IMG/VR virus record: IMGVR_UViG_3300025769_000078
DNA length: 64,000 bases
Source of the DNA: an uncultured virus (IMG/VR IMGVR_UViG_3300025769_000078)
Lineage: Duplodnaviria; Heunggongvirae; Uroviricota; Caudoviricetes
Direction: 5' to 3' (one strand)
The translations under genes were made by a program, and so were the position numbers. How positions within the stretch are numbered: position 1 is the stretch's first letter; each line of letters starts with the position of its first letter. Below are positions 1 through 64,000 of this stretch, piece by piece. The notes under the pieces were generated by a model. It was not told the origin of the DNA. It made no database searches and worked only from the letters and a program-made list of their open reading frames with translations.

Positions 1-226
1 TTTGTGTTCGACTGTATTTGTACAAGCGCTCCGATGCTTCTTGATACATAGTCTCAGGTATGTCCTTGTCGTTGGCTAAGAACCACGACATCTGTTTGAA
101 GAATGGAGCGTCACCTGCATTCGGGCCAATGTTATCCAACTCACCATCCACATGGACTGCGTTGAACTGTCGGATGAGTTCGCTCATCACTGCTGTCGTT
201 ACTAATTTCTTGCTTTGCTTTACCAT
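1..226 (-). CDS. Partial ORF running off the window start (MVKQSKKLVTTAVMSELIRQF...); hypothetical, loosely resembles the N-terminal domain of some viral SNF2-type helicases
   Basis: Translated by hand: ATG at 226, GGTGA RBS and TATA element upstream, open to position 1. Absent from the ORF track because it has no stop. The helicase resemblance is only a weak motif impression. Confidence 0.6.
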   Translation of the reverse strand, partial: MVKQSKKLVTTAVMSELIRQFNAVHVDGELDNIGPNAGDAPFFKQMSWFLANDKDIPETMYQEASERLYKYSRTQ

Positions 227-252
227 TGTAATCACCTTTGTCTACTATGTTC

Positions 253-266
253 CTTTATATATCAAC
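253..266 (-). promoter_or_regulatory. Archaeal TATA-box promoter element GTTGATATATAAAG (copy 1)
   Basis: Identical 14-mer also at 915-928 and 2772-2785; lies upstream of a GGTGA RBS and the ATG at 226. Confidence 0.8.
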
Positions 267-268
267 CC

Positions 269-511
269 TCAGTTGCTTGCGTCCTTACCGAACTCCCTGC
301 GCTTGTCTATCTTGCGCTTGACAATGCCGACTTCAGTGTCCTTCTTCACACCCATCCATCCGTTCTTGTAGATTTCAGCGACGGTAGCCACAGCCTCAGC
401 CATGCTCATGTAGATGGCGTAGATGTTGGTCGGTGCTATGTCTGAGATATGGCGAGAGTAAGGATAGCACGAGTCAGCAGGATAGGACATGACTATGTAG
501 ACGAACTCCAT
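269..511 (-). CDS. Hypothetical protein (80 aa)
   Basis: Start overlaps the stop of the upstream minus-strand gene (TGATG coupling); GAGGTGA upstream. Confidence 0.65.
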   Translation of the reverse strand: MEFVYIVMSYPADSCYPYSRHISDIAPTNIYAIYMSMAEAVATVAEIYKNGWMGVKKDTEVGIVKRKIDKRREFGKDASN

Positions 512-894
512 CAGTAGTCACCTCTGTCATCCAAGTGGTGGTCGCCAATCGAATCCTCATACATGAGAACGTCAGTCACTGAATCCCACTCGGCTCGTAT
601 CTGAACCACTGGTGCAAAGTCATCAACAGAGACTGGCTCAGGGTCAGGCTGTGTGAATGCCCACTCAGGAATGTCAGGTTCTCCATCAATGTCAAAGGCA
701 TAAGCAGGTATGAGAATCATGTCGGCTTCAGCATCAAAGCATGACATGTGACATACCACTTGGGGAGTCATTGTCTCAGTGTCAATCACGTCGATGAATC
801 CAGTAGCAGAGTATGGCTCACCACAGGTGAGGCAACACATCAGAGGGTTTCCATCGTTATCAGTCGGTTCGGTTATCATGGCATCGGTTTCCAT
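511..894 (-). CDS. Small acidic protein with a possible Zn site (CCLTC...CHMSC)
   Basis: Track start 927 lies inside the TATA element; ATG at 894 is ~22 nt downstream of it, consistent with a leaderless transcript. Confidence 0.65.
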   Translation of the reverse strand: METDAMITEPTDNDGNPLMCCLTCGEPYSATGFIDVIDTETMTPQVVCHMSCFDAEADMILIPAYAFDIDGEPDIPEWAFTQPDPEPVSVDDFAPVVQIRAEWDSVTDVLMYEDSIGDHHLDDRGDY

Positions 895-914
895 GAAAGG
901 ACTGGGAAGTGTTG

Positions 915-928
915 CTTTATATATCAAC
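915..928 (-). promoter_or_regulatory. Archaeal TATA-box promoter element GTTGATATATAAAG (copy 2)
   Basis: Exact repeat of the 14-mer, ~22 nt before ATG 894. Confidence 0.8.
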
Positions 929-991
929 CAATCTCAGTCTATTGATTTGTCTCAGAACTACAGCGCTTGCGTACTGTATGTAAGTCAAGAC

Positions 992-1339
992 TTACTCAAG
1001 GTTACAGAACTTACAGCCGTTGCTTACTGGTGGTGGTGGTGCTGTCCACTCAAGTGCATCATACTCTTCTTGAGTTAGGTCGCTGAGACATGGTGCAACA
1101 GGCGCAAAGTCTCTGTCCCTTATCTTGAGCGCCCATGACAGAGCAGTGATGATGTCATCGGTGACATGCTCAAAGGGATGCGTGAGATACTCTTCCTTGC
1201 TATCAATCACGAACTGCTCAAGCCTATGCAAAGCATCACCTACGTCTTGGCTGTCAATCAAGTCATGCTCTGTGAGGTCTGTTATCCATGCCACGTTTGC
1301 GACCCATTCATCTTCAAGTGTTGGTGCTTCTTCTACCAT
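992..1339 (-). CDS. Hypothetical acidic protein (115 aa)
   Basis: Minus-strand ORF; TTTAATA box ~20 nt upstream of the ATG. Confidence 0.6.
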   Translation of the reverse strand: MVEEAPTLEDEWVANVAWITDLTEHDLIDSQDVGDALHRLEQFVIDSKEEYLTHPFEHVTDDIITALSWALKIRDRDFAPVAPCLSDLTQEEYDALEWTAPPPPVSNGCKFCNLE

Positions 1340-1410
1340 GAACGTGCTACTGCGTGCCAGTATTAAAGGATTTGAGGATAATGACCAAAGGCATACGCAA
1401 GGAGTCTGAC

Positions 1411-1506
1411 TTGTCCGACTTGTCTTGTGTCTTGTTTAGACTAAGATATATTCTGATATTGTCTTGTATAATGTCTGAATAATACAACGGACAACTTAGA
1501 CAACAC
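1411..1506. repeat. Intergenic ~95-bp quasi-palindromic element, copy A
   Basis: TTGTCCGACTTGTC...AT-rich core...AATACAACGGACAACT-GACAACAC; second copy at 12766-12853. Confidence 0.85.
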
Positions 1507-1832
1507 CACTACTTCACGTCTATGCGATAGATGTCTATGCAAACTATACGTTCTATGCGTATACTATAGGGGCGTGAAGAAAAGCATGGCTGTATCACAG
1601 CAACCGAATCGCAGGTGCGAGGTATATATCAGGAGGCTTAGGGAGTGTGCCTCTCTCGCAGTCGAGACGTATTGAAAATGAATGAGAGGTCACTGATGTT
1701 ACCACCCGTATGGATAGGATGGAACGAGAGGGGTATCGCATCCCCCCGCCGAAGGCGGGGGCAAGACGGCGCTTAGCCGTCTCCGAGCGAAGCGAGCCGC
1801 TGGGCTGGCGTGCGTAACAAGGCTCGGAGGCC

Positions 1833-1900
1833 AAAAAAAAAGCCCCCCACACGGCCTGAACCGTGTGAGGGGCGACGACTCACACCGTATCAGGTGTGAG
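1833..1900 (-). terminator. Double hairpin plus T9 tract; intrinsic-type terminator for the upstream minus-strand gene
   Basis: Minus strand reads GCCCCTCACACGG-loop-CCGTGTGGGGGGC then TTTTTTTTT, preceded by a CTCACACC/GGTGTGAG hairpin; ~30 nt after the stop at 1931. Confidence 0.75.
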
Positions 1901-1930
1901 GTTGCGACTACAGCGCTACTGCAAGCCTAC

Positions 1931-2737
1931 TCAGAGGGCGCTGAGTGCGTCGATGACGGAAGCCAACTTTGCCTTCTTCATCTTCTTGGCGGAAGCCTTG
2001 TCGATGCCGAGAGCAACTGCTTGCTCGACCAACTCAGCCTTGGTGACCTTGGCGGAAACGGTGGACTGAGTGGCTACTGGGGCAGGGGTTGAGGTTGCCT
2101 GAGCGTCACGGGTGTCCTGAGCAGTTGGTGCGTCAGTTGCGCCTTGTCGAACATGGGAGAGTGCCATGTCCTTGAGTTCGCCCTTGTTTGCACGAGTGCT
2201 CCAGTTCTCATCGACGTTGGTACGAAGGTAAGCGCTGACTGCCTTGCGTCGGCTTGGGAACGGCTTGAGTTCGGTGGTGTCCTTGACGAACACACCGTCA
2301 GCATACCACTGCTTGCCACCTGCGACGGCTTCCGCAACACGCTGAGCCTTGCGAGCAGACTTGAGGGTTCGACGGAAGGCGTTGAGTTGCTTGACCACAA
2401 TCAACTTCTCCTTGTTCGAGTAGACGGATGTGGCAACGAATGCCTTACCGAGAGCCTTGCGACCCATCTTCGATGGCTCACCCATGTCTTTGCAGTCGGT
2501 GCGGTCAGCACACAACTCAAGCACATCGACGGCGAAGGTGGTTACCTCAGCGAGTGTGTAGGTCATCGGTTGTTCGGTCATCGGCACACCTTGCGATGCA
2601 TCGAGGTTGAAGGCAGTGGTGAACGATTGCTTGCGTGACTGCAAGAATGTTCCCACCTCCTTGAGCATGGGGGTCGCTGTGGACTCCCATGTGGCGTTCT
2701 GTGTTTGGGCTACGTTAGTTCGGTTTGCGTTTGGCAT
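1931..2737 (-). CDS. Basic Ala/Lys-rich protein with a C-terminal Rho-N/HeH-like helical motif; probable early nucleic-acid-binding protein
   Basis: GGAGGAG RBS before ATG 2737 (track start 2764); C-terminus KVTKAELVEQAVALGIDKASAKKMKKAKL; own promoter and terminator. Confidence 0.7.
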   Translation of the reverse strand: MPNANRTNVAQTQNATWESTATPMLKEVGTFLQSRKQSFTTAFNLDASQGVPMTEQPMTYTLAEVTTFAVDVLELCADRTDCKDMGEPSKMGRKALGKAFVATSVYSNKEKLIVVKQLNAFRRTLKSARKAQRVAEAVAGGKQWYADGVFVKDTTELKPFPSRRKAVSAYLRTNVDENWSTRANKGELKDMALSHVRQGATDAPTAQDTRDAQATSTPAPVATQSTVSAKVTKAELVEQAVALGIDKASAKKMKKAKLASVIDALSAL

Positions 2738-2771
2738 AACTTTCTCCTCCTTGCGAGAGAACATACTATTC

Positions 2772-2785
2772 CTTTATATATCAAC
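2772..2785 (-). promoter_or_regulatory. Archaeal TATA-box promoter element GTTGATATATAAAG (copy 3)
   Basis: Exact repeat of the 14-mer upstream of the GGAGGAG RBS. Confidence 0.8.
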
Positions 2786-2800
2786 ATCAATGTCCCGCTG

Positions 2801-3299
2801 GTTACGCAGCAAAGGTAACGTGCGAAGGAGGATGGCAAAGGCCATCCGTATGGGTGGGGTTAAGGGCGCAAGGCTTACGGCATGGCGCTGAAGCATGGAA
2901 CAGCGTAACGCTCCGCATCAGCAAGAGGCATGGTATAAAGCAACACTGCGTTGCTATATGCTGAGCAGTGCCACGGTCTATAGAGCACCACGCTGAGCGC
3001 CATGCTGATGAGCATGAGGCAAGCCCTGCTCGGAGCGCAACGCTCCGTTGGAGCGTGGCGCTCCTCACTACAGGCGAGTTGCTTGTTACGCCGAACCCCT
3101 TGCGTGGGAGCGTGAGGCTATGGCTTGCAGTGCCTTGTTACGCCCCTTGTTACGCAGGGCTTAGGCGGAGCGATGTAGTTACGCCCCTTAGTTACGCTTC
3201 TTATGACCACGCACAGCGCTCCAGCAAAAAAAAATTTAACAAAAAAATTGACCTCTGCGCTGTCCTTTGATTACCGCATAATTGATAGGTTAGTTACGC
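2801..3299. repeat. GTTACGC heptamer cluster and A-tracts at the strand switch
   Basis: GTTACGC at 2801, 3085, 3137, 3149, 3178, 3191 and 3293; inverted copy at 2903; A-tracts at 3226-3247. Confidence 0.8.
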
Positions 3300-3311
3300 A
3301 TGGGACGAGAT

Positions 3312-4214
3312 ATGTCTGACGCTTTTGGCTATGCATTCTCTGTCCTTAAAGCCAACCAAGCGCAGCAAGTTGTAGACCCGTATGGTCATAATGTAAAGAC
3401 TATTCACCCCGCTATCGCAGGGATGATGCAGCGTCGTGGAACATTCCAACCTGAAGGTCAAAGAATGCATAATCCAAGAAGACCACCAAATTCACACATA
3501 TACATTGACCCAGTAGAACCACCTGAAGGTTTCCTACAAGGTGGATGGAAGTCAAGCCAGCGCCCTCAGTCTGATTTAACAATGAATGACTACTTTCCTC
3601 ATGAGTTAGATGCGGGATATGCAACTCCTGAAGAACAGGCAGCAGCGCTTGAAGATATTTTCTATCATAGAGAGCCAAGATTCAAGCCAACAGTTCCCGG
3701 TTATGCCCCTGACCCTCATGGTTCGGCATTCGCTAAAGCCATTCAGCCTTCACAACAAGAAGACCCAAACATGCCTAAAGGACGGCGACATCACGCAAAC
3801 TTAGAGCGTCAGAAAGATATTCACACTGGTTTTCCTTTTGGAATGATACGAGGCCCAATGCGAATGACACGGAGATTTGACCCTCCTTCTGTGCCAGTGC
3901 CAAAGGGACATTACCCTCTACCACCGCCTACACCTATGCCTCATCGCCCTATGAATGTCGGCCCAATTTCAACGAGTCGAACCCTACCTCCAAACCCTGC
4001 TCAAATGCCTCCCGGTGCTGATGCTCCGAGTAGGCGAGAAGCGGGAGGCGGCGCACCAGTTGCTCCAGCACCACCACGACCTGTGAGCCAAGAGAATCCG
4101 TTTGTGCATGACGTGCGCCCTGACATGCCATTATCTGATGACCAAATAGAAATGCTTGCTGACGAGTTCCGCATCCCAATCGAAAAAGCATGGAGTCACT
4201 TGCGAAACAGGTGA
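3312..4214 (+). CDS. Pro-rich hypothetical protein with an N-terminal AFxxAFxxLK tag
   Basis: Long ORF beginning MSDAFGYAFSVLKA (alternative start 3300). Confidence 0.75.
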   Translation: MSDAFGYAFSVLKANQAQQVVDPYGHNVKTIHPAIAGMMQRRGTFQPEGQRMHNPRRPPNSHIYIDPVEPPEGFLQGGWKSSQRPQSDLTMNDYFPHELDAGYATPEEQAAALEDIFYHREPRFKPTVPGYAPDPHGSAFAKAIQPSQQEDPNMPKGRRHHANLERQKDIHTGFPFGMIRGPMRMTRRFDPPSVPVPKGHYPLPPPTPMPHRPMNVGPISTSRTLPPNPAQMPPGADAPSRREAGGGAPVAPAPPRPVSQENPFVHDVRPDMPLSDDQIEMLADEFRIPIEKAWSHLRNR

Positions 4215-4220
4215 TGAAAT

Positions 4221-6836
4221 GTGTCAGCCTTTAACATCGCTTACAATCTGTTGAAAGCAAAGACTCCTTTTAGACAAAAAGCGTCCGGGCAAGACAGCCA
4301 CAGAACCCCAACCTCAGATGAGTTGGCTCAATATGCCTCTCTGTGGTCTTTTCCGACAGATGATGGAAAGCCTGATGAGCCAGCAGAAGACGTGCCTCTA
4401 AAACAAAAATTGCAGGGCATGGACACTTTTATTGACGATGAAACCTCTTCTGAAAAAGCATCGAGGATGCGTCGGAATTTAATGCCAGCAGAAGACGTGC
4501 CTCTAAAAGAAGGGAGAGACGAGCCAATTCGCACAGACAGCGGTGCGTATCGTCATGTAGAAGTTTATCCCAACAGAGCGATAAAATTTGCACAAGACAG
4601 GAGCAGGGGTGGTAGGGCTGCTCCTAAGTCCGACATAGCCATATCGCACGCACTTGCATCGCTTGGTTACCCTATCGTGCCTGAATACCCAATGGCACAT
4701 GACAGAGAGTGGGGTTTAGGGGAAGTATATCCATTAGAGCAAAAAACAATCGACTTGGACATGCGACCATCAATGAAAGACGCTTATGTGGCTCTGTTAA
4801 ACGACCCTGAAACGGCACGTCGTCTTAACCTCTCTCCTAAAGTGCCACGCACGTCACTCTTAGAGTATCTTGCTCGACCTCACAGGACATACATGGGTGA
4901 TGAAGAGACACCAGCAATCAATGCAGAACAATCAGAAGCATTAAGAGAAAAATTAACCGAGTTGCGAGACAAACGTGGTCGAGATGTTCAAGCGATGCAT
5001 GGTGAGTTTGAAGATTACCTACCAAGTGCATTGGATATAACTGATTTGCACGATTACAACATAGGTCGTGACCCTGATGACCCATCAAAATTTGTTACCT
5101 TTGACCCGATGTATGGTAGGTCACGACGAATGCAAAGTATAGGTCGAATGCTTCGGGACGCTACCTCAATAAATGATATTGGTATTGGCAACGAAGCCGC
5201 ATCACAATACGCCCCTGCATACAGAGACTTCTACCGAGCAAAGCATATGAATCCAATGCAGTTTGATAACTTTACTCAACTCTATAGAGACACGGACATA
5301 TTTGAGCCGTGGGAAAAACAGGCTGAAGAAACAATACATAATCCTAATTTTTACCCTGAAGATATGGTCAGCCAAGACTCATATAACCGACAAAGAGAGC
5401 AAAATAGAAGATTGCAAGCAAATGATGACGCTCGATACAAAGAAACAGGTGACTTCTTGAACTTCATCAACGTCCCTGATGAGCAAAGACGGTTGTTTGA
5501 ATACGACACAGGGTCACACGGCAGACTATATCGAAACATGCTTGAGGGTTTACAAAGTAAAAATTTGAAACCGTATGTTCCACCACAGCAGTTCCGAGAC
5601 TTCAGAGAAGGTGGCCCAAGCCCAGTTCAAAAAAGTGAAGATACACCCTCTTCGATGCCATACAAATACGATGATGATGTCAGACCTTTGGTTTGGGATG
5701 GTAGAAAATTTGTCTATAGAGCCAAGGACGTAGACCCAATGGGTGAAGAAAATCAAGGTTTTGAAACTGGTGGGGCAAACAGATTTGCGCTTGTTGGTCA
5801 CGACTCTGTTGAAAAATATCCTCATGGTTGGGGTAGAGCCGAAAACAAGAAAGACCTCGCTATCTTTAACGCACTTGCATCGCTTGGTTATCCCATTGTT
5901 CCTGAACAACCTATGGCTTTTGACAAAAGCCCTCGATTCTTTCCAACTCGACAAGACAAAACAAAGACGGACATGATTGACAATTATGCACAACATATTT
6001 CACATGCTAAAGAAAATTTTGAAGAAGAGCATGGAGAAGAGATGCCTCAAGCATTACAATCACATTACAAACGACAAAACAAAAATCTTCGTGGAGACTT
6101 AGATGATTTAAGGCGAGTGTTTGAAAGGAGTCCATTAACACATACGCTCGATATAGGTGACATAAAATTTGGTAACGTAGGATATGACGATAAGGGTAAC
6201 ATGGTTACATTTGACCCATATCTTGGTTCAACATCAAGATTACCTGAATTTGGTCAAATGTTAGACCACATGGCTGCGCCCATACAAGGCACTTCAGGCA
6301 CACATTATCCAAATCGTGACAGACCTGATTACAGGGGAACTGCCCCCGAAAAAAGAGCAGCAGACCAAGCGTTTCTCTATCAAGGATTCCAAAGAGTGCC
6401 TCAAATGCAAAAAGACTCGTTTCGACAACTTTACCATGACCAAGAGCAATTTTCACCGTGGCAAGCCGCTGAACAAAAATTGTTTTCAGACCCTGAAGCG
6501 TTTGGAGAGCACGCCCCAACAAAAAGACAAAGAGAGCAAATGATGGGAACGATAGACAGAGACGATGCTGCATACAAACAAACAGGTCGTGCTATTGACT
6601 TCTTGACCACACCGCCTGAACAAAAACGTCTGTTTGAGTTTGGAAACAACGCACATGCACAAAGATACCGTAACATGCTAAACTCGTTACAAAGTGAAAT
6701 AAGACATCCAAACAGTACAACTAATTGGTTACCCCCTGTAGGAGAAACTGATTTTCCTACACCGCAAGAACTTCCCAACGTAGATGAACTTCTTGATAAA
6801 TTCAGAGAACTTCCACGCAACCAATACACTCCCTAA
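4221..6836 (+). CDS. Tagged protein with two tandem protein-kinase-like domains
   Basis: SGAYR..IKF..DLHDYN..FDP and GGANR..EKY..DIKFGN..FDP; duplicated ALASLGYPIVPE and LFE(Y/F)...YRNML..LQS. Confidence 0.7.
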   Translation: MSAFNIAYNLLKAKTPFRQKASGQDSHRTPTSDELAQYASLWSFPTDDGKPDEPAEDVPLKQKLQGMDTFIDDETSSEKASRMRRNLMPAEDVPLKEGRDEPIRTDSGAYRHVEVYPNRAIKFAQDRSRGGRAAPKSDIAISHALASLGYPIVPEYPMAHDREWGLGEVYPLEQKTIDLDMRPSMKDAYVALLNDPETARRLNLSPKVPRTSLLEYLARPHRTYMGDEETPAINAEQSEALREKLTELRDKRGRDVQAMHGEFEDYLPSALDITDLHDYNIGRDPDDPSKFVTFDPMYGRSRRMQSIGRMLRDATSINDIGIGNEAASQYAPAYRDFYRAKHMNPMQFDNFTQLYRDTDIFEPWEKQAEETIHNPNFYPEDMVSQDSYNRQREQNRRLQANDDARYKETGDFLNFINVPDEQRRLFEYDTGSHGRLYRNMLEGLQSKNLKPYVPPQQFRDFREGGPSPVQKSEDTPSSMPYKYDDDVRPLVWDGRKFVYRAKDVDPMGEENQGFETGGANRFALVGHDSVEKYPHGWGRAENKKDLAIFNALASLGYPIVPEQPMAFDKSPRFFPTRQDKTKTDMIDNYAQHISHAKENFEEEHGEEMPQALQSHYKRQNKNLRGDLDDLRRVFERSPLTHTLDIGDIKFGNVGYDDKGNMVTFDPYLGSTSRLPEFGQMLDHMAAPIQGTSGTHYPNRDRPDYRGTAPEKRAADQAFLYQGFQRVPQMQKDSFRQLYHDQEQFSPWQAAEQKLFSDPEAFGEHAPTKRQREQMMGTIDRDDAAYKQTGRAIDFLTTPPEQKRLFEFGNNAHAQRYRNMLNSLQSEIRHPNSTTNWLPPVGETDFPTPQELPNVDELLDKFRELPRNQYTP

Positions 6837-6874
6837 CCGCTATTCTTTTATCAAGCAACACCGTGGGAAGACTG

Positions 6875-7597
6875 ATGACCGCCTTTTCCGATGCGTTTTT
6901 TATTCTTAAAAATGAGCACCGTTTCGACCTACTCATAGACTCAGTGCTACGAAAAGGCAAGGCTGAGGATGCCATTGCTCTCCAGCAAATGCGTCAATTT
7001 GTTTTGGACAACGAAAACTCACCTGACCCAGCCATGCGCCAAGCGGCTGAAGACATGTATCAAAAACTCACACAGATGATGAGCCAGCGAAGAGGCGTTA
7101 CCCCAACACCAAAGCCCGAAGGCCCAGTTGGTGAAGGCGCTGAGATGACCGAGATGTCGCAACCTGCTATGCCTCCACAGCACCCAATGAAGAAGGCTTG
7201 GGATTCGTTAAGAAAAAATGTAGTCGGAATGGATTATAGCCAAAAAATACCTACTGAATACAATATGCCCCCAGCCGTAGCATCAATGGCACAACGCCCT
7301 CAAGTTCCTGAAACAACGCAACATACCACTACCTACCCAGCGCAAGGTTTGTTTAGCCGTTTTAGAGGGCCACAGTCTCAAACCTACAATCGAAGAACTG
7401 GTAATACGGTTTTAGGTGGGCCTACAACAATGGATGTTCAAGAAAATGCTCCGAATCCAATGGGGGAGCAATTTGGAGCAGGGCCAGCACCGGGCGCTCA
7501 GGTAGAGCGTATGCCTCATCCCGACCCTTATTCAGCATTTACTGGAATATCCACGCCATATACCCTTGCAAATGAGGAGAAAGGTTATCAATTTTGA
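6875..7597 (+). CDS. Hypothetical protein with two copies of the AW/AF-LK tag
   Basis: MTAFSDAFFILKN at the start and internal PMKKAWDSLRK. Confidence 0.75.
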   Translation: MTAFSDAFFILKNEHRFDLLIDSVLRKGKAEDAIALQQMRQFVLDNENSPDPAMRQAAEDMYQKLTQMMSQRRGVTPTPKPEGPVGEGAEMTEMSQPAMPPQHPMKKAWDSLRKNVVGMDYSQKIPTEYNMPPAVASMAQRPQVPETTQHTTTYPAQGLFSRFRGPQSQTYNRRTGNTVLGGPTTMDVQENAPNPMGEQFGAGPAPGAQVERMPHPDPYSAFTGISTPYTLANEEKGYQF

Positions 7598-7649
7598 TGT
7601 CGCCTCTTAAGCGATATGCTTTTGTTAATGGAGAGCGTGGCTTCGCTTA

Positions 7650-9212
7650 ATGCCGAGTGAAAACTACGACTTTGTGCCGTGGGATTCGCCCGACGATATT
7701 GAAAAATTTTTTGCTCCATTATTGACTGGAGCAAAGGCGCTGGGTGGTAAAGTGCTTAGCGCAGGGGCTAAACTTAACACAAAGCGTTTGGCGCTTAGAA
7801 ACAAGATTGGAGAAAAAATTGTCCCAGCCGCTAAGAATTTAATGACTGGGAAAAAAGAAGGGCCACTTGCCTCAAGCCCAGCAAGTGAGGCTGTTGAGTC
7901 GATGCCTTCAGCACCAGCGCCTGAAATGCCTGAGCCTGAGATGCCTGAAACTCCATCAGCGCCTGAGCCAACACAAGAAGCCAGTGGGTTCAATCCAAAG
8001 AAGAAAAAGAATCAAGCGATGCAGTTTGCATCGCAGTCGTTGGCAAACAGCCAACAACGCAAGCAAGCACAGGAACAGCGTGCCATTGAAATGGCTCGTC
8101 GTGGTTCAGAAGTTGGAAAAGCAGCGCCAATGGATATGGCTTGGCGACTTTTGAAAACTCGTAGCGAAAGCGAAGAAGACAGGATTAAGGGTAAATTTGA
8201 GAGGCTTCAAAGAAAAATTGAAAATAGAGACAAAGATGCTATGGAGCAATTAGAAACAAGCCCTGCAAAATCCTATCGAACAGACGCACCACCACAATCT
8301 ACACTTCCAATGCACCTACCGCTTAATCGTAATCTTCGTGATGCTATACGGAACAGAGATGATATGAAAATTGATAACCGTAATCATACGTTTACAAGAC
8401 TCATACCTGAAGGCCAAGCAAAAAGAGATTTTAGGGAAGGTTACGAAAAACGTATGCGCCTCTCAGAAGGAGCGCCAACAAAAGTCCGAGTTTTGAGCAC
8501 AGGTAATGATGGCCGTAGATTTGAATTAGTAGACGATGAAGGTAAAAGGTATGCAAAGGTAAGTGGACATAATCTTCATGACAAAGATACTCGGAGAATC
8601 CCTGACGTAACAAACACCATAGTTGGGTTAAACGCACATACTCCTGAAGAACATAGGCGAAGGGGTTACTACACAAATTTACTCGATACCATTCTTCAAA
8701 ACAAAATAGGCATTCAATCTGATAGTAGAAACGCACATATGTCTCAGCCGTTTCATGAAAAATTTCAACAACGACTACCAACAAACATAATGGCGGGTGG
8801 AGCAGAGTATGAAAAGTCAAAAACAATCCAAGAATCAAGAGATAGAACGAGTAACATGTATCGTTACGGCTTTGACCCTGAGTTTGAACAACAGGCTTTG
8901 GAAAATATCGACACAACAGGCTGGGGTGACTTGAAACCAATGTTTGGTAGTCAATACCCAATGTTTGGAACTGTAGATAAACCAACATCCTCACTACTAA
9001 GCACTGATGTTTCTCCTCGCTCGTCCATACAAGTTCAAGATAACACTGACCCTACAAGTCCCAGTGTTCGCTTTTACAGACAATCACAACTCACTGAGCC
9101 AAGATTTGACCCGAATTCTAAGAGCCTCAAAGATTTACAAGAAGAATCTCGTAAGAAGTTAGACGATGAATTTCAAATGAGTCGTGCAGAACTTGAAAGG
9201 ATGTTTGGGTGA
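7650..9212 (+). CDS. Modular protein: low-complexity N-terminus, internal tag, C-terminal GNAT acetyltransferase-like domain
   Basis: PMDMAWRLLK, then TPEEHRRRGYYTNLL (GNAT motif A-like) and SRNAHMSQPFHEKF; paralog of 9955-10986. Confidence 0.65.
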   Translation: MPSENYDFVPWDSPDDIEKFFAPLLTGAKALGGKVLSAGAKLNTKRLALRNKIGEKIVPAAKNLMTGKKEGPLASSPASEAVESMPSAPAPEMPEPEMPETPSAPEPTQEASGFNPKKKKNQAMQFASQSLANSQQRKQAQEQRAIEMARRGSEVGKAAPMDMAWRLLKTRSESEEDRIKGKFERLQRKIENRDKDAMEQLETSPAKSYRTDAPPQSTLPMHLPLNRNLRDAIRNRDDMKIDNRNHTFTRLIPEGQAKRDFREGYEKRMRLSEGAPTKVRVLSTGNDGRRFELVDDEGKRYAKVSGHNLHDKDTRRIPDVTNTIVGLNAHTPEEHRRRGYYTNLLDTILQNKIGIQSDSRNAHMSQPFHEKFQQRLPTNIMAGGAEYEKSKTIQESRDRTSNMYRYGFDPEFEQQALENIDTTGWGDLKPMFGSQYPMFGTVDKPTSSLLSTDVSPRSSIQVQDNTDPTSPSVRFYRQSQLTEPRFDPNSKSLKDLQEESRKKLDDEFQMSRAELERMFG

Positions 9213-9216
9213 TACC

Positions 9217-9786
9217 ATGATGAGTGACTTGTTTTGGAAAAACGTCTTTGATGCGCCTGTTGAGATGAAAAGCGTTAGGTCAGGCTCTGATATACGAGAA
9301 AACTGCACGCTTTGTCCAAATCCTAATGCTGTTATTTCAATTCGATACGCTAACCCAACTTTAACAAAAGACTACACACACCATATGTGCATAGACTGCG
9401 CCCAACAATATGATGTGCATGGTATGGTGCATCCATCGGCACTTGGAGATGATGATGTAAAATTAGCAAGCGAACTTACACCTTTCGACATAGCATGGGA
9501 CACTCTTGAAAAGAAACTGTGTCCTGAAGGTAAAGCCGCTGCTAAACGCAAATTCAAAGTTTACCCATCAGCATACGCCAACGGATGGGCGGTGCAATAC
9601 TGCAAGGGTAAGTTCCGTAAGAAAAAGGGTAAGGTGAAAAAAGCCGAAGAACTCAAAGTTTGCCAAGACTGTGGTACGCAATTTGAACTTAACGCTTCAA
9701 GATTTACTGGCCCAAATCCAAATGCGGCATTATGCCCGAACTGTGAATATCACAAAGGGTTTAGCGGTTATTATACAGGGGGCTAA
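9217..9786 (+). CDS. Modular protein: Zn finger, tag, basic YPSAYA module, Zn ribbon
   Basis: CxxC..CxxC, PFDIAWDTLEKK, KRKFKVYPSAYANGWAVQYCKGK, CQDC..CPNC; GGTGA RBS before ATG 9217 (track start 9184). Confidence 0.7.
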   Translation: MMSDLFWKNVFDAPVEMKSVRSGSDIRENCTLCPNPNAVISIRYANPTLTKDYTHHMCIDCAQQYDVHGMVHPSALGDDDVKLASELTPFDIAWDTLEKKLCPEGKAAAKRKFKVYPSAYANGWAVQYCKGKFRKKKGKVKKAEELKVCQDCGTQFELNASRFTGPNPNAALCPNCEYHKGFSGYYTGG

Positions 9787-9791
9787 AAGAA

Positions 9792-9953
9792 ATGAAACTC
9801 AAAAAGCCTTCATGTTGTTGCGGCGGGACGAAAGATACGCCCTGCGTATGCATGATTGAAGGTAGACAGTGTTCAGCAAAAGCACCAAAGTGTCCTTGTT
9901 ATCGTTTGATGGACAAGCAAAAGAGCATCAAAAAAATGGTAGGTGTGTTTTGA
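9792..9953 (+). CDS. 53-aa Cys-rich peptide (metallothionein/Zn-cluster-like)
   Basis: Translated by hand: MKLKKPSCCCGGTKDTPCVCMIEGRQCSAKAPKCPCYRLMDKQKSIKKMVGVF; fills the gap between its neighbours. Confidence 0.6.
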   Translation: MKLKKPSCCCGGTKDTPCVCMIEGRQCSAKAPKCPCYRLMDKQKSIKKMVGVF

Positions 9954-9954
9954 A

Positions 9955-10986
9955 ATGACAGCCTTTACCACTGCTTGGTCTTTGCTGAAAGGTGACCCCA
10001 TATTTTCAGTAAAAGATATTCGTGATTTACGAGAGCGAATAAAAAGAGAAAAAGATACTGGAGTTTACGATGTAAACAGAGGTGACACCAATCTTGAACG
10101 ATTGATGGGTATTTATCCACTGGGACAATCAAGATTTACTCGTGCAGGTATTTTTGACCCTGATGTTCCACATAATGCGGAAAACACAGATAAAAGGTTT
10201 AGACAAGGTTACAGACAACGAATGGACACATCGCCTCGCCCAACTCCAACAAAGGTTGTTCGCATTCCTGACTTTTACCAAGACGAATATGGACACGGAA
10301 TGGCCTATGAACTTCAAGACGAAAAAGGTAACAGATTGTCTCGTCTTGATGCGACGAAGGTAACTCCTGAACAGAATAAATACAATGAATATATAAAAAA
10401 CGCATTACCAATGTTAATTGGTTTGCATGGGAAAACTCCTAAAGAACACCAGCGAAGAGGTTATTATCAACAACTTCTCAATACAATACTACACGATAAC
10501 ATGAACATTCTTTCAACTTCAAGAAACTCAAACTCGCAGCCGTTTCATAGAAGTTTTCAACGACGTTTACCACCTTCTATAGATTTTGAGCAATTAGACC
10601 ATCCGATAGATTCAGAGAGAGCAAGATACCTCTATCAAGCCAACCCAATAAAACAATTCAAAGAGAGAGAGAAGTATCAAACAGCGGGTTGGGGTGACTT
10701 GCGACCTGACTATGGCGTAGCACCGATATTTGATGAACCTGAAGATGAAAGACTTACAAATATGAAAAGAGATATGGGTCAGGGTTACTCAAAACAGACA
10801 CGACTCTATGACAAACGCTTTTTGCCTGAACATAACCCTGAACACCCAAATCACTTGCCTCATCGTAACTATTATGAAACAAAAGATGGAGTTCCTTATT
10901 CAACGGCTGATGTTCTTGCTGACCCGTATCATTGGGATTATAGCGAACATCCCTATTCACGTTCATTGGGTCATTTATTTGGATGA
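9955..10986 (+). CDS. Tagged GNAT acetyltransferase-like protein
   Basis: Starts MTAFTTAWSLLKG; TPKEHQRRGYYQQLL; SRNSNSQPFHRSF; GWGDLRP shared with the paralog. Confidence 0.65.
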   Translation: MTAFTTAWSLLKGDPIFSVKDIRDLRERIKREKDTGVYDVNRGDTNLERLMGIYPLGQSRFTRAGIFDPDVPHNAENTDKRFRQGYRQRMDTSPRPTPTKVVRIPDFYQDEYGHGMAYELQDEKGNRLSRLDATKVTPEQNKYNEYIKNALPMLIGLHGKTPKEHQRRGYYQQLLNTILHDNMNILSTSRNSNSQPFHRSFQRRLPPSIDFEQLDHPIDSERARYLYQANPIKQFKEREKYQTAGWGDLRPDYGVAPIFDEPEDERLTNMKRDMGQGYSKQTRLYDKRFLPEHNPEHPNHLPHRNYYETKDGVPYSTADVLADPYHWDYSEHPYSRSLGHLFG

Positions 10987-10998
10987 GGAGGTAAAGAG

Positions 10999-11400
10999 AT
11001 GAGTGACCGATGCACATGCCACGACGTTCTCGTTATCAAAGACTTGAACCGATGGTTCAAAGAAAAGTGGGTTGATGTTAGTCGTAAAGACAAAGACGGC
11101 AAGCATCCTCCATGCGGTAGAGGCAAAGCAAAGACATCAAGTAAGGGCTATCCAAAGTGTAGACCCAGTGTAAAGGTCAGTGATAAGACTCCAAAAACTT
11201 CAGGCTCAATGTCTGAAGGACAAAAGCGTGCGGCGACAAAGCGCAAGCGCAGTAAAAAACAAGGCGTAGGTGGCAAGCCTACAATAGTAAAAATGGTTGG
11301 TGTAACAAAATTTGGTCAAATGCAGCAGTGTTACACTTGCGGTAATGTTTTTCCAAATTATAGGATGTTAAACCAACATCAACAACAAATGGGGCATTAA
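10999..11400 (+). CDS. Small basic protein (WFKEKWVD...CGR...YPKCRP module) with a C-terminal C2H2 Zn finger
   Basis: GAGGAGG RBS; module type I recognise from marine phage hypothetical proteins; CYTC..HQQQMGH at the end. Confidence 0.75.
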   Translation: MSDRCTCHDVLVIKDLNRWFKEKWVDVSRKDKDGKHPPCGRGKAKTSSKGYPKCRPSVKVSDKTPKTSGSMSEGQKRAATKRKRSKKQGVGGKPTIVKMVGVTKFGQMQQCYTCGNVFPNYRMLNQHQQQMGH

Positions 11401-11411
11401 AAAAAGGTGAT

Positions 11412-11729
11412 ATGATGAGTGCATTTGATGAAGCATGGGACGTTATTGAAAAAGGAAAAAAGAAGTCGAAGCCGTTTCACGGTTACAATCCAAATCGGCA
11501 TCATAAGAAAGGTGGACTAAACGCTAAAGGGCGTGCCAAGTTCAAGCGTGAAACTGGTGCAAACCTCAAGCCACCTGTAACCACCAAGCCAAGCAAACTC
11601 AAGCCCGGTAGCAAGAGAGCCAAACGTCGTAAGTCATTCTGTGCAAGAATGAGTGGAAGCAAAGGCCCAACAAGCAAGGGTGGTAAACTCACACCAAAAG
11701 GTGCAGCACTGAAAAGATGGAATTGTTGA
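11412..11729 (+). CDS. Tagged small basic protein (GGLNAKGR...RRKSFCARM...RWNC module)
   Basis: MSAFDEAWDVIEKG tag; basic module I recognise from marine T4-like phage hypothetical proteins. Confidence 0.8.
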   Translation: MMSAFDEAWDVIEKGKKKSKPFHGYNPNRHHKKGGLNAKGRAKFKRETGANLKPPVTTKPSKLKPGSKRAKRRKSFCARMSGSKGPTSKGGKLTPKGAALKRWNC

Positions 11730-11730
11730 T

Positions 11731-12765
11731 ATGAGTCAGTTTTTCAATGAGGCATGGCGCTTGCTTAAAGCGATACCATCGGGGCAGTCTTTTCGTGGAG
11801 ACATAATGCAACACTTGCCTACTGAATTGAATTACGATGCTTTGCAATCACATTTAGAGCAGAATCCTAATTCTACGCTTGGCGATTTAATGACACCCTA
11901 TCTTACTGGTGAATTTACTAAACCAACGTCTGAAGTATCTACTAATCCTCGTTCTTATCAAGACGAAAATTTACCTTTCCCCTTGAATGAAAACGAAGCG
12001 GCAAGTTTTGTAGGTAATTTTTCCAATCAAGAAGGAGAATATACAGTTCCTCAATCTTATTATCAAAATAATAGAAGTAATGAAGACATTCAAAATCAAA
12101 AAATTCTTTCAAACATGATGAGAGTTTTACATGGTAGACTCAGACACGGCCAAACAGGTTTTGAAATGTCTCCGCCGAGAACAGGAGGAAAAGGAGCAAA
12201 ACTACCAAGTGGTAAAATGGCAAGACATAACATGAGACTTCAAGATTATATGAACACTCCAATATCTGTTCGACAAGCCGAGATGACACCGTTAGCACAG
12301 AATCAACAAATGATAACTACAGGCGAACCAATGAACTTAGGCGTTGGTGTGATTCGTAAAGAGCGAAAGTCGCCTGAAGCCAAGCGACATAAGTTGGAGT
12401 ATGACAAACAATACGAAGCATCTCCTGAACGAGTCAAGTATCGAGAAGAGTTAAACAGAGAACGACGTAGACGTGGGATGTATGGTGACCACTCGCACCG
12501 AGACATATCACACACCGAAGGTGGTAAATTGACAGTAGAAGATGAGCACGACAACCGAGCACGACATTTCAAGGACAAAGGGACAAAGCGCCCTCTAACA
12601 AAGGGTATCAGAGGCGACCTTGAGTTGCTACGAAATCTGATGAATGGCCCAATGGACGAGCAAGATAAGAAGATTGCACAGGCTCTCCTTACCTCATTAG
12701 ATGACTTCAAACAAGAGCAGGGTGGCGAAGACAGAAAAGAGTTGATGCACCCTTACCCATTCTAA
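11731..12765 (+). CDS. Tagged modular protein with an HNH-like basic module
   Basis: MSQFFNEAWRLLKA; YDKQY..KYREELNRERRRRG..DISH..DNRARH resembles a minimal HNH domain. Confidence 0.6.
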   Translation: MSQFFNEAWRLLKAIPSGQSFRGDIMQHLPTELNYDALQSHLEQNPNSTLGDLMTPYLTGEFTKPTSEVSTNPRSYQDENLPFPLNENEAASFVGNFSNQEGEYTVPQSYYQNNRSNEDIQNQKILSNMMRVLHGRLRHGQTGFEMSPPRTGGKGAKLPSGKMARHNMRLQDYMNTPISVRQAEMTPLAQNQQMITTGEPMNLGVGVIRKERKSPEAKRHKLEYDKQYEASPERVKYREELNRERRRRGMYGDHSHRDISHTEGGKLTVEDEHDNRARHFKDKGTKRPLTKGIRGDLELLRNLMNGPMDEQDKKIAQALLTSLDDFKQEQGGEDRKELMHPYPF

Positions 12766-12853
12766 GTTGTCCGACTTGTCTAATGTCTAATATAGACAAA
12801 TAATATATTCTTGTAAAATGTATAAACAATACAACGGACAACTCGGACAACAC
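12766..12853. repeat. Intergenic quasi-palindromic element, copy B
   Basis: Begins GTTGTCCGACTTGTC and ends GACAACTCGGACAAC (15-bp inverted repeat, 1 mismatch) around an AT-rich core; homologous to 1411-1506. Confidence 0.85.
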
Positions 12854-12867
12854 ACCCAGTAACCTTT

Positions 12868-13485
12868 ATGGTGACCCTTACAGTGGACAAGTCAGTGGAC
12901 ATTATGGACAACACAGACCATCACGAAGCAGAAATCAGGCTTATGGGGCTAATTTTGGCTCAGAGCACACTTGTCGGAGTAGCCATTGGTATCTTTGACG
13001 CTGAAGTTTGGCTAAAGCAAGACAGCGTTTGGATTAACGGATTCACCTATGCTATGGGTGCATTCTTTGTTCAGGGTATTGCTTACTACTTCTTCAAAAT
13101 GTTCTTTGAACAAAACCTGCAAGAACGAGTCCGACATGGTAACATCGAAAAACAACGAAGTCATCAATACCGTATGATGCAACAACAGTTTGACAGTCGT
13201 AGAGCCGACATGGAGATGCGAATGCAAGAAGCACAACTTGAGCGTGAACTACGTTGGATGGAACAAAACCCCGGTAAAATGCCCCCAAGTTGGGGTGTTC
13301 AGGGTGGCTCTCCATCTATGGTAGGCTCATTTGACAACAGAGGTGGTGGCTCTTCGGTATTCGATAGTAGTCGTATTCCAACACACGAAGCAAAGGTGCA
13401 ACAACCATTGACACTCGGTATAGACGAGGAAGTCCCACTCAAGAAAGATGGAACTCCCGACAAGCGTTATCTCAAGAAAGAGTGA
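12868..13485 (+). CDS. Two-TM membrane protein with a coiled coil and a C-terminal KKDGTPDKRY basic motif
   Basis: Two hydrophobic segments and a Q/E/R-rich helical stretch; start may be ATG 12904. Confidence 0.75.
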   Translation: MVTLTVDKSVDIMDNTDHHEAEIRLMGLILAQSTLVGVAIGIFDAEVWLKQDSVWINGFTYAMGAFFVQGIAYYFFKMFFEQNLQERVRHGNIEKQRSHQYRMMQQQFDSRRADMEMRMQEAQLERELRWMEQNPGKMPPSWGVQGGSPSMVGSFDNRGGGSSVFDSSRIPTHEAKVQQPLTLGIDEEVPLKKDGTPDKRYLKKE

Positions 13486-13494
13486 GGCGTATGC

Positions 13495-13752
13495 ATGGGT
13501 CGTATCTTTCGCACTCCTTCTGATGATGCTACTGAAAGCACGCTTCGTGCTATTCACATAGCCAATACAGTAGATACAACCTACGAAAGAGCGTGGGGTT
13601 GGGTAAAAACCGTTCTCGCTTCATTCATTACAGCAATTGTTGTCAGCGGTATCGAGTTTCACAATACAGAATTTAGCGTTTATGAGAACACCGTTGAATG
13701 GACTGTTGATAAGTTGGAACGGCTTGTCAATTGGCTCATGTGGTGGGACTGA
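13495..13752 (+). CDS. Small single-TM membrane protein
   Basis: Hydrophobic VLASFITAIVVSGI; GAGG RBS; stop overlaps the GTPase start. Confidence 0.7.
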   Translation: MGRIFRTPSDDATESTLRAIHIANTVDTTYERAWGWVKTVLASFITAIVVSGIEFHNTEFSVYENTVEWTVDKLERLVNWLMWWD

Positions 13753-14474
13753 TGGTAGATGCAGGTGGCACAGCCTTAGTAGGCGCAGCGATGTGGGGTC
13801 AGAATCTCTACAACTCGTATAAACCACGAAGAGTTGGTGTCTATGGAGCACCAATGGTTGGTAAGACAACGCTTGACCGCTATCTCACCACGCCCGGTGA
13901 AATGGAAGAGATACCCGAAGACGAGCGAACAACGCACTCTCGTATTCTCAAGATTGGTAAATTCAAAATGCCAAAGCCAACAAGAAAGAGAGTATCTTGG
14001 CAAGGCGAAAAGCGAGTTGTTTATTCAGCAGACATAGGAGGACAAGAGCGTTTTTGGAATCTTTGGATTGAAGATATGGTGACTCGTAAATGCGAGGCCA
14101 TTGTTTACATGTTCGACCATAGAGCCTTCAAAGGAGGAGATGAAGGGCTTCAGCAAATAGCAGGGTTTCGTTATCTTGTTGATTGCCTCATTGAACGAAA
14201 CTATCGCTATCGTTCTCTTTGGTCGAGATTCAAGGGAAGAAAGTATCACCCAAAGGTTATCATGCTGGTTGCAAACAAGGCTGACCGCTTCTTTGACGAA
14301 ACCGCTTCAAAACTTTGGCACGATGGTCGCATAGGTGAACACAAGATATTCGACCCGTTTAGAGACGACTTAATCAGGTTACAGAAAGCAGGTATTCCTA
14401 CTCGTAGGTCGTTTATGGCAACAAGGATTGGATGGAATGTTGAGAAGACAATGGTGAGCCTACTTACCTCATGA
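13752..14474 (+). CDS. Ras-superfamily small GTPase, Arf/Sar-like
   Basis: G1 GAPMVGKTT, G3 DIGGQERFWNLW, G4 ANKAD, hydrophobic N-terminal helix; TGATG coupling to the upstream gene. Confidence 0.85.
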   Translation: MVDAGGTALVGAAMWGQNLYNSYKPRRVGVYGAPMVGKTTLDRYLTTPGEMEEIPEDERTTHSRILKIGKFKMPKPTRKRVSWQGEKRVVYSADIGGQERFWNLWIEDMVTRKCEAIVYMFDHRAFKGGDEGLQQIAGFRYLVDCLIERNYRYRSLWSRFKGRKYHPKVIMLVANKADRFFDETASKLWHDGRIGEHKIFDPFRDDLIRLQKAGIPTRRSFMATRIGWNVEKTMVSLLTS

Positions 14475-14529
14475 CCCAAAAAATGACCCCATAGGTAGCC
14501 TTTTCAATAACAATGGTTTCGGTGTAATT

Positions 14530-14727
14530 ATGACAGGCAAGAACTCTTCAACAACACTCGTATCTACTGGTGGCGGTAGTCGTAGTCTTAGAACCACTGT
14601 TCCGATGTGGATTGTTGAGCATTTTGGCTTGACCGCTGGTGACAGCGTAGATTGGAAGTTTGTTGTTCAAGAGGGACACATTGTTGTAGTCATGACTCCT
14701 ACGACTGAGCAGGTCGTGATAGCGTGA
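14530..14727 (+). CDS. AbrB/MazE/SpoVT-type DNA-binding protein
   Basis: SLRTTVPMWIVEHFGLTAGDSVDW matches the swapped-hairpin signature. Confidence 0.8.
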   Translation: MTGKNSSTTLVSTGGGSRSLRTTVPMWIVEHFGLTAGDSVDWKFVVQEGHIVVVMTPTTEQVVIA

Positions 14728-15656
14728 TGTCATGGAATAGACCTCAACAGAATCTAACTGAAGCCGAACTTGCTATACTCGCCGCACAAGGTAACAATCA
14801 ACTTACTCAGGCGGCTCTTCAAGAGATGTTGATGGCTCAACAAGGTATGCAAGAGGTTGCCGCTGCTCAAAACATTGAAGTTCCCAAAGTCAATTTTTAT
14901 CCATCACGTCATGCTGACCCAAAGAAGGCTCGTCGTAAAGACATCAAGCAAGCATACAAACTTCTCCAACCAGCAAAGCGTTCTTGGATAAACCCGTTTC
15001 GATGGGCGTTAGGTCGAAAGTATCGTTACAACAAAGATACAGGAACGTGCGTTGTCGATGGGTGCAACTGTGCAAATTTGATTCAACATGATAATCTCTA
15101 CATGAAAATCAGCGATGAAGAAACAGGTCGCTCTCTATGGGAGATGTATTGGCAAAACCCAGTAACAGGGCAACCTGAAGCATTTATTGCTCAGGACAGA
15201 GTTACCAGTGGTAAGAAAATGCGTGGCACATACTGTCCTGAACATATGCATCTTTACCATCTTCTAAACAAGTGGGAGGCCGAAGAGGACAAACAAAACG
15301 AGATGAATCCAAATCGTCTTCGTGATAAAGTGAAAAGAGGTGTGTCAATTGTGACAGTTCCTATTTCATCTGTCAAGAAAAACGACCCTACACCAGCCAT
15401 GCTACAGAAGTATGAACCATTTTTTGCTGAGTTAGAAAGAGATTCAGGTAAAACAAAAGGCATCAATATCCTTCATTATGCGAATCCAGCAACTGGACAG
15501 AATGATGTTACGATGGTGGTTTTTGATTTGCGTATCTTCCAAATGGAGTTGCAACAAATGAACATGCCGACACAAGCGTTTCAAGAGTTGCTTAATGTTG
15601 AAAATGCTAAAATGCAACAGAACCTTGATGGTGGATTAGGCACTGGGGAGGTCTGA
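14724..15656 (+). CDS. Hypothetical protein with possible Zn ligands (CVVDGCNC...YCPEH)
   Basis: 310-aa ORF coupled to the AbrB-like gene. Confidence 0.75.
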   Translation: MMSWNRPQQNLTEAELAILAAQGNNQLTQAALQEMLMAQQGMQEVAAAQNIEVPKVNFYPSRHADPKKARRKDIKQAYKLLQPAKRSWINPFRWALGRKYRYNKDTGTCVVDGCNCANLIQHDNLYMKISDEETGRSLWEMYWQNPVTGQPEAFIAQDRVTSGKKMRGTYCPEHMHLYHLLNKWEAEEDKQNEMNPNRLRDKVKRGVSIVTVPISSVKKNDPTPAMLQKYEPFFAELERDSGKTKGINILHYANPATGQNDVTMVVFDLRIFQMELQQMNMPTQAFQELLNVENAKMQQNLDGGLGTGEV

Positions 15657-15660
15657 TACG

Positions 15661-16323
15661 ATGTTCAACTTTGGTAATCAACAACCTCAGCAAAGCGGAT
15701 TTAACCTGTCTCAAACAGGTGGAGGCGGTATTAATCAGATAACCACAGGCACTGGTGCTCAAAACGGTTTTTCTCTTGGTGCTCAACAACAACAGCCAAA
15801 TCCATTCATGAATGGAATGATGGGTAGCATGGGAATGAACCAGCAACAACAAATGATGATGCAAAATGGACAGTTTGCGCCGCCAAGTGAAATGGAACTT
15901 TTGTCGGCTTTGCTACAATCACAAAATCCAATTCATCGTTTTATCAGAGATGGTGGGCTTCAAACACTCATAGAGTTGGTTGCCACTACAACCAGTCTTA
16001 GTTTGCTTACAATACTAAAGAGTGCCTCATTCTCATTGGATGAAGATACTGGTGTTATGAAACTTGACCCTGCTACACTACCATCTGATTTACAAACACT
16101 CAGCGTTGAAAACGTCAGCATGATTCTCAACAACATGACGGCTCAAAGCAATCAAAAATTCCAAGAGGCTGAAATGCAACGTCAGCAAATTATGGCTATG
16201 TCGCAACAGTCGATGATGGGCGGTGCTTTGGCGGCGGCTATGGCTGATGAAGGAACGATGCAAAAAGTGGGTAGCGGTATTGGTAGCGTTGCTCGTGGTC
16301 TTATCGGACTACCAAGAAACTAA
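15661..16323 (+). CDS. Q/M/G-rich protein, possibly membrane-associated
   Basis: Low-complexity N-terminus, hydrophobic LIELVATTTSLSLLTIL, amphipathic C-terminus; GGAGGT RBS. Confidence 0.7.
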   Translation: MFNFGNQQPQQSGFNLSQTGGGGINQITTGTGAQNGFSLGAQQQQPNPFMNGMMGSMGMNQQQQMMMQNGQFAPPSEMELLSALLQSQNPIHRFIRDGGLQTLIELVATTTSLSLLTILKSASFSLDEDTGVMKLDPATLPSDLQTLSVENVSMILNNMTAQSNQKFQEAEMQRQQIMAMSQQSMMGGALAAAMADEGTMQKVGSGIGSVARGLIGLPRN

Positions 16324-16332
16324 GGTGATACA

Positions 16333-16572
16333 ATGCAATCAAGTGATTATGGAATAAAAATAAGTCAGGCGAGCAGTTCGATTTTTGCTCCAAGCCGAAA
16401 CATCATTGTTGAAATGATAATGGTTCAGTTTATCTCTGTGATTATCGCTGGTGTGTCTATTTTAATTTTCAAAGGAGATGAAATGAGTAGCGGAGATGTT
16501 AGTGTTTTCGTTGTAGGTATCTTCGGAGCACTTATTTTCTTAACCACGCTTTACTCCCGAATCACTCGGTAA
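16333..16572 (+). CDS. Small two-TM membrane protein (holin-like topology)
   Basis: Two hydrophobic helices in 79 aa; AGGTGA RBS. Confidence 0.7.
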   Translation: MQSSDYGIKISQASSSIFAPSRNIIVEMIMVQFISVIIAGVSILIFKGDEMSSGDVSVFVVGIFGALIFLTTLYSRITR

Positions 16573-16815
16573 CCACTCTCCTATTGGACATCCAACCGAG
16601 GGTGCAAGGGCTTTAATTTTCATAACGCAACTACAGAGTTTGCAAGTCCCCATTCGTTTTTGCATGTAAGGACAACTGTAGCATTTGTCCAGCCGTTTCA
16701 TGTATTCTGACGTTGAAACTCTACGACCTTGTAGTGCGTCTTTTGAAGCCTTGAGTAAGTCTTTCCCACGTTTCTTGAGAGGTTGTTTCGGAACTCTCTC
16801 GTATGGTGGGAGCAT
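16540..16815 (-). CDS. Small basic Cys-rich Zn-binding protein
   Basis: RLDKCYSCP..TCKLCSCVMKIK..CPIGEW pattern, typical of small viral Zn proteins. Confidence 0.7.
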   Translation of the reverse strand: MLPPYERVPKQPLKKRGKDLLKASKDALQGRRVSTSEYMKRLDKCYSCPYMQKRMGTCKLCSCVMKIKALAPSVGCPIGEWLPSDSGVKRG

Positions 16816-16874
16816 GTCACTACGAAGAGGTTCAGAAGAAAAAGGGTTATGGGTAATGTTGCTTTAAGCGTGTC

Positions 16875-17558
16875 ATGGCGGAGGGTGGTGGTATCACAAA
16901 AAGGTCTTGCCCTTTGTGCCAACATCCGAGTCGTGCTGACTTAGAAAAAGGGCTACTGGATGGTGAAATATCACCAAAGCAACTTGACAAAGATATGGGC
17001 TGGCGACTCAATACAACAGACCGTCACTTTCGTAACCATATGGGTCAATACCACATGGCATCGAATCCTCAGTGCAAGGTATGCGCTCACGTTGAAAGAG
17101 CCGACTTTGAGCGTCGATTCTTTAGTGACGGCGCTGAATCAGAGGCTATTGCTGAAGAACTTGGCATCTCTGAAGCATCGGTATATCATCACATGAAGCA
17201 TCACTTTCAACCGTTAGTTCAAAGAAGCGCCGCTGCTGAGATAACATTAGTCGTAGGAGAAGAGATAAATGCGCTCAGGTCAAACGTCGAATTGCTCAAC
17301 CATAAATTGTCTGAACTGCTCAATGAGGGCAGTGTTCATGAAGATGGCTTCGTCAAAGATGCAGTGTCACTGCACAAAGAAGTCAGAGAGTCAATAAAGG
17401 ACTTGCTGAAGATGAATGAACAATGGAGTCCTACATCTGAGAACAGTCAAGTCAATAACACAATTAACATTCTCAAAGTCGAACTTGGAAAAGAAAGCCC
17501 TGACTCATGGGCGAGAATCCGTGAGTCACTATTGGAACACGCAGGTGATATGAATTGA
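16875..17558 (+). CDS. Tandem Zn-finger/HTH protein with a coiled coil; candidate terminase small subunit
   Basis: Two CxxCxH...HxxxH repeats with HTH-like IAEELGISEASVYHH, then a coiled coil; lies upstream of TerL. Confidence 0.55.
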   Translation: MAEGGGITKRSCPLCQHPSRADLEKGLLDGEISPKQLDKDMGWRLNTTDRHFRNHMGQYHMASNPQCKVCAHVERADFERRFFSDGAESEAIAEELGISEASVYHHMKHHFQPLVQRSAAAEITLVVGEEINALRSNVELLNHKLSELLNEGSVHEDGFVKDAVSLHKEVRESIKDLLKMNEQWSPTSENSQVNNTINILKVELGKESPDSWARIRESLLEHAGDMN

Positions 17559-17956
17559 TGCCAGTTCCAGTTCCTGACTTATTGCAAATGACGCACCCTG
17601 CGTTTACATTCGTAGAGTGTGACCGACCAATTTCTGAAAACGCTGTTCCAGTGTATCTTGATTTTTGCCGTTGTGTCACAAAGCGATTTGAGCACTACGG
17701 CGAGTTGGACGTTACACCGCCTGACTTGTTCAAGTTGCTGGCAAAATCGTTTGAGACAGTGTTTGAAGATGACGACCCTGTGACATTTTTCCCTGCTTAC
17801 GAACTCATTCCTCGTTTGCTTGAAGAGTTTGAGCACACAATTGAGAACATGACACACGCATTCCAAGACAGTCCAAGAGTAGCGTCGTTCTATAGAAAAA
17901 TGGCGCAAAAGTTGCGACAATGTTTTGAACATCATATCGTGGGGGATAATTCATGA
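17555..17956 (+). CDS. Hypothetical protein (133 aa)
   Basis: Overlap-coupled to both neighbours; GGTGA RBS. Confidence 0.7.
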   Translation: MMPVPVPDLLQMTHPAFTFVECDRPISENAVPVYLDFCRCVTKRFEHYGELDVTPPDLFKLLAKSFETVFEDDDPVTFFPAYELIPRLLEEFEHTIENMTHAFQDSPRVASFYRKMAQKLRQCFEHHIVGDNS

Positions 17957-19842
17957 CGGAGGGGATGATGGGTCGAACCTCTGACACGAGGATGTATAAT
18001 CCTCGCTCAGAATCTTCCGAGATGTTCAGGGCGAATCATGAAGATGAGCGCCCACCCAGCGGTGTCGAAGATGCCAAAGACAAGGAAAAGCGCAAGGACA
18101 AGAAGCAAGCCAAGCGTGAACGGGAAGAGAAAGAGGACAACAAAATCCGTCACATCAAAGTCCGTAGACATCATCTCGGCATTGATGATGAAAAGCCTGA
18201 TGAGCCAGTAGAAGAGGAAGAGGAGAAGTTCAAGCCTCGTGGTTCTACTGATAATCCAGCAAATCAAACAATGCCATCAGGTGCTGGTGGTTTCCTTACC
18301 AGTCTCGCTATGGGAGCAAAAGGGCCGGGTGCTGCTGGCGGTCAGATGGTTCAGATGTCTGAGCCTATGGCTAATGCTTGGAGTAATTTGTTGAAGCGTG
18401 ATATGTCAGAAATGACAGATTATGACATAGACCGAGCAAGATTTGCTGGCGATAATCCTGAACTTACAAATGAGCAAAGAAAAAGGGCTATGGATAGAAT
18501 AACTGAATACTATCGTATGAATCACCCTCCCGCATATCTTCTTGAGGACATGTTTGGTGAACAAGTAGCAGATGCTTATGACCAAGTTAGTGACTACGAC
18601 CATTCGGATTATTTTGGAGATACAATAGACCCAAATGAAATGTATCAATATATTTTGGAAAATGGTGGCGAAGAGGCGGCTCAAAACTACATTAACTCCT
18701 ATAAGAATTTTAGAAGTCAGTTTGGTGCTGGCGAAGCCATGCGGGATGAATACCAAAAGTTGAACCCCGGTATTTCAGACATTAAAGAGATGGAAAAAGT
18801 TCAAGACCATTTTAATCAACAAGGTAAGTTGGGAGAAGACATACAGAGCATAATGCCTGATAACGAATCTGTTTTCGATGCATTCCCTTACCCCGAAGGG
18901 TGGTCATTTATCAATCATCTTGCGCCTCCTTTCACACCCACACCTCAAAGTGAACATAATTTTCAAATGAAATATGCAAGCGAACCAATGGACATCGCTT
19001 GGCGACTGCTCAAATCGGACACGATTAAAAAAAAAGAATCGAAGCGTTCCGTAAAGCGACGACGCAAGAAAGAAGGCTACGCTAAATGGCGACCATCTAC
19101 TGGTCAGTTTGAGAAGCCAAAAGGTGGGGGCGACCCACGAAACATCACGTCAAGACGTTCCAAGAACATCAGTCGTAACTTACCAATGGGACGTAAAACT
19201 GGTTTGAATCGTTCTCACCTCTCTGTTGAGTTCTCTCACCGAGGTCTTGCCAGCAAGCAACCTCCATCAAAAGACCCTCAACAATACAGACCCTATCTCG
19301 CTTCGCAAGATGCTCGTAAACTCTTGGGCGGTGTAAGAACAGTATACACACCACACATGCGCCACAGCCAGCGCTCGTATATTGCTGGTGACACAGGTGG
19401 TGGTCGTTTGACCAACACACTCCAATACCCTCGTGTTCCAAGACCACGACTTCGACCAGTTCGTGCGCCAAGCATCGTACCACCACAACTCAAGCGACCA
19501 CACTTAGCACGACCTAAGATGCCAAGTATGATTACAATGAGTGAGGACATTCCTCAACACAGTGACATTCTCAAAGCCAATGCATATCAAGCAGCATTGA
19601 TGCGAATTGCTCTGAAAGAAATTCGTGAATTGATGCGTGAAAAGAAAGACAAGGACAGCAAAAAGAAAGGTAAGGGTGAACCTGACACCGCTGGTGCAGC
19701 GAGCACACTACCAAATTATCCAGCCAACAGTCCGAAGCAAACAAATCGAAATCAAGGTGGCACTGAAGATGTAAACAATGAACCACGAGACTTCGGGCTT
19801 GACCCCGGCGCTCTTGTTGGTAGAGGGAGTGGACGAGTTTGA
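17953..19842 (+). CDS. Modular charged protein with two internal tags; putative internal virion protein
   Basis: EPMANAWSNLLKR and EPMDIAWRLLKS flank an acidic insert; the C-terminal half is very basic. Confidence 0.75.
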   Translation: MTEGMMGRTSDTRMYNPRSESSEMFRANHEDERPPSGVEDAKDKEKRKDKKQAKREREEKEDNKIRHIKVRRHHLGIDDEKPDEPVEEEEEKFKPRGSTDNPANQTMPSGAGGFLTSLAMGAKGPGAAGGQMVQMSEPMANAWSNLLKRDMSEMTDYDIDRARFAGDNPELTNEQRKRAMDRITEYYRMNHPPAYLLEDMFGEQVADAYDQVSDYDHSDYFGDTIDPNEMYQYILENGGEEAAQNYINSYKNFRSQFGAGEAMRDEYQKLNPGISDIKEMEKVQDHFNQQGKLGEDIQSIMPDNESVFDAFPYPEGWSFINHLAPPFTPTPQSEHNFQMKYASEPMDIAWRLLKSDTIKKKESKRSVKRRRKKEGYAKWRPSTGQFEKPKGGGDPRNITSRRSKNISRNLPMGRKTGLNRSHLSVEFSHRGLASKQPPSKDPQQYRPYLASQDARKLLGGVRTVYTPHMRHSQRSYIAGDTGGGRLTNTLQYPRVPRPRLRPVRAPSIVPPQLKRPHLARPKMPSMITMSEDIPQHSDILKANAYQAALMRIALKEIRELMREKKDKDSKKKGKGEPDTAGAASTLPNYPANSPKQTNRNQGGTEDVNNEPRDFGLDPGALVGRGSGRV

Positions 19843-22172
19843 ATGTTTTAGTTCGTAAATCGCTTCTCCTCAAAGGTGACGGTGTTTACGGTTACTATGC
19901 TCATCCTGAAACGGGGCAACTTACTCCGTATCTCAAAACTGCGCCACCTCCTGAAGCAATACACCCTGACCCGAACACGCCTGACGTTCCTGTTTACGCT
20001 CACTATGGTGCGGCAAAGCCACACCCATCAGGACACTTTGGTATGGGTGAATTGATTCCCGGTAAATTTGTCAAAGGTAAACACGATGAAATGGTTTACC
20101 TTGACCATAATGGAGAATCACATCATCACGGAATTGACGGTGTGATACACGCTATTGGCGAGGCTCTTGAGAAAAACGATATGGATGGTCGAAACCATCC
20201 TGAGTTGGGAGAACTTACTGGTCGAAACATTGTTCAGCGTGCCATTGAAATGACAAATGCTGAACATCAAGACAAAAGTGGTTTCCATCATATCCCCGAT
20301 GTCGATGACATGCAACATCGTAAAATTGTAGCAGCGCCGTATGGTGGTCGGAAACCAACAACACGACCTCATCGTGCTCAAAGTGGGGAATACATTACTG
20401 CCTACACCAATCGTGCAAATCGTAACGAAAAAATTGGCGCTATGATTGAGTCCTACGCCGTTCCTTACAATCACAATCTACAGAAAATTCTACTTGAAAC
20501 ACTTGGTATCAAAGACTTGGTTGGTGCTGAGTTCCTTGACAATCCTCACATTGACATCAAAGATTTGCACCCTCGTGGTAGTCGTATTCGTGGTCGAGGT
20601 GGTGACGCTATCATCCAAACACCTCAAGGGTTTATGCTACCCGGCACACACATCACCAATGCTCCTCCCGGTGTTACTCATGACGCAGCCCACACTGGAA
20701 TCCAGTCTTGGGAAGTCATGAATCACACCCCTGATTTTATGCACATGATGGCTGGTCGCCAACAAACAGGGCCAAAAAACTCAATCAACAGTGCAAAAGT
20801 TCACATCGCTGAAGCACTAAAGGTCATTGACCCTGATAAAATTCCTGACGTTGATGTGCCAATCAACACGACTCCCGGCACAACTGGTTCTCCTCAATAT
20901 ACAATGATGAATCTTAGAACTGTGTTGCGAAGTCCAGCCAGCACTGACAACATGATTAACGAATTATCACGAACTCCAGCCTTCAACATGTTGTTTGGTC
21001 GTATCATTAGCGGTTCAGCGGCAAGACCCGGCATAGGTAAGCGAGCGTTCCAACACATCCTTGAAGCCTTTGGAAAAGACCACGAGGTTGGATTTGACAA
21101 CATGCGAAGCCATGCTGTGCCGGGTGCTCACTTGGAAACGCTGGATGGACAAAGAACAACACAAGGTATGGGAACTCACGAAAACGCCGCCAAGTTTTAC
21201 GCTAAGGCTATGCTGAGTGGAGCGCACGATGAGCACGACAGTGCGTTGCGAGCCTATATGCCAAGAGATGCTGAGGGTAACATCGACGCTTCTGTCATTC
21301 AAGGACTGGGTTTGAATCTTCAAAGTTATGATACCGTCGAGCAACGTAGACAAGGAACTCAGGCTTTGGCTGATTTACTCAGCGAAGCGTTTGGTCATCA
21401 GACCCGCCGCCAGTTGCCTGAGTCACTTCCGACCACTGGATTGTCTTCTCGCTACATGCAATACCCTGAACAACTTATTGAGAATCTACCTGAGCACGTT
21501 CCATATCACCATGACGTAGCGCTCGCCCCAGTTGAAAGAGCATCGGTTACAAGACCCGCTGCGACTGCATCAACTGAGCGACCTGCACCACGCCCACAAC
21601 CTACTCCCACTGAGGTTGCTGCTGCTCCCCCAGCACCTCAACAGATGACTCTACCTCCGTCTGTCCCTCAACGGGGAGCACCCGCTTTCACACCGCAAAG
21701 TGCTGAAATGGCAGCGGCACGAAGCCGTGTCGGACAGGCTGACCCAGCATCGCTTCGTAGAATCATAGAAGCCGCTGGTGCAAGAGTGCCTCAAGGACAG
21801 GGTATGCAACTTTCACCTCAAGAGCAGCGTTACCAACAACTCATGGGCGACCCACGCCAACGCTTGCTCACCCAATACATGAAGTCTCAATCGACTGAAC
21901 TCTCTCCGATGGATAGAGTCATGAAGGCTATGGAAGATATGCAATTGGACGATGCTCGCAACGACAGCAAAATCATGAAGCACGCATTGACTCGACCAAT
22001 CAATGTTGGTGACCGTCGTGGTATGCACTATCTTGCCAAGAGCGTAGACCTCACACCTGTTGATGTTCGCTCAATAGTACATGCCACTGGTGACTGGGAG
22101 CGAATTGCAAAGCGACTTAATGTTTCTACTGATGTTGTCAAGGTTGTCAAAGTAAGCGTAGGTGGTGTCTAA
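19839..22172 (+). CDS. Hypothetical His/Pro-rich protein (777 aa); putative virion protein
   Basis: Long ORF coupled to neighbours; N-terminal VRKS and LLKG motifs; possible C-terminal HTH (WERIAKRLNVSTDVVK). Confidence 0.75.
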   Translation: MNVLVRKSLLLKGDGVYGYYAHPETGQLTPYLKTAPPPEAIHPDPNTPDVPVYAHYGAAKPHPSGHFGMGELIPGKFVKGKHDEMVYLDHNGESHHHGIDGVIHAIGEALEKNDMDGRNHPELGELTGRNIVQRAIEMTNAEHQDKSGFHHIPDVDDMQHRKIVAAPYGGRKPTTRPHRAQSGEYITAYTNRANRNEKIGAMIESYAVPYNHNLQKILLETLGIKDLVGAEFLDNPHIDIKDLHPRGSRIRGRGGDAIIQTPQGFMLPGTHITNAPPGVTHDAAHTGIQSWEVMNHTPDFMHMMAGRQQTGPKNSINSAKVHIAEALKVIDPDKIPDVDVPINTTPGTTGSPQYTMMNLRTVLRSPASTDNMINELSRTPAFNMLFGRIISGSAARPGIGKRAFQHILEAFGKDHEVGFDNMRSHAVPGAHLETLDGQRTTQGMGTHENAAKFYAKAMLSGAHDEHDSALRAYMPRDAEGNIDASVIQGLGLNLQSYDTVEQRRQGTQALADLLSEAFGHQTRRQLPESLPTTGLSSRYMQYPEQLIENLPEHVPYHHDVALAPVERASVTRPAATASTERPAPRPQPTPTEVAAAPPAPQQMTLPPSVPQRGAPAFTPQSAEMAAARSRVGQADPASLRRIIEAAGARVPQGQGMQLSPQEQRYQQLMGDPRQRLLTQYMKSQSTELSPMDRVMKAMEDMQLDDARNDSKIMKHALTRPINVGDRRGMHYLAKSVDLTPVDVRSIVHATGDWERIAKRLNVSTDVVKVVKVSVGGV

Positions 22173-23344
22173 TGGGCGACGTTTACGTTCTTCGTAAAAG
22201 TGTGGGGTTACAACTTCAATCTGCCCCTTTACCGGGGGGTATGAATCTTGTCCAAAATGTAGGTTCATCCAGCGGTGACGCTTCTTATCTTCCCGGTCAA
22301 AGTCAAATGTCACAAATGACTCGGACACCAAAAGATGCATCGGGTAATTTTCAATTTCAAGCACCTACTTTCGATAACCAAGGAACTCGTAGATTAGCCG
22401 ATATTTATGGGACTACTGGTATGAACCAGCGAATGGACTTGAATGAAAAAGTCAGAGATGCCGCCCCTGATTCAGAAGAAGGCTTTAGAAACGCTATGGC
22501 TCAGCAAAAAGTGTTTGAAACGGCTGGTCAGGCTGGAGAAGCGGCACATAATAAAAGAGACGCTGACGCAACCGCACTCGGTATTTTAGCAGGGGCGATA
22601 GGTCTTGCAAATGCTGGCGCTGCTGGGGCAGATGCGCTTACTGGGATGATGGGCGCTGCTGGACAATATCAAGGAGCATCACAGTTAGTTCAGGGAACAA
22701 GCCGTGGTGCTGGAGAGCGAGCAGCGAGACGTGCTGCAAACAAAGTCGGTGTGACTCAACCTCAAGTTGCTCAGCCTACTCCTCAAGTTGCTCCTCCCAC
22801 ACGAAAACCAGTAATGGTCGAGGGCTTAACAGACGGTAGCCAAGTTCCTATCAATAGTGAAGAAGCACGAAACAGGGCTTCGAGAGACACATACAATCCA
22901 TCAGACGCTGCTCAGGCATTAGGTCATTATGGGGCTGATGCTGAAGGCAAACTTCAACAAACACAACAACAAGCAATGAACTTGATTGGTGTTACGGGTA
23001 ATCCACTTCAAATGCCATCAAGCCCTACCCCAATCAAGGATGGACAACCTTACTTGAGACTCACTAATTTAGAAGGAGAGCCAATGCAACCACCACCTGC
23101 TACTGCTTCGCCAACTCCTGAGCCTCCTCAAATGTCTGATAAAAAGGTAGGTAGCATAATCGCTAATAACACAACTGGTAACAATGAGGAAGCAGAGTTA
23201 AACAGTGACGCTGGCAATACAATTCAACAAAGTCTTGAAAGTGCAAAAGCGGGACAAGAAAAGGCTGCGAATGCATCAATGGCATCGGCATCATCAACAA
23301 ACAAAAAAGATGACCAAAGAAAAATGCTCGTTGGGGTGGTCTGA
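22172..23344 (+). CDS. Gly/Ala/Gln-rich protein (390 aa); ejection-protein-like composition
   Basis: Ala/Gly hydrophobic stretch ALGILAGAIGLANAGAAG; stop overlaps the TerL start. Confidence 0.65.
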   Translation: MGDVYVLRKSVGLQLQSAPLPGGMNLVQNVGSSSGDASYLPGQSQMSQMTRTPKDASGNFQFQAPTFDNQGTRRLADIYGTTGMNQRMDLNEKVRDAAPDSEEGFRNAMAQQKVFETAGQAGEAAHNKRDADATALGILAGAIGLANAGAAGADALTGMMGAAGQYQGASQLVQGTSRGAGERAARRAANKVGVTQPQVAQPTPQVAPPTRKPVMVEGLTDGSQVPINSEEARNRASRDTYNPSDAAQALGHYGADAEGKLQQTQQQAMNLIGVTGNPLQMPSSPTPIKDGQPYLRLTNLEGEPMQPPPATASPTPEPPQMSDKKVGSIIANNTTGNNEEAELNSDAGNTIQQSLESAKAGQEKAANASMASASSTNKKDDQRKMLVGVV

Positions 23345-24828
23345 TGGCTAAGCGAGAAGAAGAAGAGCAAATGAAAGAACTCATCGTTGAGATGGACAGA
23401 AAGATGTCTCAGCGCTCTTTCAAGTATTTCTTTGAAACAGTGCTGGGTTTTGACTACGCTGACCACCACGCTCAGTGGGATGAGGGCTTGGAAGAGAATC
23501 GTTACTATTGTGTCAAAGCGTCTCGTGACCACGGTAAGTCTGTATTCTTCATGTCGTATGCTCTTTGGTTAGCGGCGTTTAATCCCGACAAGCACATCAT
23601 GATTTTTTCACACTCTCTTGAACAGACGCTGGAGCACATGCGTTTCATTCGTAACAACATCGACGGAGCACCTTGTTTGCACCATCTTAAGCCCGGTGGT
23701 ATACCGTGGCGAAAGACCTACTTTGAGTTCACCAACGGTAGTCGTATCATGGCAAAGTCGGTTGGTGGAGGAACTCGTGGTTTCCACCCTGACGTTGTTG
23801 TATGCGATGATATTCTGTGGGGAACAACAGGTAGTGAGTTGCAACGAGCAGCCGATTGGTTCTACGGTGTATTGCTTCCAGTTCTTCACCACACAGGTAA
23901 AATGATGATGGTAGGAACTCCGTTCAGTTACAACGACTTGTATGCTGAGTTGGAAAAGAAAGAGACGTTCCGAGTTGAGACATATCCCGCTATCAATCGA
24001 GAGGGTGAACCGCTGTGGCCTCAGCGTTGGAGTCTTGAAGCACTTGAGCAACGACGACTCTCAATGCCAGCGATTCAGTTTACTCGTGAGTATCTCTGTG
24101 AGCCAATCCATGACGTAGCCAGTATGTTCCCGATGACGATACTGGAGAAGGCTCGTGACCCTGAGTTGGTTCTTCTTGACCATGCTGAACATGAGTATGA
24201 TGAAGATGGCAACAGCATGGGTCTGTTCGGTCAGCACTTTATTGGCTGGGACACAGCAATTGCATCGGACAAGAATGCTGACTTTACTGCTATGACTGTT
24301 CTACGAACTCTACCTGATGATAACGTCAAACAGATTGTCGGTGTTGTGCATGAGCGTGGTATGAGTTCTGTGGCACAGAAGCGACAAATCATTCTATTGA
24401 ATCAACGATTCCAACCCGACTTGATTGAACTTGAAGGCAACAACTTCCAGCGTATGTTTGCTATGGAACTCAAGGATATGCGAGAGGATATTCCTATCCG
24501 AACCTTCATGACAACCAAGACAAGAAAGGAAAGCCTCTTCATGTCTTTGCTCATGGCTTTTGAACAGGGCCAAATCAAAACACCTTATGGTAATGAAATA
24601 AGTAGGCAGTTTACTCACAAGTTAGAAGAGGAATTGAACAGGTTTGGAATGCAAAAGAACGGGAGACTGGAAAGCGTGGGCGTGCATGATGACTTGGCTA
24701 TGTCGCTGGCGTTGGCAAACTGGGGAACAAAAGAGTTCAAAGGCTCGATTGTTCTCCTCGATGACATCTTGCCGGGTCTTGACAACATTATCACTGGAAA
24801 ACCGAGTAGAGGGTGGATGATACCATGA
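23344..24828 (+). CDS. terL: Terminase large subunit
   Basis: Walker A-like ASRDHGKS, Walker B VVCDD, motif GTP, nuclease IGWDTA and HDDLAMSLALA. Confidence 0.95.
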   Translation: MAKREEEEQMKELIVEMDRKMSQRSFKYFFETVLGFDYADHHAQWDEGLEENRYYCVKASRDHGKSVFFMSYALWLAAFNPDKHIMIFSHSLEQTLEHMRFIRNNIDGAPCLHHLKPGGIPWRKTYFEFTNGSRIMAKSVGGGTRGFHPDVVVCDDILWGTTGSELQRAADWFYGVLLPVLHHTGKMMMVGTPFSYNDLYAELEKKETFRVETYPAINREGEPLWPQRWSLEALEQRRLSMPAIQFTREYLCEPIHDVASMFPMTILEKARDPELVLLDHAEHEYDEDGNSMGLFGQHFIGWDTAIASDKNADFTAMTVLRTLPDDNVKQIVGVVHERGMSSVAQKRQIILLNQRFQPDLIELEGNNFQRMFAMELKDMREDIPIRTFMTTKTRKESLFMSLLMAFEQGQIKTPYGNEISRQFTHKLEEELNRFGMQKNGRLESVGVHDDLAMSLALANWGTKEFKGSIVLLDDILPGLDNIITGKPSRGWMIP

Positions 24829-25727
24829 AAGAAAAGAAAATGGGTGGAAAGAAACACGGTATGGTGCTGATTATCTCAGTGGGTAAGAAGGGTGACAAAG
24901 ACCCTATGCACGCCGCTGACCCTGATTCAAAGAAGAAAGGAATCCGCACAAGAGATGACCATTATGGAAAATACGGCACAGCCGATGAAGCATCAGGAAA
25001 AGAAGATTTTAGAGAAAAATTAGGTGCAGATGTTGATAGATACGTTGGGGTTAAGTCAATAAAAGATATTCATGAAAAACACGGTGACCCATACGCTGGT
25101 ATGACTCCTGAACAGGCTGACGAGTTCAATCGTTTGCTTGCAATGCATAACGAGTTTGAAAAATTAAATCAACCTGAACCTGAACCTGAACCTGAAGCAG
25201 TGCAAGAATCTGTTCCCGCTAAGACTAAGGAAGAAAATCTTTACGATGCTATCTTTAATGAAATGAAAGCAAAGGCTCTGAAAAAAGCCAGCATTGACGA
25301 CTTGTTTCAAGAAGCCAGTTCTCTCAGAGAAGCAGGTGATAAAGCAACAGCAAGACAGTTTTCAGATGTAGCCTCCGCTATGCAACGAGCACCAGCACTA
25401 CGTCAAAGTTTGATTGACCGTTTTGGGACTCAGGCTACCAATGCGTTAGCCATGACTTATCCTGAAATGGCATCAGGTGAAGGTATGGGTGAAATGATGT
25501 TCCAAGAAGGTAAAAACAATCCTGACTATATCGAAGCACGTTCAGACCCTTCCTATCTTGGTGAGGGTAGAAAGCCATTTATGAGTGCTATCAGTGCTTT
25601 AGCACGAGGTAAACAAAGAGTAAACACTCAAGAGTTGGCTGCTCAAGAAGCACTTCAACGACTTATTGCTGAAGACCCATCAAGATTTTTTGCTGACCGA
25701 AGGGTGATGGGTGAGCAAGGTGAGTGA
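24813..25727 (+). CDS. Hypothetical modular protein (304 aa)
   Basis: ORF between TerL and the HMG-CoA lyase; PEPEPEPE linker; internal LKKA. Confidence 0.7.
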   Translation: MDDTMKEKKMGGKKHGMVLIISVGKKGDKDPMHAADPDSKKKGIRTRDDHYGKYGTADEASGKEDFREKLGADVDRYVGVKSIKDIHEKHGDPYAGMTPEQADEFNRLLAMHNEFEKLNQPEPEPEPEAVQESVPAKTKEENLYDAIFNEMKAKALKKASIDDLFQEASSLREAGDKATARQFSDVASAMQRAPALRQSLIDRFGTQATNALAMTYPEMASGEGMGEMMFQEGKNNPDYIEARSDPSYLGEGRKPFMSAISALARGKQRVNTQELAAQEALQRLIAEDPSRFFADRRVMGEQGE

Positions 25728-26565
25728 TGTAAACCTCTACGAAGTTGGCCCTCGTGATGGTCTGCAAAACATAGAGGAGTTTACACCGACAAATGAAAAA
25801 ATTGACTTGATACATCGACTCTACGATGTTGGTTTAAAGCAAATGGAGATTACATCATTTGTTCATCCTAAGTATGTTCCAAACATGGCTGACGCTGAAG
25901 AAGTGTTTCAGGCTACTCGTGACATTGACAACTTTGCTGTTCTTGTCCCAAATCAAAGAGGTATGGACAGAGCAAAGGCTGCTGGGGCTAAAAAAGTAAA
26001 TGTCTTTTTTTCAGCATCTGACAGTTTCAATCAAGCCAACTTAGGAAAAAACATGGATGAAATTGTAGGCGAGTTGGACTCAATGCTCCAAGACACTGAT
26101 ACAAAAAATGTCAGAGCATATGTTTCTTGTGCTTTTGGAGCACCCAATGAAAGTGTCAATGAGCGTAAGGTGCTGGAGGCTATGCAAGCGGCTCAGCACA
26201 TGGGTGATACTGTAGTTCTTTGCGACACGGTTGGTAAGGCACATCCTTCTATTATCTATCGAACTCTTGAGTTGTCGAGGCACATTGATGCTGACATAGC
26301 GTTGCATTTGCATCACCGAAAGGACAAGAAAGACAACATGTTTGCTAACATTCAAACTGCTTTGGAATGGGGTATCACTGAATTTGATACCAGCATTGGC
26401 GGTTTAGGCGGTTGTCCTTTTGTTCATGGTAGTGGTAGCAATCTTTCAACAAACGACATGGTTCGATTTTTGGACAAGATGGGGCATGAGACTGGATTGG
26501 ATATTGCTGAACTGAATGAAATTGCAAAAATCTACAGTAAGCCTCTTCTGAGTAGCAAATGGTAA
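25711..26565 (+). CDS. hmgL: Hydroxymethylglutaryl-CoA lyase (DRE-TIM metallolyase)
   Basis: EVGPRDGLQN, ITSFVHPKYVPNMAD, LCDTVG, ALHLH and GLGGCPF..GSNLST motifs. Confidence 0.9.
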   Translation: MSKVSDVNLYEVGPRDGLQNIEEFTPTNEKIDLIHRLYDVGLKQMEITSFVHPKYVPNMADAEEVFQATRDIDNFAVLVPNQRGMDRAKAAGAKKVNVFFSASDSFNQANLGKNMDEIVGELDSMLQDTDTKNVRAYVSCAFGAPNESVNERKVLEAMQAAQHMGDTVVLCDTVGKAHPSIIYRTLELSRHIDADIALHLHHRKDKKDNMFANIQTALEWGITEFDTSIGGLGGCPFVHGSGSNLSTNDMVRFLDKMGHETGLDIAELNEIAKIYSKPLLSSKW

Positions 26566-26589
26566 ATAGGTCAATAGTGAGGTCAAATT

Positions 26590-27822
26590 ATGTGGGGGTC
26601 AGCGTTGATTGAAGATGACTTTGGTGAAGTCGTATCGTTTACGCCTGTTCCTTACGAAGAAGTCAAGCCAATTAAGAAGCAACATCACTTTGCTCCTAAT
26701 GGAGACGGTTGGTTTGAAGCAACACTCGGTTGCAATGCTGAAACATTGGTAAAGCGTTTGCGAAAAGCACGAAGAGCAAACAAAGACAATCGTGATGAGA
26801 TTGACAACTTCATCAAAGATGTCCGTATGATTAAGTCTCTTGAAACCGATATGACAATCAATTCACTTTCTTGGGCCGATGGCTATGAAGACATCATCAA
26901 GCGGCTCGGTCTTGATGACCGTAAACTCAAGAGTCTACGCAAGTTTGGTGAATCTCGATGTGTTAATCTTGAGCGTGCATGTATGCTATGGGATAACGCT
27001 GAACAGACGCTCAAAATGTTGGATGAGCATGAAGATGTTTGGGGAGTTGAAGAGCAACAGGCTTGGGCTGGTGCTATGCGAGACAGAAGCGAGGCTCGTA
27101 AAATGTGGTCTTCTACATTACAACCAACGGACAAACTGAAGAAAGCCGAACAAGATTTTCTACAGTTTGCCGCAAAAGAACTGATGGAAAAAGGGCCAAT
27201 GAAGGTCACAACCATACGCAGTAATTTTTCTGATGCTGGTATGTTAAAGAAAGCACAAACAGACAGAAAACTCACAACACTCATGAACATGTATGGTGAA
27301 GATTACGATATTGTCAAAGCACCTCGTCGTGGTGAATATGTTATCATCGCCAGTGACGGTTTGGTAATGAAAGATGTGTGGTCGTATAGCGCTGGTTTTA
27401 TTGATGCTGATGGCTACATTACAATCACAGAGCGTGGTGAACCTCGTGCTGGTATGATAGCAACTGGTGATAGAGGTAAAGTGCATTGTGAAGATTTGTT
27501 CAAGACATTAGAATGCGGTGTTCTCTCTGTTGATAACAAAGTCTACAAAGATTCTCAGAGAAGCCAACATCGTTTACAATTCTACTCAAAGGCTGATTTA
27601 CGAAAGTTACTTGATGGGGTGTCCCCTCATCTTAAGATGAAGTCTACTCAAGCAAAGGCTGTTTTGGCTTATCTTGACGAGAAAGACAAGACTCGTAAAG
27701 AAGAACTCAAACGCTTGGTGCGCTATGAAAACTGGAAAGATGACAGAAAAAAATCTCGTGCTTTGTTAGATGGTTGGGGAATTGACGCAGATACAATCGG
27801 TAAATACAGGGAGGGACTATGA
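26590..27822 (+). CDS. Protein with a C-terminal single LAGLIDADG endonuclease-like domain
   Basis: WSYSAGFIDADGYITI followed by a typical fold tail (HLKMKSTQAKAVL); ~260-aa unknown N-terminal part. Confidence 0.8.
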   Translation: MWGSALIEDDFGEVVSFTPVPYEEVKPIKKQHHFAPNGDGWFEATLGCNAETLVKRLRKARRANKDNRDEIDNFIKDVRMIKSLETDMTINSLSWADGYEDIIKRLGLDDRKLKSLRKFGESRCVNLERACMLWDNAEQTLKMLDEHEDVWGVEEQQAWAGAMRDRSEARKMWSSTLQPTDKLKKAEQDFLQFAAKELMEKGPMKVTTIRSNFSDAGMLKKAQTDRKLTTLMNMYGEDYDIVKAPRRGEYVIIASDGLVMKDVWSYSAGFIDADGYITITERGEPRAGMIATGDRGKVHCEDLFKTLECGVLSVDNKVYKDSQRSQHRLQFYSKADLRKLLDGVSPHLKMKSTQAKAVLAYLDEKDKTRKEELKRLVRYENWKDDRKKSRALLDGWGIDADTIGKYREGL

Positions 27823-29585
27823 TGGCTGATGAAGAGAAAGGTATTGTTGGTCGATTCCTTAGCACGTTAGCCAGTCCTTTCAGAAGGAGAACAACACCTC
27901 AACCTCAAATGCCATTGTATACCACTGGTATACAAGAGCCAGTCTTAGCGCAAGGTATTACTTTACCAGCGCTGTATGCTGTTTCAAATGAGAATCTTAT
28001 TCTCAGAACTGTCATCACAAAACTCGGTCAGGAGATATTCCGTAGAGGTTACTTTTGGGAAAAGAAGTTTCGTAAGAAGTGCGTTGAATGTGAAGAAGAG
28101 TATCAACACGAGGTTACTGAATGCACATCCTGTGGTGGGGAGGTTCGTGACCCTGACCCTGAACAAGTCGTATACGGTAAATGGTTGTTGCAACAAGAGA
28201 ACTCTATGGAACAAAGTTTCATGCAAGTTCTTAGTGAAATTGAACGTGACCTCAACATTGTGGACGATGCGTTTCTTCTGATGATTAAGGAGTATTACGT
28301 CGATGAAAAAACTGGAGAAGTGCAGTTTTACAGAATCAAAGAATTGATTCGTGGTGACCCTATCTTCATGAGAATTATCGCTGATAAACGTGGTGTCCGT
28401 GGTGGTCGATACAAAATTTGTCGTATTCATCGTGACCAAGTTGCTTATCCCGGTCAAGAGCCAAAGTGCCAAGTCTGTGGCTCTCGTTTGGTCGATGCTC
28501 ACTATGTCAATATGGCAGGTTCAGGTAAGAATCAATACTTCATGAAAGGCGAGGTGCTTCACCTTTCAAAATATAATCCCGGTAAATTGTATGGTCGTGC
28601 TCCTGTCAATACACTTTGGCGACAGGCCATGACGCTGACCGCTATGGACAATTACATCTACACAGCCTATCAGAAGCGTAGAATCCCAAAAGGTATTGTG
28701 AGTGTCACCACTGACAACCTTGAATCAATGAAATCGTTTTGGAAGGGTGTTGATGAAAAGATGGAGCGTGACCCTCACTACATTCCGAAAGTTGGTATTG
28801 AGTCAGCATCGGGTCGTGGTGGTGTCAATTGGATTAAGTTCATGGACACACTTGAAGAGATGCAATACATCGCTGTGCGTGATGAAATACGAAACCGCAT
28901 CGCTGCTTTCTATGGTGTCTCTTCTATCTTTATGATTGACAACGGTAAGGCTGGTGGTTTAAACAACGAAGGTCTACAGATTCTTGTAACAAACCGAGCA
29001 GTGGAGTATGGACAGAAGGTGTATACTGAAGTTCTGTTCCCTCGTATGCTCAAAGAGTTGGATGTCACAGATTGGAAACTCACACTTTATCCAAACGAAG
29101 AAGAAGATGAAATCACAAGACTGCGCCGTGACGAGATGGAAGTTAATCTTGCTCAGCGTATGGCTATGCTTGGTTACAAACCTGAACTGATGGAAGAGGG
29201 TGAACGTGACATTCGCTTCATTTATCGAAAGCAAGAGGAGCAACAAGGCGCTCAACCACCAGCAGGTGGAATGCCACCGGGCGGTGGAGGTATGCCGCCG
29301 GGCGGAGGTATGCCACCAAGACAAGGCATGCCACCAATGCAAGGCGGTATGCCTCCTCAGATGATGCAAGGTGGTCGAATGCCTCCTCAGATGATGCCTC
29401 CATCTCAGCCCGGTGGTGAAGGCATGGGAATACGAACTCCACGCTCACCAGCAAGACCTCAGCAAAGGGGTAGCCCCGGCGCTGGTGCTCCTGTAACCAG
29501 TGTTCAACAACGAGGTTTGCAACCAACCCTCCCTCAGCAAAATGCATCGAGATTACAGAACAGTAGAAGGTTGAGAGGACAGTAA
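27819..29585 (+). CDS. Portal protein with Zn-ribbon insertions and a Pro/Gly/Met/Gln-rich tail
   Basis: Lies between TerL and the protease; portal-like DLNIVDDAFL, YGRAPV and RIAAFYGVS motifs. Confidence 0.85.
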   Translation: MMADEEKGIVGRFLSTLASPFRRRTTPQPQMPLYTTGIQEPVLAQGITLPALYAVSNENLILRTVITKLGQEIFRRGYFWEKKFRKKCVECEEEYQHEVTECTSCGGEVRDPDPEQVVYGKWLLQQENSMEQSFMQVLSEIERDLNIVDDAFLLMIKEYYVDEKTGEVQFYRIKELIRGDPIFMRIIADKRGVRGGRYKICRIHRDQVAYPGQEPKCQVCGSRLVDAHYVNMAGSGKNQYFMKGEVLHLSKYNPGKLYGRAPVNTLWRQAMTLTAMDNYIYTAYQKRRIPKGIVSVTTDNLESMKSFWKGVDEKMERDPHYIPKVGIESASGRGGVNWIKFMDTLEEMQYIAVRDEIRNRIAAFYGVSSIFMIDNGKAGGLNNEGLQILVTNRAVEYGQKVYTEVLFPRMLKELDVTDWKLTLYPNEEEDEITRLRRDEMEVNLAQRMAMLGYKPELMEEGERDIRFIYRKQEEQQGAQPPAGGMPPGGGGMPPGGGMPPRQGMPPMQGGMPPQMMQGGRMPPQMMPPSQPGGEGMGIRTPRSPARPQQRGSPGAGAPVTSVQQRGLQPTLPQQNASRLQNSRRLRGQ

Positions 29586-29630
29586 CACTATTTAGGGTGG
29601 TATCACTACGATTACAGTAGAGGCGAGATT

Positions 29631-29978
29631 ATGGACTTAATCAAAATGAATCCTATGGCACGAAAACTAACTGTTCACACAGATGCTTTTAACAAAGCAT
29701 TGGAGAGCAGTGACCCGTTTGCCGCACAACAGCATCTCAATGAAATTCTAAAGTTTGCTGGATATTTGAACGATGATATTCATTCGGCTATCAAGAAAGC
29801 GGAAAACGCAGTTGCAGTTGTCGCACCCGGCGAATCGACTTTGATGAAGATGAACGAAACTGGAGAGCGCCTCAACTCTGTTCAACGAAGCGACGTGCTA
29901 CCCGGCACAATTATCTCAGGTCGAGTAGGTCGTGGGTTCACAAAGCACACTGGCACGTTTGGTCGTTACGTTCAATGA
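29631..29978 (+). CDS. Hypothetical head-module protein
   Basis: 115-aa ORF in the head operon. Confidence 0.7.
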   Translation: MDLIKMNPMARKLTVHTDAFNKALESSDPFAAQQHLNEILKFAGYLNDDIHSAIKKAENAVAVVAPGESTLMKMNETGERLNSVQRSDVLPGTIISGRVGRGFTKHTGTFGRYVQ

Positions 29979-29988
29979 AGGTGATTAA

Positions 29989-30336
29989 ATGTCCGAAGAA
30001 TCCACTGCTGAGCGTTTGATGAATGCTCTGATTACAAAAATGGAAAACATGGATAGCGACCTTCAGGTTTTGAAAACAGAAAACATACAACTCAAACAGG
30101 CTTTGAGCGACCCTATTTCAATGCTAAGAAAAGCAGGGTTTGTAGCCACCATGACACCGCTAAGCCAAGATGTCGCTACTGACGCATTCAGAGGAGACAT
30201 CGGTGTAGGAACGTCTGATGACTCTGCTTTGCTAAAGAGTCAGAGCGAATACACAAACAACGAGATTCACTTGATGTCTTGGGAGGAAATTCATGAAATG
30301 GCCGAACAAGCAAAATCAACCGAGGTGACACAATGA
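29989..30336 (+). CDS. Coiled-coil protein with a scaffold-like C-terminal MSWEEIH motif
   Basis: AGGTGA RBS; C-terminus resembles MSWDEVH at the end of the protease/scaffold. Confidence 0.7.
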   Translation: MSEESTAERLMNALITKMENMDSDLQVLKTENIQLKQALSDPISMLRKAGFVATMTPLSQDVATDAFRGDIGVGTSDDSALLKSQSEYTNNEIHLMSWEEIHEMAEQAKSTEVTQ

Positions 30337-31169
30337 AGCCAATTGCATCCCCAATGAGCCGACAAGCATTTGACCTAATGAACAAAGCCCAATTTATGAT
30401 TGAGCGTATTGAAACTCTTGAAAAGGCAAAATGTGATTGCCCTGCTGGTAAGTGCGATTGTAAGGATTGTCCTGAGTGTGGTAAGAAAATGACCAAGATG
30501 GGAACTTGTAAAGGCAGTTGTAATGCTATGGAAAAGGGTATTGAAATGGTCGAGCACGATGGTAAGAAAGTGCCAAAGTTTGCTGCTGACGGAAAAGGCG
30601 CAAAGGACATGAAGACAAAAGCCAACACATTCACAATTGCTGACGCTCAAAAGAGAAACATGGGTGAAGCCCCCGAACCACGACAACCACGAAGTTTCCC
30701 TAATAATCCTGACATGTCTCCAATGGGTGAAATGCCTATGCGAGAAGATACTGGTGAAAGTGATTTCAGAATGAACGAAGGCCCACCTCGACAGCAAAAG
30801 CGTGGTGAAAGGCGTGGTGTTGCAATCAAGCGACCCGGCTTCCGAAGCAACGAGCAAATGCCTTTGAGTGATAAAAGCCCAAGAGTGCAAGTTGAAAAAG
30901 CAGTTGCTGAAGGCTCTCAACCCGGCTTTACTACATCGTATGACTCCTCTCCAATGGGTGTCATGTTTATGTCTGAAACTGGTGGTCAGACAAGAAACGC
31001 TTACTACACAACCAATCAATATCCATACAACGCTGAAGACGTTGCCAACAAAGGCGCTACATCAGTGCAAGTCAGTCTTGACAAGTTGGCCTCTATGTTG
31101 AACCCACACGAAGGTGGCGGAGTAAGTCGTCTTGACAACAACGGGGTTCTCAGCAACAGCCCCTATTGA
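30333..31169 (+). CDS. Modular head-associated protein (Cys cluster, KKVPKFAADGKG module)
   Basis: Modules separated by LEKA, MEKG and VEKA motifs. Confidence 0.7.
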   Translation: MKPIASPMSRQAFDLMNKAQFMIERIETLEKAKCDCPAGKCDCKDCPECGKKMTKMGTCKGSCNAMEKGIEMVEHDGKKVPKFAADGKGAKDMKTKANTFTIADAQKRNMGEAPEPRQPRSFPNNPDMSPMGEMPMREDTGESDFRMNEGPPRQQKRGERRGVAIKRPGFRSNEQMPLSDKSPRVQVEKAVAEGSQPGFTTSYDSSPMGVMFMSETGGQTRNAYYTTNQYPYNAEDVANKGATSVQVSLDKLASMLNPHEGGGVSRLDNNGVLSNSPY

Positions 31170-31181
31170 GGGGGTTTTTGA

Positions 31182-34100
31182 TTGATTGAAACGCCATCCG
31201 ATTGGTATTACAGAAGTCGTAACGAACTTCTCAAGTCAATCATAGATGGTATCAACATCCCTAATGCTGTTGGAGACTTTCACTTTGCTAAGATGAATTT
31301 AGAAAATCATGGCATTCATATTGATGCGACACCTATGGATGAAATCTGTGATTCGTTGCTCAAGCAAGCCAAGAAAAAGCGACACCGATTCGATAAGAAA
31401 CAAAAGGGTGTGTTCAGTTTTGAACGAGGCGCAGAGATGCGAATTGGTAATCATCCGTGGCAAGGACGTATGAGAGAGCGCCCCTTGTTTGATTTGGCCT
31501 CTTCGTTCCCTCATGCTGAGTTCGCTCAGGGGCAACATTATCCTGAGTCGCATCCTCATCATAAAAACCATCATCCTCTACGTCAGAAGCACGCCATAAC
31601 TGGTAGGTCAAAAATGACAGAAAAGTTACGACGCTTCTACTTAGCATCTGAGCCGAGTGGTGATAGTTTGGCTAAACTATACAAGGAAGCCGAAAAAGGC
31701 AAAGAAAGTTATGAGCAAAAGCAAAACAACTTGTCGGTAATTGGTAAGACAAAGTTCGATAACGCAATAGGTAAGGATGTTAAGCACTACAATCATCTTG
31801 GGCCTTTGAAAGACAACTATGCTTACGACTTTTATCTCCGAGACTTTGAACGATGGAAAAAAGAAAACCCAGCAGCCGTCAATGAAATGATGGACAAATA
31901 CCCCATACCCGCTGAGCACGAGCACGCTCTACAATTGATGCACTTTGAAGATGCTGCTGACAGATGGGAAGGCGACCAGTATCACAGTGAGATGTATGAC
32001 CCAAAGGAGGGTATGACAGAACAAGAGATTCAAGACCATCTTTACAGCGGTGCGAGCGAGGCTGACCTTGAGGCAAAACCGCTTAGAGAAGCACTTGGGT
32101 ATGAGGGCTATCTCTACGGTTTGGAATTTTTATCTCCGCTTGAAAGACAGAAAGTTATCGACCACATCCACGAAAAAGGCACAGATGCTCACGATGTTCA
32201 AAACATTGACTTGGGCGGTGGTGTGAACATTAGCGCTGGGCGTATCAAACGAAACCTCGCTCAGCGATTTACTGGTGAGTTTGACCACTACATGCGACCA
32301 CAGCACATTCATGGTGCGAATGTTAGGAGACACTACGAAACAATTGATGACATTCCAAACGGAGAACAGAGATTCGTTAATCAATCCTTGATACAGGCGA
32401 TGCAAGACATCCCTTTTGATAGCGATAACGAGTCTACAACATCTGTTTATGACAACCTTCTTGCTGAATACAATGAACTTCTTACTGAGCACAAGGATGC
32501 TCTTGATGTTGGTGCATTTGAAAAACCACCTGATGAAGATGAAGATTTCATCAACCAACTACCAGTTAGAGCGATGCGACAAGGTGCAAAAATCCACGAA
32601 GGTGCAAAGGCACACCCAGTTCATCATGGTGAGGGTATTCTTCAAGAGTTGAAGGTGCTTGATGAAAAAGAGCAAAATTTTGTAGATGTAAAAACAATGC
32701 TGGCTCTTATGGGTTACAATGAAGACATGACTGAAATGGACTCACACCCTCTACTACTTGGGTATGAAGGGCCACTTGTTTCTCAGACTAAAATCAAGCA
32801 AATCATAGATAGAGCAAAAGAGTTGGCTAAGGAAAACAAGGAACAGAAGCCAGTTCGTAATCATGATTGGTTTCATCATGGAGGCTCAAACGGTTACGAC
32901 ATCACTGATATTCCAGTAGATGAAAGAGAACATTACCTCACAGACAATATGGGTAACATCATTGGGCTTGGTGCTCACTTTGCTGATGAGTTTCATCATC
33001 AAGGTGGTATGGGTAGAAACGTCTTGCATTATTTGGAGATGATACATGACTCCTTACCAAAAGACGCTCAGGGTTTTTCCGTCATCGGTAAAGTTGAGGG
33101 TAATGAGTTTCTTCCTAATCCAAAAACAATAGGGCTTTGGGGTCGATACGTTCCTTCTCTGTATTCAAAACTCATAAAAGAACACATTGGAGGACATGGT
33201 ATCTCTTCTCTGTGGGATTCTTCAAATCATATTCATCGTAAACCAAGAAACAACAAGAACATGCCCTTTCGACAAGCATCTTCTTTGAACGGAGAATACG
33301 CAAATGCAATTCGTTACATGACCAAAAACGAAAGACAGATTGCCTACAACGGCCCTGCTTGGAATGTCCATCAAGATGGTTCAAACCACTTTACCTCAAA
33401 TCCAATCAACGCCATAGGTGGTATGGGTATGCAACTCACACAATCGCATGTAAACTCAGTAAAATCCCATCGTAACGCAACAATGGGTGGTCGTCTTCAT
33501 CCTCCACACGAGCCTATGAAGAAGAATCGTCGTCTTAGCCGAAGCAATTTACCTGCTAATGCAAGGCTGAGTCATAATGAAAATAGCAAAGAACTGTTCC
33601 GTATTCATCAAGGACATAAGACAAAGAAAGATGATGTAAGAGGAATGCTAACTGAATCACAACGAAATACTGTTCAAGAATTGGATGATGAGTATGATGA
33701 TATTAGCATCGCTATAGAAGGTATGGAACAGGGTAGCGATGAATACGCACAAGCCAACGCACGACTGCATGAAATAGAGGCTGAAATTGATGACATCCAC
33801 GCACTGGCCCAGCCTGATTTTGTTAATCAGTTTGAACATGTATCAAATCATTCAGAAATAAAAGACGAAACCGACCTAAATGCTATTTTGGCTATGGCTC
33901 AGAAAATAAAACCTGAATATGAAAAAGCCGACCCTGATGCTTTCAACCCTGAGTTCCCTGACAAGTTTATAGCGAATACTTCTCGTTTGTTCAAGGATGC
34001 TAACCTTGCTTTGTTGCGATTACCTCATGAGACGCATGGCTTAGAAACACATGGCTATGGTGAAACCATGAAAGAGCAAAAAAGCGCCAGTGAATTGCTT

Positions 34101-36695
34101 TCTCAAGGTGAAGATGTTGTATCGCCTCATCACACTATAGCAAGCGTTTTGGGCGCTGCTGGTAAAGAAATTCTACCTACACACTCTCCTGAAAAAGTTC
34201 GCTCTCTTCTTAATTTACCAAACGATGATGCTCACAATCACATGATTACAAGATTGCTTGAGGGTATGGATGCGCCTGTCAAAGTTCTACGACATGGTGA
34301 TTTGTTAGGCTCAGGTGTTAGTTTTGCTGGTGAGGAAACAAATGACATGTTTACCACTGACGACCATCATGGGACTATAGATGCCATGTTCAATAACCAC
34401 AAAAGAACACGCACGCCAGCAAAAGAAGATGGGACTAAACATAATATCGAAAATAAGCAGTTTGCACAAAAATTCAGAAAAGAATATGGTGGTCATCTTG
34501 AATTTATGGAACAATTATTCAATCCAAGACAACAAAATTCATATCAAACTCATGGCTTATCTCGTGTGCAATTAACTGATTTTGCCGATGAAAGATACAA
34601 AAGAGGAAAGAAGGGGTTTATGGCTACTGGAAGTTTGAAGGGTTTCGCTGGTGGTCTAAACGAAGCCAAGAGTAGAGTTCACGACCTTATTGTATTCGAC
34701 CCAACAAAAGCAAAGACGATGGAGAAGGTAGTAGCACCCTCTACGAAAGTCAAAGAGGCAAACTTTGGTATGTTCCCAATTCACCCCGCTGTGGGTGGTC
34801 GAGGTGTTAGTGTCCAAGATATGTTTGTGTCAGGCACAATGGACAGCGGTTACGCACAATTGCATCCATCTGTTGGTGCTGAGTTCCCCGGTAACAAAAC
34901 CATTATGGTAGGCACAAACACAGAGCCTGAGTATTTGCACAGCATTCCTGAAGAGTTAATGACTGCTGTTCATGGTCAAGATGCAGTTCAACAAGTATTG
35001 TCATCAGGCTATCAAGTTCCTGTCGCCACTACCAACATGAATCGTCCTGACATCACTGGTCTACCTCCAAACATTGACGCTATGAACATCTCGACAAGCG
35101 ACCCATCTGAAACACTGATGGTGCTGATGAATCCTGATGCTTTATTGAAAGAAGACAAGGCTCGTCCTCCTCCTATTCTACCGATGCATCGTATCTTCAG
35201 TCTCAAAGATTTTGAAGCACTACGAGGATTCAGCGGTGATTGGGTTGTCTCAGCATTCTACGATGGTGAGCGTATGATAATCATGCGAAAGGGGAATCGC
35301 TTTACTGCTTACGACGGTGACAACAACGCAGTGCCAATAAGCGAAGAAAACAAAGCAAGTCTCAAAAAACTGACTGAGAAGAACTACATTATCGACGCAG
35401 TGCAAATGAAAGACAACATCCACATCATTGACCTGCTTGACTACGATGACACAAATGTGTCAGATATGACAGTAAGAGAGCGACTCAAAATTCTAAGGGG
35501 TCAGTTCGACAGTCACGATAACGTCTTAGTTCCCGGCCCTTATGATACTCGCATTACAGAAGATGGTGGGCTTCAAGCCACAGTAGAAAGTCTACAGGAA
35601 GAACACAAACAACTGCTGCTCCGTGATGGTAACTCAACTTACATGCGAGGAGAGCGTAGACATCCAAAGTGGTTCTTGCTTCGTAAGAACAAGAATGTCA
35701 GTTTCATTATCTTGGATGCACGAGGTAAAGGGCCATACACCTATCGTTTAGGAGCAGGGCCACTCGACTCAGAAGGCTTTGGTAATCGAGGTGTTGATTA
35801 TGATGGTAAGCAGTATCTCGATGTTGGGACTATCAAAAGTCCCAAGCCATTCAAAGAAGGTGATACGGTTTCCATATCTGTATCGGGTGTTAAAAAGCGG
35901 AATCGAAACGGCAAAACAATCTACGATGTAACCTCTTCAAAGATAGTAGGAGAGGCTGATGCTGAAAGTCCAGCGAGTCTTGAGACGCTATCTCTACTGG
36001 CAAAATCTCACCCAGTTATTCCAGTTCCATACGATATTACTCTCAAAGATGACAGAATATCCATTGTTTTTGATGGCTTAGACGAAGTTGTTTACAAGGC
36101 AGAATCCAGTCATACTGGGAATTGGGCGCACTCACCACACTCTGTTATGGGTGAGTTGAGCCAGTCTGACTACACGCTTCAACTGGCTGAAAGCGTTAGA
36201 CCGCTATGGAATCAGGCTGTGTCGTTGATGCTCAAAGGAGTCGATAAGAAGGATGATACTGTGGTTGAAGAGATTATTCCTGACAAGACATATCACTCCA
36301 TGCATTCTGAAAAAGACAGAAGGCACAGCGAAAAACAATCGGCTGGTATCATTGATGCCGATGATGAAATGAACATCATGAAGCCCAGTATGAAAACAAT
36401 GCTCAAGACAATAACTCGTATCGCTGATTTGACAGAACGGCTTGATAGTCTACAAAAAGAGAAGATGACTGGTGGTGCGAGTAGAGGTGGTTTAGGAATT
36501 GATGTTGGTAGTGCCATTGAATCACCACGAGGGCCAACCAGTCTGACCAGCGAAGAAAGTGTCCCCGACTGGGACATGATTGAGCGCCCGACAGAGGATT
36601 CGGAAAAAGAATACGAGCATGTGCGTAACAAACGCTTAGAGCGAAAAAAACGCAAGCAGCACAGCGATTTAGACGATGAGGATGAAGAAGAGTGA
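31182..36695 (+). CDS. 1837-aa protein with a His-rich N-terminal region and a C-terminal ATP-dependent DNA ligase-like (NTase + OB) fold lacking the catalytic Lys
   Basis: WVVSAFYDGER (versus KxDGxR), YIIDAV, HIIDLL, RERLKIL, LLLRD..STYMRGER..KWFLLR. Confidence 0.8.
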   Translation: MIETPSDWYYRSRNELLKSIIDGINIPNAVGDFHFAKMNLENHGIHIDATPMDEICDSLLKQAKKKRHRFDKKQKGVFSFERGAEMRIGNHPWQGRMRERPLFDLASSFPHAEFAQGQHYPESHPHHKNHHPLRQKHAITGRSKMTEKLRRFYLASEPSGDSLAKLYKEAEKGKESYEQKQNNLSVIGKTKFDNAIGKDVKHYNHLGPLKDNYAYDFYLRDFERWKKENPAAVNEMMDKYPIPAEHEHALQLMHFEDAADRWEGDQYHSEMYDPKEGMTEQEIQDHLYSGASEADLEAKPLREALGYEGYLYGLEFLSPLERQKVIDHIHEKGTDAHDVQNIDLGGGVNISAGRIKRNLAQRFTGEFDHYMRPQHIHGANVRRHYETIDDIPNGEQRFVNQSLIQAMQDIPFDSDNESTTSVYDNLLAEYNELLTEHKDALDVGAFEKPPDEDEDFINQLPVRAMRQGAKIHEGAKAHPVHHGEGILQELKVLDEKEQNFVDVKTMLALMGYNEDMTEMDSHPLLLGYEGPLVSQTKIKQIIDRAKELAKENKEQKPVRNHDWFHHGGSNGYDITDIPVDEREHYLTDNMGNIIGLGAHFADEFHHQGGMGRNVLHYLEMIHDSLPKDAQGFSVIGKVEGNEFLPNPKTIGLWGRYVPSLYSKLIKEHIGGHGISSLWDSSNHIHRKPRNNKNMPFRQASSLNGEYANAIRYMTKNERQIAYNGPAWNVHQDGSNHFTSNPINAIGGMGMQLTQSHVNSVKSHRNATMGGRLHPPHEPMKKNRRLSRSNLPANARLSHNENSKELFRIHQGHKTKKDDVRGMLTESQRNTVQELDDEYDDISIAIEGMEQGSDEYAQANARLHEIEAEIDDIHALAQPDFVNQFEHVSNHSEIKDETDLNAILAMAQKIKPEYEKADPDAFNPEFPDKFIANTSRLFKDANLALLRLPHETHGLETHGYGETMKEQKSASELLSQGEDVVSPHHTIASVLGAAGKEILPTHSPEKVRSLLNLPNDDAHNHMITRLLEGMDAPVKVLRHGDLLGSGVSFAGEETNDMFTTDDHHGTIDAMFNNHKRTRTPAKEDGTKHNIENKQFAQKFRKEYGGHLEFMEQLFNPRQQNSYQTHGLSRVQLTDFADERYKRGKKGFMATGSLKGFAGGLNEAKSRVHDLIVFDPTKAKTMEKVVAPSTKVKEANFGMFPIHPAVGGRGVSVQDMFVSGTMDSGYAQLHPSVGAEFPGNKTIMVGTNTEPEYLHSIPEELMTAVHGQDAVQQVLSSGYQVPVATTNMNRPDITGLPPNIDAMNISTSDPSETLMVLMNPDALLKEDKARPPPILPMHRIFSLKDFEALRGFSGDWVVSAFYDGERMIIMRKGNRFTAYDGDNNAVPISEENKASLKKLTEKNYIIDAVQMKDNIHIIDLLDYDDTNVSDMTVRERLKILRGQFDSHDNVLVPGPYDTRITEDGGLQATVESLQEEHKQLLLRDGNSTYMRGERRHPKWFLLRKNKNVSFIILDARGKGPYTYRLGAGPLDSEGFGNRGVDYDGKQYLDVGTIKSPKPFKEGDTVSISVSGVKKRNRNGKTIYDVTSSKIVGEADAESPASLETLSLLAKSHPVIPVPYDITLKDDRISIVFDGLDEVVYKAESSHTGNWAHSPHSVMGELSQSDYTLQLAESVRPLWNQAVSLMLKGVDKKDDTVVEEIIPDKTYHSMHSEKDRRHSEKQSAGIIDADDEMNIMKPSMKTMLKTITRIADLTERLDSLQKEKMTGGASRGGLGIDVGSAIESPRGPTSLTSEESVPDWDMIERPTEDSEKEYEHVRNKRLERKKRKQHSDLDDEDEEE

Positions 36696-36739
36696 TGCCG
36701 CTTTATTTATGTAGGTGAACAAACACAGGAGTAGATAGT

Positions 36740-38119
36740 GTGTTGCGAACTCAACGGAGAAATGGTATCGAACTCCTCAAAGGGGTCAATGACCTCATTG
36801 TGGCAGGGTATGCTTCAGTTGAACTCGTAGACAAGCAAGGAGATTTAATTACAAGGGCTGCATTGAAAGACGCTTTCAAAAAATTCATGTCAGACCCAAA
36901 GTATCGAAACGTCCAATTAGCACATTCAAATATACAAGTAGGAGAAGTAATTTCAAATTATACAGATAATCAAGGGAGGTTGTGGAAAAGCGAAGTAGAC
37001 GATGCTGGAATGTTTGTTGTAGTAAAATTAAGAAACGACATCGAGAAGGCACGAGAAGTAGCAAGTGAAATCCGAAAAGGAAACCTAACAGGATTCAGCA
37101 TCGGAGGACAAGCATTCAAGCGAGTAAACAAAAGCGACAAATCCCACGGCTCATATCAAGAAATATCAAAACTGGAATTACACGAAATCACAATATGCGA
37201 AAAAGGAATTAACCCCGAAGCCACATTCAACATACTAAAGGAAGACAAAAACAAGGTGAACAAAATGACCGACGATGTAATGGAACAAATGAACGATGTA
37301 TTGACCCGACTTGAGGGACGACTTGACTCTATGGAGAAAGGAGAACTACCTCAAGCCTTGAAAGACGCTCAGAAGAAAAAGAAAGAAGAATCTGACGACG
37401 ACGACAAGGACATGGAAAAGAAGGGTAACTACATGGAAGACAAAGAAGACAAGAAAGATGAGAAGAAAGACGACAAGATGAAGTCTGAGTTCTCTGACGT
37501 TATTACTTCTGAATATCTCGACTGGATGGAAAACACTCTCAAATCCGCTGGAGTAGACACTGGCGCTGCTCGTGCTCACTTTGATACAGTAGCAAAAGCA
37601 AACCTCGGCTCTACCCCTGAAGCAATTGGCGATGGTGCTGATTACTTTGCTGGACAAGTCAAGGGTCGTGCTCAAGAAGGAGGCAACCCATCTACCAACG
37701 CTATCCAGCGTGCTGGACTAAGCGGTGGTGGAAGCATCGAAAAGTCTGACTTCATTACTGGTCATGACATCGACGCTCATCGAATCGAAGAGGCATACGG
37801 AATCTTCAAGGCTGCAAAGCAAGAAGAAGAGTTCCGCAAGTCCCTTGAACAAAACTTTGAAGGTCGCTACGCCCAAGAATCCGCTGCTGAAATCGCAAAG
37901 GCTCAAGCAGCAGACTTCGACGCTCGTGGGCCTCTTGGTGAGGTCATGAAGGCTCTTGGAGCACTCAATGAGCGAATCGACACTCTTTCCAGTGGCGTTG
38001 GCGAAACAATCGCTAAGTCAGCCACCCCAACCGTTGAAGTGCCAAGCACACAAGACTTGGCAAACATGAGTTGGGACGAAGTTCACCAACTCGCTGGAGG
38101 ACTATACCGCAGTGAGTGA
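36740..38119 (+). CDS. HK97-type prohead protease fused to a scaffold region
   Basis: VAGYASVELVDKQGD, HSNIQVG, GFSIGG, LHEITICEKGINPEA; charged coiled-coil C-terminus; directly upstream of the MCP. Confidence 0.9.
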   Translation: MLRTQRRNGIELLKGVNDLIVAGYASVELVDKQGDLITRAALKDAFKKFMSDPKYRNVQLAHSNIQVGEVISNYTDNQGRLWKSEVDDAGMFVVVKLRNDIEKAREVASEIRKGNLTGFSIGGQAFKRVNKSDKSHGSYQEISKLELHEITICEKGINPEATFNILKEDKNKVNKMTDDVMEQMNDVLTRLEGRLDSMEKGELPQALKDAQKKKKEESDDDDKDMEKKGNYMEDKEDKKDEKKDDKMKSEFSDVITSEYLDWMENTLKSAGVDTGAARAHFDTVAKANLGSTPEAIGDGADYFAGQVKGRAQEGGNPSTNAIQRAGLSGGGSIEKSDFITGHDIDAHRIEEAYGIFKAAKQEEEFRKSLEQNFEGRYAQESAAEIAKAQAADFDARGPLGEVMKALGALNERIDTLSSGVGETIAKSATPTVEVPSTQDLANMSWDEVHQLAGGLYRSE

Positions 38120-38158
38120 GGACTCATACAATAACAACAAAAATAGGAGATGAACAAT

Positions 38159-39334
38159 ATGGCACGAAACTATGTAAGGACAGTAACAGATATGGAGCGA
38201 TACTACTACGGAGCAGGTAACTCAATGGGTTACACATACACTGGTAGCGAACTTCTCAAAGCCGACTCACCAATGCTAAGCACCACCGCTGGAACATACC
38301 AAGCAATCTATGGTCGCAAGGTTTGGTCACAACTCAACCAAGAATTTAACGCATTCTCGATTCTACCAAAGAAACCGTGGGAGCGAAGTGGATGGCGAGT
38401 CATCACCGACAAGCCAAACTCAGGCACAGTTCACGGCGGTATCGCTGAGAACGGCACACTACCTGAGACTGTTAAGCCAGTCTTCCAGCACGTTGCTGCA
38501 AAGCCAAAGACTATTGCTCACTCATTCGATGTAAGCGAAGTCGCTGTCTTCCTTGCTGACAAGGATGACGGACTCGGTGACATGCGCTCAGTTCTCAAAG
38601 AAGAAATGGGTAAGCACCACGCTGAGATGGTAAACAAGATGCTCTTGACTGACTGTTCTACAACAGCAGGTAACAACTTTGAGTCTCTTGACCGTATCAC
38701 TGCTGCTGAAGCAAGCAACGGTGCTGGTTCAGCAACGACTTTGAAAACCACATCAGGTGACAACCACGCTGACGACGGTGACCTTGACATCTACAGCATT
38801 GACCGCCGAACCAATTCGTGGTCAAGTGCTGAGGTAAACTGCGCTACTGATACTACTGCTGGTAACAAGCGTGTTCTTTCACTCGACCACCTCGACACCA
38901 CATTCCAACAAGTTTGGGAACGTGGTGGTAACCCGAAGGTCATCCTAACTGGATATGACACTTTGATGCGTCTACAACAACTCCTCCAAGCGCAACAGCG
39001 TTTCATGGAAGAGAAGCGTGTTACCCCTACCTACAACGGTGTAAAGGGTGTTCCGGGTATCGAAGCAGGTTTCATTGTTGCAACTTACAACGGTGTCCCA
39101 ATCATTCCTTCTAAGGACGTTGTAAAGACAGACGGACTAAGCCGTATGTATCTCTTGGACACTGACTACATGTATTTCAGCACAGCAATCCCTACTCAAT
39201 ACTTTGAGTCAGGTATCGAAACTGGTGACCCATTCGCAATCAACCGCCTCGGTCAAGAAGGACTTTACCGAACAATGGGTGAGATTTGGACAACTTTCTT
39301 TGGAGCACAAGCAAGCATTCGTGACTTGAAGTGA
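38159..39334 (+). CDS. Major capsid protein (HK97 fold)
   Basis: Position after the protease, ~390 aa, GIAENGTLPET and YNGVPIIPSKDV motifs, strong codon bias, GGAGA RBS. Confidence 0.9.
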   Translation: MARNYVRTVTDMERYYYGAGNSMGYTYTGSELLKADSPMLSTTAGTYQAIYGRKVWSQLNQEFNAFSILPKKPWERSGWRVITDKPNSGTVHGGIAENGTLPETVKPVFQHVAAKPKTIAHSFDVSEVAVFLADKDDGLGDMRSVLKEEMGKHHAEMVNKMLLTDCSTTAGNNFESLDRITAAEASNGAGSATTLKTTSGDNHADDGDLDIYSIDRRTNSWSSAEVNCATDTTAGNKRVLSLDHLDTTFQQVWERGGNPKVILTGYDTLMRLQQLLQAQQRFMEEKRVTPTYNGVKGVPGIEAGFIVATYNGVPIIPSKDVVKTDGLSRMYLLDTDYMYFSTAIPTQYFESGIETGDPFAINRLGQEGLYRTMGEIWTTFFGAQASIRDLK

Positions 39335-39369
39335 GGACACAAAACACAAAAATATGGAGATGATGAAAA

Positions 39370-39783
39370 ATGGCAGAACAATTAACAGCAACAGCAGCAG
39401 GTGGCACACTAACAGCAGCAGTTACAGGGGCATGGGAACTACGAGCAGGGTCGCACGACACGACTGATTACTTGGCTCGTGGCGGAACTTACCCCGGTAA
39501 CATTGACTCGTTTGCACCTCTAAACGGTGATGACACCACTTCAGGAGATGCAGCAAACGGTTACACACCAGCACCAAAGATGGCAATTATCACTTGTGCA
39601 AATATCGCTGATTCCAACACAGTGGAACTTGGTGGAGGCATTAGTGCAATCACAGGTGCATTCCTTACAACCTTCACAGCAAACAACGGTCAAACCGCTG
39701 GACTTTCCTTTAGCGGTAACACCGTTACCTTTGAAGCAACAGGCGCAGTGACCAGTGGACAATTACTCGTGTTTTACTCTTGA
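39370..39783 (+). CDS. Putative minor capsid/decoration protein
   Basis: Thr/Ala/Gly-rich, directly after the MCP. Confidence 0.6.
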   Translation: MAEQLTATAAGGTLTAAVTGAWELRAGSHDTTDYLARGGTYPGNIDSFAPLNGDDTTSGDAANGYTPAPKMAIITCANIADSNTVELGGGISAITGAFLTTFTANNGQTAGLSFSGNTVTFEATGAVTSGQLLVFYS

Positions 39784-39794
39784 GGTGAGGTAAC

Positions 39795-40169
39795 TTGCCT
39801 ACGGTAACCTACATGGGTCGTTCTTGGTCTACAAGGAACATTGACGGCAACTATCCTGATTTCAAAAAGGGCGTTCCCCTTGAAGTCACGACAGCATGGC
39901 TTGACAAGTGGGGTCATCGTCTTAGCGATGATTTCATTATCGAAGGCTATGAATCAGTTGATGAAGGAAACGACGACATCCCTGATGCTGGTTGGAAGCG
40001 TGGCGACATCGTAGAATGGCTCGCTAAGTATGACATCAAGCCAAAGGGCTATGCAACAAAAACTACTCTACTTGAACTCGTTGAGACTGTTATGAGTCCT
40101 GATGGTGTTCAAGAGACAGAGGCACTGATTGAAGAGAGTGCCGAAGAAGAAACAACAGGAGATGAATAA
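39795..40169 (+). CDS. Hypothetical virion-module protein with an HeH/LEM-like motif
   Basis: PDAGWKRGDIVEWLAKYDIKPKGYATKTTLLELV; GAGGTGAGG RBS. Confidence 0.65.
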   Translation: MPTVTYMGRSWSTRNIDGNYPDFKKGVPLEVTTAWLDKWGHRLSDDFIIEGYESVDEGNDDIPDAGWKRGDIVEWLAKYDIKPKGYATKTTLLELVETVMSPDGVQETEALIEESAEEETTGDE

Positions 40170-40171
40170 AT

Positions 40172-40492
40172 ATGGCAGTAACTATTGACCCACGACCAAC
40201 CTACTTTGGTGACCGAATAATTGTAACAGGCAGTTACACAGCAGCAGCAGCAGTATCAATTAACCTTTCAAGCCTCATGGCTACTATTGATGCTGTTATT
40301 GTAAACCCCGCAACTGTTTCACTTACCAATGTCTCGATTACTGACGACGGCGATAACAACGATACACTCGTAGGTGTATCTTTGGGAGATGTAGCAACTT
40401 TTTCAGATACTACAATCACCATCAATAAAGCAAGTGGAGCAGCAGGTAACACTGCTGCTGGAACATTCTTGGCAATTGGTCGTCGCTCTTGA
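40172..40492 (+). CDS. Putative structural protein (beta-rich)
   Basis: Thr/Ala-rich 106 aa; GGAGA RBS. Confidence 0.65.
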   Translation: MAVTIDPRPTYFGDRIIVTGSYTAAAAVSINLSSLMATIDAVIVNPATVSLTNVSITDDGDNNDTLVGVSLGDVATFSDTTITINKASGAAGNTAAGTFLAIGRRS

Positions 40493-40503
40493 GGTGACGG
40501 CAA

Positions 40504-40677
40504 ATGGCGAAAACAGTATCAATTCTTGGGCCTTTTCCGCCAAAGGATTTGCAAGATGATACACAAAAGACTGCAATAGAGACAGCAATTAGCGATGCTA
40601 TTGCTTCTAACACCTGTGTATCATGTGACCCTCATCTTGTTCTTGGTAACATTTACATATTTGTCACTACCAGTTGA
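40504..40677 (+). CDS. 57-aa hypothetical protein
   Basis: Translated by hand (MAKTVSILGPFPPKDLQDD...IYIFVTTS); GAGGTGA RBS; below the track cutoff. Confidence 0.65.
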   Translation: MAKTVSILGPFPPKDLQDDTQKTAIETAISDAIASNTCVSCDPHLVLGNIYIFVTTS

Positions 40678-40692
40678 GCGTGAGGAGTATGT

Positions 40693-40992
40693 ATGTCGTT
40701 GAAGGAACAAGAGATTGACCTTTCAGACATCGAGCGTTTACAGAAGCAAGGCATTCGTTCTGACGCTCAGACACTTCTTGGTAAGGTCATTGACGAAGAA
40801 AACCCACTGAGGGGCATTACTTCGCAACAACGTAAGCGTAACCTTGAGGCCAGCGACGTTCTCAACATTGGTTCAGGCACTCGATGCCAACACTGTGGTA
40901 TGCTTCACTTCCTATGGCGAGAAACATGTGGTGCTTGTAACAAGCCTATGGAATACAATCTTGCTTCCATTGATGAGGAGGCAAGAGCATGA
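40693..40992 (+). CDS. Zn-ribbon protein
   Basis: CQHCG..CGACN; GAGGAG RBS. Confidence 0.7.
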   Translation: MSLKEQEIDLSDIERLQKQGIRSDAQTLLGKVIDEENPLRGITSQQRKRNLEASDVLNIGSGTRCQHCGMLHFLWRETCGACNKPMEYNLASIDEEARA

Positions 40993-41092
40993 CCCGTTGT
41001 AAACTCCTTGATGAATGGTTTGATGCTAAGTCGAAAGAAGTCGATGACGCTGAAGAGAAAACCAAGAAGTGCTTTGTAACGGGGGATAAAAA

Positions 41093-42658
41093 ATGCCAAT
41101 AGTATTTAATCCCGGTGAGGCTGAAACACGACCACTTGACCCTTCGGCTATTGTCTATACTACTGCACAGAAGGTCGCTGATTTTCTTTCAATAGGCCCA
41201 CAGGAAGCCGTTTTAGTCAGCGCTGACAGCACTACTACTGCCGTTTTTGTTACTGGTGCTGACTACAGAACCATTGGCTTTGAGAAGGGCGATACCATTC
41301 TTATCTACTCAGATGCTGACCCACTTGGTATTGAGAGAGTCATTACAACAATAGACACAAGCGCAAGTGGTGTTCAACTCAACTTCTCCGACACAATCAC
41401 TGCCTCTGATTATCAAGCGGCTGACAACACCTATGTTCAAAACACAGCATCGTTTACCAACGGTAAAACTCGTGGTATGAAGAAGTCAGTTGTAGAGGCT
41501 CGTATCAAAGAAGCACAGGACAAGATTGACAACCTTACACACAACGCTTGGCGACCCTATCTCGTAAGTGCTGAATACATTAACTTTGACACATACAAGC
41601 CATACCGACGACGATACTATACAGATTATGTTGGGACTGCACCACTCTTGTTTAGAAACGTCCAACAAATTCTTCGTCTTGAACTATGGCAGGGTGACGA
41701 TTATCGAGAGATATGCAGCGCTGAGGCTCGTATTCACATCCCTGATGACGTAAGAGCGCTATCAGGTGCTATTGTAGTATCATCAGGTAATGGCTCTGCT
41801 GCTGAACTGGAGATTGGAACAAGTAGCACTCAATGGCGTGCTGACTTTGACCCTGCTACCAGCGCACAAAACCTTGCTGACCTCATCAACAAAGAAGACA
41901 GAGTAAGCAAAACAGCGGTTGAATTTGCACCAGCATATCAACTGGAGGGTTCTTCAAGCAACATCAATGTCGATAACGAGTTCCTTGCTACAGCAAACGC
42001 TGATTATGGAACTGGTATTGTCAAAGTTACCAGTATGCGTGCTGGTAAAGGTGGTGAGACATGCTCTATTGTTACCACTGATAGCAGTATTGAATTAAAA
42101 CAAGTTTCAACACACACAACCACGTTTACAAGTTGGTTTTCGACAACGGTAACAGTAGCATCTACAGATGGGTTTACTCACGCAGGTGTAGTTACTGACG
42201 GGACTATAGTATTTCGTTACGGAGGAAAGACAGACACTACGTTTACTCATGTGCATAACGTCGTAGGAAACTTTCATGACATAACAGGTGGTGCTACTCT
42301 GACGCAACACACCTTTAGCATTGATTTGCAAGGCGGTTCAAGCAGTGGAGACAATGCTCGTCTCAGAGACTGGTGGGCTGACTACGAGATGGGTATTATC
42401 TACTTCAACAACTCCTATCCTTTCTTTGAATGGAATGCTATCAAGTGTTCTTACATCTATGGTGAACGATATTTGGAGAAAGCCATTGAAGAGGCTGCTA
42501 CAAAGATGGTAGCCATTGACGTTCTGATGTCAGATGACCGAAGTGTCTTGATTCCTGAAGGCACTCAGAACGTCGATTTGACTGCAAAGATTCAGTTGCT
42601 ACGGGCTGAAGTAGACAGTATCTTGGCACGTTACGTTGAGATTATCGTATTTGAGTGA
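41093..42658 (+). CDS. Putative head-tail adaptor/neck protein with beta-rich insertions
   Basis: YTTAQKVADFL, IKEAQDKIDNLTHNAW and YIYG..AIEEAATKMVA resemble adaptor motifs; position between capsid and tail genes. Confidence 0.65.
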   Translation: MPIVFNPGEAETRPLDPSAIVYTTAQKVADFLSIGPQEAVLVSADSTTTAVFVTGADYRTIGFEKGDTILIYSDADPLGIERVITTIDTSASGVQLNFSDTITASDYQAADNTYVQNTASFTNGKTRGMKKSVVEARIKEAQDKIDNLTHNAWRPYLVSAEYINFDTYKPYRRRYYTDYVGTAPLLFRNVQQILRLELWQGDDYREICSAEARIHIPDDVRALSGAIVVSSGNGSAAELEIGTSSTQWRADFDPATSAQNLADLINKEDRVSKTAVEFAPAYQLEGSSSNINVDNEFLATANADYGTGIVKVTSMRAGKGGETCSIVTTDSSIELKQVSTHTTTFTSWFSTTVTVASTDGFTHAGVVTDGTIVFRYGGKTDTTFTHVHNVVGNFHDITGGATLTQHTFSIDLQGGSSSGDNARLRDWWADYEMGIIYFNNSYPFFEWNAIKCSYIYGERYLEKAIEEAATKMVAIDVLMSDDRSVLIPEGTQNVDLTAKIQLLRAEVDSILARYVEIIVFE

Positions 42659-42662
42659 TAAC

Positions 42663-43001
42663 ATGTCGAGGGAGCAAAAAGAGTTTTTGGATTTGCTAAC
42701 GGAGGAGATGTCCGATGCAAAGTATCAGGAAGAGTTGCGTGCTCTCATCACTCAACGACCTCAAGTATACAGAGAGAAGGTAGAGGCTCAAGAATTAGGC
42801 ATGAGCAGTATCAGAAAAACCGATGAAGGCTACAAGAAAGGTAGCCAGCCAGCGCCTCAAAACGAGGTTGATGCTGCTTTAGAAAGGGCTGACAAGCGTA
42901 TGCTTCGTGAGTCACCGATGTTGATTGAGCGAAAGTTGGTATTCAAAAGCGGTATGTTGTTGCCTAACAAAGCAGCATACATGAAGGAAAAGGCGGAGTG
43001 A
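42663..43001 (+). CDS. Hypothetical neck-region protein
   Basis: ATG 42663 directly after the upstream stop (track start 42636). Confidence 0.65.
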   Translation: MSREQKEFLDLLTEEMSDAKYQEELRALITQRPQVYREKVEAQELGMSSIRKTDEGYKKGSQPAPQNEVDAALERADKRMLRESPMLIERKLVFKSGMLLPNKAAYMKEKAE

Positions 43002-43005
43002 TAAC

Positions 43006-43452
43006 ATGGTTGCGACGTTTACTGAATCTCTTGATATGGTCATCAATACACTGAATGACTGGAATCGTGCTAACACTGGTAACATCAAGCCAATCATAGC
43101 CGATATTGCTACGCTCGGTGCTGAGCGTGGTAAGAGGATTGACCTGTCACGTCACGATTATATTCTGTGCTACGAAACCGCACACAACGAAGAAGCACCT
43201 GAACTGCTCTATGATTTTGTCACCACTCGTCTCAACATTACTGTTGATGCTCGCACAGCAAAGGGGCGTAAGCATCTACAATTGATGGAAAACGAGATAC
43301 GAAGATTGATTCACGCAGTAAGAAAAGGGGACGGTGTAAACTTTGACCGCATGGTTTACAAGACCCGAACCGACTTATCTGATAGGTCGAAAGTCTTATT
43401 CCGAATGACCTTTCAGATAGAAGTAGTTATCTTTGCGGAGTTAGTGCCTTGA
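43006..43452 (+). CDS. Putative tail terminator/completion protein
   Basis: 148 aa immediately upstream of the tail tube; beta-rich C-terminus FRMTFQIEVV. Confidence 0.55.
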   Translation: MVATFTESLDMVINTLNDWNRANTGNIKPIIADIATLGAERGKRIDLSRHDYILCYETAHNEEAPELLYDFVTTRLNITVDARTAKGRKHLQLMENEIRRLIHAVRKGDGVNFDRMVYKTRTDLSDRSKVLFRMTFQIEVVIFAELVP

Positions 43453-43463
43453 GTTGAGCCGCC

Positions 43464-45473
43464 ATGCCATCGACAGTATACAAAGGAGATTTAACCGAAG
43501 TTTCATTCGGTCACGAGACAGCGTTGGAATTAAAACATAACTTTGCTGGGTCATTTTTATTCAAGCATGTGTCTACAGATAGCAACGCAAACACCAGTGT
43601 CATTGGGTTTGAAGGCGGTGCTTCGACGTTGCCTTGTCAAGCGGGACTTTTGCGATACCCAGTCGGTATGCTTGTTGGGTGCAAGATTTCAATTGTCGGT
43701 ATTACAAACTTTACAGCCGATGATTCTCATAATACTGGTCGCACTTACACTATTTTGGAGCACAAAAACCACAGTTCCAACGGAACTCAACTAACTGTTA
43801 CCCCTGCTTTGAAAACAGGAATCGTTAGTTCAAGCACAAACGATGTGCTCATCATCAACTCTTTTGGCGCACCAACTTTTGATGCAAACATGACTGGATG
43901 GGACATCACAGCGGCCTCCAGCAGTGAGCGTGTGCTTACTGACCAGTTCCTCGGCCTTGCTGCCGCTGTAACGCTACCTGAAACAAAGGTAGACCTCAAG
44001 CGATACCACATTGTTGGTCTTGGTCGTGACACGGCCATACAAGTGCCGGGTCGTTTCTTGAATGAAGGCGGGTCATTTGAAGTCAATCTACACAATCCAC
44101 GATGGTTGTATTACTGCTTGGGTATGGAGTCTGTGTCATTCAGAGCGAATGGTGCTGCTGACACTCTGTACGATGCACTTATGTCCAATACTCGCACACT
44201 GGGCGCTGCTGTTGAAAAGGGTCAATCGCTCATTACGGTAAGCGGAGCACTTGAGTTTACCAGTGCCGCAAATGGTGGCGCTGGTGCTTCGTCTGCCGCT
44301 GCTGGTGATTACATTCTTATCATTGACACAAATGTAGAGGACATTGTAACGCATCGTGAAGGCACGACTGCAACTGGTAGTGCTTTCGGAGCAGCGAACA
44401 TCGAGGGTGATGATTTCTTTGACACCACTCAAAAGAATGAGATTCGTAGAATTGCCGCTATCACTGGTAACAGTATTTTCCTTGATGACGGTCTTGGTTA
44501 CTCTCACGCCGCAACCGCCGAAGTGCGTATTATTCGCTTTGACGGAGATGGCGGAGGAGCAACCAACACAGGCAGTCCTCATCGTGCATCAACAGGCGCT
44601 CTTACCTATCCTATCAGTCGATTGCTTTACTCTCGTGACTCTTTACCATCGTTTGCTATGGAAGTCAGCATTCGTCGTCGTGATGTCGAAGGCGCTGACG
44701 CTGACGTTACAGATGGCGGAGCAACAGACCCTAAACAACTCACTCGTGTGTTCAAGGGATGCAAGGTCAAGGATTTCTCTATGACTGCTGATACTGACGC
44801 TGCTCTACGATTGAGCGTAAACTTTGATTCAGCCCACTGCTACACAGATACTGGTCGTCTTGAAACCAGTGCTGTAGCCAATTATTCAAGTGGAACAAAA
44901 GGTGACCGATACAAGACGCATCGTATGTTTGAAGAAACAGCAAGCACGCCTGTTCTACGAAAAGAGGCTGGTATCGAAGTAGGCACACAGAAGCCTTTCA
45001 TGTTCTACAATGGAACAGTTGTTATTGCTGGAGTAAACATCGGTCAAGTCGTTTCGTTTACCGTCACTGGTAACACTGGTGTGCAGCAATTCTACACCAT
45101 CAACGGTGCTGCTACAAGCGACAGTGCTACTGACCAAGTTCCGTTTGGTGGCTCTCGTAACGCTTCTCTTGCTGTAGAGGGTAAGACCGAGTATAGCATG
45201 GACTGTGAAATCATCGTTGATGACCCTGTGATGTATCACAAGGTTCGACGTGCTGTAGACCACCCATCTCAAGATGGTAACCTTATTCGTTTGTCATTCA
45301 CAAAGCCCGGTTCAGCCACGCCTCGTGAGCAACTTGACATCATATTGGATGACTTCTACATTACAGAAGCACCACTCCCAGTTCCTGAAGACAAGGGCGT
45401 TATCAAATCAGCCCTGAAGATTCAACCAAAGGCTTTGCGTGTCGTCTCACGAGACACCATGCTACATTCTTGA
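43464..45473 (+). CDS. Major tail tube protein with inserted domains
   Basis: EVSFGHE N-terminus, LPSFAMEV, FKGCKVKDFSM, VVSFTVTGN; followed by chaperones and the tape measure. Confidence 0.7.
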   Translation: MPSTVYKGDLTEVSFGHETALELKHNFAGSFLFKHVSTDSNANTSVIGFEGGASTLPCQAGLLRYPVGMLVGCKISIVGITNFTADDSHNTGRTYTILEHKNHSSNGTQLTVTPALKTGIVSSSTNDVLIINSFGAPTFDANMTGWDITAASSSERVLTDQFLGLAAAVTLPETKVDLKRYHIVGLGRDTAIQVPGRFLNEGGSFEVNLHNPRWLYYCLGMESVSFRANGAADTLYDALMSNTRTLGAAVEKGQSLITVSGALEFTSAANGGAGASSAAAGDYILIIDTNVEDIVTHREGTTATGSAFGAANIEGDDFFDTTQKNEIRRIAAITGNSIFLDDGLGYSHAATAEVRIIRFDGDGGGATNTGSPHRASTGALTYPISRLLYSRDSLPSFAMEVSIRRRDVEGADADVTDGGATDPKQLTRVFKGCKVKDFSMTADTDAALRLSVNFDSAHCYTDTGRLETSAVANYSSGTKGDRYKTHRMFEETASTPVLRKEAGIEVGTQKPFMFYNGTVVIAGVNIGQVVSFTVTGNTGVQQFYTINGAATSDSATDQVPFGGSRNASLAVEGKTEYSMDCEIIVDDPVMYHKVRRAVDHPSQDGNLIRLSFTKPGSATPREQLDIILDDFYITEAPLPVPEDKGVIKSALKIQPKALRVVSRDTMLHS

Positions 45474-45483
45474 GGTGACTATC

Positions 45484-46029
45484 ATGCCAACACCATCAGA
45501 AAGAGCACACAAATACGGAAAACTATCTCACGCTGAATATGCCAGTTGGTATGGTCAGCAGATAGGAGTAGTTTCAGGTGACTTAGTTGCTGCTGGTAAA
45601 AAGCGCACACTGGGGCTTATCGAAGATGCTGTTACCGCACTTTTACCTACAGTGGTCGAGGAAGAGGTCGCTGATGAGGTAACAGAAACAGTATATGAAG
45701 CAACATCAGATTTGGCTGCTCCTGAAGACATTGGTGACAGCGAAGATTTTCCAACAGAACTGACGTATGACGCTATGACCGTCAAAGAACTTCAGGCACT
45801 ATGCAAAGACCGTGGGCTACCTGTCTACGGCACAAAGGCTGAAATCGCTCTACGCTTGAAGCGTGACGATGAAGGCATATCCGAGTCCACGACTGAGACT
45901 GAAGCCCCCGAAGAATCGGCTGCTGATGTAGAGTCGGACACCCCCGCTGAAGAAGCGGCTGTGACCAATGGTGAGACAAATGACCAAAACAATAGTAGCG
46001 AACAAGAACCTCTTGATGAGACGGCATGA
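45484..46029 (+). CDS. Acidic protein with a SAP DNA-binding motif
   Basis: YDAMTVKELQALCKDRGLPVYGTKAEIALRL; GAGGTGA RBS before ATG 45484. Confidence 0.8.
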   Translation: MPTPSERAHKYGKLSHAEYASWYGQQIGVVSGDLVAAGKKRTLGLIEDAVTALLPTVVEEEVADEVTETVYEATSDLAAPEDIGDSEDFPTELTYDAMTVKELQALCKDRGLPVYGTKAEIALRLKRDDEGISESTTETEAPEESAADVESDTPAEEAAVTNGETNDQNNSSEQEPLDETA

Positions 46030-46357
46030 TGAACAGAAGCACGAGATTAGCGTAGACCCCGATGACCCCAACGTCATCATGGAGGTTTGGGTGCGTGATG
46101 TCTCTTTCTTTGATATTCAGAAAGCCGCACAAGAGATGTTTAACATCGGTAAAGACGGTCAGATGTCTCTCAATCTTGAAGGGTATTACAAGTATGCTTT
46201 TACAAACTGGGTCGTGCGAACCAATCCAGTTATGTCAAGCGATGACTTGATGAAACTCAAAGGCCACATTGGTGAACAAATCTCGGCACTTCTACCGAGT
46301 CCTAACGAACTTGGTGAGATGATGTCAGGGGGGTTTACGAAAGGCGGGAACGTGTGA
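45980..46357 (+). CDS. Tail assembly chaperone (gpG-like)
   Basis: Lies between tail tube and tape measure; ends in a G6-T3 run. Confidence 0.6.
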   Translation: MTKTIVANKNLLMRRHDEQKHEISVDPDDPNVIMEVWVRDVSFFDIQKAAQEMFNIGKDGQMSLNLEGYYKYAFTNWVVRTNPVMSSDDLMKLKGHIGEQISALLPSPNELGEMMSGGFTKGGNV

Positions 46358-46632
46358 TTGAAGATTTTCTTCGTCGCAACACAATAACAACCCCTGCCGA
46401 TTTAGAACTCTCACTTGAAATGCAAGCCTATATTGTAGCAAAACATTATTCAGTTTCGATTAAAGAGGTGCAAGAGATGACTCCACAGCAATTCTATCAG
46501 TCCTTTACATGGGCGATGGTTGCTCGTAGAGAAGAAGAAAAAACCAACAAGCGAAACAATCAATCTGCAAAGAGTGGTGGTCGAGAAACAGTATCTCTTG
46601 ACTACGACTTCCTCAATAGGGAGGACTTCTGA
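46354..46632 (+). CDS. Tail assembly chaperone C-terminal part (gpT-like), in the -1 frame
   Basis: IVAKHYSVSIKEVQEMTPQQF resembles gpT-type motifs; -1 frame is open from 46318. Confidence 0.6.
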   Translation: MIEDFLRRNTITTPADLELSLEMQAYIVAKHYSVSIKEVQEMTPQQFYQSFTWAMVARREEEKTNKRNNQSAKSGGRETVSLDYDFLNREDF

Positions 46633-47966
46633 TGGTAGCACTGGCTGGCTTAACTGTCGCTCTTGGTGGGCTGGCAACTGGTGCTGCTTCTGTATCAGGT
46701 ATCTTTGGTGCTCTTGGTGGCATCTTTGGTGGAGCAATTTCAGTAGTCAGTGGGCTATTTGGTGGGCTTGTATCGTTTGTCAAAGAAAAGTTTCAGAGTG
46801 TGAAAGATTTTTGGAATGAGAACATTATGCCCATTTGGGATGCGTTTTACGCTGTTGCTGAACCTATCATCACACTCATATCGACACTGGTAACAGAAAG
46901 TTTTGGTTTAGCATTCGATGGTTTAGGCATAGCATGGCAACTGTTAGTTGATTTACTAAGCGCTGCTTGGAACGTAACAGTTCAACCGCTTATCGACATT
47001 TTCACTGGCTTGTTCAACGCTGGTATGGCGCTGATACAAGGAGACTGGGAAGGCGTTATGGATGCGATGGGTGGCGTATGGGATTCAGTCATCATGCCTA
47101 TCATTCAACCGTTTGTTGATTTGTTCCAAGTTGGTATGGCTATCGCCAAAGGTGACTGGGATGGAGTCATGAATGGTATGAAGAAAGTGTGGGACGGCAC
47201 AATAGGTATTGTTGTTAATCCCCTCATTGACGCTCTTCTTGCTGGTCTAAGCGCTGTTGGTGATGCTTGGTCAGCAGTCTTTGGTGCTGCTAAGAATGTA
47301 TGGACTTCTTACATTGTCAATCCTGTAATGGCTCTGTTCGGCCCACTTATCGACAGTATCAAATTTATTCTCGACAACTGGGATTTAGTCATGTTAGGGA
47401 TGAAGATGGCTTACGAAAGATACTTGAAGCCAGTTTTTGATGCAATTTCATTTGCCGCTGAAATGGCTCTTAAGCCATTTAAACTTGCTTGGGATGCTAT
47501 TAGTGACGCATTTACTTGGGCTTATGATAACGTCATATCTCCTGTTTTTGAATTGATACAAGGTGCAATTGAAGCAGTAATGGATAAGTTACAACCAGTT
47601 TTAGACGGAATACAAAAGGCGGCCGACTATGCTGGTGGAGTAATTGATGCGGGTAAAGGAGCAATAAGCAAGGTTGGAGGTTTTCTTGGTTTCTCTGAGG
47701 GTGGTGTAGCCAGTGGGCCTAACAGTGGTTACCCTGTAACTCTTCACGGCACAGAGGCAATTGTCCCGCTATCAGGTGGTCGTTCTATTCCTGTTGAAAT
47801 TAACGGCGGTGGCGGTGGTGGAGGTAATACCTTCAACATCAGCATCAATGCATCGGGTATGACGGACAGAACAGACAAGCGTGAGTTTGCAAGACAGATG
47901 AGCAACGCTATCCAACAAGAGATTGCTCGTGCCAGTGGTGGCTCTACAATGAGGTCAGGTAGATGA
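46632..47966 (+). CDS. Tape measure protein (short)
   Basis: Periodic W/F amphipathic repeats (GDWEGVM, GDWDGVM); C-terminal FSEGGV..VTLHGTEAIVPL. Confidence 0.8.
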   Translation: MVALAGLTVALGGLATGAASVSGIFGALGGIFGGAISVVSGLFGGLVSFVKEKFQSVKDFWNENIMPIWDAFYAVAEPIITLISTLVTESFGLAFDGLGIAWQLLVDLLSAAWNVTVQPLIDIFTGLFNAGMALIQGDWEGVMDAMGGVWDSVIMPIIQPFVDLFQVGMAIAKGDWDGVMNGMKKVWDGTIGIVVNPLIDALLAGLSAVGDAWSAVFGAAKNVWTSYIVNPVMALFGPLIDSIKFILDNWDLVMLGMKMAYERYLKPVFDAISFAAEMALKPFKLAWDAISDAFTWAYDNVISPVFELIQGAIEAVMDKLQPVLDGIQKAADYAGGVIDAGKGAISKVGGFLGFSEGGVASGPNSGYPVTLHGTEAIVPLSGGRSIPVEINGGGGGGGNTFNISINASGMTDRTDKREFARQMSNAIQQEIARASGGSTMRSGR

Positions 47967-49198
47967 GCGACGGCTATGGCACACCAATTCGCCTTCACTT
48001 TGACGGTGGGTTAGGTATGGATTTGCTTGCTGGATTAGGCGCTGACATAGCACCTTTTCCTCCTATGGAACTTCAGGCTCTTTCTATTGCTCTCAGTGTA
48101 GAGCGAAAAGTAGGTGGTATGCCTATTCCTCTTTTCGGGGGAACTCGTATGGGTATTGACTTGAATATGGTCAATTCTACTATTGTTATCGAAGGTATCT
48201 TTACCGATGACGATGTAAACCGACGCTCATCAGCCGCCACAGCCGCTGTATCTGTCATTGACTTTGCTGTAAATCAGGCTCAAGTTGATACCGTAGGGCA
48301 GTTCACTCAAGTAGCAGACCGAGTTTTTTACGATAATCTTCTTGAATTAACCTTAACAGAGCAAGACGGAACAGTGTTGGATATTTTTTTCATAGCGGGT
48401 AGTGGTGATTTTTCTAATCCCGGTGTAACGAATGTTTCATCAAGCGATTCTGACCCCGGCCCTTCAGGAACAAAAATTTACACGCACACTACACTCACCC
48501 CTCCAGCAGTTATAGCCCAGTCAATAATTACAGCATTGGGCGGTAGCCATCTTAATTCAACAATCACTGGTTCTGTATCGACATCTGAATTTGCACCCGC
48601 TGCTGGTAGTTCAAAACTCACGCTCACGCAAGGCACAACAGGAAAGATGACCTCCAATGATTCAGTATTGTTTCGCACTTCAGGCGACTACGCTCCATAT
48701 CACAGACCGTTTAGCGGAGGCACAAGTGCTACGGACATCAATAACAAATCGGCTGGAGATAAAGTGCAAGACTTGTATGGTATTTTACACAATACAGATA
48801 GAGGCACTGCCGCTTTAATCGTCGGCACAGCAGTGGCTGTAGCATCAGGAGGGGTAGCACTCGCCGCTGCTGGCGCTGTGGCAGCCACAGGTGGTCTTCA
48901 GACAATTTTTAACGGAGACTACCCCATTGGTCTACAGATACCATACAACTCAATGATTCAGGCTAAAGGTGGTAAAAAATACAGCGTGCGTAATTTTTTA
49001 ATTAAAACTGGGTTATTTCAGACAACAGGTGGAAAAATCTCAGACGGTAACGAAAAGTCAGCAAACGTAGAGTTTAGCACTCTTGACGACTCTACTGGTA
49101 TTCAAGGCACAATACAAAAGTTCGATGTGGGTTACAACGCTGGAGAACAGCACTACACATATCAAATGGTCTTTGCTCCGATTGACATAATTATTTGA
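47963..49198 (+). CDS. Putative distal tail/baseplate hub protein
   Basis: Follows the tape measure; beta-rich with an insertion. Confidence 0.55.
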   Translation: MSDGYGTPIRLHFDGGLGMDLLAGLGADIAPFPPMELQALSIALSVERKVGGMPIPLFGGTRMGIDLNMVNSTIVIEGIFTDDDVNRRSSAATAAVSVIDFAVNQAQVDTVGQFTQVADRVFYDNLLELTLTEQDGTVLDIFFIAGSGDFSNPGVTNVSSSDSDPGPSGTKIYTHTTLTPPAVIAQSIITALGGSHLNSTITGSVSTSEFAPAAGSSKLTLTQGTTGKMTSNDSVLFRTSGDYAPYHRPFSGGTSATDINNKSAGDKVQDLYGILHNTDRGTAALIVGTAVAVASGGVALAAAGAVAATGGLQTIFNGDYPIGLQIPYNSMIQAKGGKKYSVRNFLIKTGLFQTTGGKISDGNEKSANVEFSTLDDSTGIQGTIQKFDVGYNAGEQHYTYQMVFAPIDIII

Positions 49199-49207
49199 GG
49201 TGACGAT

Positions 49208-52200
49208 ATGCCAATCATGCTTCAATCCAATCACGCTTTGTTCTTTGATGGCGTGAGCGATAGCGTCATTATCCCACAGGGCAACTTCAGTAGGGTAGGA
49301 GAAGACTACGACAAAGAAACCGACATTACCCGTAGAAGTTCAGCGTCGATTGTATCTCATGCAACAGGAAGAGGTATGGTTGCTGATTTGTTAGGCGATG
49401 GCTTGGCTATTGAGGCATGGGTCGTCCCTGACTGTGGTGGTGTGATTCTCATGAAAGAAGGTCAGTTCCGTCTTAGCATGGGAACGGTTGATACACCCGG
49501 CCCAGTTGAGTTTGAAGCCAATCTCACTTCTGCCTCTACAGGTGCGATGAAGGTTTTTCTTCGCAGCGCTCAGCCTGAAACAAATGGGTATGATGGACAA
49601 GTCTACCCAGTGACTACATTTGGTGGGCTTGATGATGCTTACAACCGCTTTGATAGCGGTAAAGATAAAGCAACATCACTAAGTCAAAATCAAAGACCAC
49701 TCTACCATCTTGTTGCTTGTATCAATAGAGGTAAGGCTGAAGTTTACGTCAATGGGGATTTGGTAGCCCAACAAATAATTCCTCTCGATGCTGCCTTAAG
49801 ACCAAAGAACTCACATGTCTATATTGGTGGTAAAGGTGGTGAGTTCAGAGGTGTGATTGAAGGCATTCACGTCTCTTCATCGTTTAACAACGAGATGATA
49901 ACTCGTAACCCATCAATGGTTGGTGATAAGACTGTATCGTTGTATAGATTTGAAGAGCCTATCTCACCTCTAAGTGGCGTTTACACCATAACTGATGTGA
50001 TTGAAACATCTTACAATGACGATGGGTTAGCCTCAGCAGAGACTCATCTCTCTTCAATACCAATTTCTCCCGCTGATGCTCAATCTTTGGCTAACGCTTT
50101 GACTGGTAAAACGATTACAGACACCTATGTTGATTTTACAGTCTCCCCATACTCAACTGGTGATTACTCTGTTATTGACAGATACAGCACACCCGGCACG
50201 ACTACCAATCATCTCGTGCCTCACGTTCCTTACAATCTTCTCATCAATCCCGGCTCAATCAATCAAGACTCAAAGAAGCCAAACGGTAAACCACCTGAGC
50301 GTGTGCGTTTGCACCGCATCAACATTTCATCAGGTCGATTGTTAGTATCAAGTATTCACTTGGATTTCAAGACAACAACCAACACCGATGGACTACGACC
50401 CGTTCTTCATTCAACACACATAGCGGCTAACGGAGCAAACTCATTTGTCGTTATCTCAGCCGATTGTCTCATCGAAAACGGCACAGGTCGCCCGTATCAA
50501 CCACCTCATCTTTCTACACAATTGATTGACAGAGCAGGTCAGATGTTGATTGATGAAGGGCTATACGAGCAACACGCTATGGTGTATTCCAGTCGTATGT
50601 CTACAACTGCTGTCGATACAGACAACCCGTTTGCAGTGGCTTGGCCTACCGATTTGGATGAGAGTTTTCAGATAGGACACTCAGGTCGCCATACACTCAA
50701 TCACGTTGAAGGTCATCCGTATCTCAGGCTCATGCCTCGTGCCAATGAAGAAACGCTTGACCAACAGGCTGGTAATTCTGACATTCTCACACTGACATAC
50801 GATGCTGCTTCAAAAGGTATTGATTCGATGTTTCCTATCAATTCTCAAGTTGATTACTACAAAGACACAGCAGCGTTTGAAATCCTAAAAGTTGTCAATA
50901 ACAGCACTGTTCATGAGATTGTCTCCAACGGACTAAGCGGAGCAAACAAGACGCTCATAGCGTTGGGGGGTGCGAGTGCTACCGACAACGACTTTGACCC
51001 ACTACCGTTTGTTTTGAAAGGGCCAGTGCCTCAAGACATAAACAACATTGACGATAATGTTCGTAAATTTCACTTACACCCATCGAGAGACAGTCGTGTA
51101 GCCTTACTGGAAGTTCCTACACTTGCTACTCGTGGGCTTGCGCCGTATGTTGAGGTTCATTACAACGCTATTGACTTTACAGGGGCTTCGATGAGTAAAA
51201 CAGCACCGATGCTTATGGTTGAAAAAACAGTCCCAGCATCGAACTACGAAGTTGCCAGCGGTGTGTATGTCTATGATGACATAGCAACCGATGTCGCCGC
51301 TGGTAACGCTACGCTTTACGCCGCTGGAGGCTATATTGACGTTGGTAAATCAAAAGAAGGAAACTTAGGCTCAGTCAATTTCAGTCACTCATTGGTAGGT
51401 GACATCAGCGAGGGCTTTGAGGCCGATGTTGAGTTGGATGAACGACGCACACCTGCTAATTTTACAGCAGCGGGAACTGTTGGTAACACAACACCTCAGA
51501 ATCTGACAGCATCACATACAACCAAAGCCCAGCATGATTCTGTATTTCATCGCATACTGATTGAAAGAGTGGCGGATAGCGGCTCTCTTACTGTGTCTTC
51601 TGAGTTCAACCGCATAACACCGCATACAGTTCACAGCAGTCCAAGCGCTGGTCAGTTTGACATAGGTGTGACCTCTTCAGCCTCTCCTATTCATGAGATA
51701 TTCGACATTATTGACAACGTAGAAATCAAGAATAGTGCGGGTATCACACATCGTTTCTTTGTCCAACCCTCTGACAGAACACGCACAAATCAGTTGCAAT
51801 ACGTTTATTCCACAAAAGAAAGACCTAACTCCAGCAACATAGCCACTGTTATGTTCTTAATGGGTCGCTCAAAGTTGCGTGGTATTGAACAAGTAGAAGA
51901 TGAAAACGGACGTTCTACACTTGTTCACTGCGTCGGTCTTTCTGATGTCGCCGCTACACGAAGCATCAACGAGTTAGGTTCAGGCAGCCCTGACTCTCAT
52001 GTCGTCAAAGAGATAGACCCTAATGCACCTGTCGTGAGTGTTACGCTGGGTGGCGTAGGTCAAGGAGCATACGACACAAAGCCATCGTTTGACAAAAGCA
52101 CACTGGCTCATTTACCATACAGTAGCCGAAGAGGATTCTCTTGTCTTGCTACCAAAGTAAGGGTCGATTTGAGCACCAGCAACGGAACACAGTTCATCGA

Positions 52201-55200
52201 AGTGTCTCCTCTTAACAACGACTCCCCCGATTTAGCGAGTTGGGGGACTTATCCGTTTCCGAAAGTAGGAAGAATTTACCTGAAAAACGGAGCAAATGCG
52301 GAATATCAAAGCAAGACTGGTGCGTGTTTCTTGTTCACTGATTCTAACGTATCTACTCGTCGTTTCCTACTACCCAACGGTAACGCTGTTGCCACATTCC
52401 AAGACTGGGTAGTTGGTAGCGGTTTGCGAAAGGATGCTGATGTTCTAACTGGCACGCAGTCTCAAGATTTTCCTCTTGGTGAAATCATCATGGGAGACGG
52501 TCACTTCTTCATTGAGAACCTACAGTCTGACGGCACGACAGTCAATGACCGAATGTTCCAATCAATGGACAACATATCGCATGATTATCAACTTGGGACT
52601 CAATTTGCTTCAACTCGTGCTTTGGTTGAGATACCTTTGTTCAGAGGTCAGTTCTTTGCTGATAGAGAAAACAACAGTTACCCAAGCCCTGACAACTCGT
52701 TGAAACTTCACATCGACCCCACCATGACCGCACACACATGGAATCCTTCACCTGTGGGGCGTAGATACCAAGACCTACCTCCATCGGACAGAAGCGCATA
52801 CGGAGCGTATGCAAAGAGTATTCTCACTAACGAGAGAAACAATCAGTCGAACATCACAAACTTTGAGACAAACTCAACCAATTATCGAATCTATGTCAGT
52901 AATCCAGCCATGTTCCCAGCAGGTGATGTAACAACGACCAACACCAACCACTACAACGTCGATAACGTCTTGCTGTTCCGTAGAGTCTTTCTTCCTTCAG
53001 GAGAGTGGGCTATCTACTCCAACGACCCGATAACAGATGGTTACATAGAGATTACAAAAGAAGAGTCCTATGTATCGGAAAACTTTGTCTCTCAACTCAC
53101 CATAGGCACGCCTCTTCTGATGGGGAATGCATACGACTCCGAAGTCTTAGTGCCACTCAAGGGTGACGCACTCAACGTCGCTGCTGACTTTGAGAACAGA
53201 AGTGAATACTACTACGACGCAGCCAGTGTTAAGACACAAGGCGGTAACATCGACTACGGTTTGCGTCAGTATGTAAGCGCTGTCGAGTTCAAGGCAGGGC
53301 CATTATCAAATCCTCACGCCGCAAGAGTGCAAAGTGGTCGTGCTACAGGAACTATTCTAAGTGTAGAACCAATCATGAATGGCTCAGTGTATACTGGTTT
53401 TGCTCATCTCATTATGAGTCAGGAAGATGTAGATAAGTTCCCATCTGTCGAAAGGCAACCGAATGCTATCAATGCTGATTATGAGTGGGAGATGGGACAA
53501 GCACACTACAGTTTGGAGATTGACTCAAACATATTCGTCTACTTTGGAGAAGGAAACAAAAACAAGAGCACGTTGGTTAGCGGTGGTCTAACGCCTACTG
53601 ACTCTCTTGATACACTGTCCAGTATCATAGTGATGACAAAGGAGAACAACACAGTCCCTTCTTATCTCAAAAACGACACACTGAAAGGCGAGACAGCAAC
53701 GCTAACAAAATATGGTTACGATGTTTTCTTTTCAAGCGACAAATACAACACCAAGTTAGACAACACAGTAAACAAATCACACACTGGTAGAGCCACATTC
53801 TATTCATCACCGTGGGAGATAACGGGTCTTACTGGGAGCGACGACGAACTTCCTCTTTCCTCTGCTACAAAATCTCAAATTTTACAAGCCAACACGCTCT
53901 ATTTGAATGTCAAACCTAACGATTGGATTTACGCCGAACATGAAATTGCTGGAAGTCCTACTACTGTGACGTTGTTGGGTCAAGTTGATTACATTGTTGA
54001 AGGAGCAATCAGGGGTAATCCAGTAACAGTCCCAGCAGTCAATACGAAAATTTACCTCAAAACAGCAGTCCCTGCTGACAACAAGGCCAGTCTCACCAAT
54101 ATGATTGCTCAAGCAGCGGCTTCGCCTTCTACGGAAAAAGTATACCTCCGAACTGGGTGTCATTCGATGATGAAGAATGACGAAGAGGCTTGCCTAAACA
54201 GAACGTGGTTGTTCCCTTACGCTCAAGGTGGTTTGCGTCGTGGTGATACTGTATGGATGAACATGACCTACAACAACCCTCACGCTGTTCAGGGTATGTT
54301 TGCTAAGAGTCGTGGTGTGCTTAACGAAGCACTTGTTTGGAAGGGATTTAATGGTGGTCAAGGGCTTATGGCTACAGAGCCTCGTGATTCAATCCCTCTT
54401 GAAAACTTCTTGATTGGCGACAGTTGTATCGAAACGGCTCGTAACTTTGTTCAGCATGTCAATAAAACCATTGAGTTAAACTACGATGAACTGGGTATGA
54501 GCAATCCACCGACTGTGGCTTACCTTGACCCGTATCTTGCTACAGAAGGTCACGCTCGTGTATTGTTGTATGACGTAGCGCATGACCGTGAGTTTATCGC
54601 TTTCCAAGACATACACATGCAAGTCCAAACTTCACCAAAGGCTGCTGAGTTGGGCTTTGAGAGGCTGTCATCATCGCTCAACGTGGCTGACGGAACAGAT
54701 GAAATTGACTTAAGCAACTACGCTATCAAATACAACGGTGGTGCTCAGAATCCATTTATCACGCAAATAGATGTCGCTAACGGCTATCCTTCTCAAAACA
54801 AATACATCAGAGCGTATCAACAATCCAACTTCATGGAGAGTGCATATGCTCACAACATCGCCAACAACATGTCAAATGCGATGTTAGAGCCAGTTTCGGG
54901 GATTGTTACGAGGCTTGAATCCGTTGGTGCTAATTTGCTTCAGTATCAGAATGGAACTGGTTACTCAACAGGCACTAACGTAGCAACAACAAGCATTAAC
55001 GCTGGTGGGACAGGGCTAACAGTAGACATCACAGCGTCTGCTGGACAAATTACCAACATCGTAGTCAATAACGGTGGGAATGGTTACAACAACTCAAGTG
55101 GGGGTCGTGAAGCAAGAGTCAGAATTACAGGTGGAAACAATGACGCAGTTTTCAAAGTCTTTACAACCAATACAAGCGTTGTCAATGTCCTAACCTCTAT

Positions 55201-58200
55201 GACTCAGGCTGCTCTCTATGGTAAGGCGCATGGACACTTCATACACACTGGTTACCATACTGGTGGCCCACTGGCTAAGAAACGCACGCTGGGTGATAGC
55301 ATTACATCTCGCACCAACAATGCGGTTGCTATACCATACCACGCTAACAAAGAACATAACAAGACGAGAAAGTTGTTTTCATCCAACGACGTTTTGATTA
55401 AGGCTTTAATGCAACATCGTATTTCAAAGGGTAAAACTCTGACGCTAAAGGCTGGTGGTAGCGGGTATAACAACGGCACGTTCTACAATGTAAAAACAAC
55501 CACAGACGGTCAAGGCACTGGCATGACCGTTGATGTTACTATCTCAAGCAACGCAGTTGTCACCGCTACTGTAAATCGACATGGTGACAGTTTCTACGAA
55601 GAAGGCGATACCATCTTTATCGCTGACCGAAGCCTCAACATTCTTCCGACAGCCACAGCAAATGTAAGCGGTAACGGGGATGGTAGTTTCACCCTGTTCA
55701 TGAACAGAAGAAACGAAGAAACATCTACGTTGTTCGATACACCTGACGGCACTCGTGTCATCCCAGCCTTCCTTGCTCTCAAGGGCATTCGCTCAGAGGC
55801 TCTTGACCTATCCAACATGACTACTGAGACAAGACTACAGCATCTACCTCAATGGACTCAGATGGATTTCACAAGAAGGATGACTATTGACTTGGGTGAA
55901 GTCGCAGTTAGAGATGGTATCACCAGCGTCGAAGCGGCGGCTACCGAAGTTGTGCGTATGATAAATCAAGCCGCTGCAAAGAAAGGGCGCACACACAGCA
56001 ACAACACAAACAAACAATACCCTGTGAAAGTTGTTGGTGAGTCTGATTTTGCTACAACTGGTTCTACTCACGACCCTGTTGTGTGGTGGGATGAGGACAA
56101 GGCGTTTGAGTCGCACGATAAGGGAACGCACATGGGTTACATTCGTGCTCATCTTGGTCGTGTCGTCAGAGACGTAGACGGTAACGAAGAAGGATTCTCA
56201 ATCATCGTTCACAGCACAGTTCCCGGTGCTACTGGGCGTAACTTTGCTGTATGGCTTGACAACAGCAAAGGGCAAGTTCCTTACAAGCCTGAATTTATGA
56301 TTGGTCATGGTGGTCGTTTCAGAACATTTTGGTGTATGCCTGATGAACTGAGTGGAGAAAACATGCACCCAGCGCCAATGCCGCTTAATAAACATGGAAG
56401 ACCGTTTGCTCCGATTACCTCTTTGAGACAATATACTCAACCCGATGAGTCCATGCAAGCCGTCGTTCCAAAGGGTGAGTTCTCCAACAACCATGACGAG
56501 ACGACGACACCAAGACTGCGTGCAGTATCAGCGCACAGCGGTAGTGGACAAAATCACAATACGCTCAACACTGAATCACTTGAAATTGAAGGATTCAATA
56601 CATCATTTACAGAAGGTTTGCGTGTCGGAACAAACGCTGTGGCACGAATAAACTTCGGTGGTCTTGTCTCTGCTGGTGTCCCCGGCTTCGCACCTGACGC
56701 TGGTAAGTGGGGCTTTGGTAGAAAGGGCGATGAGCGATTTGCTAACGACTATGGTAAACTCACAAAGGTGGTAGACACAGAACCCGCTACTACCTACACT
56801 GGTCACGTTCCTACTGCTCAGGTATTCCCTGATAGTATAGGTGATTCTCCTATCTACGGTCTACGACTACAAGACCACAGAGGGGTGGAGCATGGTATAC
56901 GTTACATCTACAAGAACATGGGAGAGAAATTCGCCTTAGACAACACGCTTCTACCAAAGACGTTGGAGAATGAAATTGTAGTTTACTTCAATCACAAAGA
57001 TTGCTCGCAAGGTGGTTTCACGATTGGTAAGCACATGCATGGTATAAGCGACCCAACAGGGCGATTCCCAGCCACGCCTTCTAACGCTGGTCTTGCAAAC
57101 TGGCGAGGTAACTTATGGCGAGGAGCACCTGCTCCAAATGCTTCTTACAACACAGACGTTGTTTACAATACAACGGATAAAACAATCACAGTTACACTCT
57201 ATGCTCCATACGATGACTGCCCTCATCATGATGTATTGGGTTACATGGGATTCCCTGCTGAAAACGGTGTCATTCACTTATCAGACCCTTACAACGATGC
57301 ATCCCTTACTGGTAACTGGGGTAACATGTTTGCCTACACTCATCGCACAAGAAACGACAAGACAGGAACACATGTATTCCACGGTGTAACTGGAGACACA
57401 TACATCTCACGACACAAAATTCACACTCACAGCAACACTGCTCCTACACTCACTCTTGGTGACTTTGTTGTTGGTGAAGAAACAGGCGGTATCTCTGCTT
57501 TGATAACACCAGTCGCTAACTGGACTACGCTTGTTACAGACGAACTAATGGCAGCCGTAACCGCTGCCGCTATCAACCTAACAGACCCCAATGAAGAAAC
57601 GACTTTTGACTGCACCAACATGTATGCCTCTGATGGTCGCACTTTTGGTGAATGGGGTATTACAGAAGAGTCAATCAGAATCAAAGCCTACAATACAAAA
57701 GGCAACATCGAGCCTATATCGAACTTCTTTACAGCGAATCTTTCACAAGACGTTGGCATCAGAGCCAGCCACATTGAGTATGGTGAAGTTGAGAGCCTGA
57801 AGATTAACAACGACGGAGTTGCTGTAACAGGTGATGGAACACGACCAGTAGGCGATGGTTTGATTGCCAAAGGACGAAGCCTGAACTGTGGTTATATCCC
57901 CTCAACGATTATACAGATTACAACAAAGGGTAGAGGACACAATGCAAATACCGCTACGCCAAATATCGTAGACTCGCAAAACAATCCTATCAACACCAGC
58001 ACATGGCGAAAGAATTTGATTGGTGAAAACTTCATTGAATCAAGCGGAGATTTGATTCTACCAAATCTTGACAATCCAACACTAAAGATGACCAATGTTG
58101 ATTCTGCATCTATAATGGCTTTACACGGCGATAATGAAATGTGGCACTTCGCTAAACCCGCTGGTTATGAAGCGTCGGTTACTCACGTTGAACAAGGTGC

Positions 58201-61200
58201 ATCGCAAGACTACGCAAGAGTAGATTCTTTTGGCACAAAGACTTCTATCAGTTACGGCACACATACAGCAGTCACGGAAGGTATGAATGTAAACAGTGGT
58301 GGATATGTTTCTGAAAAGACGTTTAGCCAATTATCTGATGCTAATTTGAGAAGCGGAGACTGGCCTTCATCAAACCCAAGCGGGACACTTGTTGTCCAAA
58401 AATACGCTGATTTAAGGGCGTATTTGTTCGCTGGTAAACGCTCTCTTGGTAGCGTGCATTCTTTACCAATCATTCACTTTACTGGCGCTCGTGATGGCCC
58501 TGACAACTACGTTCCTCTGTTCTTTGGTGGTGGTTTCAGCGGCGCTGTGGTAGACATCAATGACGGGACACAGAACGATTACTCAGAGCATAACACACAT
58601 CCGTATGCTAATGGGCCAACAGGCTCTGCTGGTATTCAGAATGCCAATGAAATTCTTTCTTCATTCTCTACACTTGACTGTAACGCTATCATGGCCTTCT
58701 TCCCAGCAACTGCTTTGTTAAAGCAACATCGTGGTAGCATCAATCCACCAGTCTACAACAAAGACAACATTTTGTCTCCTGACATCAAGAGAGGCACTCA
58801 AGGTGTGAGTAACATACACCCCAATGCTGCTCCATATACTGCTGGTGCTCCATATACTGCTGGGGTTCACATGCAAGTGCCGTCTCCTATGGTGTTGCGC
58901 TTTGCTCATCCAACGGCTCGCTATAACGACCATCGTGATGGAGTAGAAAACAAGACAACATACATCATTTTCGGGCCGGGACAAGCATTCCCTCTCTGTC
59001 AAGAAAAAGCAAGCCCTGACAATGCGTTTGAGCCACACCCCGGTGAGGCTGTGAGCACTGGTAACACTTGGTCAAAAGTTCCAAACATGACAAGTAGCCG
59101 ACCATTCTTACCAAATCACATTCAAAATAGTGCAGGTGAATACATGCCTGAGCGTGTAGAAACACAGTTGGCTAAGCACCGATTCCATTATCGCCAAGTG
59201 CTAAACTGGGAGTCACCTCTTGGTATACCCGATACCGTATTTTTACGAGAGCGACCTGAGAATGGTAGAAACTACGGTAACTCGTTCACTGCTAACGCCT
59301 TTGACCACTACAGCACTGCTTCCAACTTTACAGATGACGTAGCGAAAGCATATGCTGTTGTTCAACCCAGTAGACACGCTATGTTCTATGCTGGAGGTAT
59401 GGTCAAGAACTCTGATTTGTGTTGGCACATGGATAATGGTAACCATCCCGGTGGTTCTTGGATGGACAATCAAATTACCATGAATCCGCCACTACAGGGC
59501 GCTGCAACAAGAATTAGTTTAAACACAAATGTCAGTCGTATCAACAAAACTGCGTTTAGAGTTGCTGGTGTGTTGGCAACAAAGATGCTACACTCAAACG
59601 ACAACTCAGGCTCTCCCGGCTTTAACACTGATACCTTGACAGCAAGTGACGTAGACCACGAATACATCGTAGTAGACGCTACACGTTGTCAGAACGGAGA
59701 AGAGTTGGCTTGTGTGCTGGGGGCTGCTATCAATACGTTCCCCGGTAAAGGTGCTCTCAAGGCTATTGGCGGGACGTTCATGCCATCAATGGGTAATGCT
59801 ACTCGCCAAGACCGATATGGTTGGATAGAGGCTGCATCAGTGGCGATACCAAGTGGCGTTTACGGAAACGGAACAGTAGGCGGAGTTACAGCGCATAGCG
59901 ATGTTACTGATTTTGGTTATTCCAACAATACAGTAAGCGTTGAACCTATGGTGAGAACTATCGCAACAACCAGCACGTTTACTGCAAACGTCACCAGTGG
60001 TGTCGCAGCCATAGCGGTCACTGGGACGTTCCCTGCTTTGATACAAGCGGGTCAGTCTGTAAGCGGGGTTGGAATACAAGCCAATAGCGTAGTCGCTTCC
60101 TTTGACTCAACAGCAAGCACTGTCACAATAAACCCAGCCCCGAATGTTTCAAACACTGGTGTGACGATTACATACACCCACAATACACTTGGTAACACAG
60201 CAACAGGTGGTGCGAGTCTCAAAAACGGTGATTGTTTTATCGACCTCATTATCGTTGGTGGTGGGACAGTGGAAACAGAATCGTTTGCAAATCGTGTCCC
60301 AGCATCAGGTTGGTTGCGAACAGAAGCCAATCATGACTACGGAGCGTCTGTAAGCAGTTCAGTCAAATCATCAGCGTGGGCTTCTTATCATAGTCGTGCG
60401 TTTTACAGACTCGGAACTAACGCAACCGATGCGTTGTATTGTCGATTCTTTTTGTCACACAATAAAATTACAGGTTTGAAAGCCTTTGAAGACGGAGAGG
60501 CTTGGCGTATCTATGCGAATACTTCAGTAGCGTTCAACAGCGGTGGTGGTGGAAACGTAAGTGGAGTAACAATACCACACCCTGCGCCTACTACTGGAAC
60601 AAAAATATGGATATGGTCAAAGAGTGCGACTATTGGAGTGGACAACTCAGCAGGTAGTCGTTTCTCAAACTACGGCATTGGAGCACCGCACTTCAGTGGT
60701 GTCGCTGACGCAATAGACAGGACAAAACCAGTCGGAGCAGTAGGGTGGCATGGTGAGCGATACTCTTACCTTAACACACTGTCGGTAGACGGTGGTTTCT
60801 CGGCTGGTCTTGGTGCTTGGCATTCTATGCTTGGGTTCTCACCATACGGTGGCTCTTCGTCTTGCGCCAACATGCTTGGTCATTTACCTCACACAACTCC
60901 CCTACCTAACTCTCCTGAGAGTATGCCACCGACAGATATACCGGGTCGCAGTCTTACCAACTTCCCAAGTGATGGTGATACTGAGGCTGACTCTGTATCT
61001 TACGGTGTTGATGACCCAATAGCATTCGGCACATATGTTGTAGGCTGGGCTGATGGTGCTCAGTTCAACAACCCGCCAGTTATGCGAAACACACCTGAGA
61101 TACAAAAAGAGTTGATTCACGCTCAAGGCACTTACTCTCGTGCTTTGCTGGTCGTAGCCCACGAAGGTGAATTGAGTTTGGTAGCAAGGAAGGACAGAGA

Positions 61201-64000
61201 TAACCATACCTCTACAGGTGATTACTTGCTGGCTGGTGGCACAACTCAATGGGACGAGCGATTCCACCACAGTGACCGCTTTGTAGCACCTGCTAATGCT
61301 GGGCCTAACGTAGAGGCTTTGATTGCTGACAACACCGCACCTCCTACCATTAGCGACTACACTACAAGCACTGTCTTAGACGGCTCTCCATTCAACGCTC
61401 AGGTTTACTTACACCCTTCTCTTTCTGCTGACACTTCGTTATCAAATGCTGAGCCATGTCGTGCTGAAACTGGTGATTTGTTCTTCGATATTGACAAGAA
61501 CGTAGGAGTTGTGAATCACGAATTAAACATCGGTGAGCGTAACCTTGCTACTGATTTTATTAAATCAGTAAACACTCCATCGAATAATATGGTATCAACT
61601 TCTCATGATGTTCAATCAGGTATCTTTTGGGCTGGTGATGTCAATGCTTACGATGTATTGAAGCGTAGCCCTCACAAAAACTTCAGCACAGAGCACGTTG
61701 TATGGAAACGAATGGATGGTGGGACAGTTACCATGCCAGCCTCCAATGCTCGTGGCTTAGGAGCAGTGCCGTGGATTACTCGTGTAGTAGGTGGCAACGC
61801 ACACACAATGGGTGAGAAGTTGTATGGTAACATTCGATTCTCCTTTGAGACAACAAACTCGGCTATGATGCCAGTCCTACAAGCACAAGAGATAGCCCAT
61901 CCTACGTTAGCAAAGGAACATCCTATTGCTCTTGGTGGCGTGCTTGAGATACCAAACGAAGAGATACAGTTTGAGGACATCACTGTTGTAGACGACACAG
62001 GACAGGTGCATACGCTTGAGGGTGGTTCACCGTTGGGTATCGTCATCAGAGCGTATAAACCTGCATCGACAAGATTGGCAAGCGGTCTACAACCAGTCCC
62101 TGCAAACAGTGGCATACCTCCAAACTTTGAGATTCAATTACCTGACCCTGAATCCATTCCCGGTAACATCCTTGTTCGCAGTGGATTCGACCCAATACAG
62201 GCATACCAAACAGAAACATTCGGTGACGGTGGTATGATTCACCCTGATTTGGGTGCAAGTCATATCGGTCATCTGTTTGACAACGTGGTCAAATCTCCAA
62301 GAAAAGGGCCAACCATGAACGAAGTAGGATGGGAGCACATCTCACAAGACGAAAACTTCCCTGAGTCTACTCGTGACGGCTGGGTAGCAGCGACTGGTAA
62401 CAACACACTACGCAGTTCTTACGAGCAACAGGACAGAGCGCTATACTTCCACATTACAAAGATGGGTCACAGCCATACTGAAAAATTCCCGACAACCTAC
62501 ACTCACTCTGCTGGTGTGGTCAATCAAGCCCTTACCGTAGATTCCTACACTTCAACCTCAATTACAGCGAGCGCTGCTATCAACGAAAACATATTCTCTA
62601 CTGGCTTTGGGACACAAGAAGTAGCCGATAACCGACGATTCATACGAATTAGCAACGCAGCAGGTGAGAGTGTTATCGCTTCGTATGAATCAATAAGTTC
62701 AGATGTGTTTAACGACCTTGTTGGTGATATTGACTTCACTCAATTTATGGCTGATAATTTTGCTGTTGGTGCATTGACCATTACACCGTCATACTATGTC
62801 CCTGCTGGTAGTGCTCGTATATTCGCTGCACGCCGACTGCGTGACCATGCCGAGGTAAGCGGTAACAGCCCTGACATGGCTCATACTCTCTACTTCGACG
62901 GCGATGCTCAAACAACCATACACTCACGATACAGTAAGCCACAACTTACTCCAATGCCTATACCTCGTATGGGTCATCACTTCGTCAATGCAACAATGCC
63001 AATGATGCCGGGTCACTGGGCGCACCCAGCCTATCAAGGACTATACGAGAAAGCAAACAGCGACAAATTAGCGTTACTACCTGACGAAGATTATACGACA
63101 CTGGCTGACAACTTGGTCGAGGTAGACGGCACAACGAACAATCAGACTTCTATTCCTACAGCAGTTACAGACAGGATATTCCCACTCAACCCAGCGCTCA
63201 GAGTAGGTTCACTCACAGCCAACCCATCAGGCCCAAGCGACATTCACGGTGGTGCATTTACGTTGATGTTTGAGACGAAAATCAAGTATGACGGCTATGG
63301 TATACTCGCATCAAAAGGCACTGCTGGTGACATGAACAAGGCTGGTGGACACTCAATTGTCCTTGAGGCTGGTGGTAACTATACGCAGGCTAACCACTTC
63401 CCTGACCCTGCTGAAGTTGGTGCATATCAAATCGTTATCCAACCAAACCTACGCTCGCAACAGGTTACTGGATTCCATCGCAACAACGCTGATGCTACAG
63501 GTTTACCAACTGCTGGCACAGAACTATCGGGTCTTACCAGTCAGCAAGTCAATCTTGTTATCGGTATCAAATACGACGAAGAGCGACACTCAAGCCTGAC
63601 AGACAATGCTAACATCGGTGGTGTCACGCTTATTCTTGCTGAGGCTACGCTGGCTGACGTAAGAGGTTGTGAGATATTCTTGAACGAGGTCATCCTTGAC
63701 CACGACCCTGACCACGGTAGTCAGTTGGCTAACATTCCACCGATGTTGCTTTATAACCCATTGGGAGTTCAAGGGTCGGAGAGTCCTTCGTTTACACGGC
63801 GAGGTCATCCGTATCATCCAACAACTCCTGAGATAGAGTTCAAAGATGCTACACCGGGCTTTACCACGAACATACCGTGGTGGAGTATTATGCATCAAGG
63901 CACTCCGTCTGACGCATCGGCTGTTGGTTTCAGACATCTCGCTCTGTATCGTATCGACAACTACTACCAGTTCTGTCGAGCAAGTTACGGTGCAGTCGCT
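49208..64000 (+). CDS. Giant (>4,930 aa, 3'-truncated) tail/adhesin-like protein with an N-terminal LamG/ConA-like domain
   Basis: GAGGTGA RBS and ATG 49208; MPIMLQSNHALFFDGVSDSV..AIEAWV..EVYVNG..VYIGG..FRGVIEG. The track reports no terminated ORF in this frame, and the frame still reads sensibly at 64000. Confidence 0.85.
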   Translation, partial: MPIMLQSNHALFFDGVSDSVIIPQGNFSRVGEDYDKETDITRRSSASIVSHATGRGMVADLLGDGLAIEAWVVPDCGGVILMKEGQFRLSMGTVDTPGPVEFEANLTSASTGAMKVFLRSAQPETNGYDGQVYPVTTFGGLDDAYNRFDSGKDKATSLSQNQRPLYHLVACINRGKAEVYVNGDLVAQQIIPLDAALRPKNSHVYIGGKGGEFRGVIEGIHVSSSFNNEMITRNPSMVGDKTVSLYRFEEPISPLSGVYTITDVIETSYNDDGLASAETHLSSIPISPADAQSLANALTGKTITDTYVDFTVSPYSTGDYSVIDRYSTPGTTTNHLVPHVPYNLLINPGSINQDSKKPNGKPPERVRLHRINISSGRLLVSSIHLDFKTTTNTDGLRPVLHSTHIAANGANSFVVISADCLIENGTGRPYQPPHLSTQLIDRAGQMLIDEGLYEQHAMVYSSRMSTTAVDTDNPFAVAWPTDLDESFQIGHSGRHTLNHVEGHPYLRLMPRANEETLDQQAGNSDILTLTYDAASKGIDSMFPINSQVDYYKDTAAFEILKVVNNSTVHEIVSNGLSGANKTLIALGGASATDNDFDPLPFVLKGPVPQDINNIDDNVRKFHLHPSRDSRVALLEVPTLATRGLAPYVEVHYNAIDFTGASMSKTAPMLMVEKTVPASNYEVASGVYVYDDIATDVAAGNATLYAAGGYIDVGKSKEGNLGSVNFSHSLVGDISEGFEADVELDERRTPANFTAAGTVGNTTPQNLTASHTTKAQHDSVFHRILIERVADSGSLTVSSEFNRITPHTVHSSPSAGQFDIGVTSSASPIHEIFDIIDNVEIKNSAGITHRFFVQPSDRTRTNQLQYVYSTKERPNSSNIATVMFLMGRSKLRGIEQVEDENGRSTLVHCVGLSDVAATRSINELGSGSPDSHVVKEIDPNAPVVSVTLGGVGQGAYDTKPSFDKSTLAHLPYSSRRGFSCLATKVRVDLSTSNGTQFIEVSPLNNDSPDLASWGTYPFPKVGRIYLKNGANAEYQSKTGACFLFTDSNVSTRRFLLPNGNAVATFQDWVVGSGLRKDADVLTGTQSQDFPLGEIIMGDGHFFIENLQSDGTTVNDRMFQSMDNISHDYQLGTQFASTRALVEIPLFRGQFFADRENNSYPSPDNSLKLHIDPTMTAHTWNPSPVGRRYQDLPPSDRSAYGAYAKSILTNERNNQSNITNFETNSTNYRIYVSNPAMFPAGDVTTTNTNHYNVDNVLLFRRVFLPSGEWAIYSNDPITDGYIEITKEESYVSENFVSQLTIGTPLLMGNAYDSEVLVPLKGDALNVAADFENRSEYYYDAASVKTQGGNIDYGLRQYVSAVEFKAGPLSNPHAARVQSGRATGTILSVEPIMNGSVYTGFAHLIMSQEDVDKFPSVERQPNAINADYEWEMGQAHYSLEIDSNIFVYFGEGNKNKSTLVSGGLTPTDSLDTLSSIIVMTKENNTVPSYLKNDTLKGETATLTKYGYDVFFSSDKYNTKLDNTVNKSHTGRATFYSSPWEITGLTGSDDELPLSSATKSQILQANTLYLNVKPNDWIYAEHEIAGSPTTVTLLGQVDYIVEGAIRGNPVTVPAVNTKIYLKTAVPADNKASLTNMIAQAAASPSTEKVYLRTGCHSMMKNDEEACLNRTWLFPYAQGGLRRGDTVWMNMTYNNPHAVQGMFAKSRGVLNEALVWKGFNGGQGLMATEPRDSIPLENFLIGDSCIETARNFVQHVNKTIELNYDELGMSNPPTVAYLDPYLATEGHARVLLYDVAHDREFIAFQDIHMQVQTSPKAAELGFERLSSSLNVADGTDEIDLSNYAIKYNGGAQNPFITQIDVANGYPSQNKYIRAYQQSNFMESAYAHNIANNMSNAMLEPVSGIVTRLESVGANLLQYQNGTGYSTGTNVATTSINAGGTGLTVDITASAGQITNIVVNNGGNGYNNSSGGREARVRITGGNNDAVFKVFTTNTSVVNVLTSMTQAALYGKAHGHFIHTGYHTGGPLAKKRTLGDSITSRTNNAVAIPYHANKEHNKTRKLFSSNDVLIKALMQHRISKGKTLTLKAGGSGYNNGTFYNVKTTTDGQGTGMTVDVTISSNAVVTATVNRHGDSFYEEGDTIFIADRSLNILPTATANVSGNGDGSFTLFMNRRNEETSTLFDTPDGTRVIPAFLALKGIRSEALDLSNMTTETRLQHLPQWTQMDFTRRMTIDLGEVAVRDGITSVEAAATEVVRMINQAAAKKGRTHSNNTNKQYPVKVVGESDFATTGSTHDPVVWWDEDKAFESHDKGTHMGYIRAHLGRVVRDVDGNEEGFSIIVHSTVPGATGRNFAVWLDNSKGQVPYKPEFMIGHGGRFRTFWCMPDELSGENMHPAPMPLNKHGRPFAPITSLRQYTQPDESMQAVVPKGEFSNNHDETTTPRLRAVSAHSGSGQNHNTLNTESLEIEGFNTSFTEGLRVGTNAVARINFGGLVSAGVPGFAPDAGKWGFGRKGDERFANDYGKLTKVVDTEPATTYTGHVPTAQVFPDSIGDSPIYGLRLQDHRGVEHGIRYIYKNMGEKFALDNTLLPKTLENEIVVYFNHKDCSQGGFTIGKHMHGISDPTGRFPATPSNAGLANWRGNLWRGAPAPNASYNTDVVYNTTDKTITVTLYAPYDDCPHHDVLGYMGFPAENGVIHLSDPYNDASLTGNWGNMFAYTHRTRNDKTGTHVFHGVTGDTYISRHKIHTHSNTAPTLTLGDFVVGEETGGISALITPVANWTTLVTDELMAAVTAAAINLTDPNEETTFDCTNMYASDGRTFGEWGITEESIRIKAYNTKGNIEPISNFFTANLSQDVGIRASHIEYGEVESLKINNDGVAVTGDGTRPVGDGLIAKGRSLNCGYIPSTIIQITTKGRGHNANTATPNIVDSQNNPINTSTWRKNLIGENFIESSGDLILPNLDNPTLKMTNVDSASIMALHGDNEMWHFAKPAGYEASVTHVEQGASQDYARVDSFGTKTSISYGTHTAVTEGMNVNSGGYVSEKTFSQLSDANLRSGDWPSSNPSGTLVVQKYADLRAYLFAGKRSLGSVHSLPIIHFTGARDGPDNYVPLFFGGGFSGAVVDINDGTQNDYSEHNTHPYANGPTGSAGIQNANEILSSFSTLDCNAIMAFFPATALLKQHRGSINPPVYNKDNILSPDIKRGTQGVSNIHPNAAPYTAGAPYTAGVHMQVPSPMVLRFAHPTARYNDHRDGVENKTTYIIFGPGQAFPLCQEKASPDNAFEPHPGEAVSTGNTWSKVPNMTSSRPFLPNHIQNSAGEYMPERVETQLAKHRFHYRQVLNWESPLGIPDTVFLRERPENGRNYGNSFTANAFDHYSTASNFTDDVAKAYAVVQPSRHAMFYAGGMVKNSDLCWHMDNGNHPGGSWMDNQITMNPPLQGAATRISLNTNVSRINKTAFRVAGVLATKMLHSNDNSGSPGFNTDTLTASDVDHEYIVVDATRCQNGEELACVLGAAINTFPGKGALKAIGGTFMPSMGNATRQDRYGWIEAASVAIPSGVYGNGTVGGVTAHSDVTDFGYSNNTVSVEPMVRTIATTSTFTANVTSGVAAIAVTGTFPALIQAGQSVSGVGIQANSVVASFDSTASTVTINPAPNVSNTGVTITYTHNTLGNTATGGASLKNGDCFIDLIIVGGGTVETESFANRVPASGWLRTEANHDYGASVSSSVKSSAWASYHSRAFYRLGTNATDALYCRFFLSHNKITGLKAFEDGEAWRIYANTSVAFNSGGGGNVSGVTIPHPAPTTGTKIWIWSKSATIGVDNSAGSRFSNYGIGAPHFSGVADAIDRTKPVGAVGWHGERYSYLNTLSVDGGFSAGLGAWHSMLGFSPYGGSSSCANMLGHLPHTTPLPNSPESMPPTDIPGRSLTNFPSDGDTEADSVSYGVDDPIAFGTYVVGWADGAQFNNPPVMRNTPEIQKELIHAQGTYSRALLVVAHEGELSLVARKDRDNHTSTGDYLLAGGTTQWDERFHHSDRFVAPANAGPNVEALIADNTAPPTISDYTTSTVLDGSPFNAQVYLHPSLSADTSLSNAEPCRAETGDLFFDIDKNVGVVNHELNIGERNLATDFIKSVNTPSNNMVSTSHDVQSGIFWAGDVNAYDVLKRSPHKNFSTEHVVWKRMDGGTVTMPASNARGLGAVPWITRVVGGNAHTMGEKLYGNIRFSFETTNSAMMPVLQAQEIAHPTLAKEHPIALGGVLEIPNEEIQFEDITVVDDTGQVHTLEGGSPLGIVIRAYKPASTRLASGLQPVPANSGIPPNFEIQLPDPESIPGNILVRSGFDPIQAYQTETFGDGGMIHPDLGASHIGHLFDNVVKSPRKGPTMNEVGWEHISQDENFPESTRDGWVAATGNNTLRSSYEQQDRALYFHITKMGHSHTEKFPTTYTHSAGVVNQALTVDSYTSTSITASAAINENIFSTGFGTQEVADNRRFIRISNAAGESVIASYESISSDVFNDLVGDIDFTQFMADNFAVGALTITPSYYVPAGSARIFAARRLRDHAEVSGNSPDMAHTLYFDGDAQTTIHSRYSKPQLTPMPIPRMGHHFVNATMPMMPGHWAHPAYQGLYEKANSDKLALLPDEDYTTLADNLVEVDGTTNNQTSIPTAVTDRIFPLNPALRVGSLTANPSGPSDIHGGAFTLMFETKIKYDGYGILASKGTAGDMNKAGGHSIVLEAGGNYTQANHFPDPAEVGAYQIVIQPNLRSQQVTGFHRNNADATGLPTAGTELSGLTSQQVNLVIGIKYDEERHSSLTDNANIGGVTLILAEATLADVRGCEIFLNEVILDHDPDHGSQLANIPPMLLYNPLGVQGSESPSFTRRGHPYHPTTPEIEFKDATPGFTTNIPWWSIMHQGTPSDASAVGFRHLALYRIDNYYQFCRASYGAVA

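Follow-up and report, generated by a model that had tools for sequence, protein, structure and literature searches.

We identified a short peptide tag that recurs in eleven copies across nine ORFs of the window, the whole 64 kb stretch of viral DNA analysed here. The best explanation, to which we give a probability of roughly 0.45, is that the tag is an address label like the capsid-targeting sequence (CTS) of phage T4, a helix carried by exchangeable accessory proteins and polyprotein modules whose genes lie immediately upstream of the packaging and head genes, and that its ΦΦK end would be cut by the S78 head protease. We found no mention of such a tag in the literature searched.

Tag copies, classes and positions

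All eleven motif copies listed in the earlier note were recovered at their positions, in frame on the plus strand and within long ORFs. The expression A[WFY]x(1,2)[LIVM][LIVMRE]K matched the 64 kb 14 times on the plus strand and twice on the minus strand, and the tags made up 11 of the 14 plus-strand matches, all within 3312-19014. A profile HMM derived from 114 unique instances of this expression in the window and 20 related loci (L001-L020) scored the eleven copies at 13.5-24.1 bits, a result that is partly by construction since the instances include those of the window. On the minus strand of the window and the 20 loci the HMM gave no match of at least 8 bits. Across 100 residue shuffles of the plus-strand frames of the window, the mean was 0.01 such matches (maximum 1), as against the eleven observed, and the motif therefore exceeds the chance level on which the earlier note had made its reading depend. 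The copies, with one degenerate relative, are as follows.

3312..3350, plus strand: tag copy 1, N-terminal class, MSDAFGYAFSVLK; starts ORF 3300-4214; 16.9 bits
4173..4211, plus strand: degenerate tag-like C-terminus IPIEKAWSHLRNR; end of ORF 3300-4214; 2.1 bits only
4221..4256, plus strand: tag copy 2, N-terminal class, GTG start, SAFNIAYNLLK; starts ORF 4221-6836; 13.5 bits
6875..6910, plus strand: tag copy 3, N-terminal class, MTAFSDAFFILK; ORF 6863-7597; 14.3 bits
7184..7216, plus strand: tag copy 4, internal, PMKKAWDSLRK; divides ORF 6863-7597 into two modules; 15.4 bits
8127..8156, plus strand: tag copy 5, internal, PMDMAWRLLK; ORF 7650-9212, between module F4 and a GNAT-like module; 16.8 bits
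9481..9513, plus strand: tag copy 6, internal, PFDIAWDTLEK; ORF 9184-9786; 17.5 bits
9955..9990, plus strand: tag copy 7, N-terminal class, MTAFTTAWSLLK; ORF 9943-10986, cargo of GNAT-like fold; 18.1 bits
11415..11453, plus strand: tag copy 8, N-terminal class, MSAFDEAWDVIEK; ORF 11412-11729, cargo DUF6321; 22.3 bits
11731..11769, plus strand: tag copy 9, N-terminal class, MSQFFNEAWRLLK; ORF 11731-12765; 19.2 bits
18364..18396, plus strand: tag copy 10, internal, PMANAWSNLLK; ORF 17953-19842, between module F1 and cassette F18; 18.9 bits
18985..19014, plus strand: tag copy 11, internal, PMDIAWRLLK; ORF 17953-19842, between cassette F18 and basic module F2; 24.1 bits

A half-tag, TTGEPMNLGVG, also lies near 12310, ahead of the conserved C-terminal module (phrog_6437) of ORF 11731-12765. 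Codon use differs between the copies (Ala as GCT in six, GCA in four and GCG in one; Leu by five different codons), which places the conservation at the protein level.

The tags fall into two classes, an N-terminal one, M[ST]x[AP]FxxA[WFY]xΦLK, and an internal one, [SG]EPM[DE]ΦA[WYF]xLLK. Among 118 unique tags from the window and the 20 related loci, 54 are N-terminal and 64 internal, the latter with a conserved upstream Φ-x-x-[SG]-E-P. Lys stands at +5 in 48/54 N-terminal and 46/64 internal tags, mostly at +6 in the remainder, and is the best conserved polar residue of the tag. The strict residue preferences (an invariant Ala, an aromatic residue, Φ-L-K and no Pro after the Lys) point to selection on the peptide. 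The tag is a predicted amphipathic helix of 10-13 residues; in an AF2 model this helix (residues 7-16) has a pLDDT of about 44-51, a value that counts against the preferred reading. Each of the 18 homologues of ORF 9943 from the database, the most distant at 37% identity, begins M[TN]AF..AWSLLK, and the linker behind the tag Lys is rich in indels, so that in this family the tag appears to be under tighter constraint than its cargo.

The earlier note had placed the motif at N-termini or module boundaries. This holds in the window, where six copies stand at the start of an ORF and the other five lie inside one, but it leaves out a third position, since C-terminal tags also occur. Among 150 database polyproteins, tags were N-terminal in 38 and C-terminal in 25, besides internal ones; the C-terminal tags are followed by tails of 0-5 residues, and in loci L010 and L011 the protein ends with the tag, GE and the stop codon. 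Judged by these positions, the tag seems to behave as a position-independent label and not as an N-terminal leader alone, and a docking label is a better fit than a mere leader.

Cargo modules and their exchange

ORF 4221 is duplicated in tandem within itself (self-BLAST E 2e-37), and the residues of its cargo hint that it may be kinase-like:

4257..6833, plus strand: cargo of ORF 4221, a pair of tandem repeats; the kinase-like marks are a Gly-rich loop, an invariant Lys, D..N and a DFG-like Asp

A Foldseek search of the PDB with the cargo of ORF 9943 gave 68 matches at E≤1e-3, with NAA60 and SpeG at the top, supporting a predicted GNAT fold. The description of the cargo as enzymatic in the earlier note thus fits this protein but extends to a minority only, the kinase-like assignment being tentative and 61 of 67 database polyproteins scanned for Pfam being without a family (NUDIX and SLOG/YAcAr occurred in 3/67). 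Most cargo is of unassigned family. No peptidase family was found in the 11 tag-zone ORFs of the window or in the 67 database polyproteins. Nor are the cargos otherwise unrelated throughout, as had been claimed, because ORF 9943 has a paralogue, at 32% identity, in the C-terminal part of ORF 7650. The small basic modules that had been noted among the cargos were confirmed by net charges of +28 for DUF6321 and +35 for F2 (ORF 17953-19842; pI 10.9), and the module after tag copy 6 (ORF 9184-9786) is basic and matches the N part of DUF5872 / phrog_27331. Several window cargos are predicted to be basic or disordered, and the types represented (GNAT, kinase-like and basic modules) would, by analogy, be consistent with packaged proteins. 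An untagged DUF6321 protein is encoded between the scaffold and capsid genes of pelagiphage HTVC031P.

A profile search of 1.84 billion proteins found 303 clusters of multi-tag polyproteins, and polyproteins of relatives carry up to 6-7 tags each. ORF 17953 has three modules and its homologues are built as F1-tag-[0-3 cassettes]-tag-F2, with cassette order varying widely among relatives. The same module families were found both stand-alone with an N-terminal tag and as internal cassettes, which suggests that the modules act as separate proteins. Variation of cargo between strains, which the earlier note had proposed as a check, was seen among close relatives, with breakpoints inside the tags; the window differs from locus L001 as follows.

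18382..18981, plus strand: 600-nt cassette (module F18 plus one tag equivalent), missing from L001; the breakpoints at both ends fall in tag-coding sequence and overlap by 21 nt
9952..11003, plus strand: whole tagged gene (ORF 9943-10986), present in the window, missing from L001

Modules are thus gained and lost at tags, and appear to be exchangeable units bounded by them. Both the overlapping breakpoints of this indel and the very different cassette orders would also be expected of a passive joint, a neutral helix-linker kept as a homology patch for cassette-shuffling recombination. However, DNA homology between the copies is poor while the peptide is conserved, residue preferences are strict, and the tag heads every one of the 18 homologues of the single-module ORF 9943 protein, where no shuffling joint is needed. 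We regard a passive joint as very improbable.

Genomic setting and candidate cut sites

Magroviruses are tailed viruses of Marine Group II archaea, with genomes of ~100 kb that carry replication genes of their own and a chaperonin. The window is, on sequence evidence, probably an archaeal tailed virus of magrovirus type, as the matches of its capsid protein support. A tblastn search against phages gave nine records, eight of them haloviruses at 33-35% identity and one a Methanofastidiosa virus. This pattern agrees with the available text of PMC5434244, where magrovirus capsid proteins are ~33% similar only to those of haloarchaeal siphoviruses and the structural module is halovirus-like.

In five near-complete relatives (103-107 kb, 97-100% complete), 65 of 68 tag profile matches (E≤1) lay within a single zone of ~15 kb immediately upstream of the terminase gene. 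Matches within the zone are expected in part from the way the profile was built; what carries information is the low count outside it, only 3/68 in the remaining ~85-90 kb of these genomes. The tag is thereby restricted to a gene zone adjoining the head module, where the earlier note had allowed that it might prove equally common in non-virion genes. The zone borders the structural gene block on its terminase side, lying directly upstream of the terminase, portal, S78 protease and capsid genes and in the same orientation.

23344..24828, plus strand: large terminase subunit; the tag zone stops ~4 kb upstream on the same strand

HVTV-1 has the portal, protease and capsid protein in common with the window, yet it is without tags (one chance match to the expression in 100 kb) and none of the tagged cargo was found in it, an observation that runs against the preferred reading.

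All five tag-bearing near-complete genomes encode a Cpn60/TCP1 chaperonin, in a part of the genome outside the 64 kb window, and this suggests another candidate receptor. The tag might then be a docking helix for a different hub (the virus-encoded chaperonin, a viral factory or a host target) and be unrelated to the capsid. In T4 the N-terminus of the capsid protein directs proteins to GroEL, an analogy for a chaperonin hub. The chaperonin is a magrovirus hallmark (PMC5434244, Figure 1D legend), the annotation of HVTV-1, which lacks tags, shows none in the first 100 kb, and T4 propeptides are said to recruit chaperonins in the available text of PMC10052503. However, the co-occurrence is based on two lineages only, the chaperonin genes are 35-55 kb away from the tag zone, and many cargos are short, basic or disordered and hence without need of folding help. 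To our knowledge there is no linear chaperonin-targeting motif of such kind, which also counts against this hub, and we consider docking outside the capsid unlikely, though second among the alternatives.

The protease that the earlier note had located at 36740 is an S78 prohead protease (Peptidase_S78, E 2.5e-10), fused to a scaffold-like part. In the features below and in what follows, a slash marks the presumed cut.

36740..38119, plus strand: prohead protease; Peptidase_S78 domain at residues 20-174, C-terminal part scaffold-like
36779-36781 and 37238-37240, plus strand: candidate ΦΦK sites K14 and K167 in the prohead protease
38150..39334, plus strand: major capsid protein; candidate site SELLK/AD at K37 (38258-38260)

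The protease has [LIV][LI]K/[GAS] behind a variable leader (70 loci), K14 and L13 being invariant or nearly so in an alignment of 60 sequences, and, in 70/80 loci, FxILK/[EQ]D where the S78 domain ends and a variable linker follows. The capsid protein has GSELLK/[AS]D in 73/80 loci, and N-A-D at this candidate site in one relative; HVTV-1 has MSK/AD in its capsid protein and VVSK/AD in its protease. The first 37 residues of the capsid protein are themselves conserved out to the haloviruses (T11, Y18-20 and G32 invariant in four sequences), which tells against taking removal of this stretch for granted. The tag profile scored the capsid protein and protease candidate sites at 0 bits or below, the likeness being confined to Φ-L-K plus E/A-D; E and A also follow many non-tag ΦΦK sites (19% and 17%), and ΦΦK is a common tripeptide, with four counted by eye in the 459-aa protease sequence.

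Pro is excluded from P1' of the tag. It directly followed the tag Lys in 2 of 490 unique contexts, which are phylogenetically non-independent, against 36.7 expected (p 5e-14), while 46 contexts had Pro at P2'; after non-tag ΦΦK sites in the same proteins it occurred in 9/151. HK97 is cut at K103/S104 (PMC10275583), and the capsid protein and Ccm of phage φ12 have K or R at P1 (PMC8569155). With HK97-type proteases cutting after K or R and Pro being excluded, the Lys-ended cleavage site of the earlier note is plausible. No magrovirus virion proteome was found in our literature search.

Two alternatives divide loading from cutting. The helix may dock proteins inside the head, on the capsid wall, a scaffold remnant or the DNA, and stay on, leaving polyproteins uncut with several anchor points. 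Tags at N-termini, internally and at C-termini fit this, C-terminal tags with tails of 0-5 residues would be pointless as cut sites, the presumed protease sites are unmatched by the tag profile, and the Dar proteins of P1 bind the inner capsid wall with Hdf unprocessed, in the available text of PMC12810830. However, Pro is barred exactly after the tag Lys and not one residue on, this Lys is the best conserved polar residue, and module families exist as both separate genes and internal cassettes. We judge a label that is never cut to be unlikely, if less so than the other alternatives. Conversely, the tag could be a processing joint only, at which a viral or host protease cuts polyproteins in the cytoplasm to give products that act within the infected cell, with no capsid loading. 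Polyproteins with up to 6-7 tags, the 64/118 internal tags with their conserved upstream residues and the exclusion of Pro at P1' are in keeping with this. Against it, a cut at the 54/118 tags that are directly N-terminal would remove just 12 residues and one at the extreme C-termini would free 0-5, an amphipathic helix of 10-13 residues far exceeds the needs of a protease, and the genes cluster by the head module and not among early genes. A joint for processing alone seems to us quite improbable, and ranks third among the alternatives.

Proposed route and comparison with known systems

In the preferred reading, of an address label that is cut, the tag helix would during head assembly dock proteins onto an internal prohead component, possibly the inner side of the capsid protein or the scaffold portion of the protease fusion. 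Cleavage by the S78 (HK97-type) prohead protease would follow behind the terminal Lys (Φ-Φ-K/x), separating the polyprotein modules and removing N-terminal tags. The mature head would hold basic DNA-associated proteins and a few enzymes (GNAT-like and kinase-like; NUDIX and SLOG in relatives), which would enter the host with the DNA. The C-terminal tags with 0-5 residues behind them make no sense as cleavable leaders and count against this reading. So does an asymmetry that it leaves unexplained, as a cut only after the Lys would leave a C-terminal tag on polyprotein modules while N-tagged proteins lose theirs.

Neither Marine Group II archaea nor their viruses are in culture, and most magrovirus genes are without annotation. 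The address reading speaks to the question of how these viruses, which are some of the most abundant archaeal viruses in the surface ocean, take over their hosts. More tentatively than the reading itself, we suggest that magroviruses are plug-and-play, a module that gains an EPMDΦAWxLLK-type helix being loaded in the head, freed by the protease and delivered to the Marine Group II host. If so, no earlier packaging address code would be known from an archaeal virus, nor any earlier one that doubles as a polyprotein joint. Peptide-coding joints would let genomes swap cassettes, and each strain would thus have its own injected arsenal of kinases, acetyltransferases, nucleotide-processing enzymes and DNA-coating proteins; tag-bounded cassettes are a simple way for viruses to diversify such an arsenal. 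An address tag would make virion-travelling proteins identifiable from sequence alone, and the label of roughly 15% of each genome would change from 'hypothetical' to putative internal head protein or injected effector. Like the T4 CTS, such a tag could also serve to pack foreign proteins in capsids, being short, independent of position and equipped with a release site of its own.

HK97-type Peptidase_S78 enzymes, of which the window protease is a member, cut after a basic residue; in the sources consulted their substrates are the capsid protein delta domain and the protease itself, with no tagged accessory substrate family described. The giant phages SPN3US and phiKZ have many head-internal proteins with N-terminal propeptides that are cut by the prohead protease at a short consensus and are believed to direct proteins to the core of the prohead. 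Their propeptides, however, span 20-254 residues with no single peptide in common, the motif at which they are cut has Glu at its end, and no tag-jointed cassette polyproteins are described in the available text (PMC10052503). The Dar system of P1 (DarA, Hdf, DarB, DdrA/B, Ulx) is alike in that internal head proteins bind the inner capsid surface and are co-ejected with the DNA, with the prohead protease trimming ~9 kDa from the N-terminus of DarA. It differs in hierarchical loading via protein domains (DarA, Hdf), with no common short tag in the available text, and in a cargo set that is fixed and not cassette-like (PMC12810830).

The polyvalent proteins of phages and conjugative elements (Iyer et al. 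2017) are likewise large, with 2 to 15 distinct domains per polypeptide and shuffled conflict-type catalytic domains (kinase, GNAT, ART, NTase, nucleases), kinases and GNATs being typical. Their genes accompany portal and terminase systems, and the proteins are predicted to be packaged with the DNA and delivered alongside it (PMC5512222). Of such catalytic domains the tagged set offers a supported GNAT fold, a tentative kinase-like module and, in relatives, NUDIX and SLOG. The tagged polyproteins are multi-domain too, with three modules in ORF 17953 and 6-7 tags in relatives, and the tag zone has the portal and terminase context. No embedded peptidase was found in the tag-zone ORFs or the 67 polyproteins scanned; in polyvalent proteins this is a frequent but not obligatory feature, with a zincin-like MPTase in ~36% (PMC5512222). 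Polyvalent proteins are domain fusions for which the available text of PMC5512222 describes no shared inter-domain tag, whereas the magrovirus helix is conserved at every joint and also heads single-module proteins.

The T4 CTS is alike in being a short (~10 aa) portable peptide, common to non-essential head-internal proteins and tied to prohead protease processing, and T4 cargo, as far as the sources describe it, includes host-modifying and anti-defence proteins. The T4 protease gp21 cuts after Glu, as against the presumed S78 cut after Lys here. The ~10-aa N-terminal CTS, borne by IPII and IPIII (Mullaney & Black 1996, as cited in PMC9958956), targets proteins including GFP into the scaffolding core (PMC9958956). 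In the available descriptions it is N-terminal only, whereas the magrovirus tag also joins polyprotein modules and ends proteins. The magrovirus host is an archaeon, and the tag, known here from genes alone, is likened to the CTS by description. As with the T4 CTS, one short peptide is borne by several different proteins, with eleven copies in nine ORFs of the window and 118 unique tags when the related loci are included.

Recurrence and sequence of the tag

All 11 copies of the tag that the earlier note had picked out were recovered at their positions, in frame within long ORFs. Of all long ORFs in the window, nearly all are on the + strand. A loose regular expression matched 14 times on the + strand and twice on the - strand; 11 of the 14 were the tags, all in 3312-19014. 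A tag profile built from 114 unique instances of this expression (window and 20 related loci) scored the 11 window copies at 13.5-24.1 bits, a result that is partly circular. This circularity does not touch the minus-strand and shuffle controls. No match of at least 8 bits was present on any minus strand of the window or the 20 related loci, and residue shuffles of the window + frames gave a mean of 0.01 such matches (maximum 1, 100 shuffles). The comparison with chance proposed in the earlier note placed the tag far above both controls, and confirmed that its occurrence is highly non-random. Two further degenerate tag-like sites lie at 4173 and about 12310.

The window and related loci L001-L020 contain 118 unique tags in two classes. 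The N-terminal class (n=54) follows M-[ST]-x-[AP]-F-[DEN]-x-A-[WFY]-x-[LVI]-[LI]-K, and the internal class (n=64) Φ-x-x-[SG]-E-P-M-[DE]-Φ-A-[WYF]-[QSR]-L-L-K, where Φ is hydrophobic; the Ala is invariant. Helical hydrophobic moment exceeded the shuffle mean in 11/11 window copies, and was in the top 5% in six. In the AF2 model of ORF 9943 the tag is predicted as a helix at residues 7-16 (low pLDDT), joined to the fold by coil. Codons vary among tag copies, indicating that constraint acts on the peptide, and an RNA or DNA element was rejected on the same ground. The Met of internal tags was also rejected as an internal start, since F or I replaces it in 10/64. We sought an 'A-M' variant of the tag to see whether tag variants co-vary with receptor. 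The search with database polyprotein P0027 yielded no viral contig. A degenerate DNA pattern for this variant found 30 stretches, among them some contigs that bear a W-type tag as well, so the variant is not lineage-specific.

The virus and its tag zone

Packaging and head genes of the window, all identified with Pfam and PHROGs:
23344-24828, + strand, large terminase
27819-29585, + strand, portal
36740-38119, + strand, Peptidase_S78 (S78) prohead protease with fused scaffold-like part
38150-39334, + strand, major capsid protein

A tape-measure-like protein was identified by the same databases. The capsid protein matched only nine records in the phage collection: eight haloarchaeal siphoviruses (HVTV-1, HCTV-1, HCTV-5 and relatives; 33-35% identity) and one Methanofastidiosa virus. 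Excerpts of PMC5434244 describe a capsid protein akin to those of haloarchaeal siphoviruses as a magrovirus signature, and the match pattern thus identifies the window as derived from an archaeal virus of the magrovirus type. The premise of the earlier note, an archaeal virus of the magrovirus type, is thereby upheld. Its IMG/VR relatives are 103-107 kb long and 97-100% complete, and a Cpn60/TCP1 chaperonin is encoded by 5/5 relatives tested.

Several other genes lie within or downstream of this block. A protein with an HMGL-like domain (pyruvate carboxyltransferase / aldolase type, E 1.2e-31) is encoded at 25711-26565 (+), between terminase and portal, an odd location for a metabolic-type enzyme. 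Between the portal and protease genes, an untagged ORF of 1,837 residues (31182-36695, +) has as its sole match a weak one to ATP-dependent DNA ligase (E 1.5e-4, below cut-off); large 'head assembly' and 'zeta toxin' proteins occupy the counterpart position in HVTV-1. A SAP-domain protein (45439-46029, +, E 1.4e-9) is encoded among the tail genes. Past these, an ORF of at least 4,930 residues (49208-64000, +) runs beyond the window end; it matched no Pfam family at E<=1e-3, and its product may be a very large tail protein of the fibre or adhesin-like kind.

Five near-complete relatives gave 11, 17, 11, 12 and 17 tag profile matches at E<=1, using a profile built partly from the same genomes. 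Of these, 65/68 fell within one ~15 kb zone that borders the structural block on its terminase side, leaving the remaining ~85-90 kb per genome almost tag-free. Relative G005 held two of the three exceptions (E 2e-4, 1.5e-3) and relative G006 the third (E 0.33). The window has its portal, protease and capsid protein in common with HVTV-1, but the first 100 kb of HVTV-1 held no tags and a single chance regex match, and homologues of the cargo were not found in it. Seven untagged ORFs that are kept in relatives break up the tag zone at 12868-17956 (+). Among them are an HTH protein and one with weak likeness to Roc/GTPase (E 0.003, below cut-off); the counterpart block in related locus L001 is 86% identical at the DNA level.

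A search of 1.84 billion representative proteins with a 32-position tag profile returned 303 at E<=1e-3 and 55 at E<=1e-10. With a local profile, 149 of the 150 best database proteins carried two to six tags, at a median spacing of 167 residues, and the tag was the start of the protein in 38/150.

Exchangeable modules and their cargo

Cutting the tagged ORFs at their tags yielded 174 modules in 55 families. Homologues of ORF 17953 always read F1-tag-[0 to 3 variable cassettes]-tag-F2, while those of ORF 7650 ranged from F4-tag-F5 in the window to F4-tag-F10-tag-F14-tag-F9-tag-F11-tag-F23 in related locus L009. A family that is a stand-alone N-tagged protein in one genome can be an internal cassette in another. 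Between the window and L001, flanking blocks are 86-94% identical at the DNA level, yet 600 nt of the window (18382-18981) are missing from L001, with both breakpoints inside the two tags, and so is a whole tagged gene at 9952-11003. These differences, together with the ORF 7650 homologues, agree with the expectation that cargo following the tag varies between strains. The modules are exchangeable units with tags as their borders. In ORF 9943 the start M[TN]AF..AWSLLK was kept in 18/18 database homologues, down to 37% identity, and indels were abundant in the linker past the tag Lys.

At L009 9955-10423, the last tag of a six-tag polyprotein is followed by eight residues and the stop (9997-9999), and a phrog_6437-like conserved module, tag-fused in other genomes, resumes from 9989 in another frame with an ATG. 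Database polyproteins P0024 and P0025 have the same eight terminal residues. Either two genes overlap at their boundary here or a frameshift has been conserved.

The cargo types named in the earlier note fared unequally. For ORF 9943, Foldseek matched the AF2 model (mean pLDDT 73.6) 68 times in the PDB at E<=1e-3 with NAA60 and SpeG on top, and language-model and structure leads concurred, which supports a predicted GNAT-like cargo. The small basic modules were also found: the DUF6321 cargo of ORF 11412 has a net charge of +28 and module F2 of +35. The kinase-like type is more tentative. ORF 4221 is a tag followed by two tandem repeats (E 2e-37) with an invariant Gly-rich loop, Lys, D..N and DFG-like Asp, and its Atlas language-model leads were T7 kinase, APH, RIO and YrbL. 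AF2 modelled repeat 1 poorly (mean pLDDT 53, from an 8-sequence alignment), PDB sequences searched with a profile yielded one chance match (E 0.9), and Pfam at E<=10 found YrbL-PhoP_reg in 1/8 members (E 0.058). Motif inspection and language-model leads hint at a possible kinase-like cargo. Further cargos were a DUF5872-like basic piece and acidic or Pro-rich low-complexity modules. No Pfam family was found in 61/67 database polyproteins; the other six had DUF5872, NUDIX, phage zinc finger or YAcAr/SLOG. According to excerpts of PMC5512222, phage polyvalent proteins often have kinases and GNATs, which rank with their most frequent catalytic domains, and about 35% of these proteins are presumed to be packaged.

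Pfam DUF5872 is split over two window ORFs (9514-9786 and 10999-11400): profile positions 6-48 fall in the post-tag module of ORF 9184, and 55-114 in ORF 10999, which has no tag. These two ORFs are separated by the indel gene ORF 9943 and are side by side in L001. DUF6321 is present in 62 marine phage records. The T7-like Pelagibacter phage HTVC031P (locus L103, 3822-4216) encodes two tiny, very basic proteins between its scaffold and capsid genes, one of them an untagged DUF6321 homologue of the ORF 11412 cargo.

The tag Lys and comparison with capsid targeting

Several observations favour the tag Lys as a candidate cut site. The window protease belongs to S78, the HK97-type family. The HK97 cut site is K103/S104 (excerpts of PMC10275583), and K/R at P1 was the sole common feature of phage φ12 cut sites (excerpts of PMC8569155). 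Candidate sites of this type (slash, candidate cut) recur in the head proteins. After a variable leader the protease reads [LIV][LI]K/[GAS], with K14 invariant in 60 sequences; FxILK/[EQ]D closes its catalytic domain, ahead of a charged linker that varies, in 70/80 loci, and GSELLK/[AS]D is present in the capsid protein in 73/80. The HVTV-1 equivalents are MSK/AD and VVSK/AD. Other observations weigh against a cut. Capsid protein residues 1-37 are conserved as far as haloviruses, with N-A-D in one relative. The tag profile scored these capsid and protease sites at <=0 bits, with no likeness beyond Φ-L-K.

In favour of a cut, Pro directly followed the tag Lys in 2/490 unique contexts against 36.7 expected (p 5e-14), although the contexts are not independent; one position further it occurred in 46. 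Where these proteins have ΦΦK outside a tag, Pro came next in 9/151; E and A were frequent there too, which counts against a cut. If tagged proteins are loaded into the head, cleavage after the tag Lys would be more probable than not. Among the 150 best database proteins, 25 ended within 12 residues of a tag; part of them are gene calls cut short, and a genuine stop follows tag plus GE in related loci L010 and L011. A tag at a C-terminus cannot act as a leader to be cleaved off, a further point against a cut.

A strongly conserved helix lies at the C-terminus of the protease-scaffold protein (38066-38095); M443, W445, V448, H449 and A452 do not vary across 60 sequences. On visual inspection the helix looks like the tag core (polar-Φ-small-W-x-x-Φ-basic), although the tag profile had no match there, and it could be a capsid-binding element mimicked by the tags.

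Term searches within the three main magrovirus genome papers (PMC5434244, PMC11706807, PMC10160649) turned up no shared motif or tag, and those within PMC11706807 and PMC10160649 no polyprotein. Judged by title and abstract, none of the papers matched on magrovirus proteomics is a virion proteome. Among the matches listed for the capsid targeting sequence (CTS) and prohead-protease literature, the sole archaeal-virus item was an ICTV profile, which contains 'prohead protease' but no CTS term.

An address label like the CTS of phage T4 internal proteins is the best available, but unproven, reading of the tag. On this reading it would be a CTS-like label in an archaeal virus that, unlike the T4 CTS as described, is position-independent and doubles as a polyprotein joint.

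Follow-up and report, generated by a model that had tools for sequence, protein, structure and literature searches.

A conserved magrovirus gene cassette built around a divergent Arf-like small GTPase

We identified, in a 64,000-nucleotide stretch of DNA from an uncultured tailed virus (IMG/VR record IMGVR_UViG_3300025769_000078; hereafter, the window), a gene cassette that two deeply diverged virus lineages both retain as a unit and whose central member, G, is a virus-encoded small GTPase with Arf-family proteins as its closest solved relatives, both by profile and by fold. The core comprises G, the small membrane proteins E and F, whose genes lie directly upstream of it, and two soluble orphan partners, the Cys/His-rich I and the Gln/Met-rich J. 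Taken as a whole, we tentatively explain these genes as a conserved magrovirus membrane cassette around an Arf-like GTP switch that acts in a late, membrane-directed step of infection; an earlier sequence-only reading, which had proposed a GTPase-driven machine for membrane deformation, lysis, or vesiculation, is partly supported, namely for the viral Arf-like GTPase, the kind of virus, and the linkage to the TM genes. The window belongs to an archaeal tailed virus of the magrovirus kind, as that reading had held, since matches to its capsid protein are confined to archaeal viruses and a 107-kb relative at 99% identity carries PolB, thermosome, and SNF2 genes. Every open reading frame listed in the earlier reading is present in the window.

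The order 2TM protein, 1TM protein, GTPase, Cys/His protein, Gln/Met-rich protein was collinear in 73/73 loci related to the window (lineage 1), with E found in 68, F in 71, G in 73, I in 73, J in 67, and the flanking gene M in 73. The synteny proposed as a check by the sequence-only reading was repeated in a second lineage of 80 loci (E2 in 77, F2 in 80, G2 in 80, I2 in 80, and J2 in 75), whose GTPases are 31–34% identical to those of lineage 1. A 106-kb contig from a Poseidoniales single-cell assembly (SAG), which bears capsid and terminase genes as well, has the same gene order, with GTPase identity at 39%. Comparison of the two lineages shows homology for G, I, and J (hhalign 99.9%; 95.5%, E 1.6e-8; and 71%, E 3.6e-5, respectively), while E and F have no detectable homology across them (hhalign 0.3% and 2.3%). 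Of the 59 distinct sequences of the lineage-2 counterpart of E by position, 58 have two TM segments, and a 2TM gene and, after it, a 1TM gene lie immediately upstream of G in both lineages and on the SAG contig. The membrane pair is thus kept as architecture and position only.

The open reading frame of G spans 13731–14474 on the plus strand, and its ATG at 13752 (13752..14474) gives a protein of 240 aa, the length of nearly all homologs. G1 (GAPMVGKTT, residues 32–40) starts at 13845, G3 (DIGGQERFWNLW, residues 94–98) at 14031, and G4 (NKAD, residues 175–178) at 14274, exactly where the earlier reading had placed them in a 240-aa GTPase. These motifs are kept across 131 sequences of the G family, with K38 present in 130, T39 in 129, D94 in 130, G97 in 130, N175 in 130, K176 in 130, and D178 in 129. 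Gln98 of G3 is swapped for E, D, H, or A in 27/131 family sequences, and G did not reach the cut-off of any Pfam or NCBIfam model, the Pfam Arf model scoring 11.2 bits against a cut-off of 22.3. To call DxGGQ the Arf-family signature, as had been done, was therefore too strong; G-alpha proteins also carry this motif. The Pfam models Roc and MMR_HSR1 matched as many family members as Arf or more (15, 12, and 12 of 32), and GTP_EFTU was, with MMR_HSR1, among the weak Pfam matches.

A search at E<=0.001 returned 467 homologs of G, which together with the conserved synteny puts this feature far beyond chance. Among 1.84 billion proteins, G matched only 76 representatives, and no obvious cellular GTPase family was among them. 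Some homologs are auto-annotated by JGI as 'GTPase SAR1 family protein', a label that mirrors fold class only.

The AF2 model of G (pLDDT 88.4, pTM 0.85) shows the canonical beta1-alpha1-beta2/3-alpha2-beta4-alpha3-beta5-alpha4-beta6-alpha5 arrangement preceded by an N-terminal helix at residues 4–23, which was modeled with weaker confidence (block means 59 and 74). This helix is the most hydrophobic stretch of G in both lineages, consistent with the hydrophobic N-terminal helix noted earlier, and is only moderately amphipathic (hydrophobic moment 0.17–0.46); G has no TM-grade segment in a Kyte-Doolittle analysis with a 19-residue window, which we used for all TM calls. In a profile search against PDB sequences, the best match of G was Asgard GerdArfR1 (8oun_A, E 1.2e-6; bioRxiv 10.1101/2024.02.28.582541), in an alignment that takes in the N-terminal helix and G1 and, further on, G3 and switch II. 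Further profile matches were Arl8A, Arl8B, and Arl10 (1.6e-4, for Arl8, to 4.4e-3), Rab33B (2e-3), and KRas (0.05). Foldseek alone did not separate Arf from Ras or Rab; when the best 1000 Foldseek chains were compared with VIA-align, ranks 1–24 were all Arf-family (Z 15.7–17.7; rmsd 2.3–6.1, mostly 2.4–2.8), with Arf6 reaching Z 17.7 at rmsd 2.4 over 160 aligned residues, versus Z 15.0–15.3 and rmsd 3.2–3.5 for Rab5/6 and Z 14.9 for KRas. Likewise, the best cellular match of the viral profile in an Asgard MAG was an Arf/SRPRB-type GTPase (E 2.9e-8; hhalign 97.4%), with a Ras-type GTPase ranking behind it (7e-4; hhalign 93.6%). We consider it highly probable that G is a real GTP-binding, Arf-like switch, and the description of a "eukaryote-like module" holds for the GTPase alone and not for the other cassette members.

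The proteins closest to G are the Asgard ArfR GTPases (GerdArfR1, 8OUN/8OUM; HodArfR1, 8OUK) together with Arl8, Arf1/Arf6, Arl1, Arl3, and Arl6. Like them, G has a G1 that ends in GKTT, a G3/switch II of the form D-I-G-G-Q-x-R-F-x-x-x-W, as in the Arl8 alignment, and a helix before beta1 that aligns with the ArfR amphipathic helix. However, identity to the Arf family is only 15–20%, and G is 240 aa long rather than about 180, has a ~25-residue switch I insert (47–76) with a conserved R-T-x-H, and carries extra helices at 129–164 and 183–212. In addition, Gln98 is variable in the G family, no myristoylation is expected, and, in contrast with Asgard ArfR, G comes from a virus whose host is a non-Asgard archaeon.

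Among 201 Poseidoniales genomes, a single one matched G, through a sequence that is itself a viral contig; no homolog was found in the other 200, so that the viral profile finds nothing cellular in these genomes. All five matches in genome collections have a full-length relative of G, and one of them (L082) keeps the cassette order; for the other four, bin labels that are bacterial or Asgard point to viral contigs put in MAG bins.

Upstream of E lies a 102-nt AT-rich gap (12766..12867, plus strand) whose TATA-like runs make it a candidate archaeal promoter for the cassette, and the intergenic gaps elsewhere from E to K are all <=55 nt. E (12868..13485, plus strand) encodes a 205-aa membrane protein with one strong TM segment at 25–43 and a weaker hydrophobic segment at 62–80 (score 1.26), such that its earlier designation as a 2-TM protein is plausible but not firm. 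Its long tail is charged and Gln/Arg/Glu/Met-rich, with a Gly/Ser-rich part as well; E matched Pfam DUF350 weakly (E 0.007, under the cut-off) and is holin-like in architecture only. F (13495..13752, plus strand) is an 85-aa single-pass membrane protein, as previously read, with its TM segment at 35–55 after a conserved N-terminal segment of ~34 residues, and it had no match in PDB, Pfam, or PHROG. The F stop and G ATG share one base (TGATG), an overlap that agrees with the proposed translational coupling, which itself is deduced; in most loci the printed distance from F stop to G start was 0–10 nt, with larger or negative values resulting from upstream alternative start codons chosen by the ORF caller. 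F and G are fused in frame in one metagenomic protein (P0038), a single sequence from one 1.6-kb contig for which an assembly error is possible. F adjoins G in 71/73 loci, the other two beginning inside the GTPase, and E lies upstream of F in 68/73, the remaining five having too little upstream sequence, so the GTPase is not unlinked from the TM genes in relatives, as the alternative named by the sequence-only reading would have it.

Downstream of G, the core partner I (14724..15656, plus strand; 73/73 loci) is a 310-aa orphan in which C109, C171, H174, H176, and H179 are invariant in 17/17 aligned sequences (C109, C171-P-x-H174-x-H176-x-x-H179), making it a putative zinc protein. Its AF2 model (pLDDT 65) gave a best fold match of Z 5.9, which is noise, and no PDB profile matched it. 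The second core partner, J (15661..16323, plus strand; 67/73 loci), has 220 residues and was earlier labeled a Q/M-rich protein. Its N-terminus is Gln/Met/Gly-rich and of low complexity, its core is helical, and its C-terminal tail is Gly/Ala-rich; it had no match in PDB, Pfam, or Atlas.

The genes H, K, L, and M do not belong to the core; they are additions found in particular lineages. H (14530..14727, plus strand) encodes a 65-aa accessory protein with an AbrB/MazE-like fold; its match to Pfam MazE_antitoxin (E 7e-5) favors the earlier AbrB-like assignment, but the score of 23.1 bits falls below the cut-off of 24.7. H was present in 36/73 loci, all among closer relatives, and absent from the Poseidoniales SAG contig and lineage 2. 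K (16333..16572, plus strand) is the 79-aa 2-TM protein already recognized (TM segments 28–46 and 56–74); it was found in 59/73 loci and has a counterpart on the SAG contig, and none was seen next to the lineage-2 cassette. L (16540..16815, minus strand, the orientation in 67/73 loci) overlaps the 3' end of K and encodes a 91-aa Cys-rich protein matching phrog_13558 (E 8.4e-11) and, under the cut-off, Pfam DUF6171 (E 4e-4). M (16875..17558, plus strand; 73/73 loci), a probable DNA-binding regulator of 227 aa, has two CxxC-type pairs and an HTH (Pfam HTH_20, E 3.3e-7, 30.6 bits against a cut-off of 27), and was not found beside the lineage-2 cassette.

We propose that G would serve as a GTP-controlled switch on the host cytoplasmic membrane, held there by its N-terminal helix and/or the coupled single-pass protein F, and that its GTP state would organize E, I, and J at the membrane, with I, through its Cys/His cluster, as a candidate regulator (GAP-like) or effector. 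The likeliest purpose would be a late membrane-directed step, among which timed membrane breaching or remodeling for virion release leads. Since small TM genes are commonplace in virus genomes, TM adjacency by itself is weak evidence of partnership; we nonetheless judge it fairly probable that G works together with E and F at the membrane. That the cassette serves egress or lysis specifically is possible but doubtful. No cassette protein besides G resembles a known membrane-remodeling, lytic, GAP, GEF, or coat protein.

In Haloferax volcanii, the small GTPase of the ArvA/ArvB/ArvC (OapABC) operon drives membrane deformation and vesiculation (PMC10927574). As described there, this operon resembles the cassette in combining an archaeal small GTPase that has an N-terminal hydrophobic/amphipathic helix with small partner proteins that include one of Zn-finger type, proposed to be a GAP, whereas it differs in the absence of TM proteins from the operon as presented, and ArvA is structurally related to both EngA (2DYK) and Arf1 (PMC10927574). 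No cassette partner matched OapB/DUF2073 or DUF2072 (the ArvB/ArvC families) in Pfam at E<=0.1. Within the Arf clade, Sar1 uses a single-pass membrane GEF, Sec12, and SRbeta has its own N-terminal TM anchor, so attachment or activation through a single-pass protein or a hydrophobic N-terminus would be shared with G. SRbeta appears in the G fold list at Z 14.9, and the His that follows G-G in Sar1 is seen in 3/131 viral G sequences. F, however, at 85 aa with a soluble part of ~34 residues, is far too small for a Sec12-type propeller, and no sequence or fold relation was established.

E, F, and K also recall holin cassettes, in that they are small late membrane proteins with 1–2 TM segments and hydrophilic tails encoded beside or within the morphogenetic module. 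Unlike in holin cassettes, neither an endolysin nor another lytic enzyme lies next to them, no holin family matched, and E is large at 205 aa; a Pfam scan of 44 window ORFs detected no lytic-enzyme domain, in agreement with the earlier failure to recognize an endolysin. To our knowledge, no known holin system contains a GTPase. A putative holin-endolysin pair has been reported for Adrikavirales viruses of Poseidoniales (PMC11706807). Precedent for Ras-superfamily GTPases on mobile elements or viruses comes from the Arf-type GTPases reported in an MGE-like region of Atabeyarchaeia (PMC11529989) and from the mimivirus Rab (PDB 5XC5), which appears in the G fold list. As far as they have been described, these closely copy families of the host or of eukaryotes, whereas magrovirus G forms a family apart that is restricted to viruses and has fixed partners of its own.

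We considered whether the cassette could instead be an assembly platform that tethers or times virion morphogenesis (capsid, packaging, tail) at the membrane with no direct breaching, which we regard as rather unlikely. The window cassette sits in a same-strand gene train that continues to terminase, portal, protease, and capsid, while the lineage-2 cassette occupies a different genome position inside the structural module, directly following the capsid gene in a region where capsid, SAP-domain, and 99-aa genes precede it and further large late genes come after, so that both lie among late or morphogenetic genes; G and I are also the best-conserved members, as expected for core life-cycle genes. 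However, gene position does not discriminate assembly from lysis because bacteriophage lysis cassettes also sit at such places, in P2 between the genes for head and tail and in lambda immediately ahead of terminase. Moreover, no cassette protein is like a scaffold, chaperone, or packaging factor, and the related halovirus HVTV-1, in which no G homolog was found, makes a homologous capsid without such a GTPase.

The location among late genes also argues against the idea that a membrane switch manipulates host division, transport, envelope, or vesicles, or blocks superinfection, instead of acting in release. Genes for exclusion or takeover tend to vary and to be confined to one lineage, whereas G, I, and J persist in both lineages at 31–34% GTPase identity, and the cassette had no PADLOC matches. 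A membrane-anchored Arf-like switch could nevertheless recruit host factors, and the regulators H and M flank the cassette. OapB (ArvB, PF09846) was not found in 61/61 Poseidoniales genomes searched, in which controls were detected; the host may therefore lack an ArvA-type vesiculation system, which the virus could substitute or mimic. Altogether, a role in host takeover or exclusion appears quite unlikely.

It is very unlikely that G is a soluble regulatory GTPase acting with I and J, for example in translation, packaging, or on nucleic acids, with the TM genes unrelated. The non-homology of E and F between lineages, the lack of a TM-grade segment in G, the weak Pfam matches to MMR_HSR1 and GTP_EFTU, and a Cys/His cluster in I that could bind nucleic acid would fit such a system, but the 2TM and 1TM genes recur upstream of G in both lineages and the SAG contig, F stop and G start overlap or lie <=10 nt apart in most loci, the hydrophobic helix conserved at the N-terminus of G aligns with the Arf amphipathic helix, and one F-G fusion exists. 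Finally, a sporadic, recently host-derived GTPase without conserved partners is ruled out by synteny and distribution, since G occurs in 73/73 and 80/80 loci, collinearly in all 73 of lineage 1, and matches 1/201 Poseidoniales genomes (a viral contig), no obvious cellular family among its 76 representatives, and only full-length relatives in the 5/5 genome-collection matches.

The membrane-directed cassette we favor centers on a very divergent Arf-type GTP switch carried by a tailed virus of abundant ocean archaea, and by its inferred function it would be a candidate means by which these viruses act on the host membrane or exit through it.

ORF calling of the window recovered every reading frame and motif that a sequence-only reading had described, including the small GTPase gene G (13752-14474, +) on which the cassette is centered. 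We preferred the ATG at 13752 as its start because the resulting 240-aa protein matches nearly all homologs in length. The nucleotide-binding motifs hardly vary across 131 family sequences: G32, G37, and K38 of the G1 P-loop (GxxxxGK[ST]) are kept in 130 and T39 in 129, D94 and G97 of G3 (DxxG) in 130, and N175 and K176 of the guanine-specificity motif G4 (NKxD) in 130, with D178 in 129. Also near-invariant are R59-T60-x-H62, which is family-specific and lies in the switch-I insert, and W102, W105, R112, D122, and R124. An AF2 model built on a 32-sequence alignment (pLDDT 88.4, pTM 0.85) showed the canonical small-GTPase order of strands and helices in a six-stranded fold, to which are added an N-terminal helix (residues 4-23), a long switch-I insert (47-76), and extra helices (129-164 and 183-212); Foldseek matched this model to Ras, Rab, and Arf structures at E about 1e-8. 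The G1, G3, and G4 motifs together with the modelled fold place G among the Ras-superfamily (TRAFAC) small GTPases, and the protein is predicted to bind and hydrolyze GTP. Single-sequence searches gave sub-threshold Pfam matches only (Roc, E 0.003; MMR_HSR1, E 0.017), TIGR00231 alone and under cut-off in NCBIfam, and no significant phmmer match among PDB sequences; some homologs already carry the label "GTPase SAR1 family protein" from JGI automatic annotation. Marine metagenome proteins included 467 homologs, encoded on contigs as long as 125 kb, but only 76 representatives matched in a set of 1.84 billion 50%-identity clusters; judged from these searches, the family is large but closed.

The Gln that follows the two glycines of G3 is catalytic in Arf and Ras. 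While the Arf family has DxGGQ in G3/switch II, and the window's own G reads DIGGQ, this residue (position 98) is Gln in 103 of the 131 G-family sequences, the others having Glu (19), Asp (4), His (3), Ala (1), or a gap (1). Since Gln98 is thus swapped for another residue in 27/131 sequences, the classical catalytic Gln appears to be dispensable in part of the family, which suggests that these members either rely on catalysis in trans or have a GTPase cycle that is slow or altered.

A profile of the G family searched against all PDB sequences had GerdArfR1, an Asgard Arf, as its top match (8oun_A, E 1.2e-6), with an alignment that spans the N-terminal helix and G1 as well as G3 and switch II. 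Arl8A, Arl8B, and Arl10 came next (E 1.6e-4 to 4.4e-3), and Rab33B (2e-3), EF-Tu, G-alpha-s, and KRas (0.05) stood lower; 8OUN and 8OUM were identified from passages of the ArfR preprint (bioRxiv 10.1101/2024.02.28.582541). The Foldseek ranking did not separate Arf from Ras, Rab, and Rho (all E about 1e-8), and VIA-align was run over Foldseek's top 1000 chains. Ranks 1-24 were Arf-family throughout, with Z scores of 17.7 for Arf6 and Arf1, 17.5 for Arl8b, 17.4 for Arl1, 16.9 for GerdArfR1, and 16.5 for HodArfR1, and most Arf-family chains superposed at an rmsd of 2.4-2.8 over about 160 residues. In comparison, Rab5/6 scored Z 15.0-15.3 (rmsd 3.2-3.5), and KRas and SRbeta each scored 14.9. The comparison with cellular GTPases covered two Asgard proteins from one MAG, in which the best match to the viral G profile (E 2.9e-8; hhalign 97.4%) was a GTPase that Pfam assigns first to Arf and also matches to SRPRB; a Ras-type GTPase came second (E 7e-4; hhalign 93.6%).

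The Pfam Arf model (PF00025), however, gave the window's G 11.2 bits against a cut-off of 22.3, and at E<=1 across 32 members Arf matched 12 (best 0.0048), Roc 15, and MMR_HSR1 12. Three independent lines (PDB profile, VIA fold, and Asgard MAG) thus put G closest to Arf, while the curated Pfam model denies it membership. We therefore call G Arf-like: a divergent Arf-like GTPase family is reasonably supported by the profiles and the modelled fold, as distinct from a demonstrated member of the Arf family.

In Arf proteins, an N-terminal amphipathic helix lies against the core while GDP is bound and enters the membrane in the GTP state; the Arf-family interswitch toggle is described in the ArfR preprint as a two-residue register shift of beta2-beta3 (bioRxiv 10.1101/2024.02.28.582541). 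The segment preceding the P-loop is the most hydrophobic 19-residue window of G, both in the window's lineage and in a second viral lineage, and it lies below transmembrane (TM) grade (median Kyte-Doolittle 1.06-1.34). Over 32 sequences, the predicted helix 4-23 had a mean hydrophobicity of 0.43-0.82 and a moderate hydrophobic moment (0.17-0.46), and in the PDB profile search it aligned with the helix of GerdArfR1. These properties are compatible with a membrane-inserting helix of the Arf/Sar1 type, short of proving one.

G lies within a closely packed series of genes. It is preceded by those of two membrane proteins, E (12868-13485) and F (13495-13752), and followed by H (14530-14727, AbrB-like), I (14724-15656, with a Cys/His cluster), J (15661-16323, Gln/Met-rich), and K (16333-16572). 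Successive gaps from E to K are 9, -1, 55, -4, 4, and 9 nt, the ATG of G sharing one base with the TGA of the 85-aa F (TGATG), and a 102-nt AT-rich gap lies 5' of E; this layout would fit a single transcription unit. In a Kyte-Doolittle scan, F had one TM segment and K two, and G, H, and I had none. E, which the sequence-only reading had taken for a two-TM protein, had one strong segment and a second, weaker one. Overlapping the 3' end of K by 33 nt is L (16540-16815, -), a 91-aa Cys-rich protein (phrog_13558, E 8.4e-11) encoded on the minus strand in 67/73 related loci; a contig from a Poseidoniales single-cell assembly has a 94-aa Cys-rich ORF there on the plus strand.

A Pfam scan of 44 window ORFs found no lytic-enzyme domain, whether within the cassette, close to it, or elsewhere among these ORFs, in agreement with the sequence-only reading, which had recognized no endolysin, and no cassette protein matched a holin family in Pfam or PHROGs. 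A holin-endolysin cassette combines a small TM protein with an adjacent envelope-degrading enzyme, whereas the TM proteins here are without such an enzyme. None of E, F, G, H, I, J, and K fell into a PHROGs family, and PADLOC returned nothing for nine cassette proteins. The archaeal ArvABC (OapABC) system has its partners ArvB and ArvC beside the GTPase; in contrast, neither ArvB (OapB, PF09846) nor ArvC (DUF2072) had a Pfam match at E<=0.1 among E, F, H, I, J, K, L, and the HTH protein M (16875-17558, +). The ArvB marker OapB, from the vesiculation operon of haloarchaea, went undetected in all 61 Poseidoniales genomes searched, with Haloferax and Methanosarcina controls positive.

We examined the neighbors of G by tblastn in 73 IMG/VR loci whose GTPases are 55-99% identical to the window's (lineage 1). 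Synteny across relatives, proposed as a check on the sequence-only reading, was borne out in that gene order was collinear in 73/73 loci. I and M were found in all 73, F in 71 (the two misses begin within G), E in 68 (all five misses are without upstream sequence), J and L in 67 each, K in 59, and H in 36. Genes farther upstream were far less constant, occurring in 3-33 of the 73 loci. The three immediately upstream (10999-12765, +) match phage-associated families annotated as of unknown function, DUF5872 (E 4.9e-11), DUF6321 (E 7.9e-18), and phrog_6437 (E 1.8e-13), and occur in 15, 17, and 33 of the 73 loci, respectively.

A second lineage, represented by P0145, comprised 140 loci, of which 80 were kept, with GTPases 31-34% identical to the window's. 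Here a 165-aa two-TM protein (E2, 77/80 loci) and a 73-aa one-TM protein (F2, 80/80) precede the 223-aa GTPase (G2), which is followed by a 226-aa protein with the same C-x-x-H motif as I (I2, 80/80) and a 237-aa Gln/Met-rich protein (J2, 75/80); the loci that miss E2 or J2 appear to be those with short flanks. The lineage-2 block directly follows the capsid, SAP-domain, and 99-aa genes, while the window's block lies about 9 kb upstream of the terminase gene, and these differing genome positions indicate that the block moved as a unit. The window also encodes a 196-aa SAP-domain protein (45439-46029, +; Pfam E 1.4e-9); the lineage-2 SAP gene is two genes upstream of the cassette. Comparison of the two lineages by hhalign supported homology for G (99.9%), I (95.5%, E 1.6e-8), and J (71%, E 3.6e-5) and detected no similarity for E (0.3%) or F (2.3%), even though 58/59 E2 sequences have two TM segments and 51/57 F2 sequences have one. 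We therefore dropped the description of a homologous five-gene cassette and read the block as a homologous G-I-J core with an architecturally conserved TM pair. A search for the gene context of P0151 and P0166, two more distant family members, found no loci on viral contigs.

The partner proteins are orphans by the searches performed. I has an invariant Cys/His cluster and conserved Arg/Lys residues, and its AF2 model reached a pLDDT of 65; connexin and LRRC8 helices, the best hits of a wide VIA search (Z 5.9), were taken as noise. PDB profile searches gave no match at E<=1 for I and F and one match for J (E 0.95), and Protein Atlas had no usable match for I or J. One 303-aa sequence on a single 1,627-bp metagenome contig (P0038) joins the C-terminal portion of F, TM segment included, in frame to G. 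This sequence is either a natural Rosetta-stone fusion, which would hint at physical coupling of F and G, or an assembly error; no fused G forms of 421-2000 aa were found, although this is weak evidence.

The window encodes a large terminase, a portal, a prohead protease, and an HK97-type capsid protein. Comparison of the capsid protein with 50,697 phage records gave matches to archaeal tailed viruses only (11/11 records), with HVTV-1, HCTV-1, and HCTV-5 the best (33-35% identity). Replication-gene content was read, rather than from the window, from an IMG/VR relative (107,203 bp, rated complete) with a GTPase at 99% identity to that of the window. Its genes include PolB, an RFC-like AAA protein, ERCC4, a PD-(D/E)XK nuclease, a group II chaperonin (Cpn60_TCP1), an SNF2 helicase, and a C5 methylase. 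Philosof et al. characterize magroviruses by a halovirus-like capsid module with near-complete archaeal-type replication genes, and group A by the thermosome and SNF2 (PMC5434244). By its archaeal-virus capsid and the gene content of its relative, the virus is assigned to the magrovirus type of tailed archaeal virus (order Magrovirales).

The single-cell Poseidoniales contig (L082, G003:C2; 106,262 bp), of magrovirus size, encodes the GTPase cassette (GTPase 39% identical), capsid (63%), and terminase (46%) in the same order as the window, and cassette order is also kept; it lends circumstantial support to a Poseidoniales host. The viral G profile matched one of 201 Poseidoniales genomes at E<=0.01, this match being the viral contig itself, and had no cellular match in the other 200; the profile likewise had no match in the whole HVTV-1 genome at E<=1, nor did G by tblastn among the 50,697 phage records. 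A species-genome collection gave five matches, each encoding a full-length G relative: the single-cell contig and contigs in MAGs labelled Parvibaculum (two contigs), Maricaulis, and Promethearchaeati. The four with bacterial or Asgard labels (L078, L079, L080, and L081) are probably mis-binned viral contigs. By this distribution, G is a gene of long standing that is restricted to viruses. Recent capture from a host, a possibility weighed in the sequence-only reading, was ruled out by this profile-search distribution.

Several other window genes were recorded. An ORF that runs off the end of the window (49208-64000, +; at least 4,930 aa) and has no Pfam match at E<=0.001 forms the end of the structural gene train. 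Between the portal and prohead protease genes lies a 1,837-aa ORF (31182-36695, +) with a weak, sub-cut-off match to an ATP-dependent DNA ligase domain (residues 1404-1497, E 1.5e-4); HVTV-1 has in this position a 1,313-aa protein annotated "zeta toxin". Between the terminase and portal genes, a 284-aa HMGL-like enzyme of the pyruvate carboxyltransferase/aldolase type (25711-26565, +; Pfam E 1.2e-31) is a possible auxiliary metabolic gene within the morphogenetic module.

Taken together, motifs and modelled fold identify G as a guanine-specific small GTPase with an Arf-like fold and a hydrophobic N-terminal helix, and locus comparisons show its gene in fixed linkage with those of two orphan proteins and a pair of small membrane proteins, in late or morphogenetic placement in two lineages. 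The observation is real and the cassette robust; its function is a candidate one. The bound nucleotide may control a cycle in which G attaches to the host membrane and leaves it again, with F, whose gene is coupled to that of G, as a putative membrane receptor or anchor. I would be a regulator or effector, paralleling the Zn-finger protein ArvC, which a passage of PMC10927574 proposes as a GAP for ArvA, and E and J would be parts acting on the membrane. The cassette could then be a self-contained viral membrane machine in which an Arf-type G, attached by F as well as by its own helix and under the control of I, assembles E and J on the host membrane and frees virions, a scheme that we regard as tentative and rather doubtful as a whole.

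Among the purposes considered, we rank timed virion release first and a membrane-bound assembly platform second. Bacteriophage lysis cassettes lie just before the terminase gene (lambda) or between head and tail genes (P2), yet the positional argument cannot separate egress from assembly. Host takeover or exclusion ranks third, and a regulatory role away from the membrane last.

We know of no account of how tailed archaeal viruses exit cells. The sole holin-type proposal in the passages searched concerns Adrikavirales, a different order of Poseidoniales viruses (PMC11706807). A full-text literature search returned no paper pairing magroviruses with a GTPase; the main texts of PMC10160649, PMC11706807, and PMC8651126 do not contain "GTPase" or "GTP-binding", nor that of PMC5434244 "GTPase" or "GTP", although supplementary tables of these papers could list the gene. 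In the portions of the archaeal-virus, small-GTPase, and Arf literature covered, this cassette is not described.

We read the system as an Arf-like GTPase family confined to viruses and accompanied by constant membrane and orphan partners. Arf-type GTPases start membrane budding in eukaryotes, and their existence in Asgard archaea was shown only recently. Because the cassette is strictly conserved, virus-specific, and built on an Arf-type switch, it offers a clonable five-protein set for the egress question. Should its function prove unrelated to membranes, F, I, and J would still be three orphan families that are fixed GTPase partners in a globally abundant virus group. The finding also concerns how far Arf-like switches have spread in evolution past the lineage of Asgard archaea and eukaryotes. 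If the proposed function is true, tailed archaeal viruses would have their first defined egress system, and an Arf-like membrane switch would for the first time be seen at work in a prokaryotic virus, away from Asgard archaea and eukaryotes.
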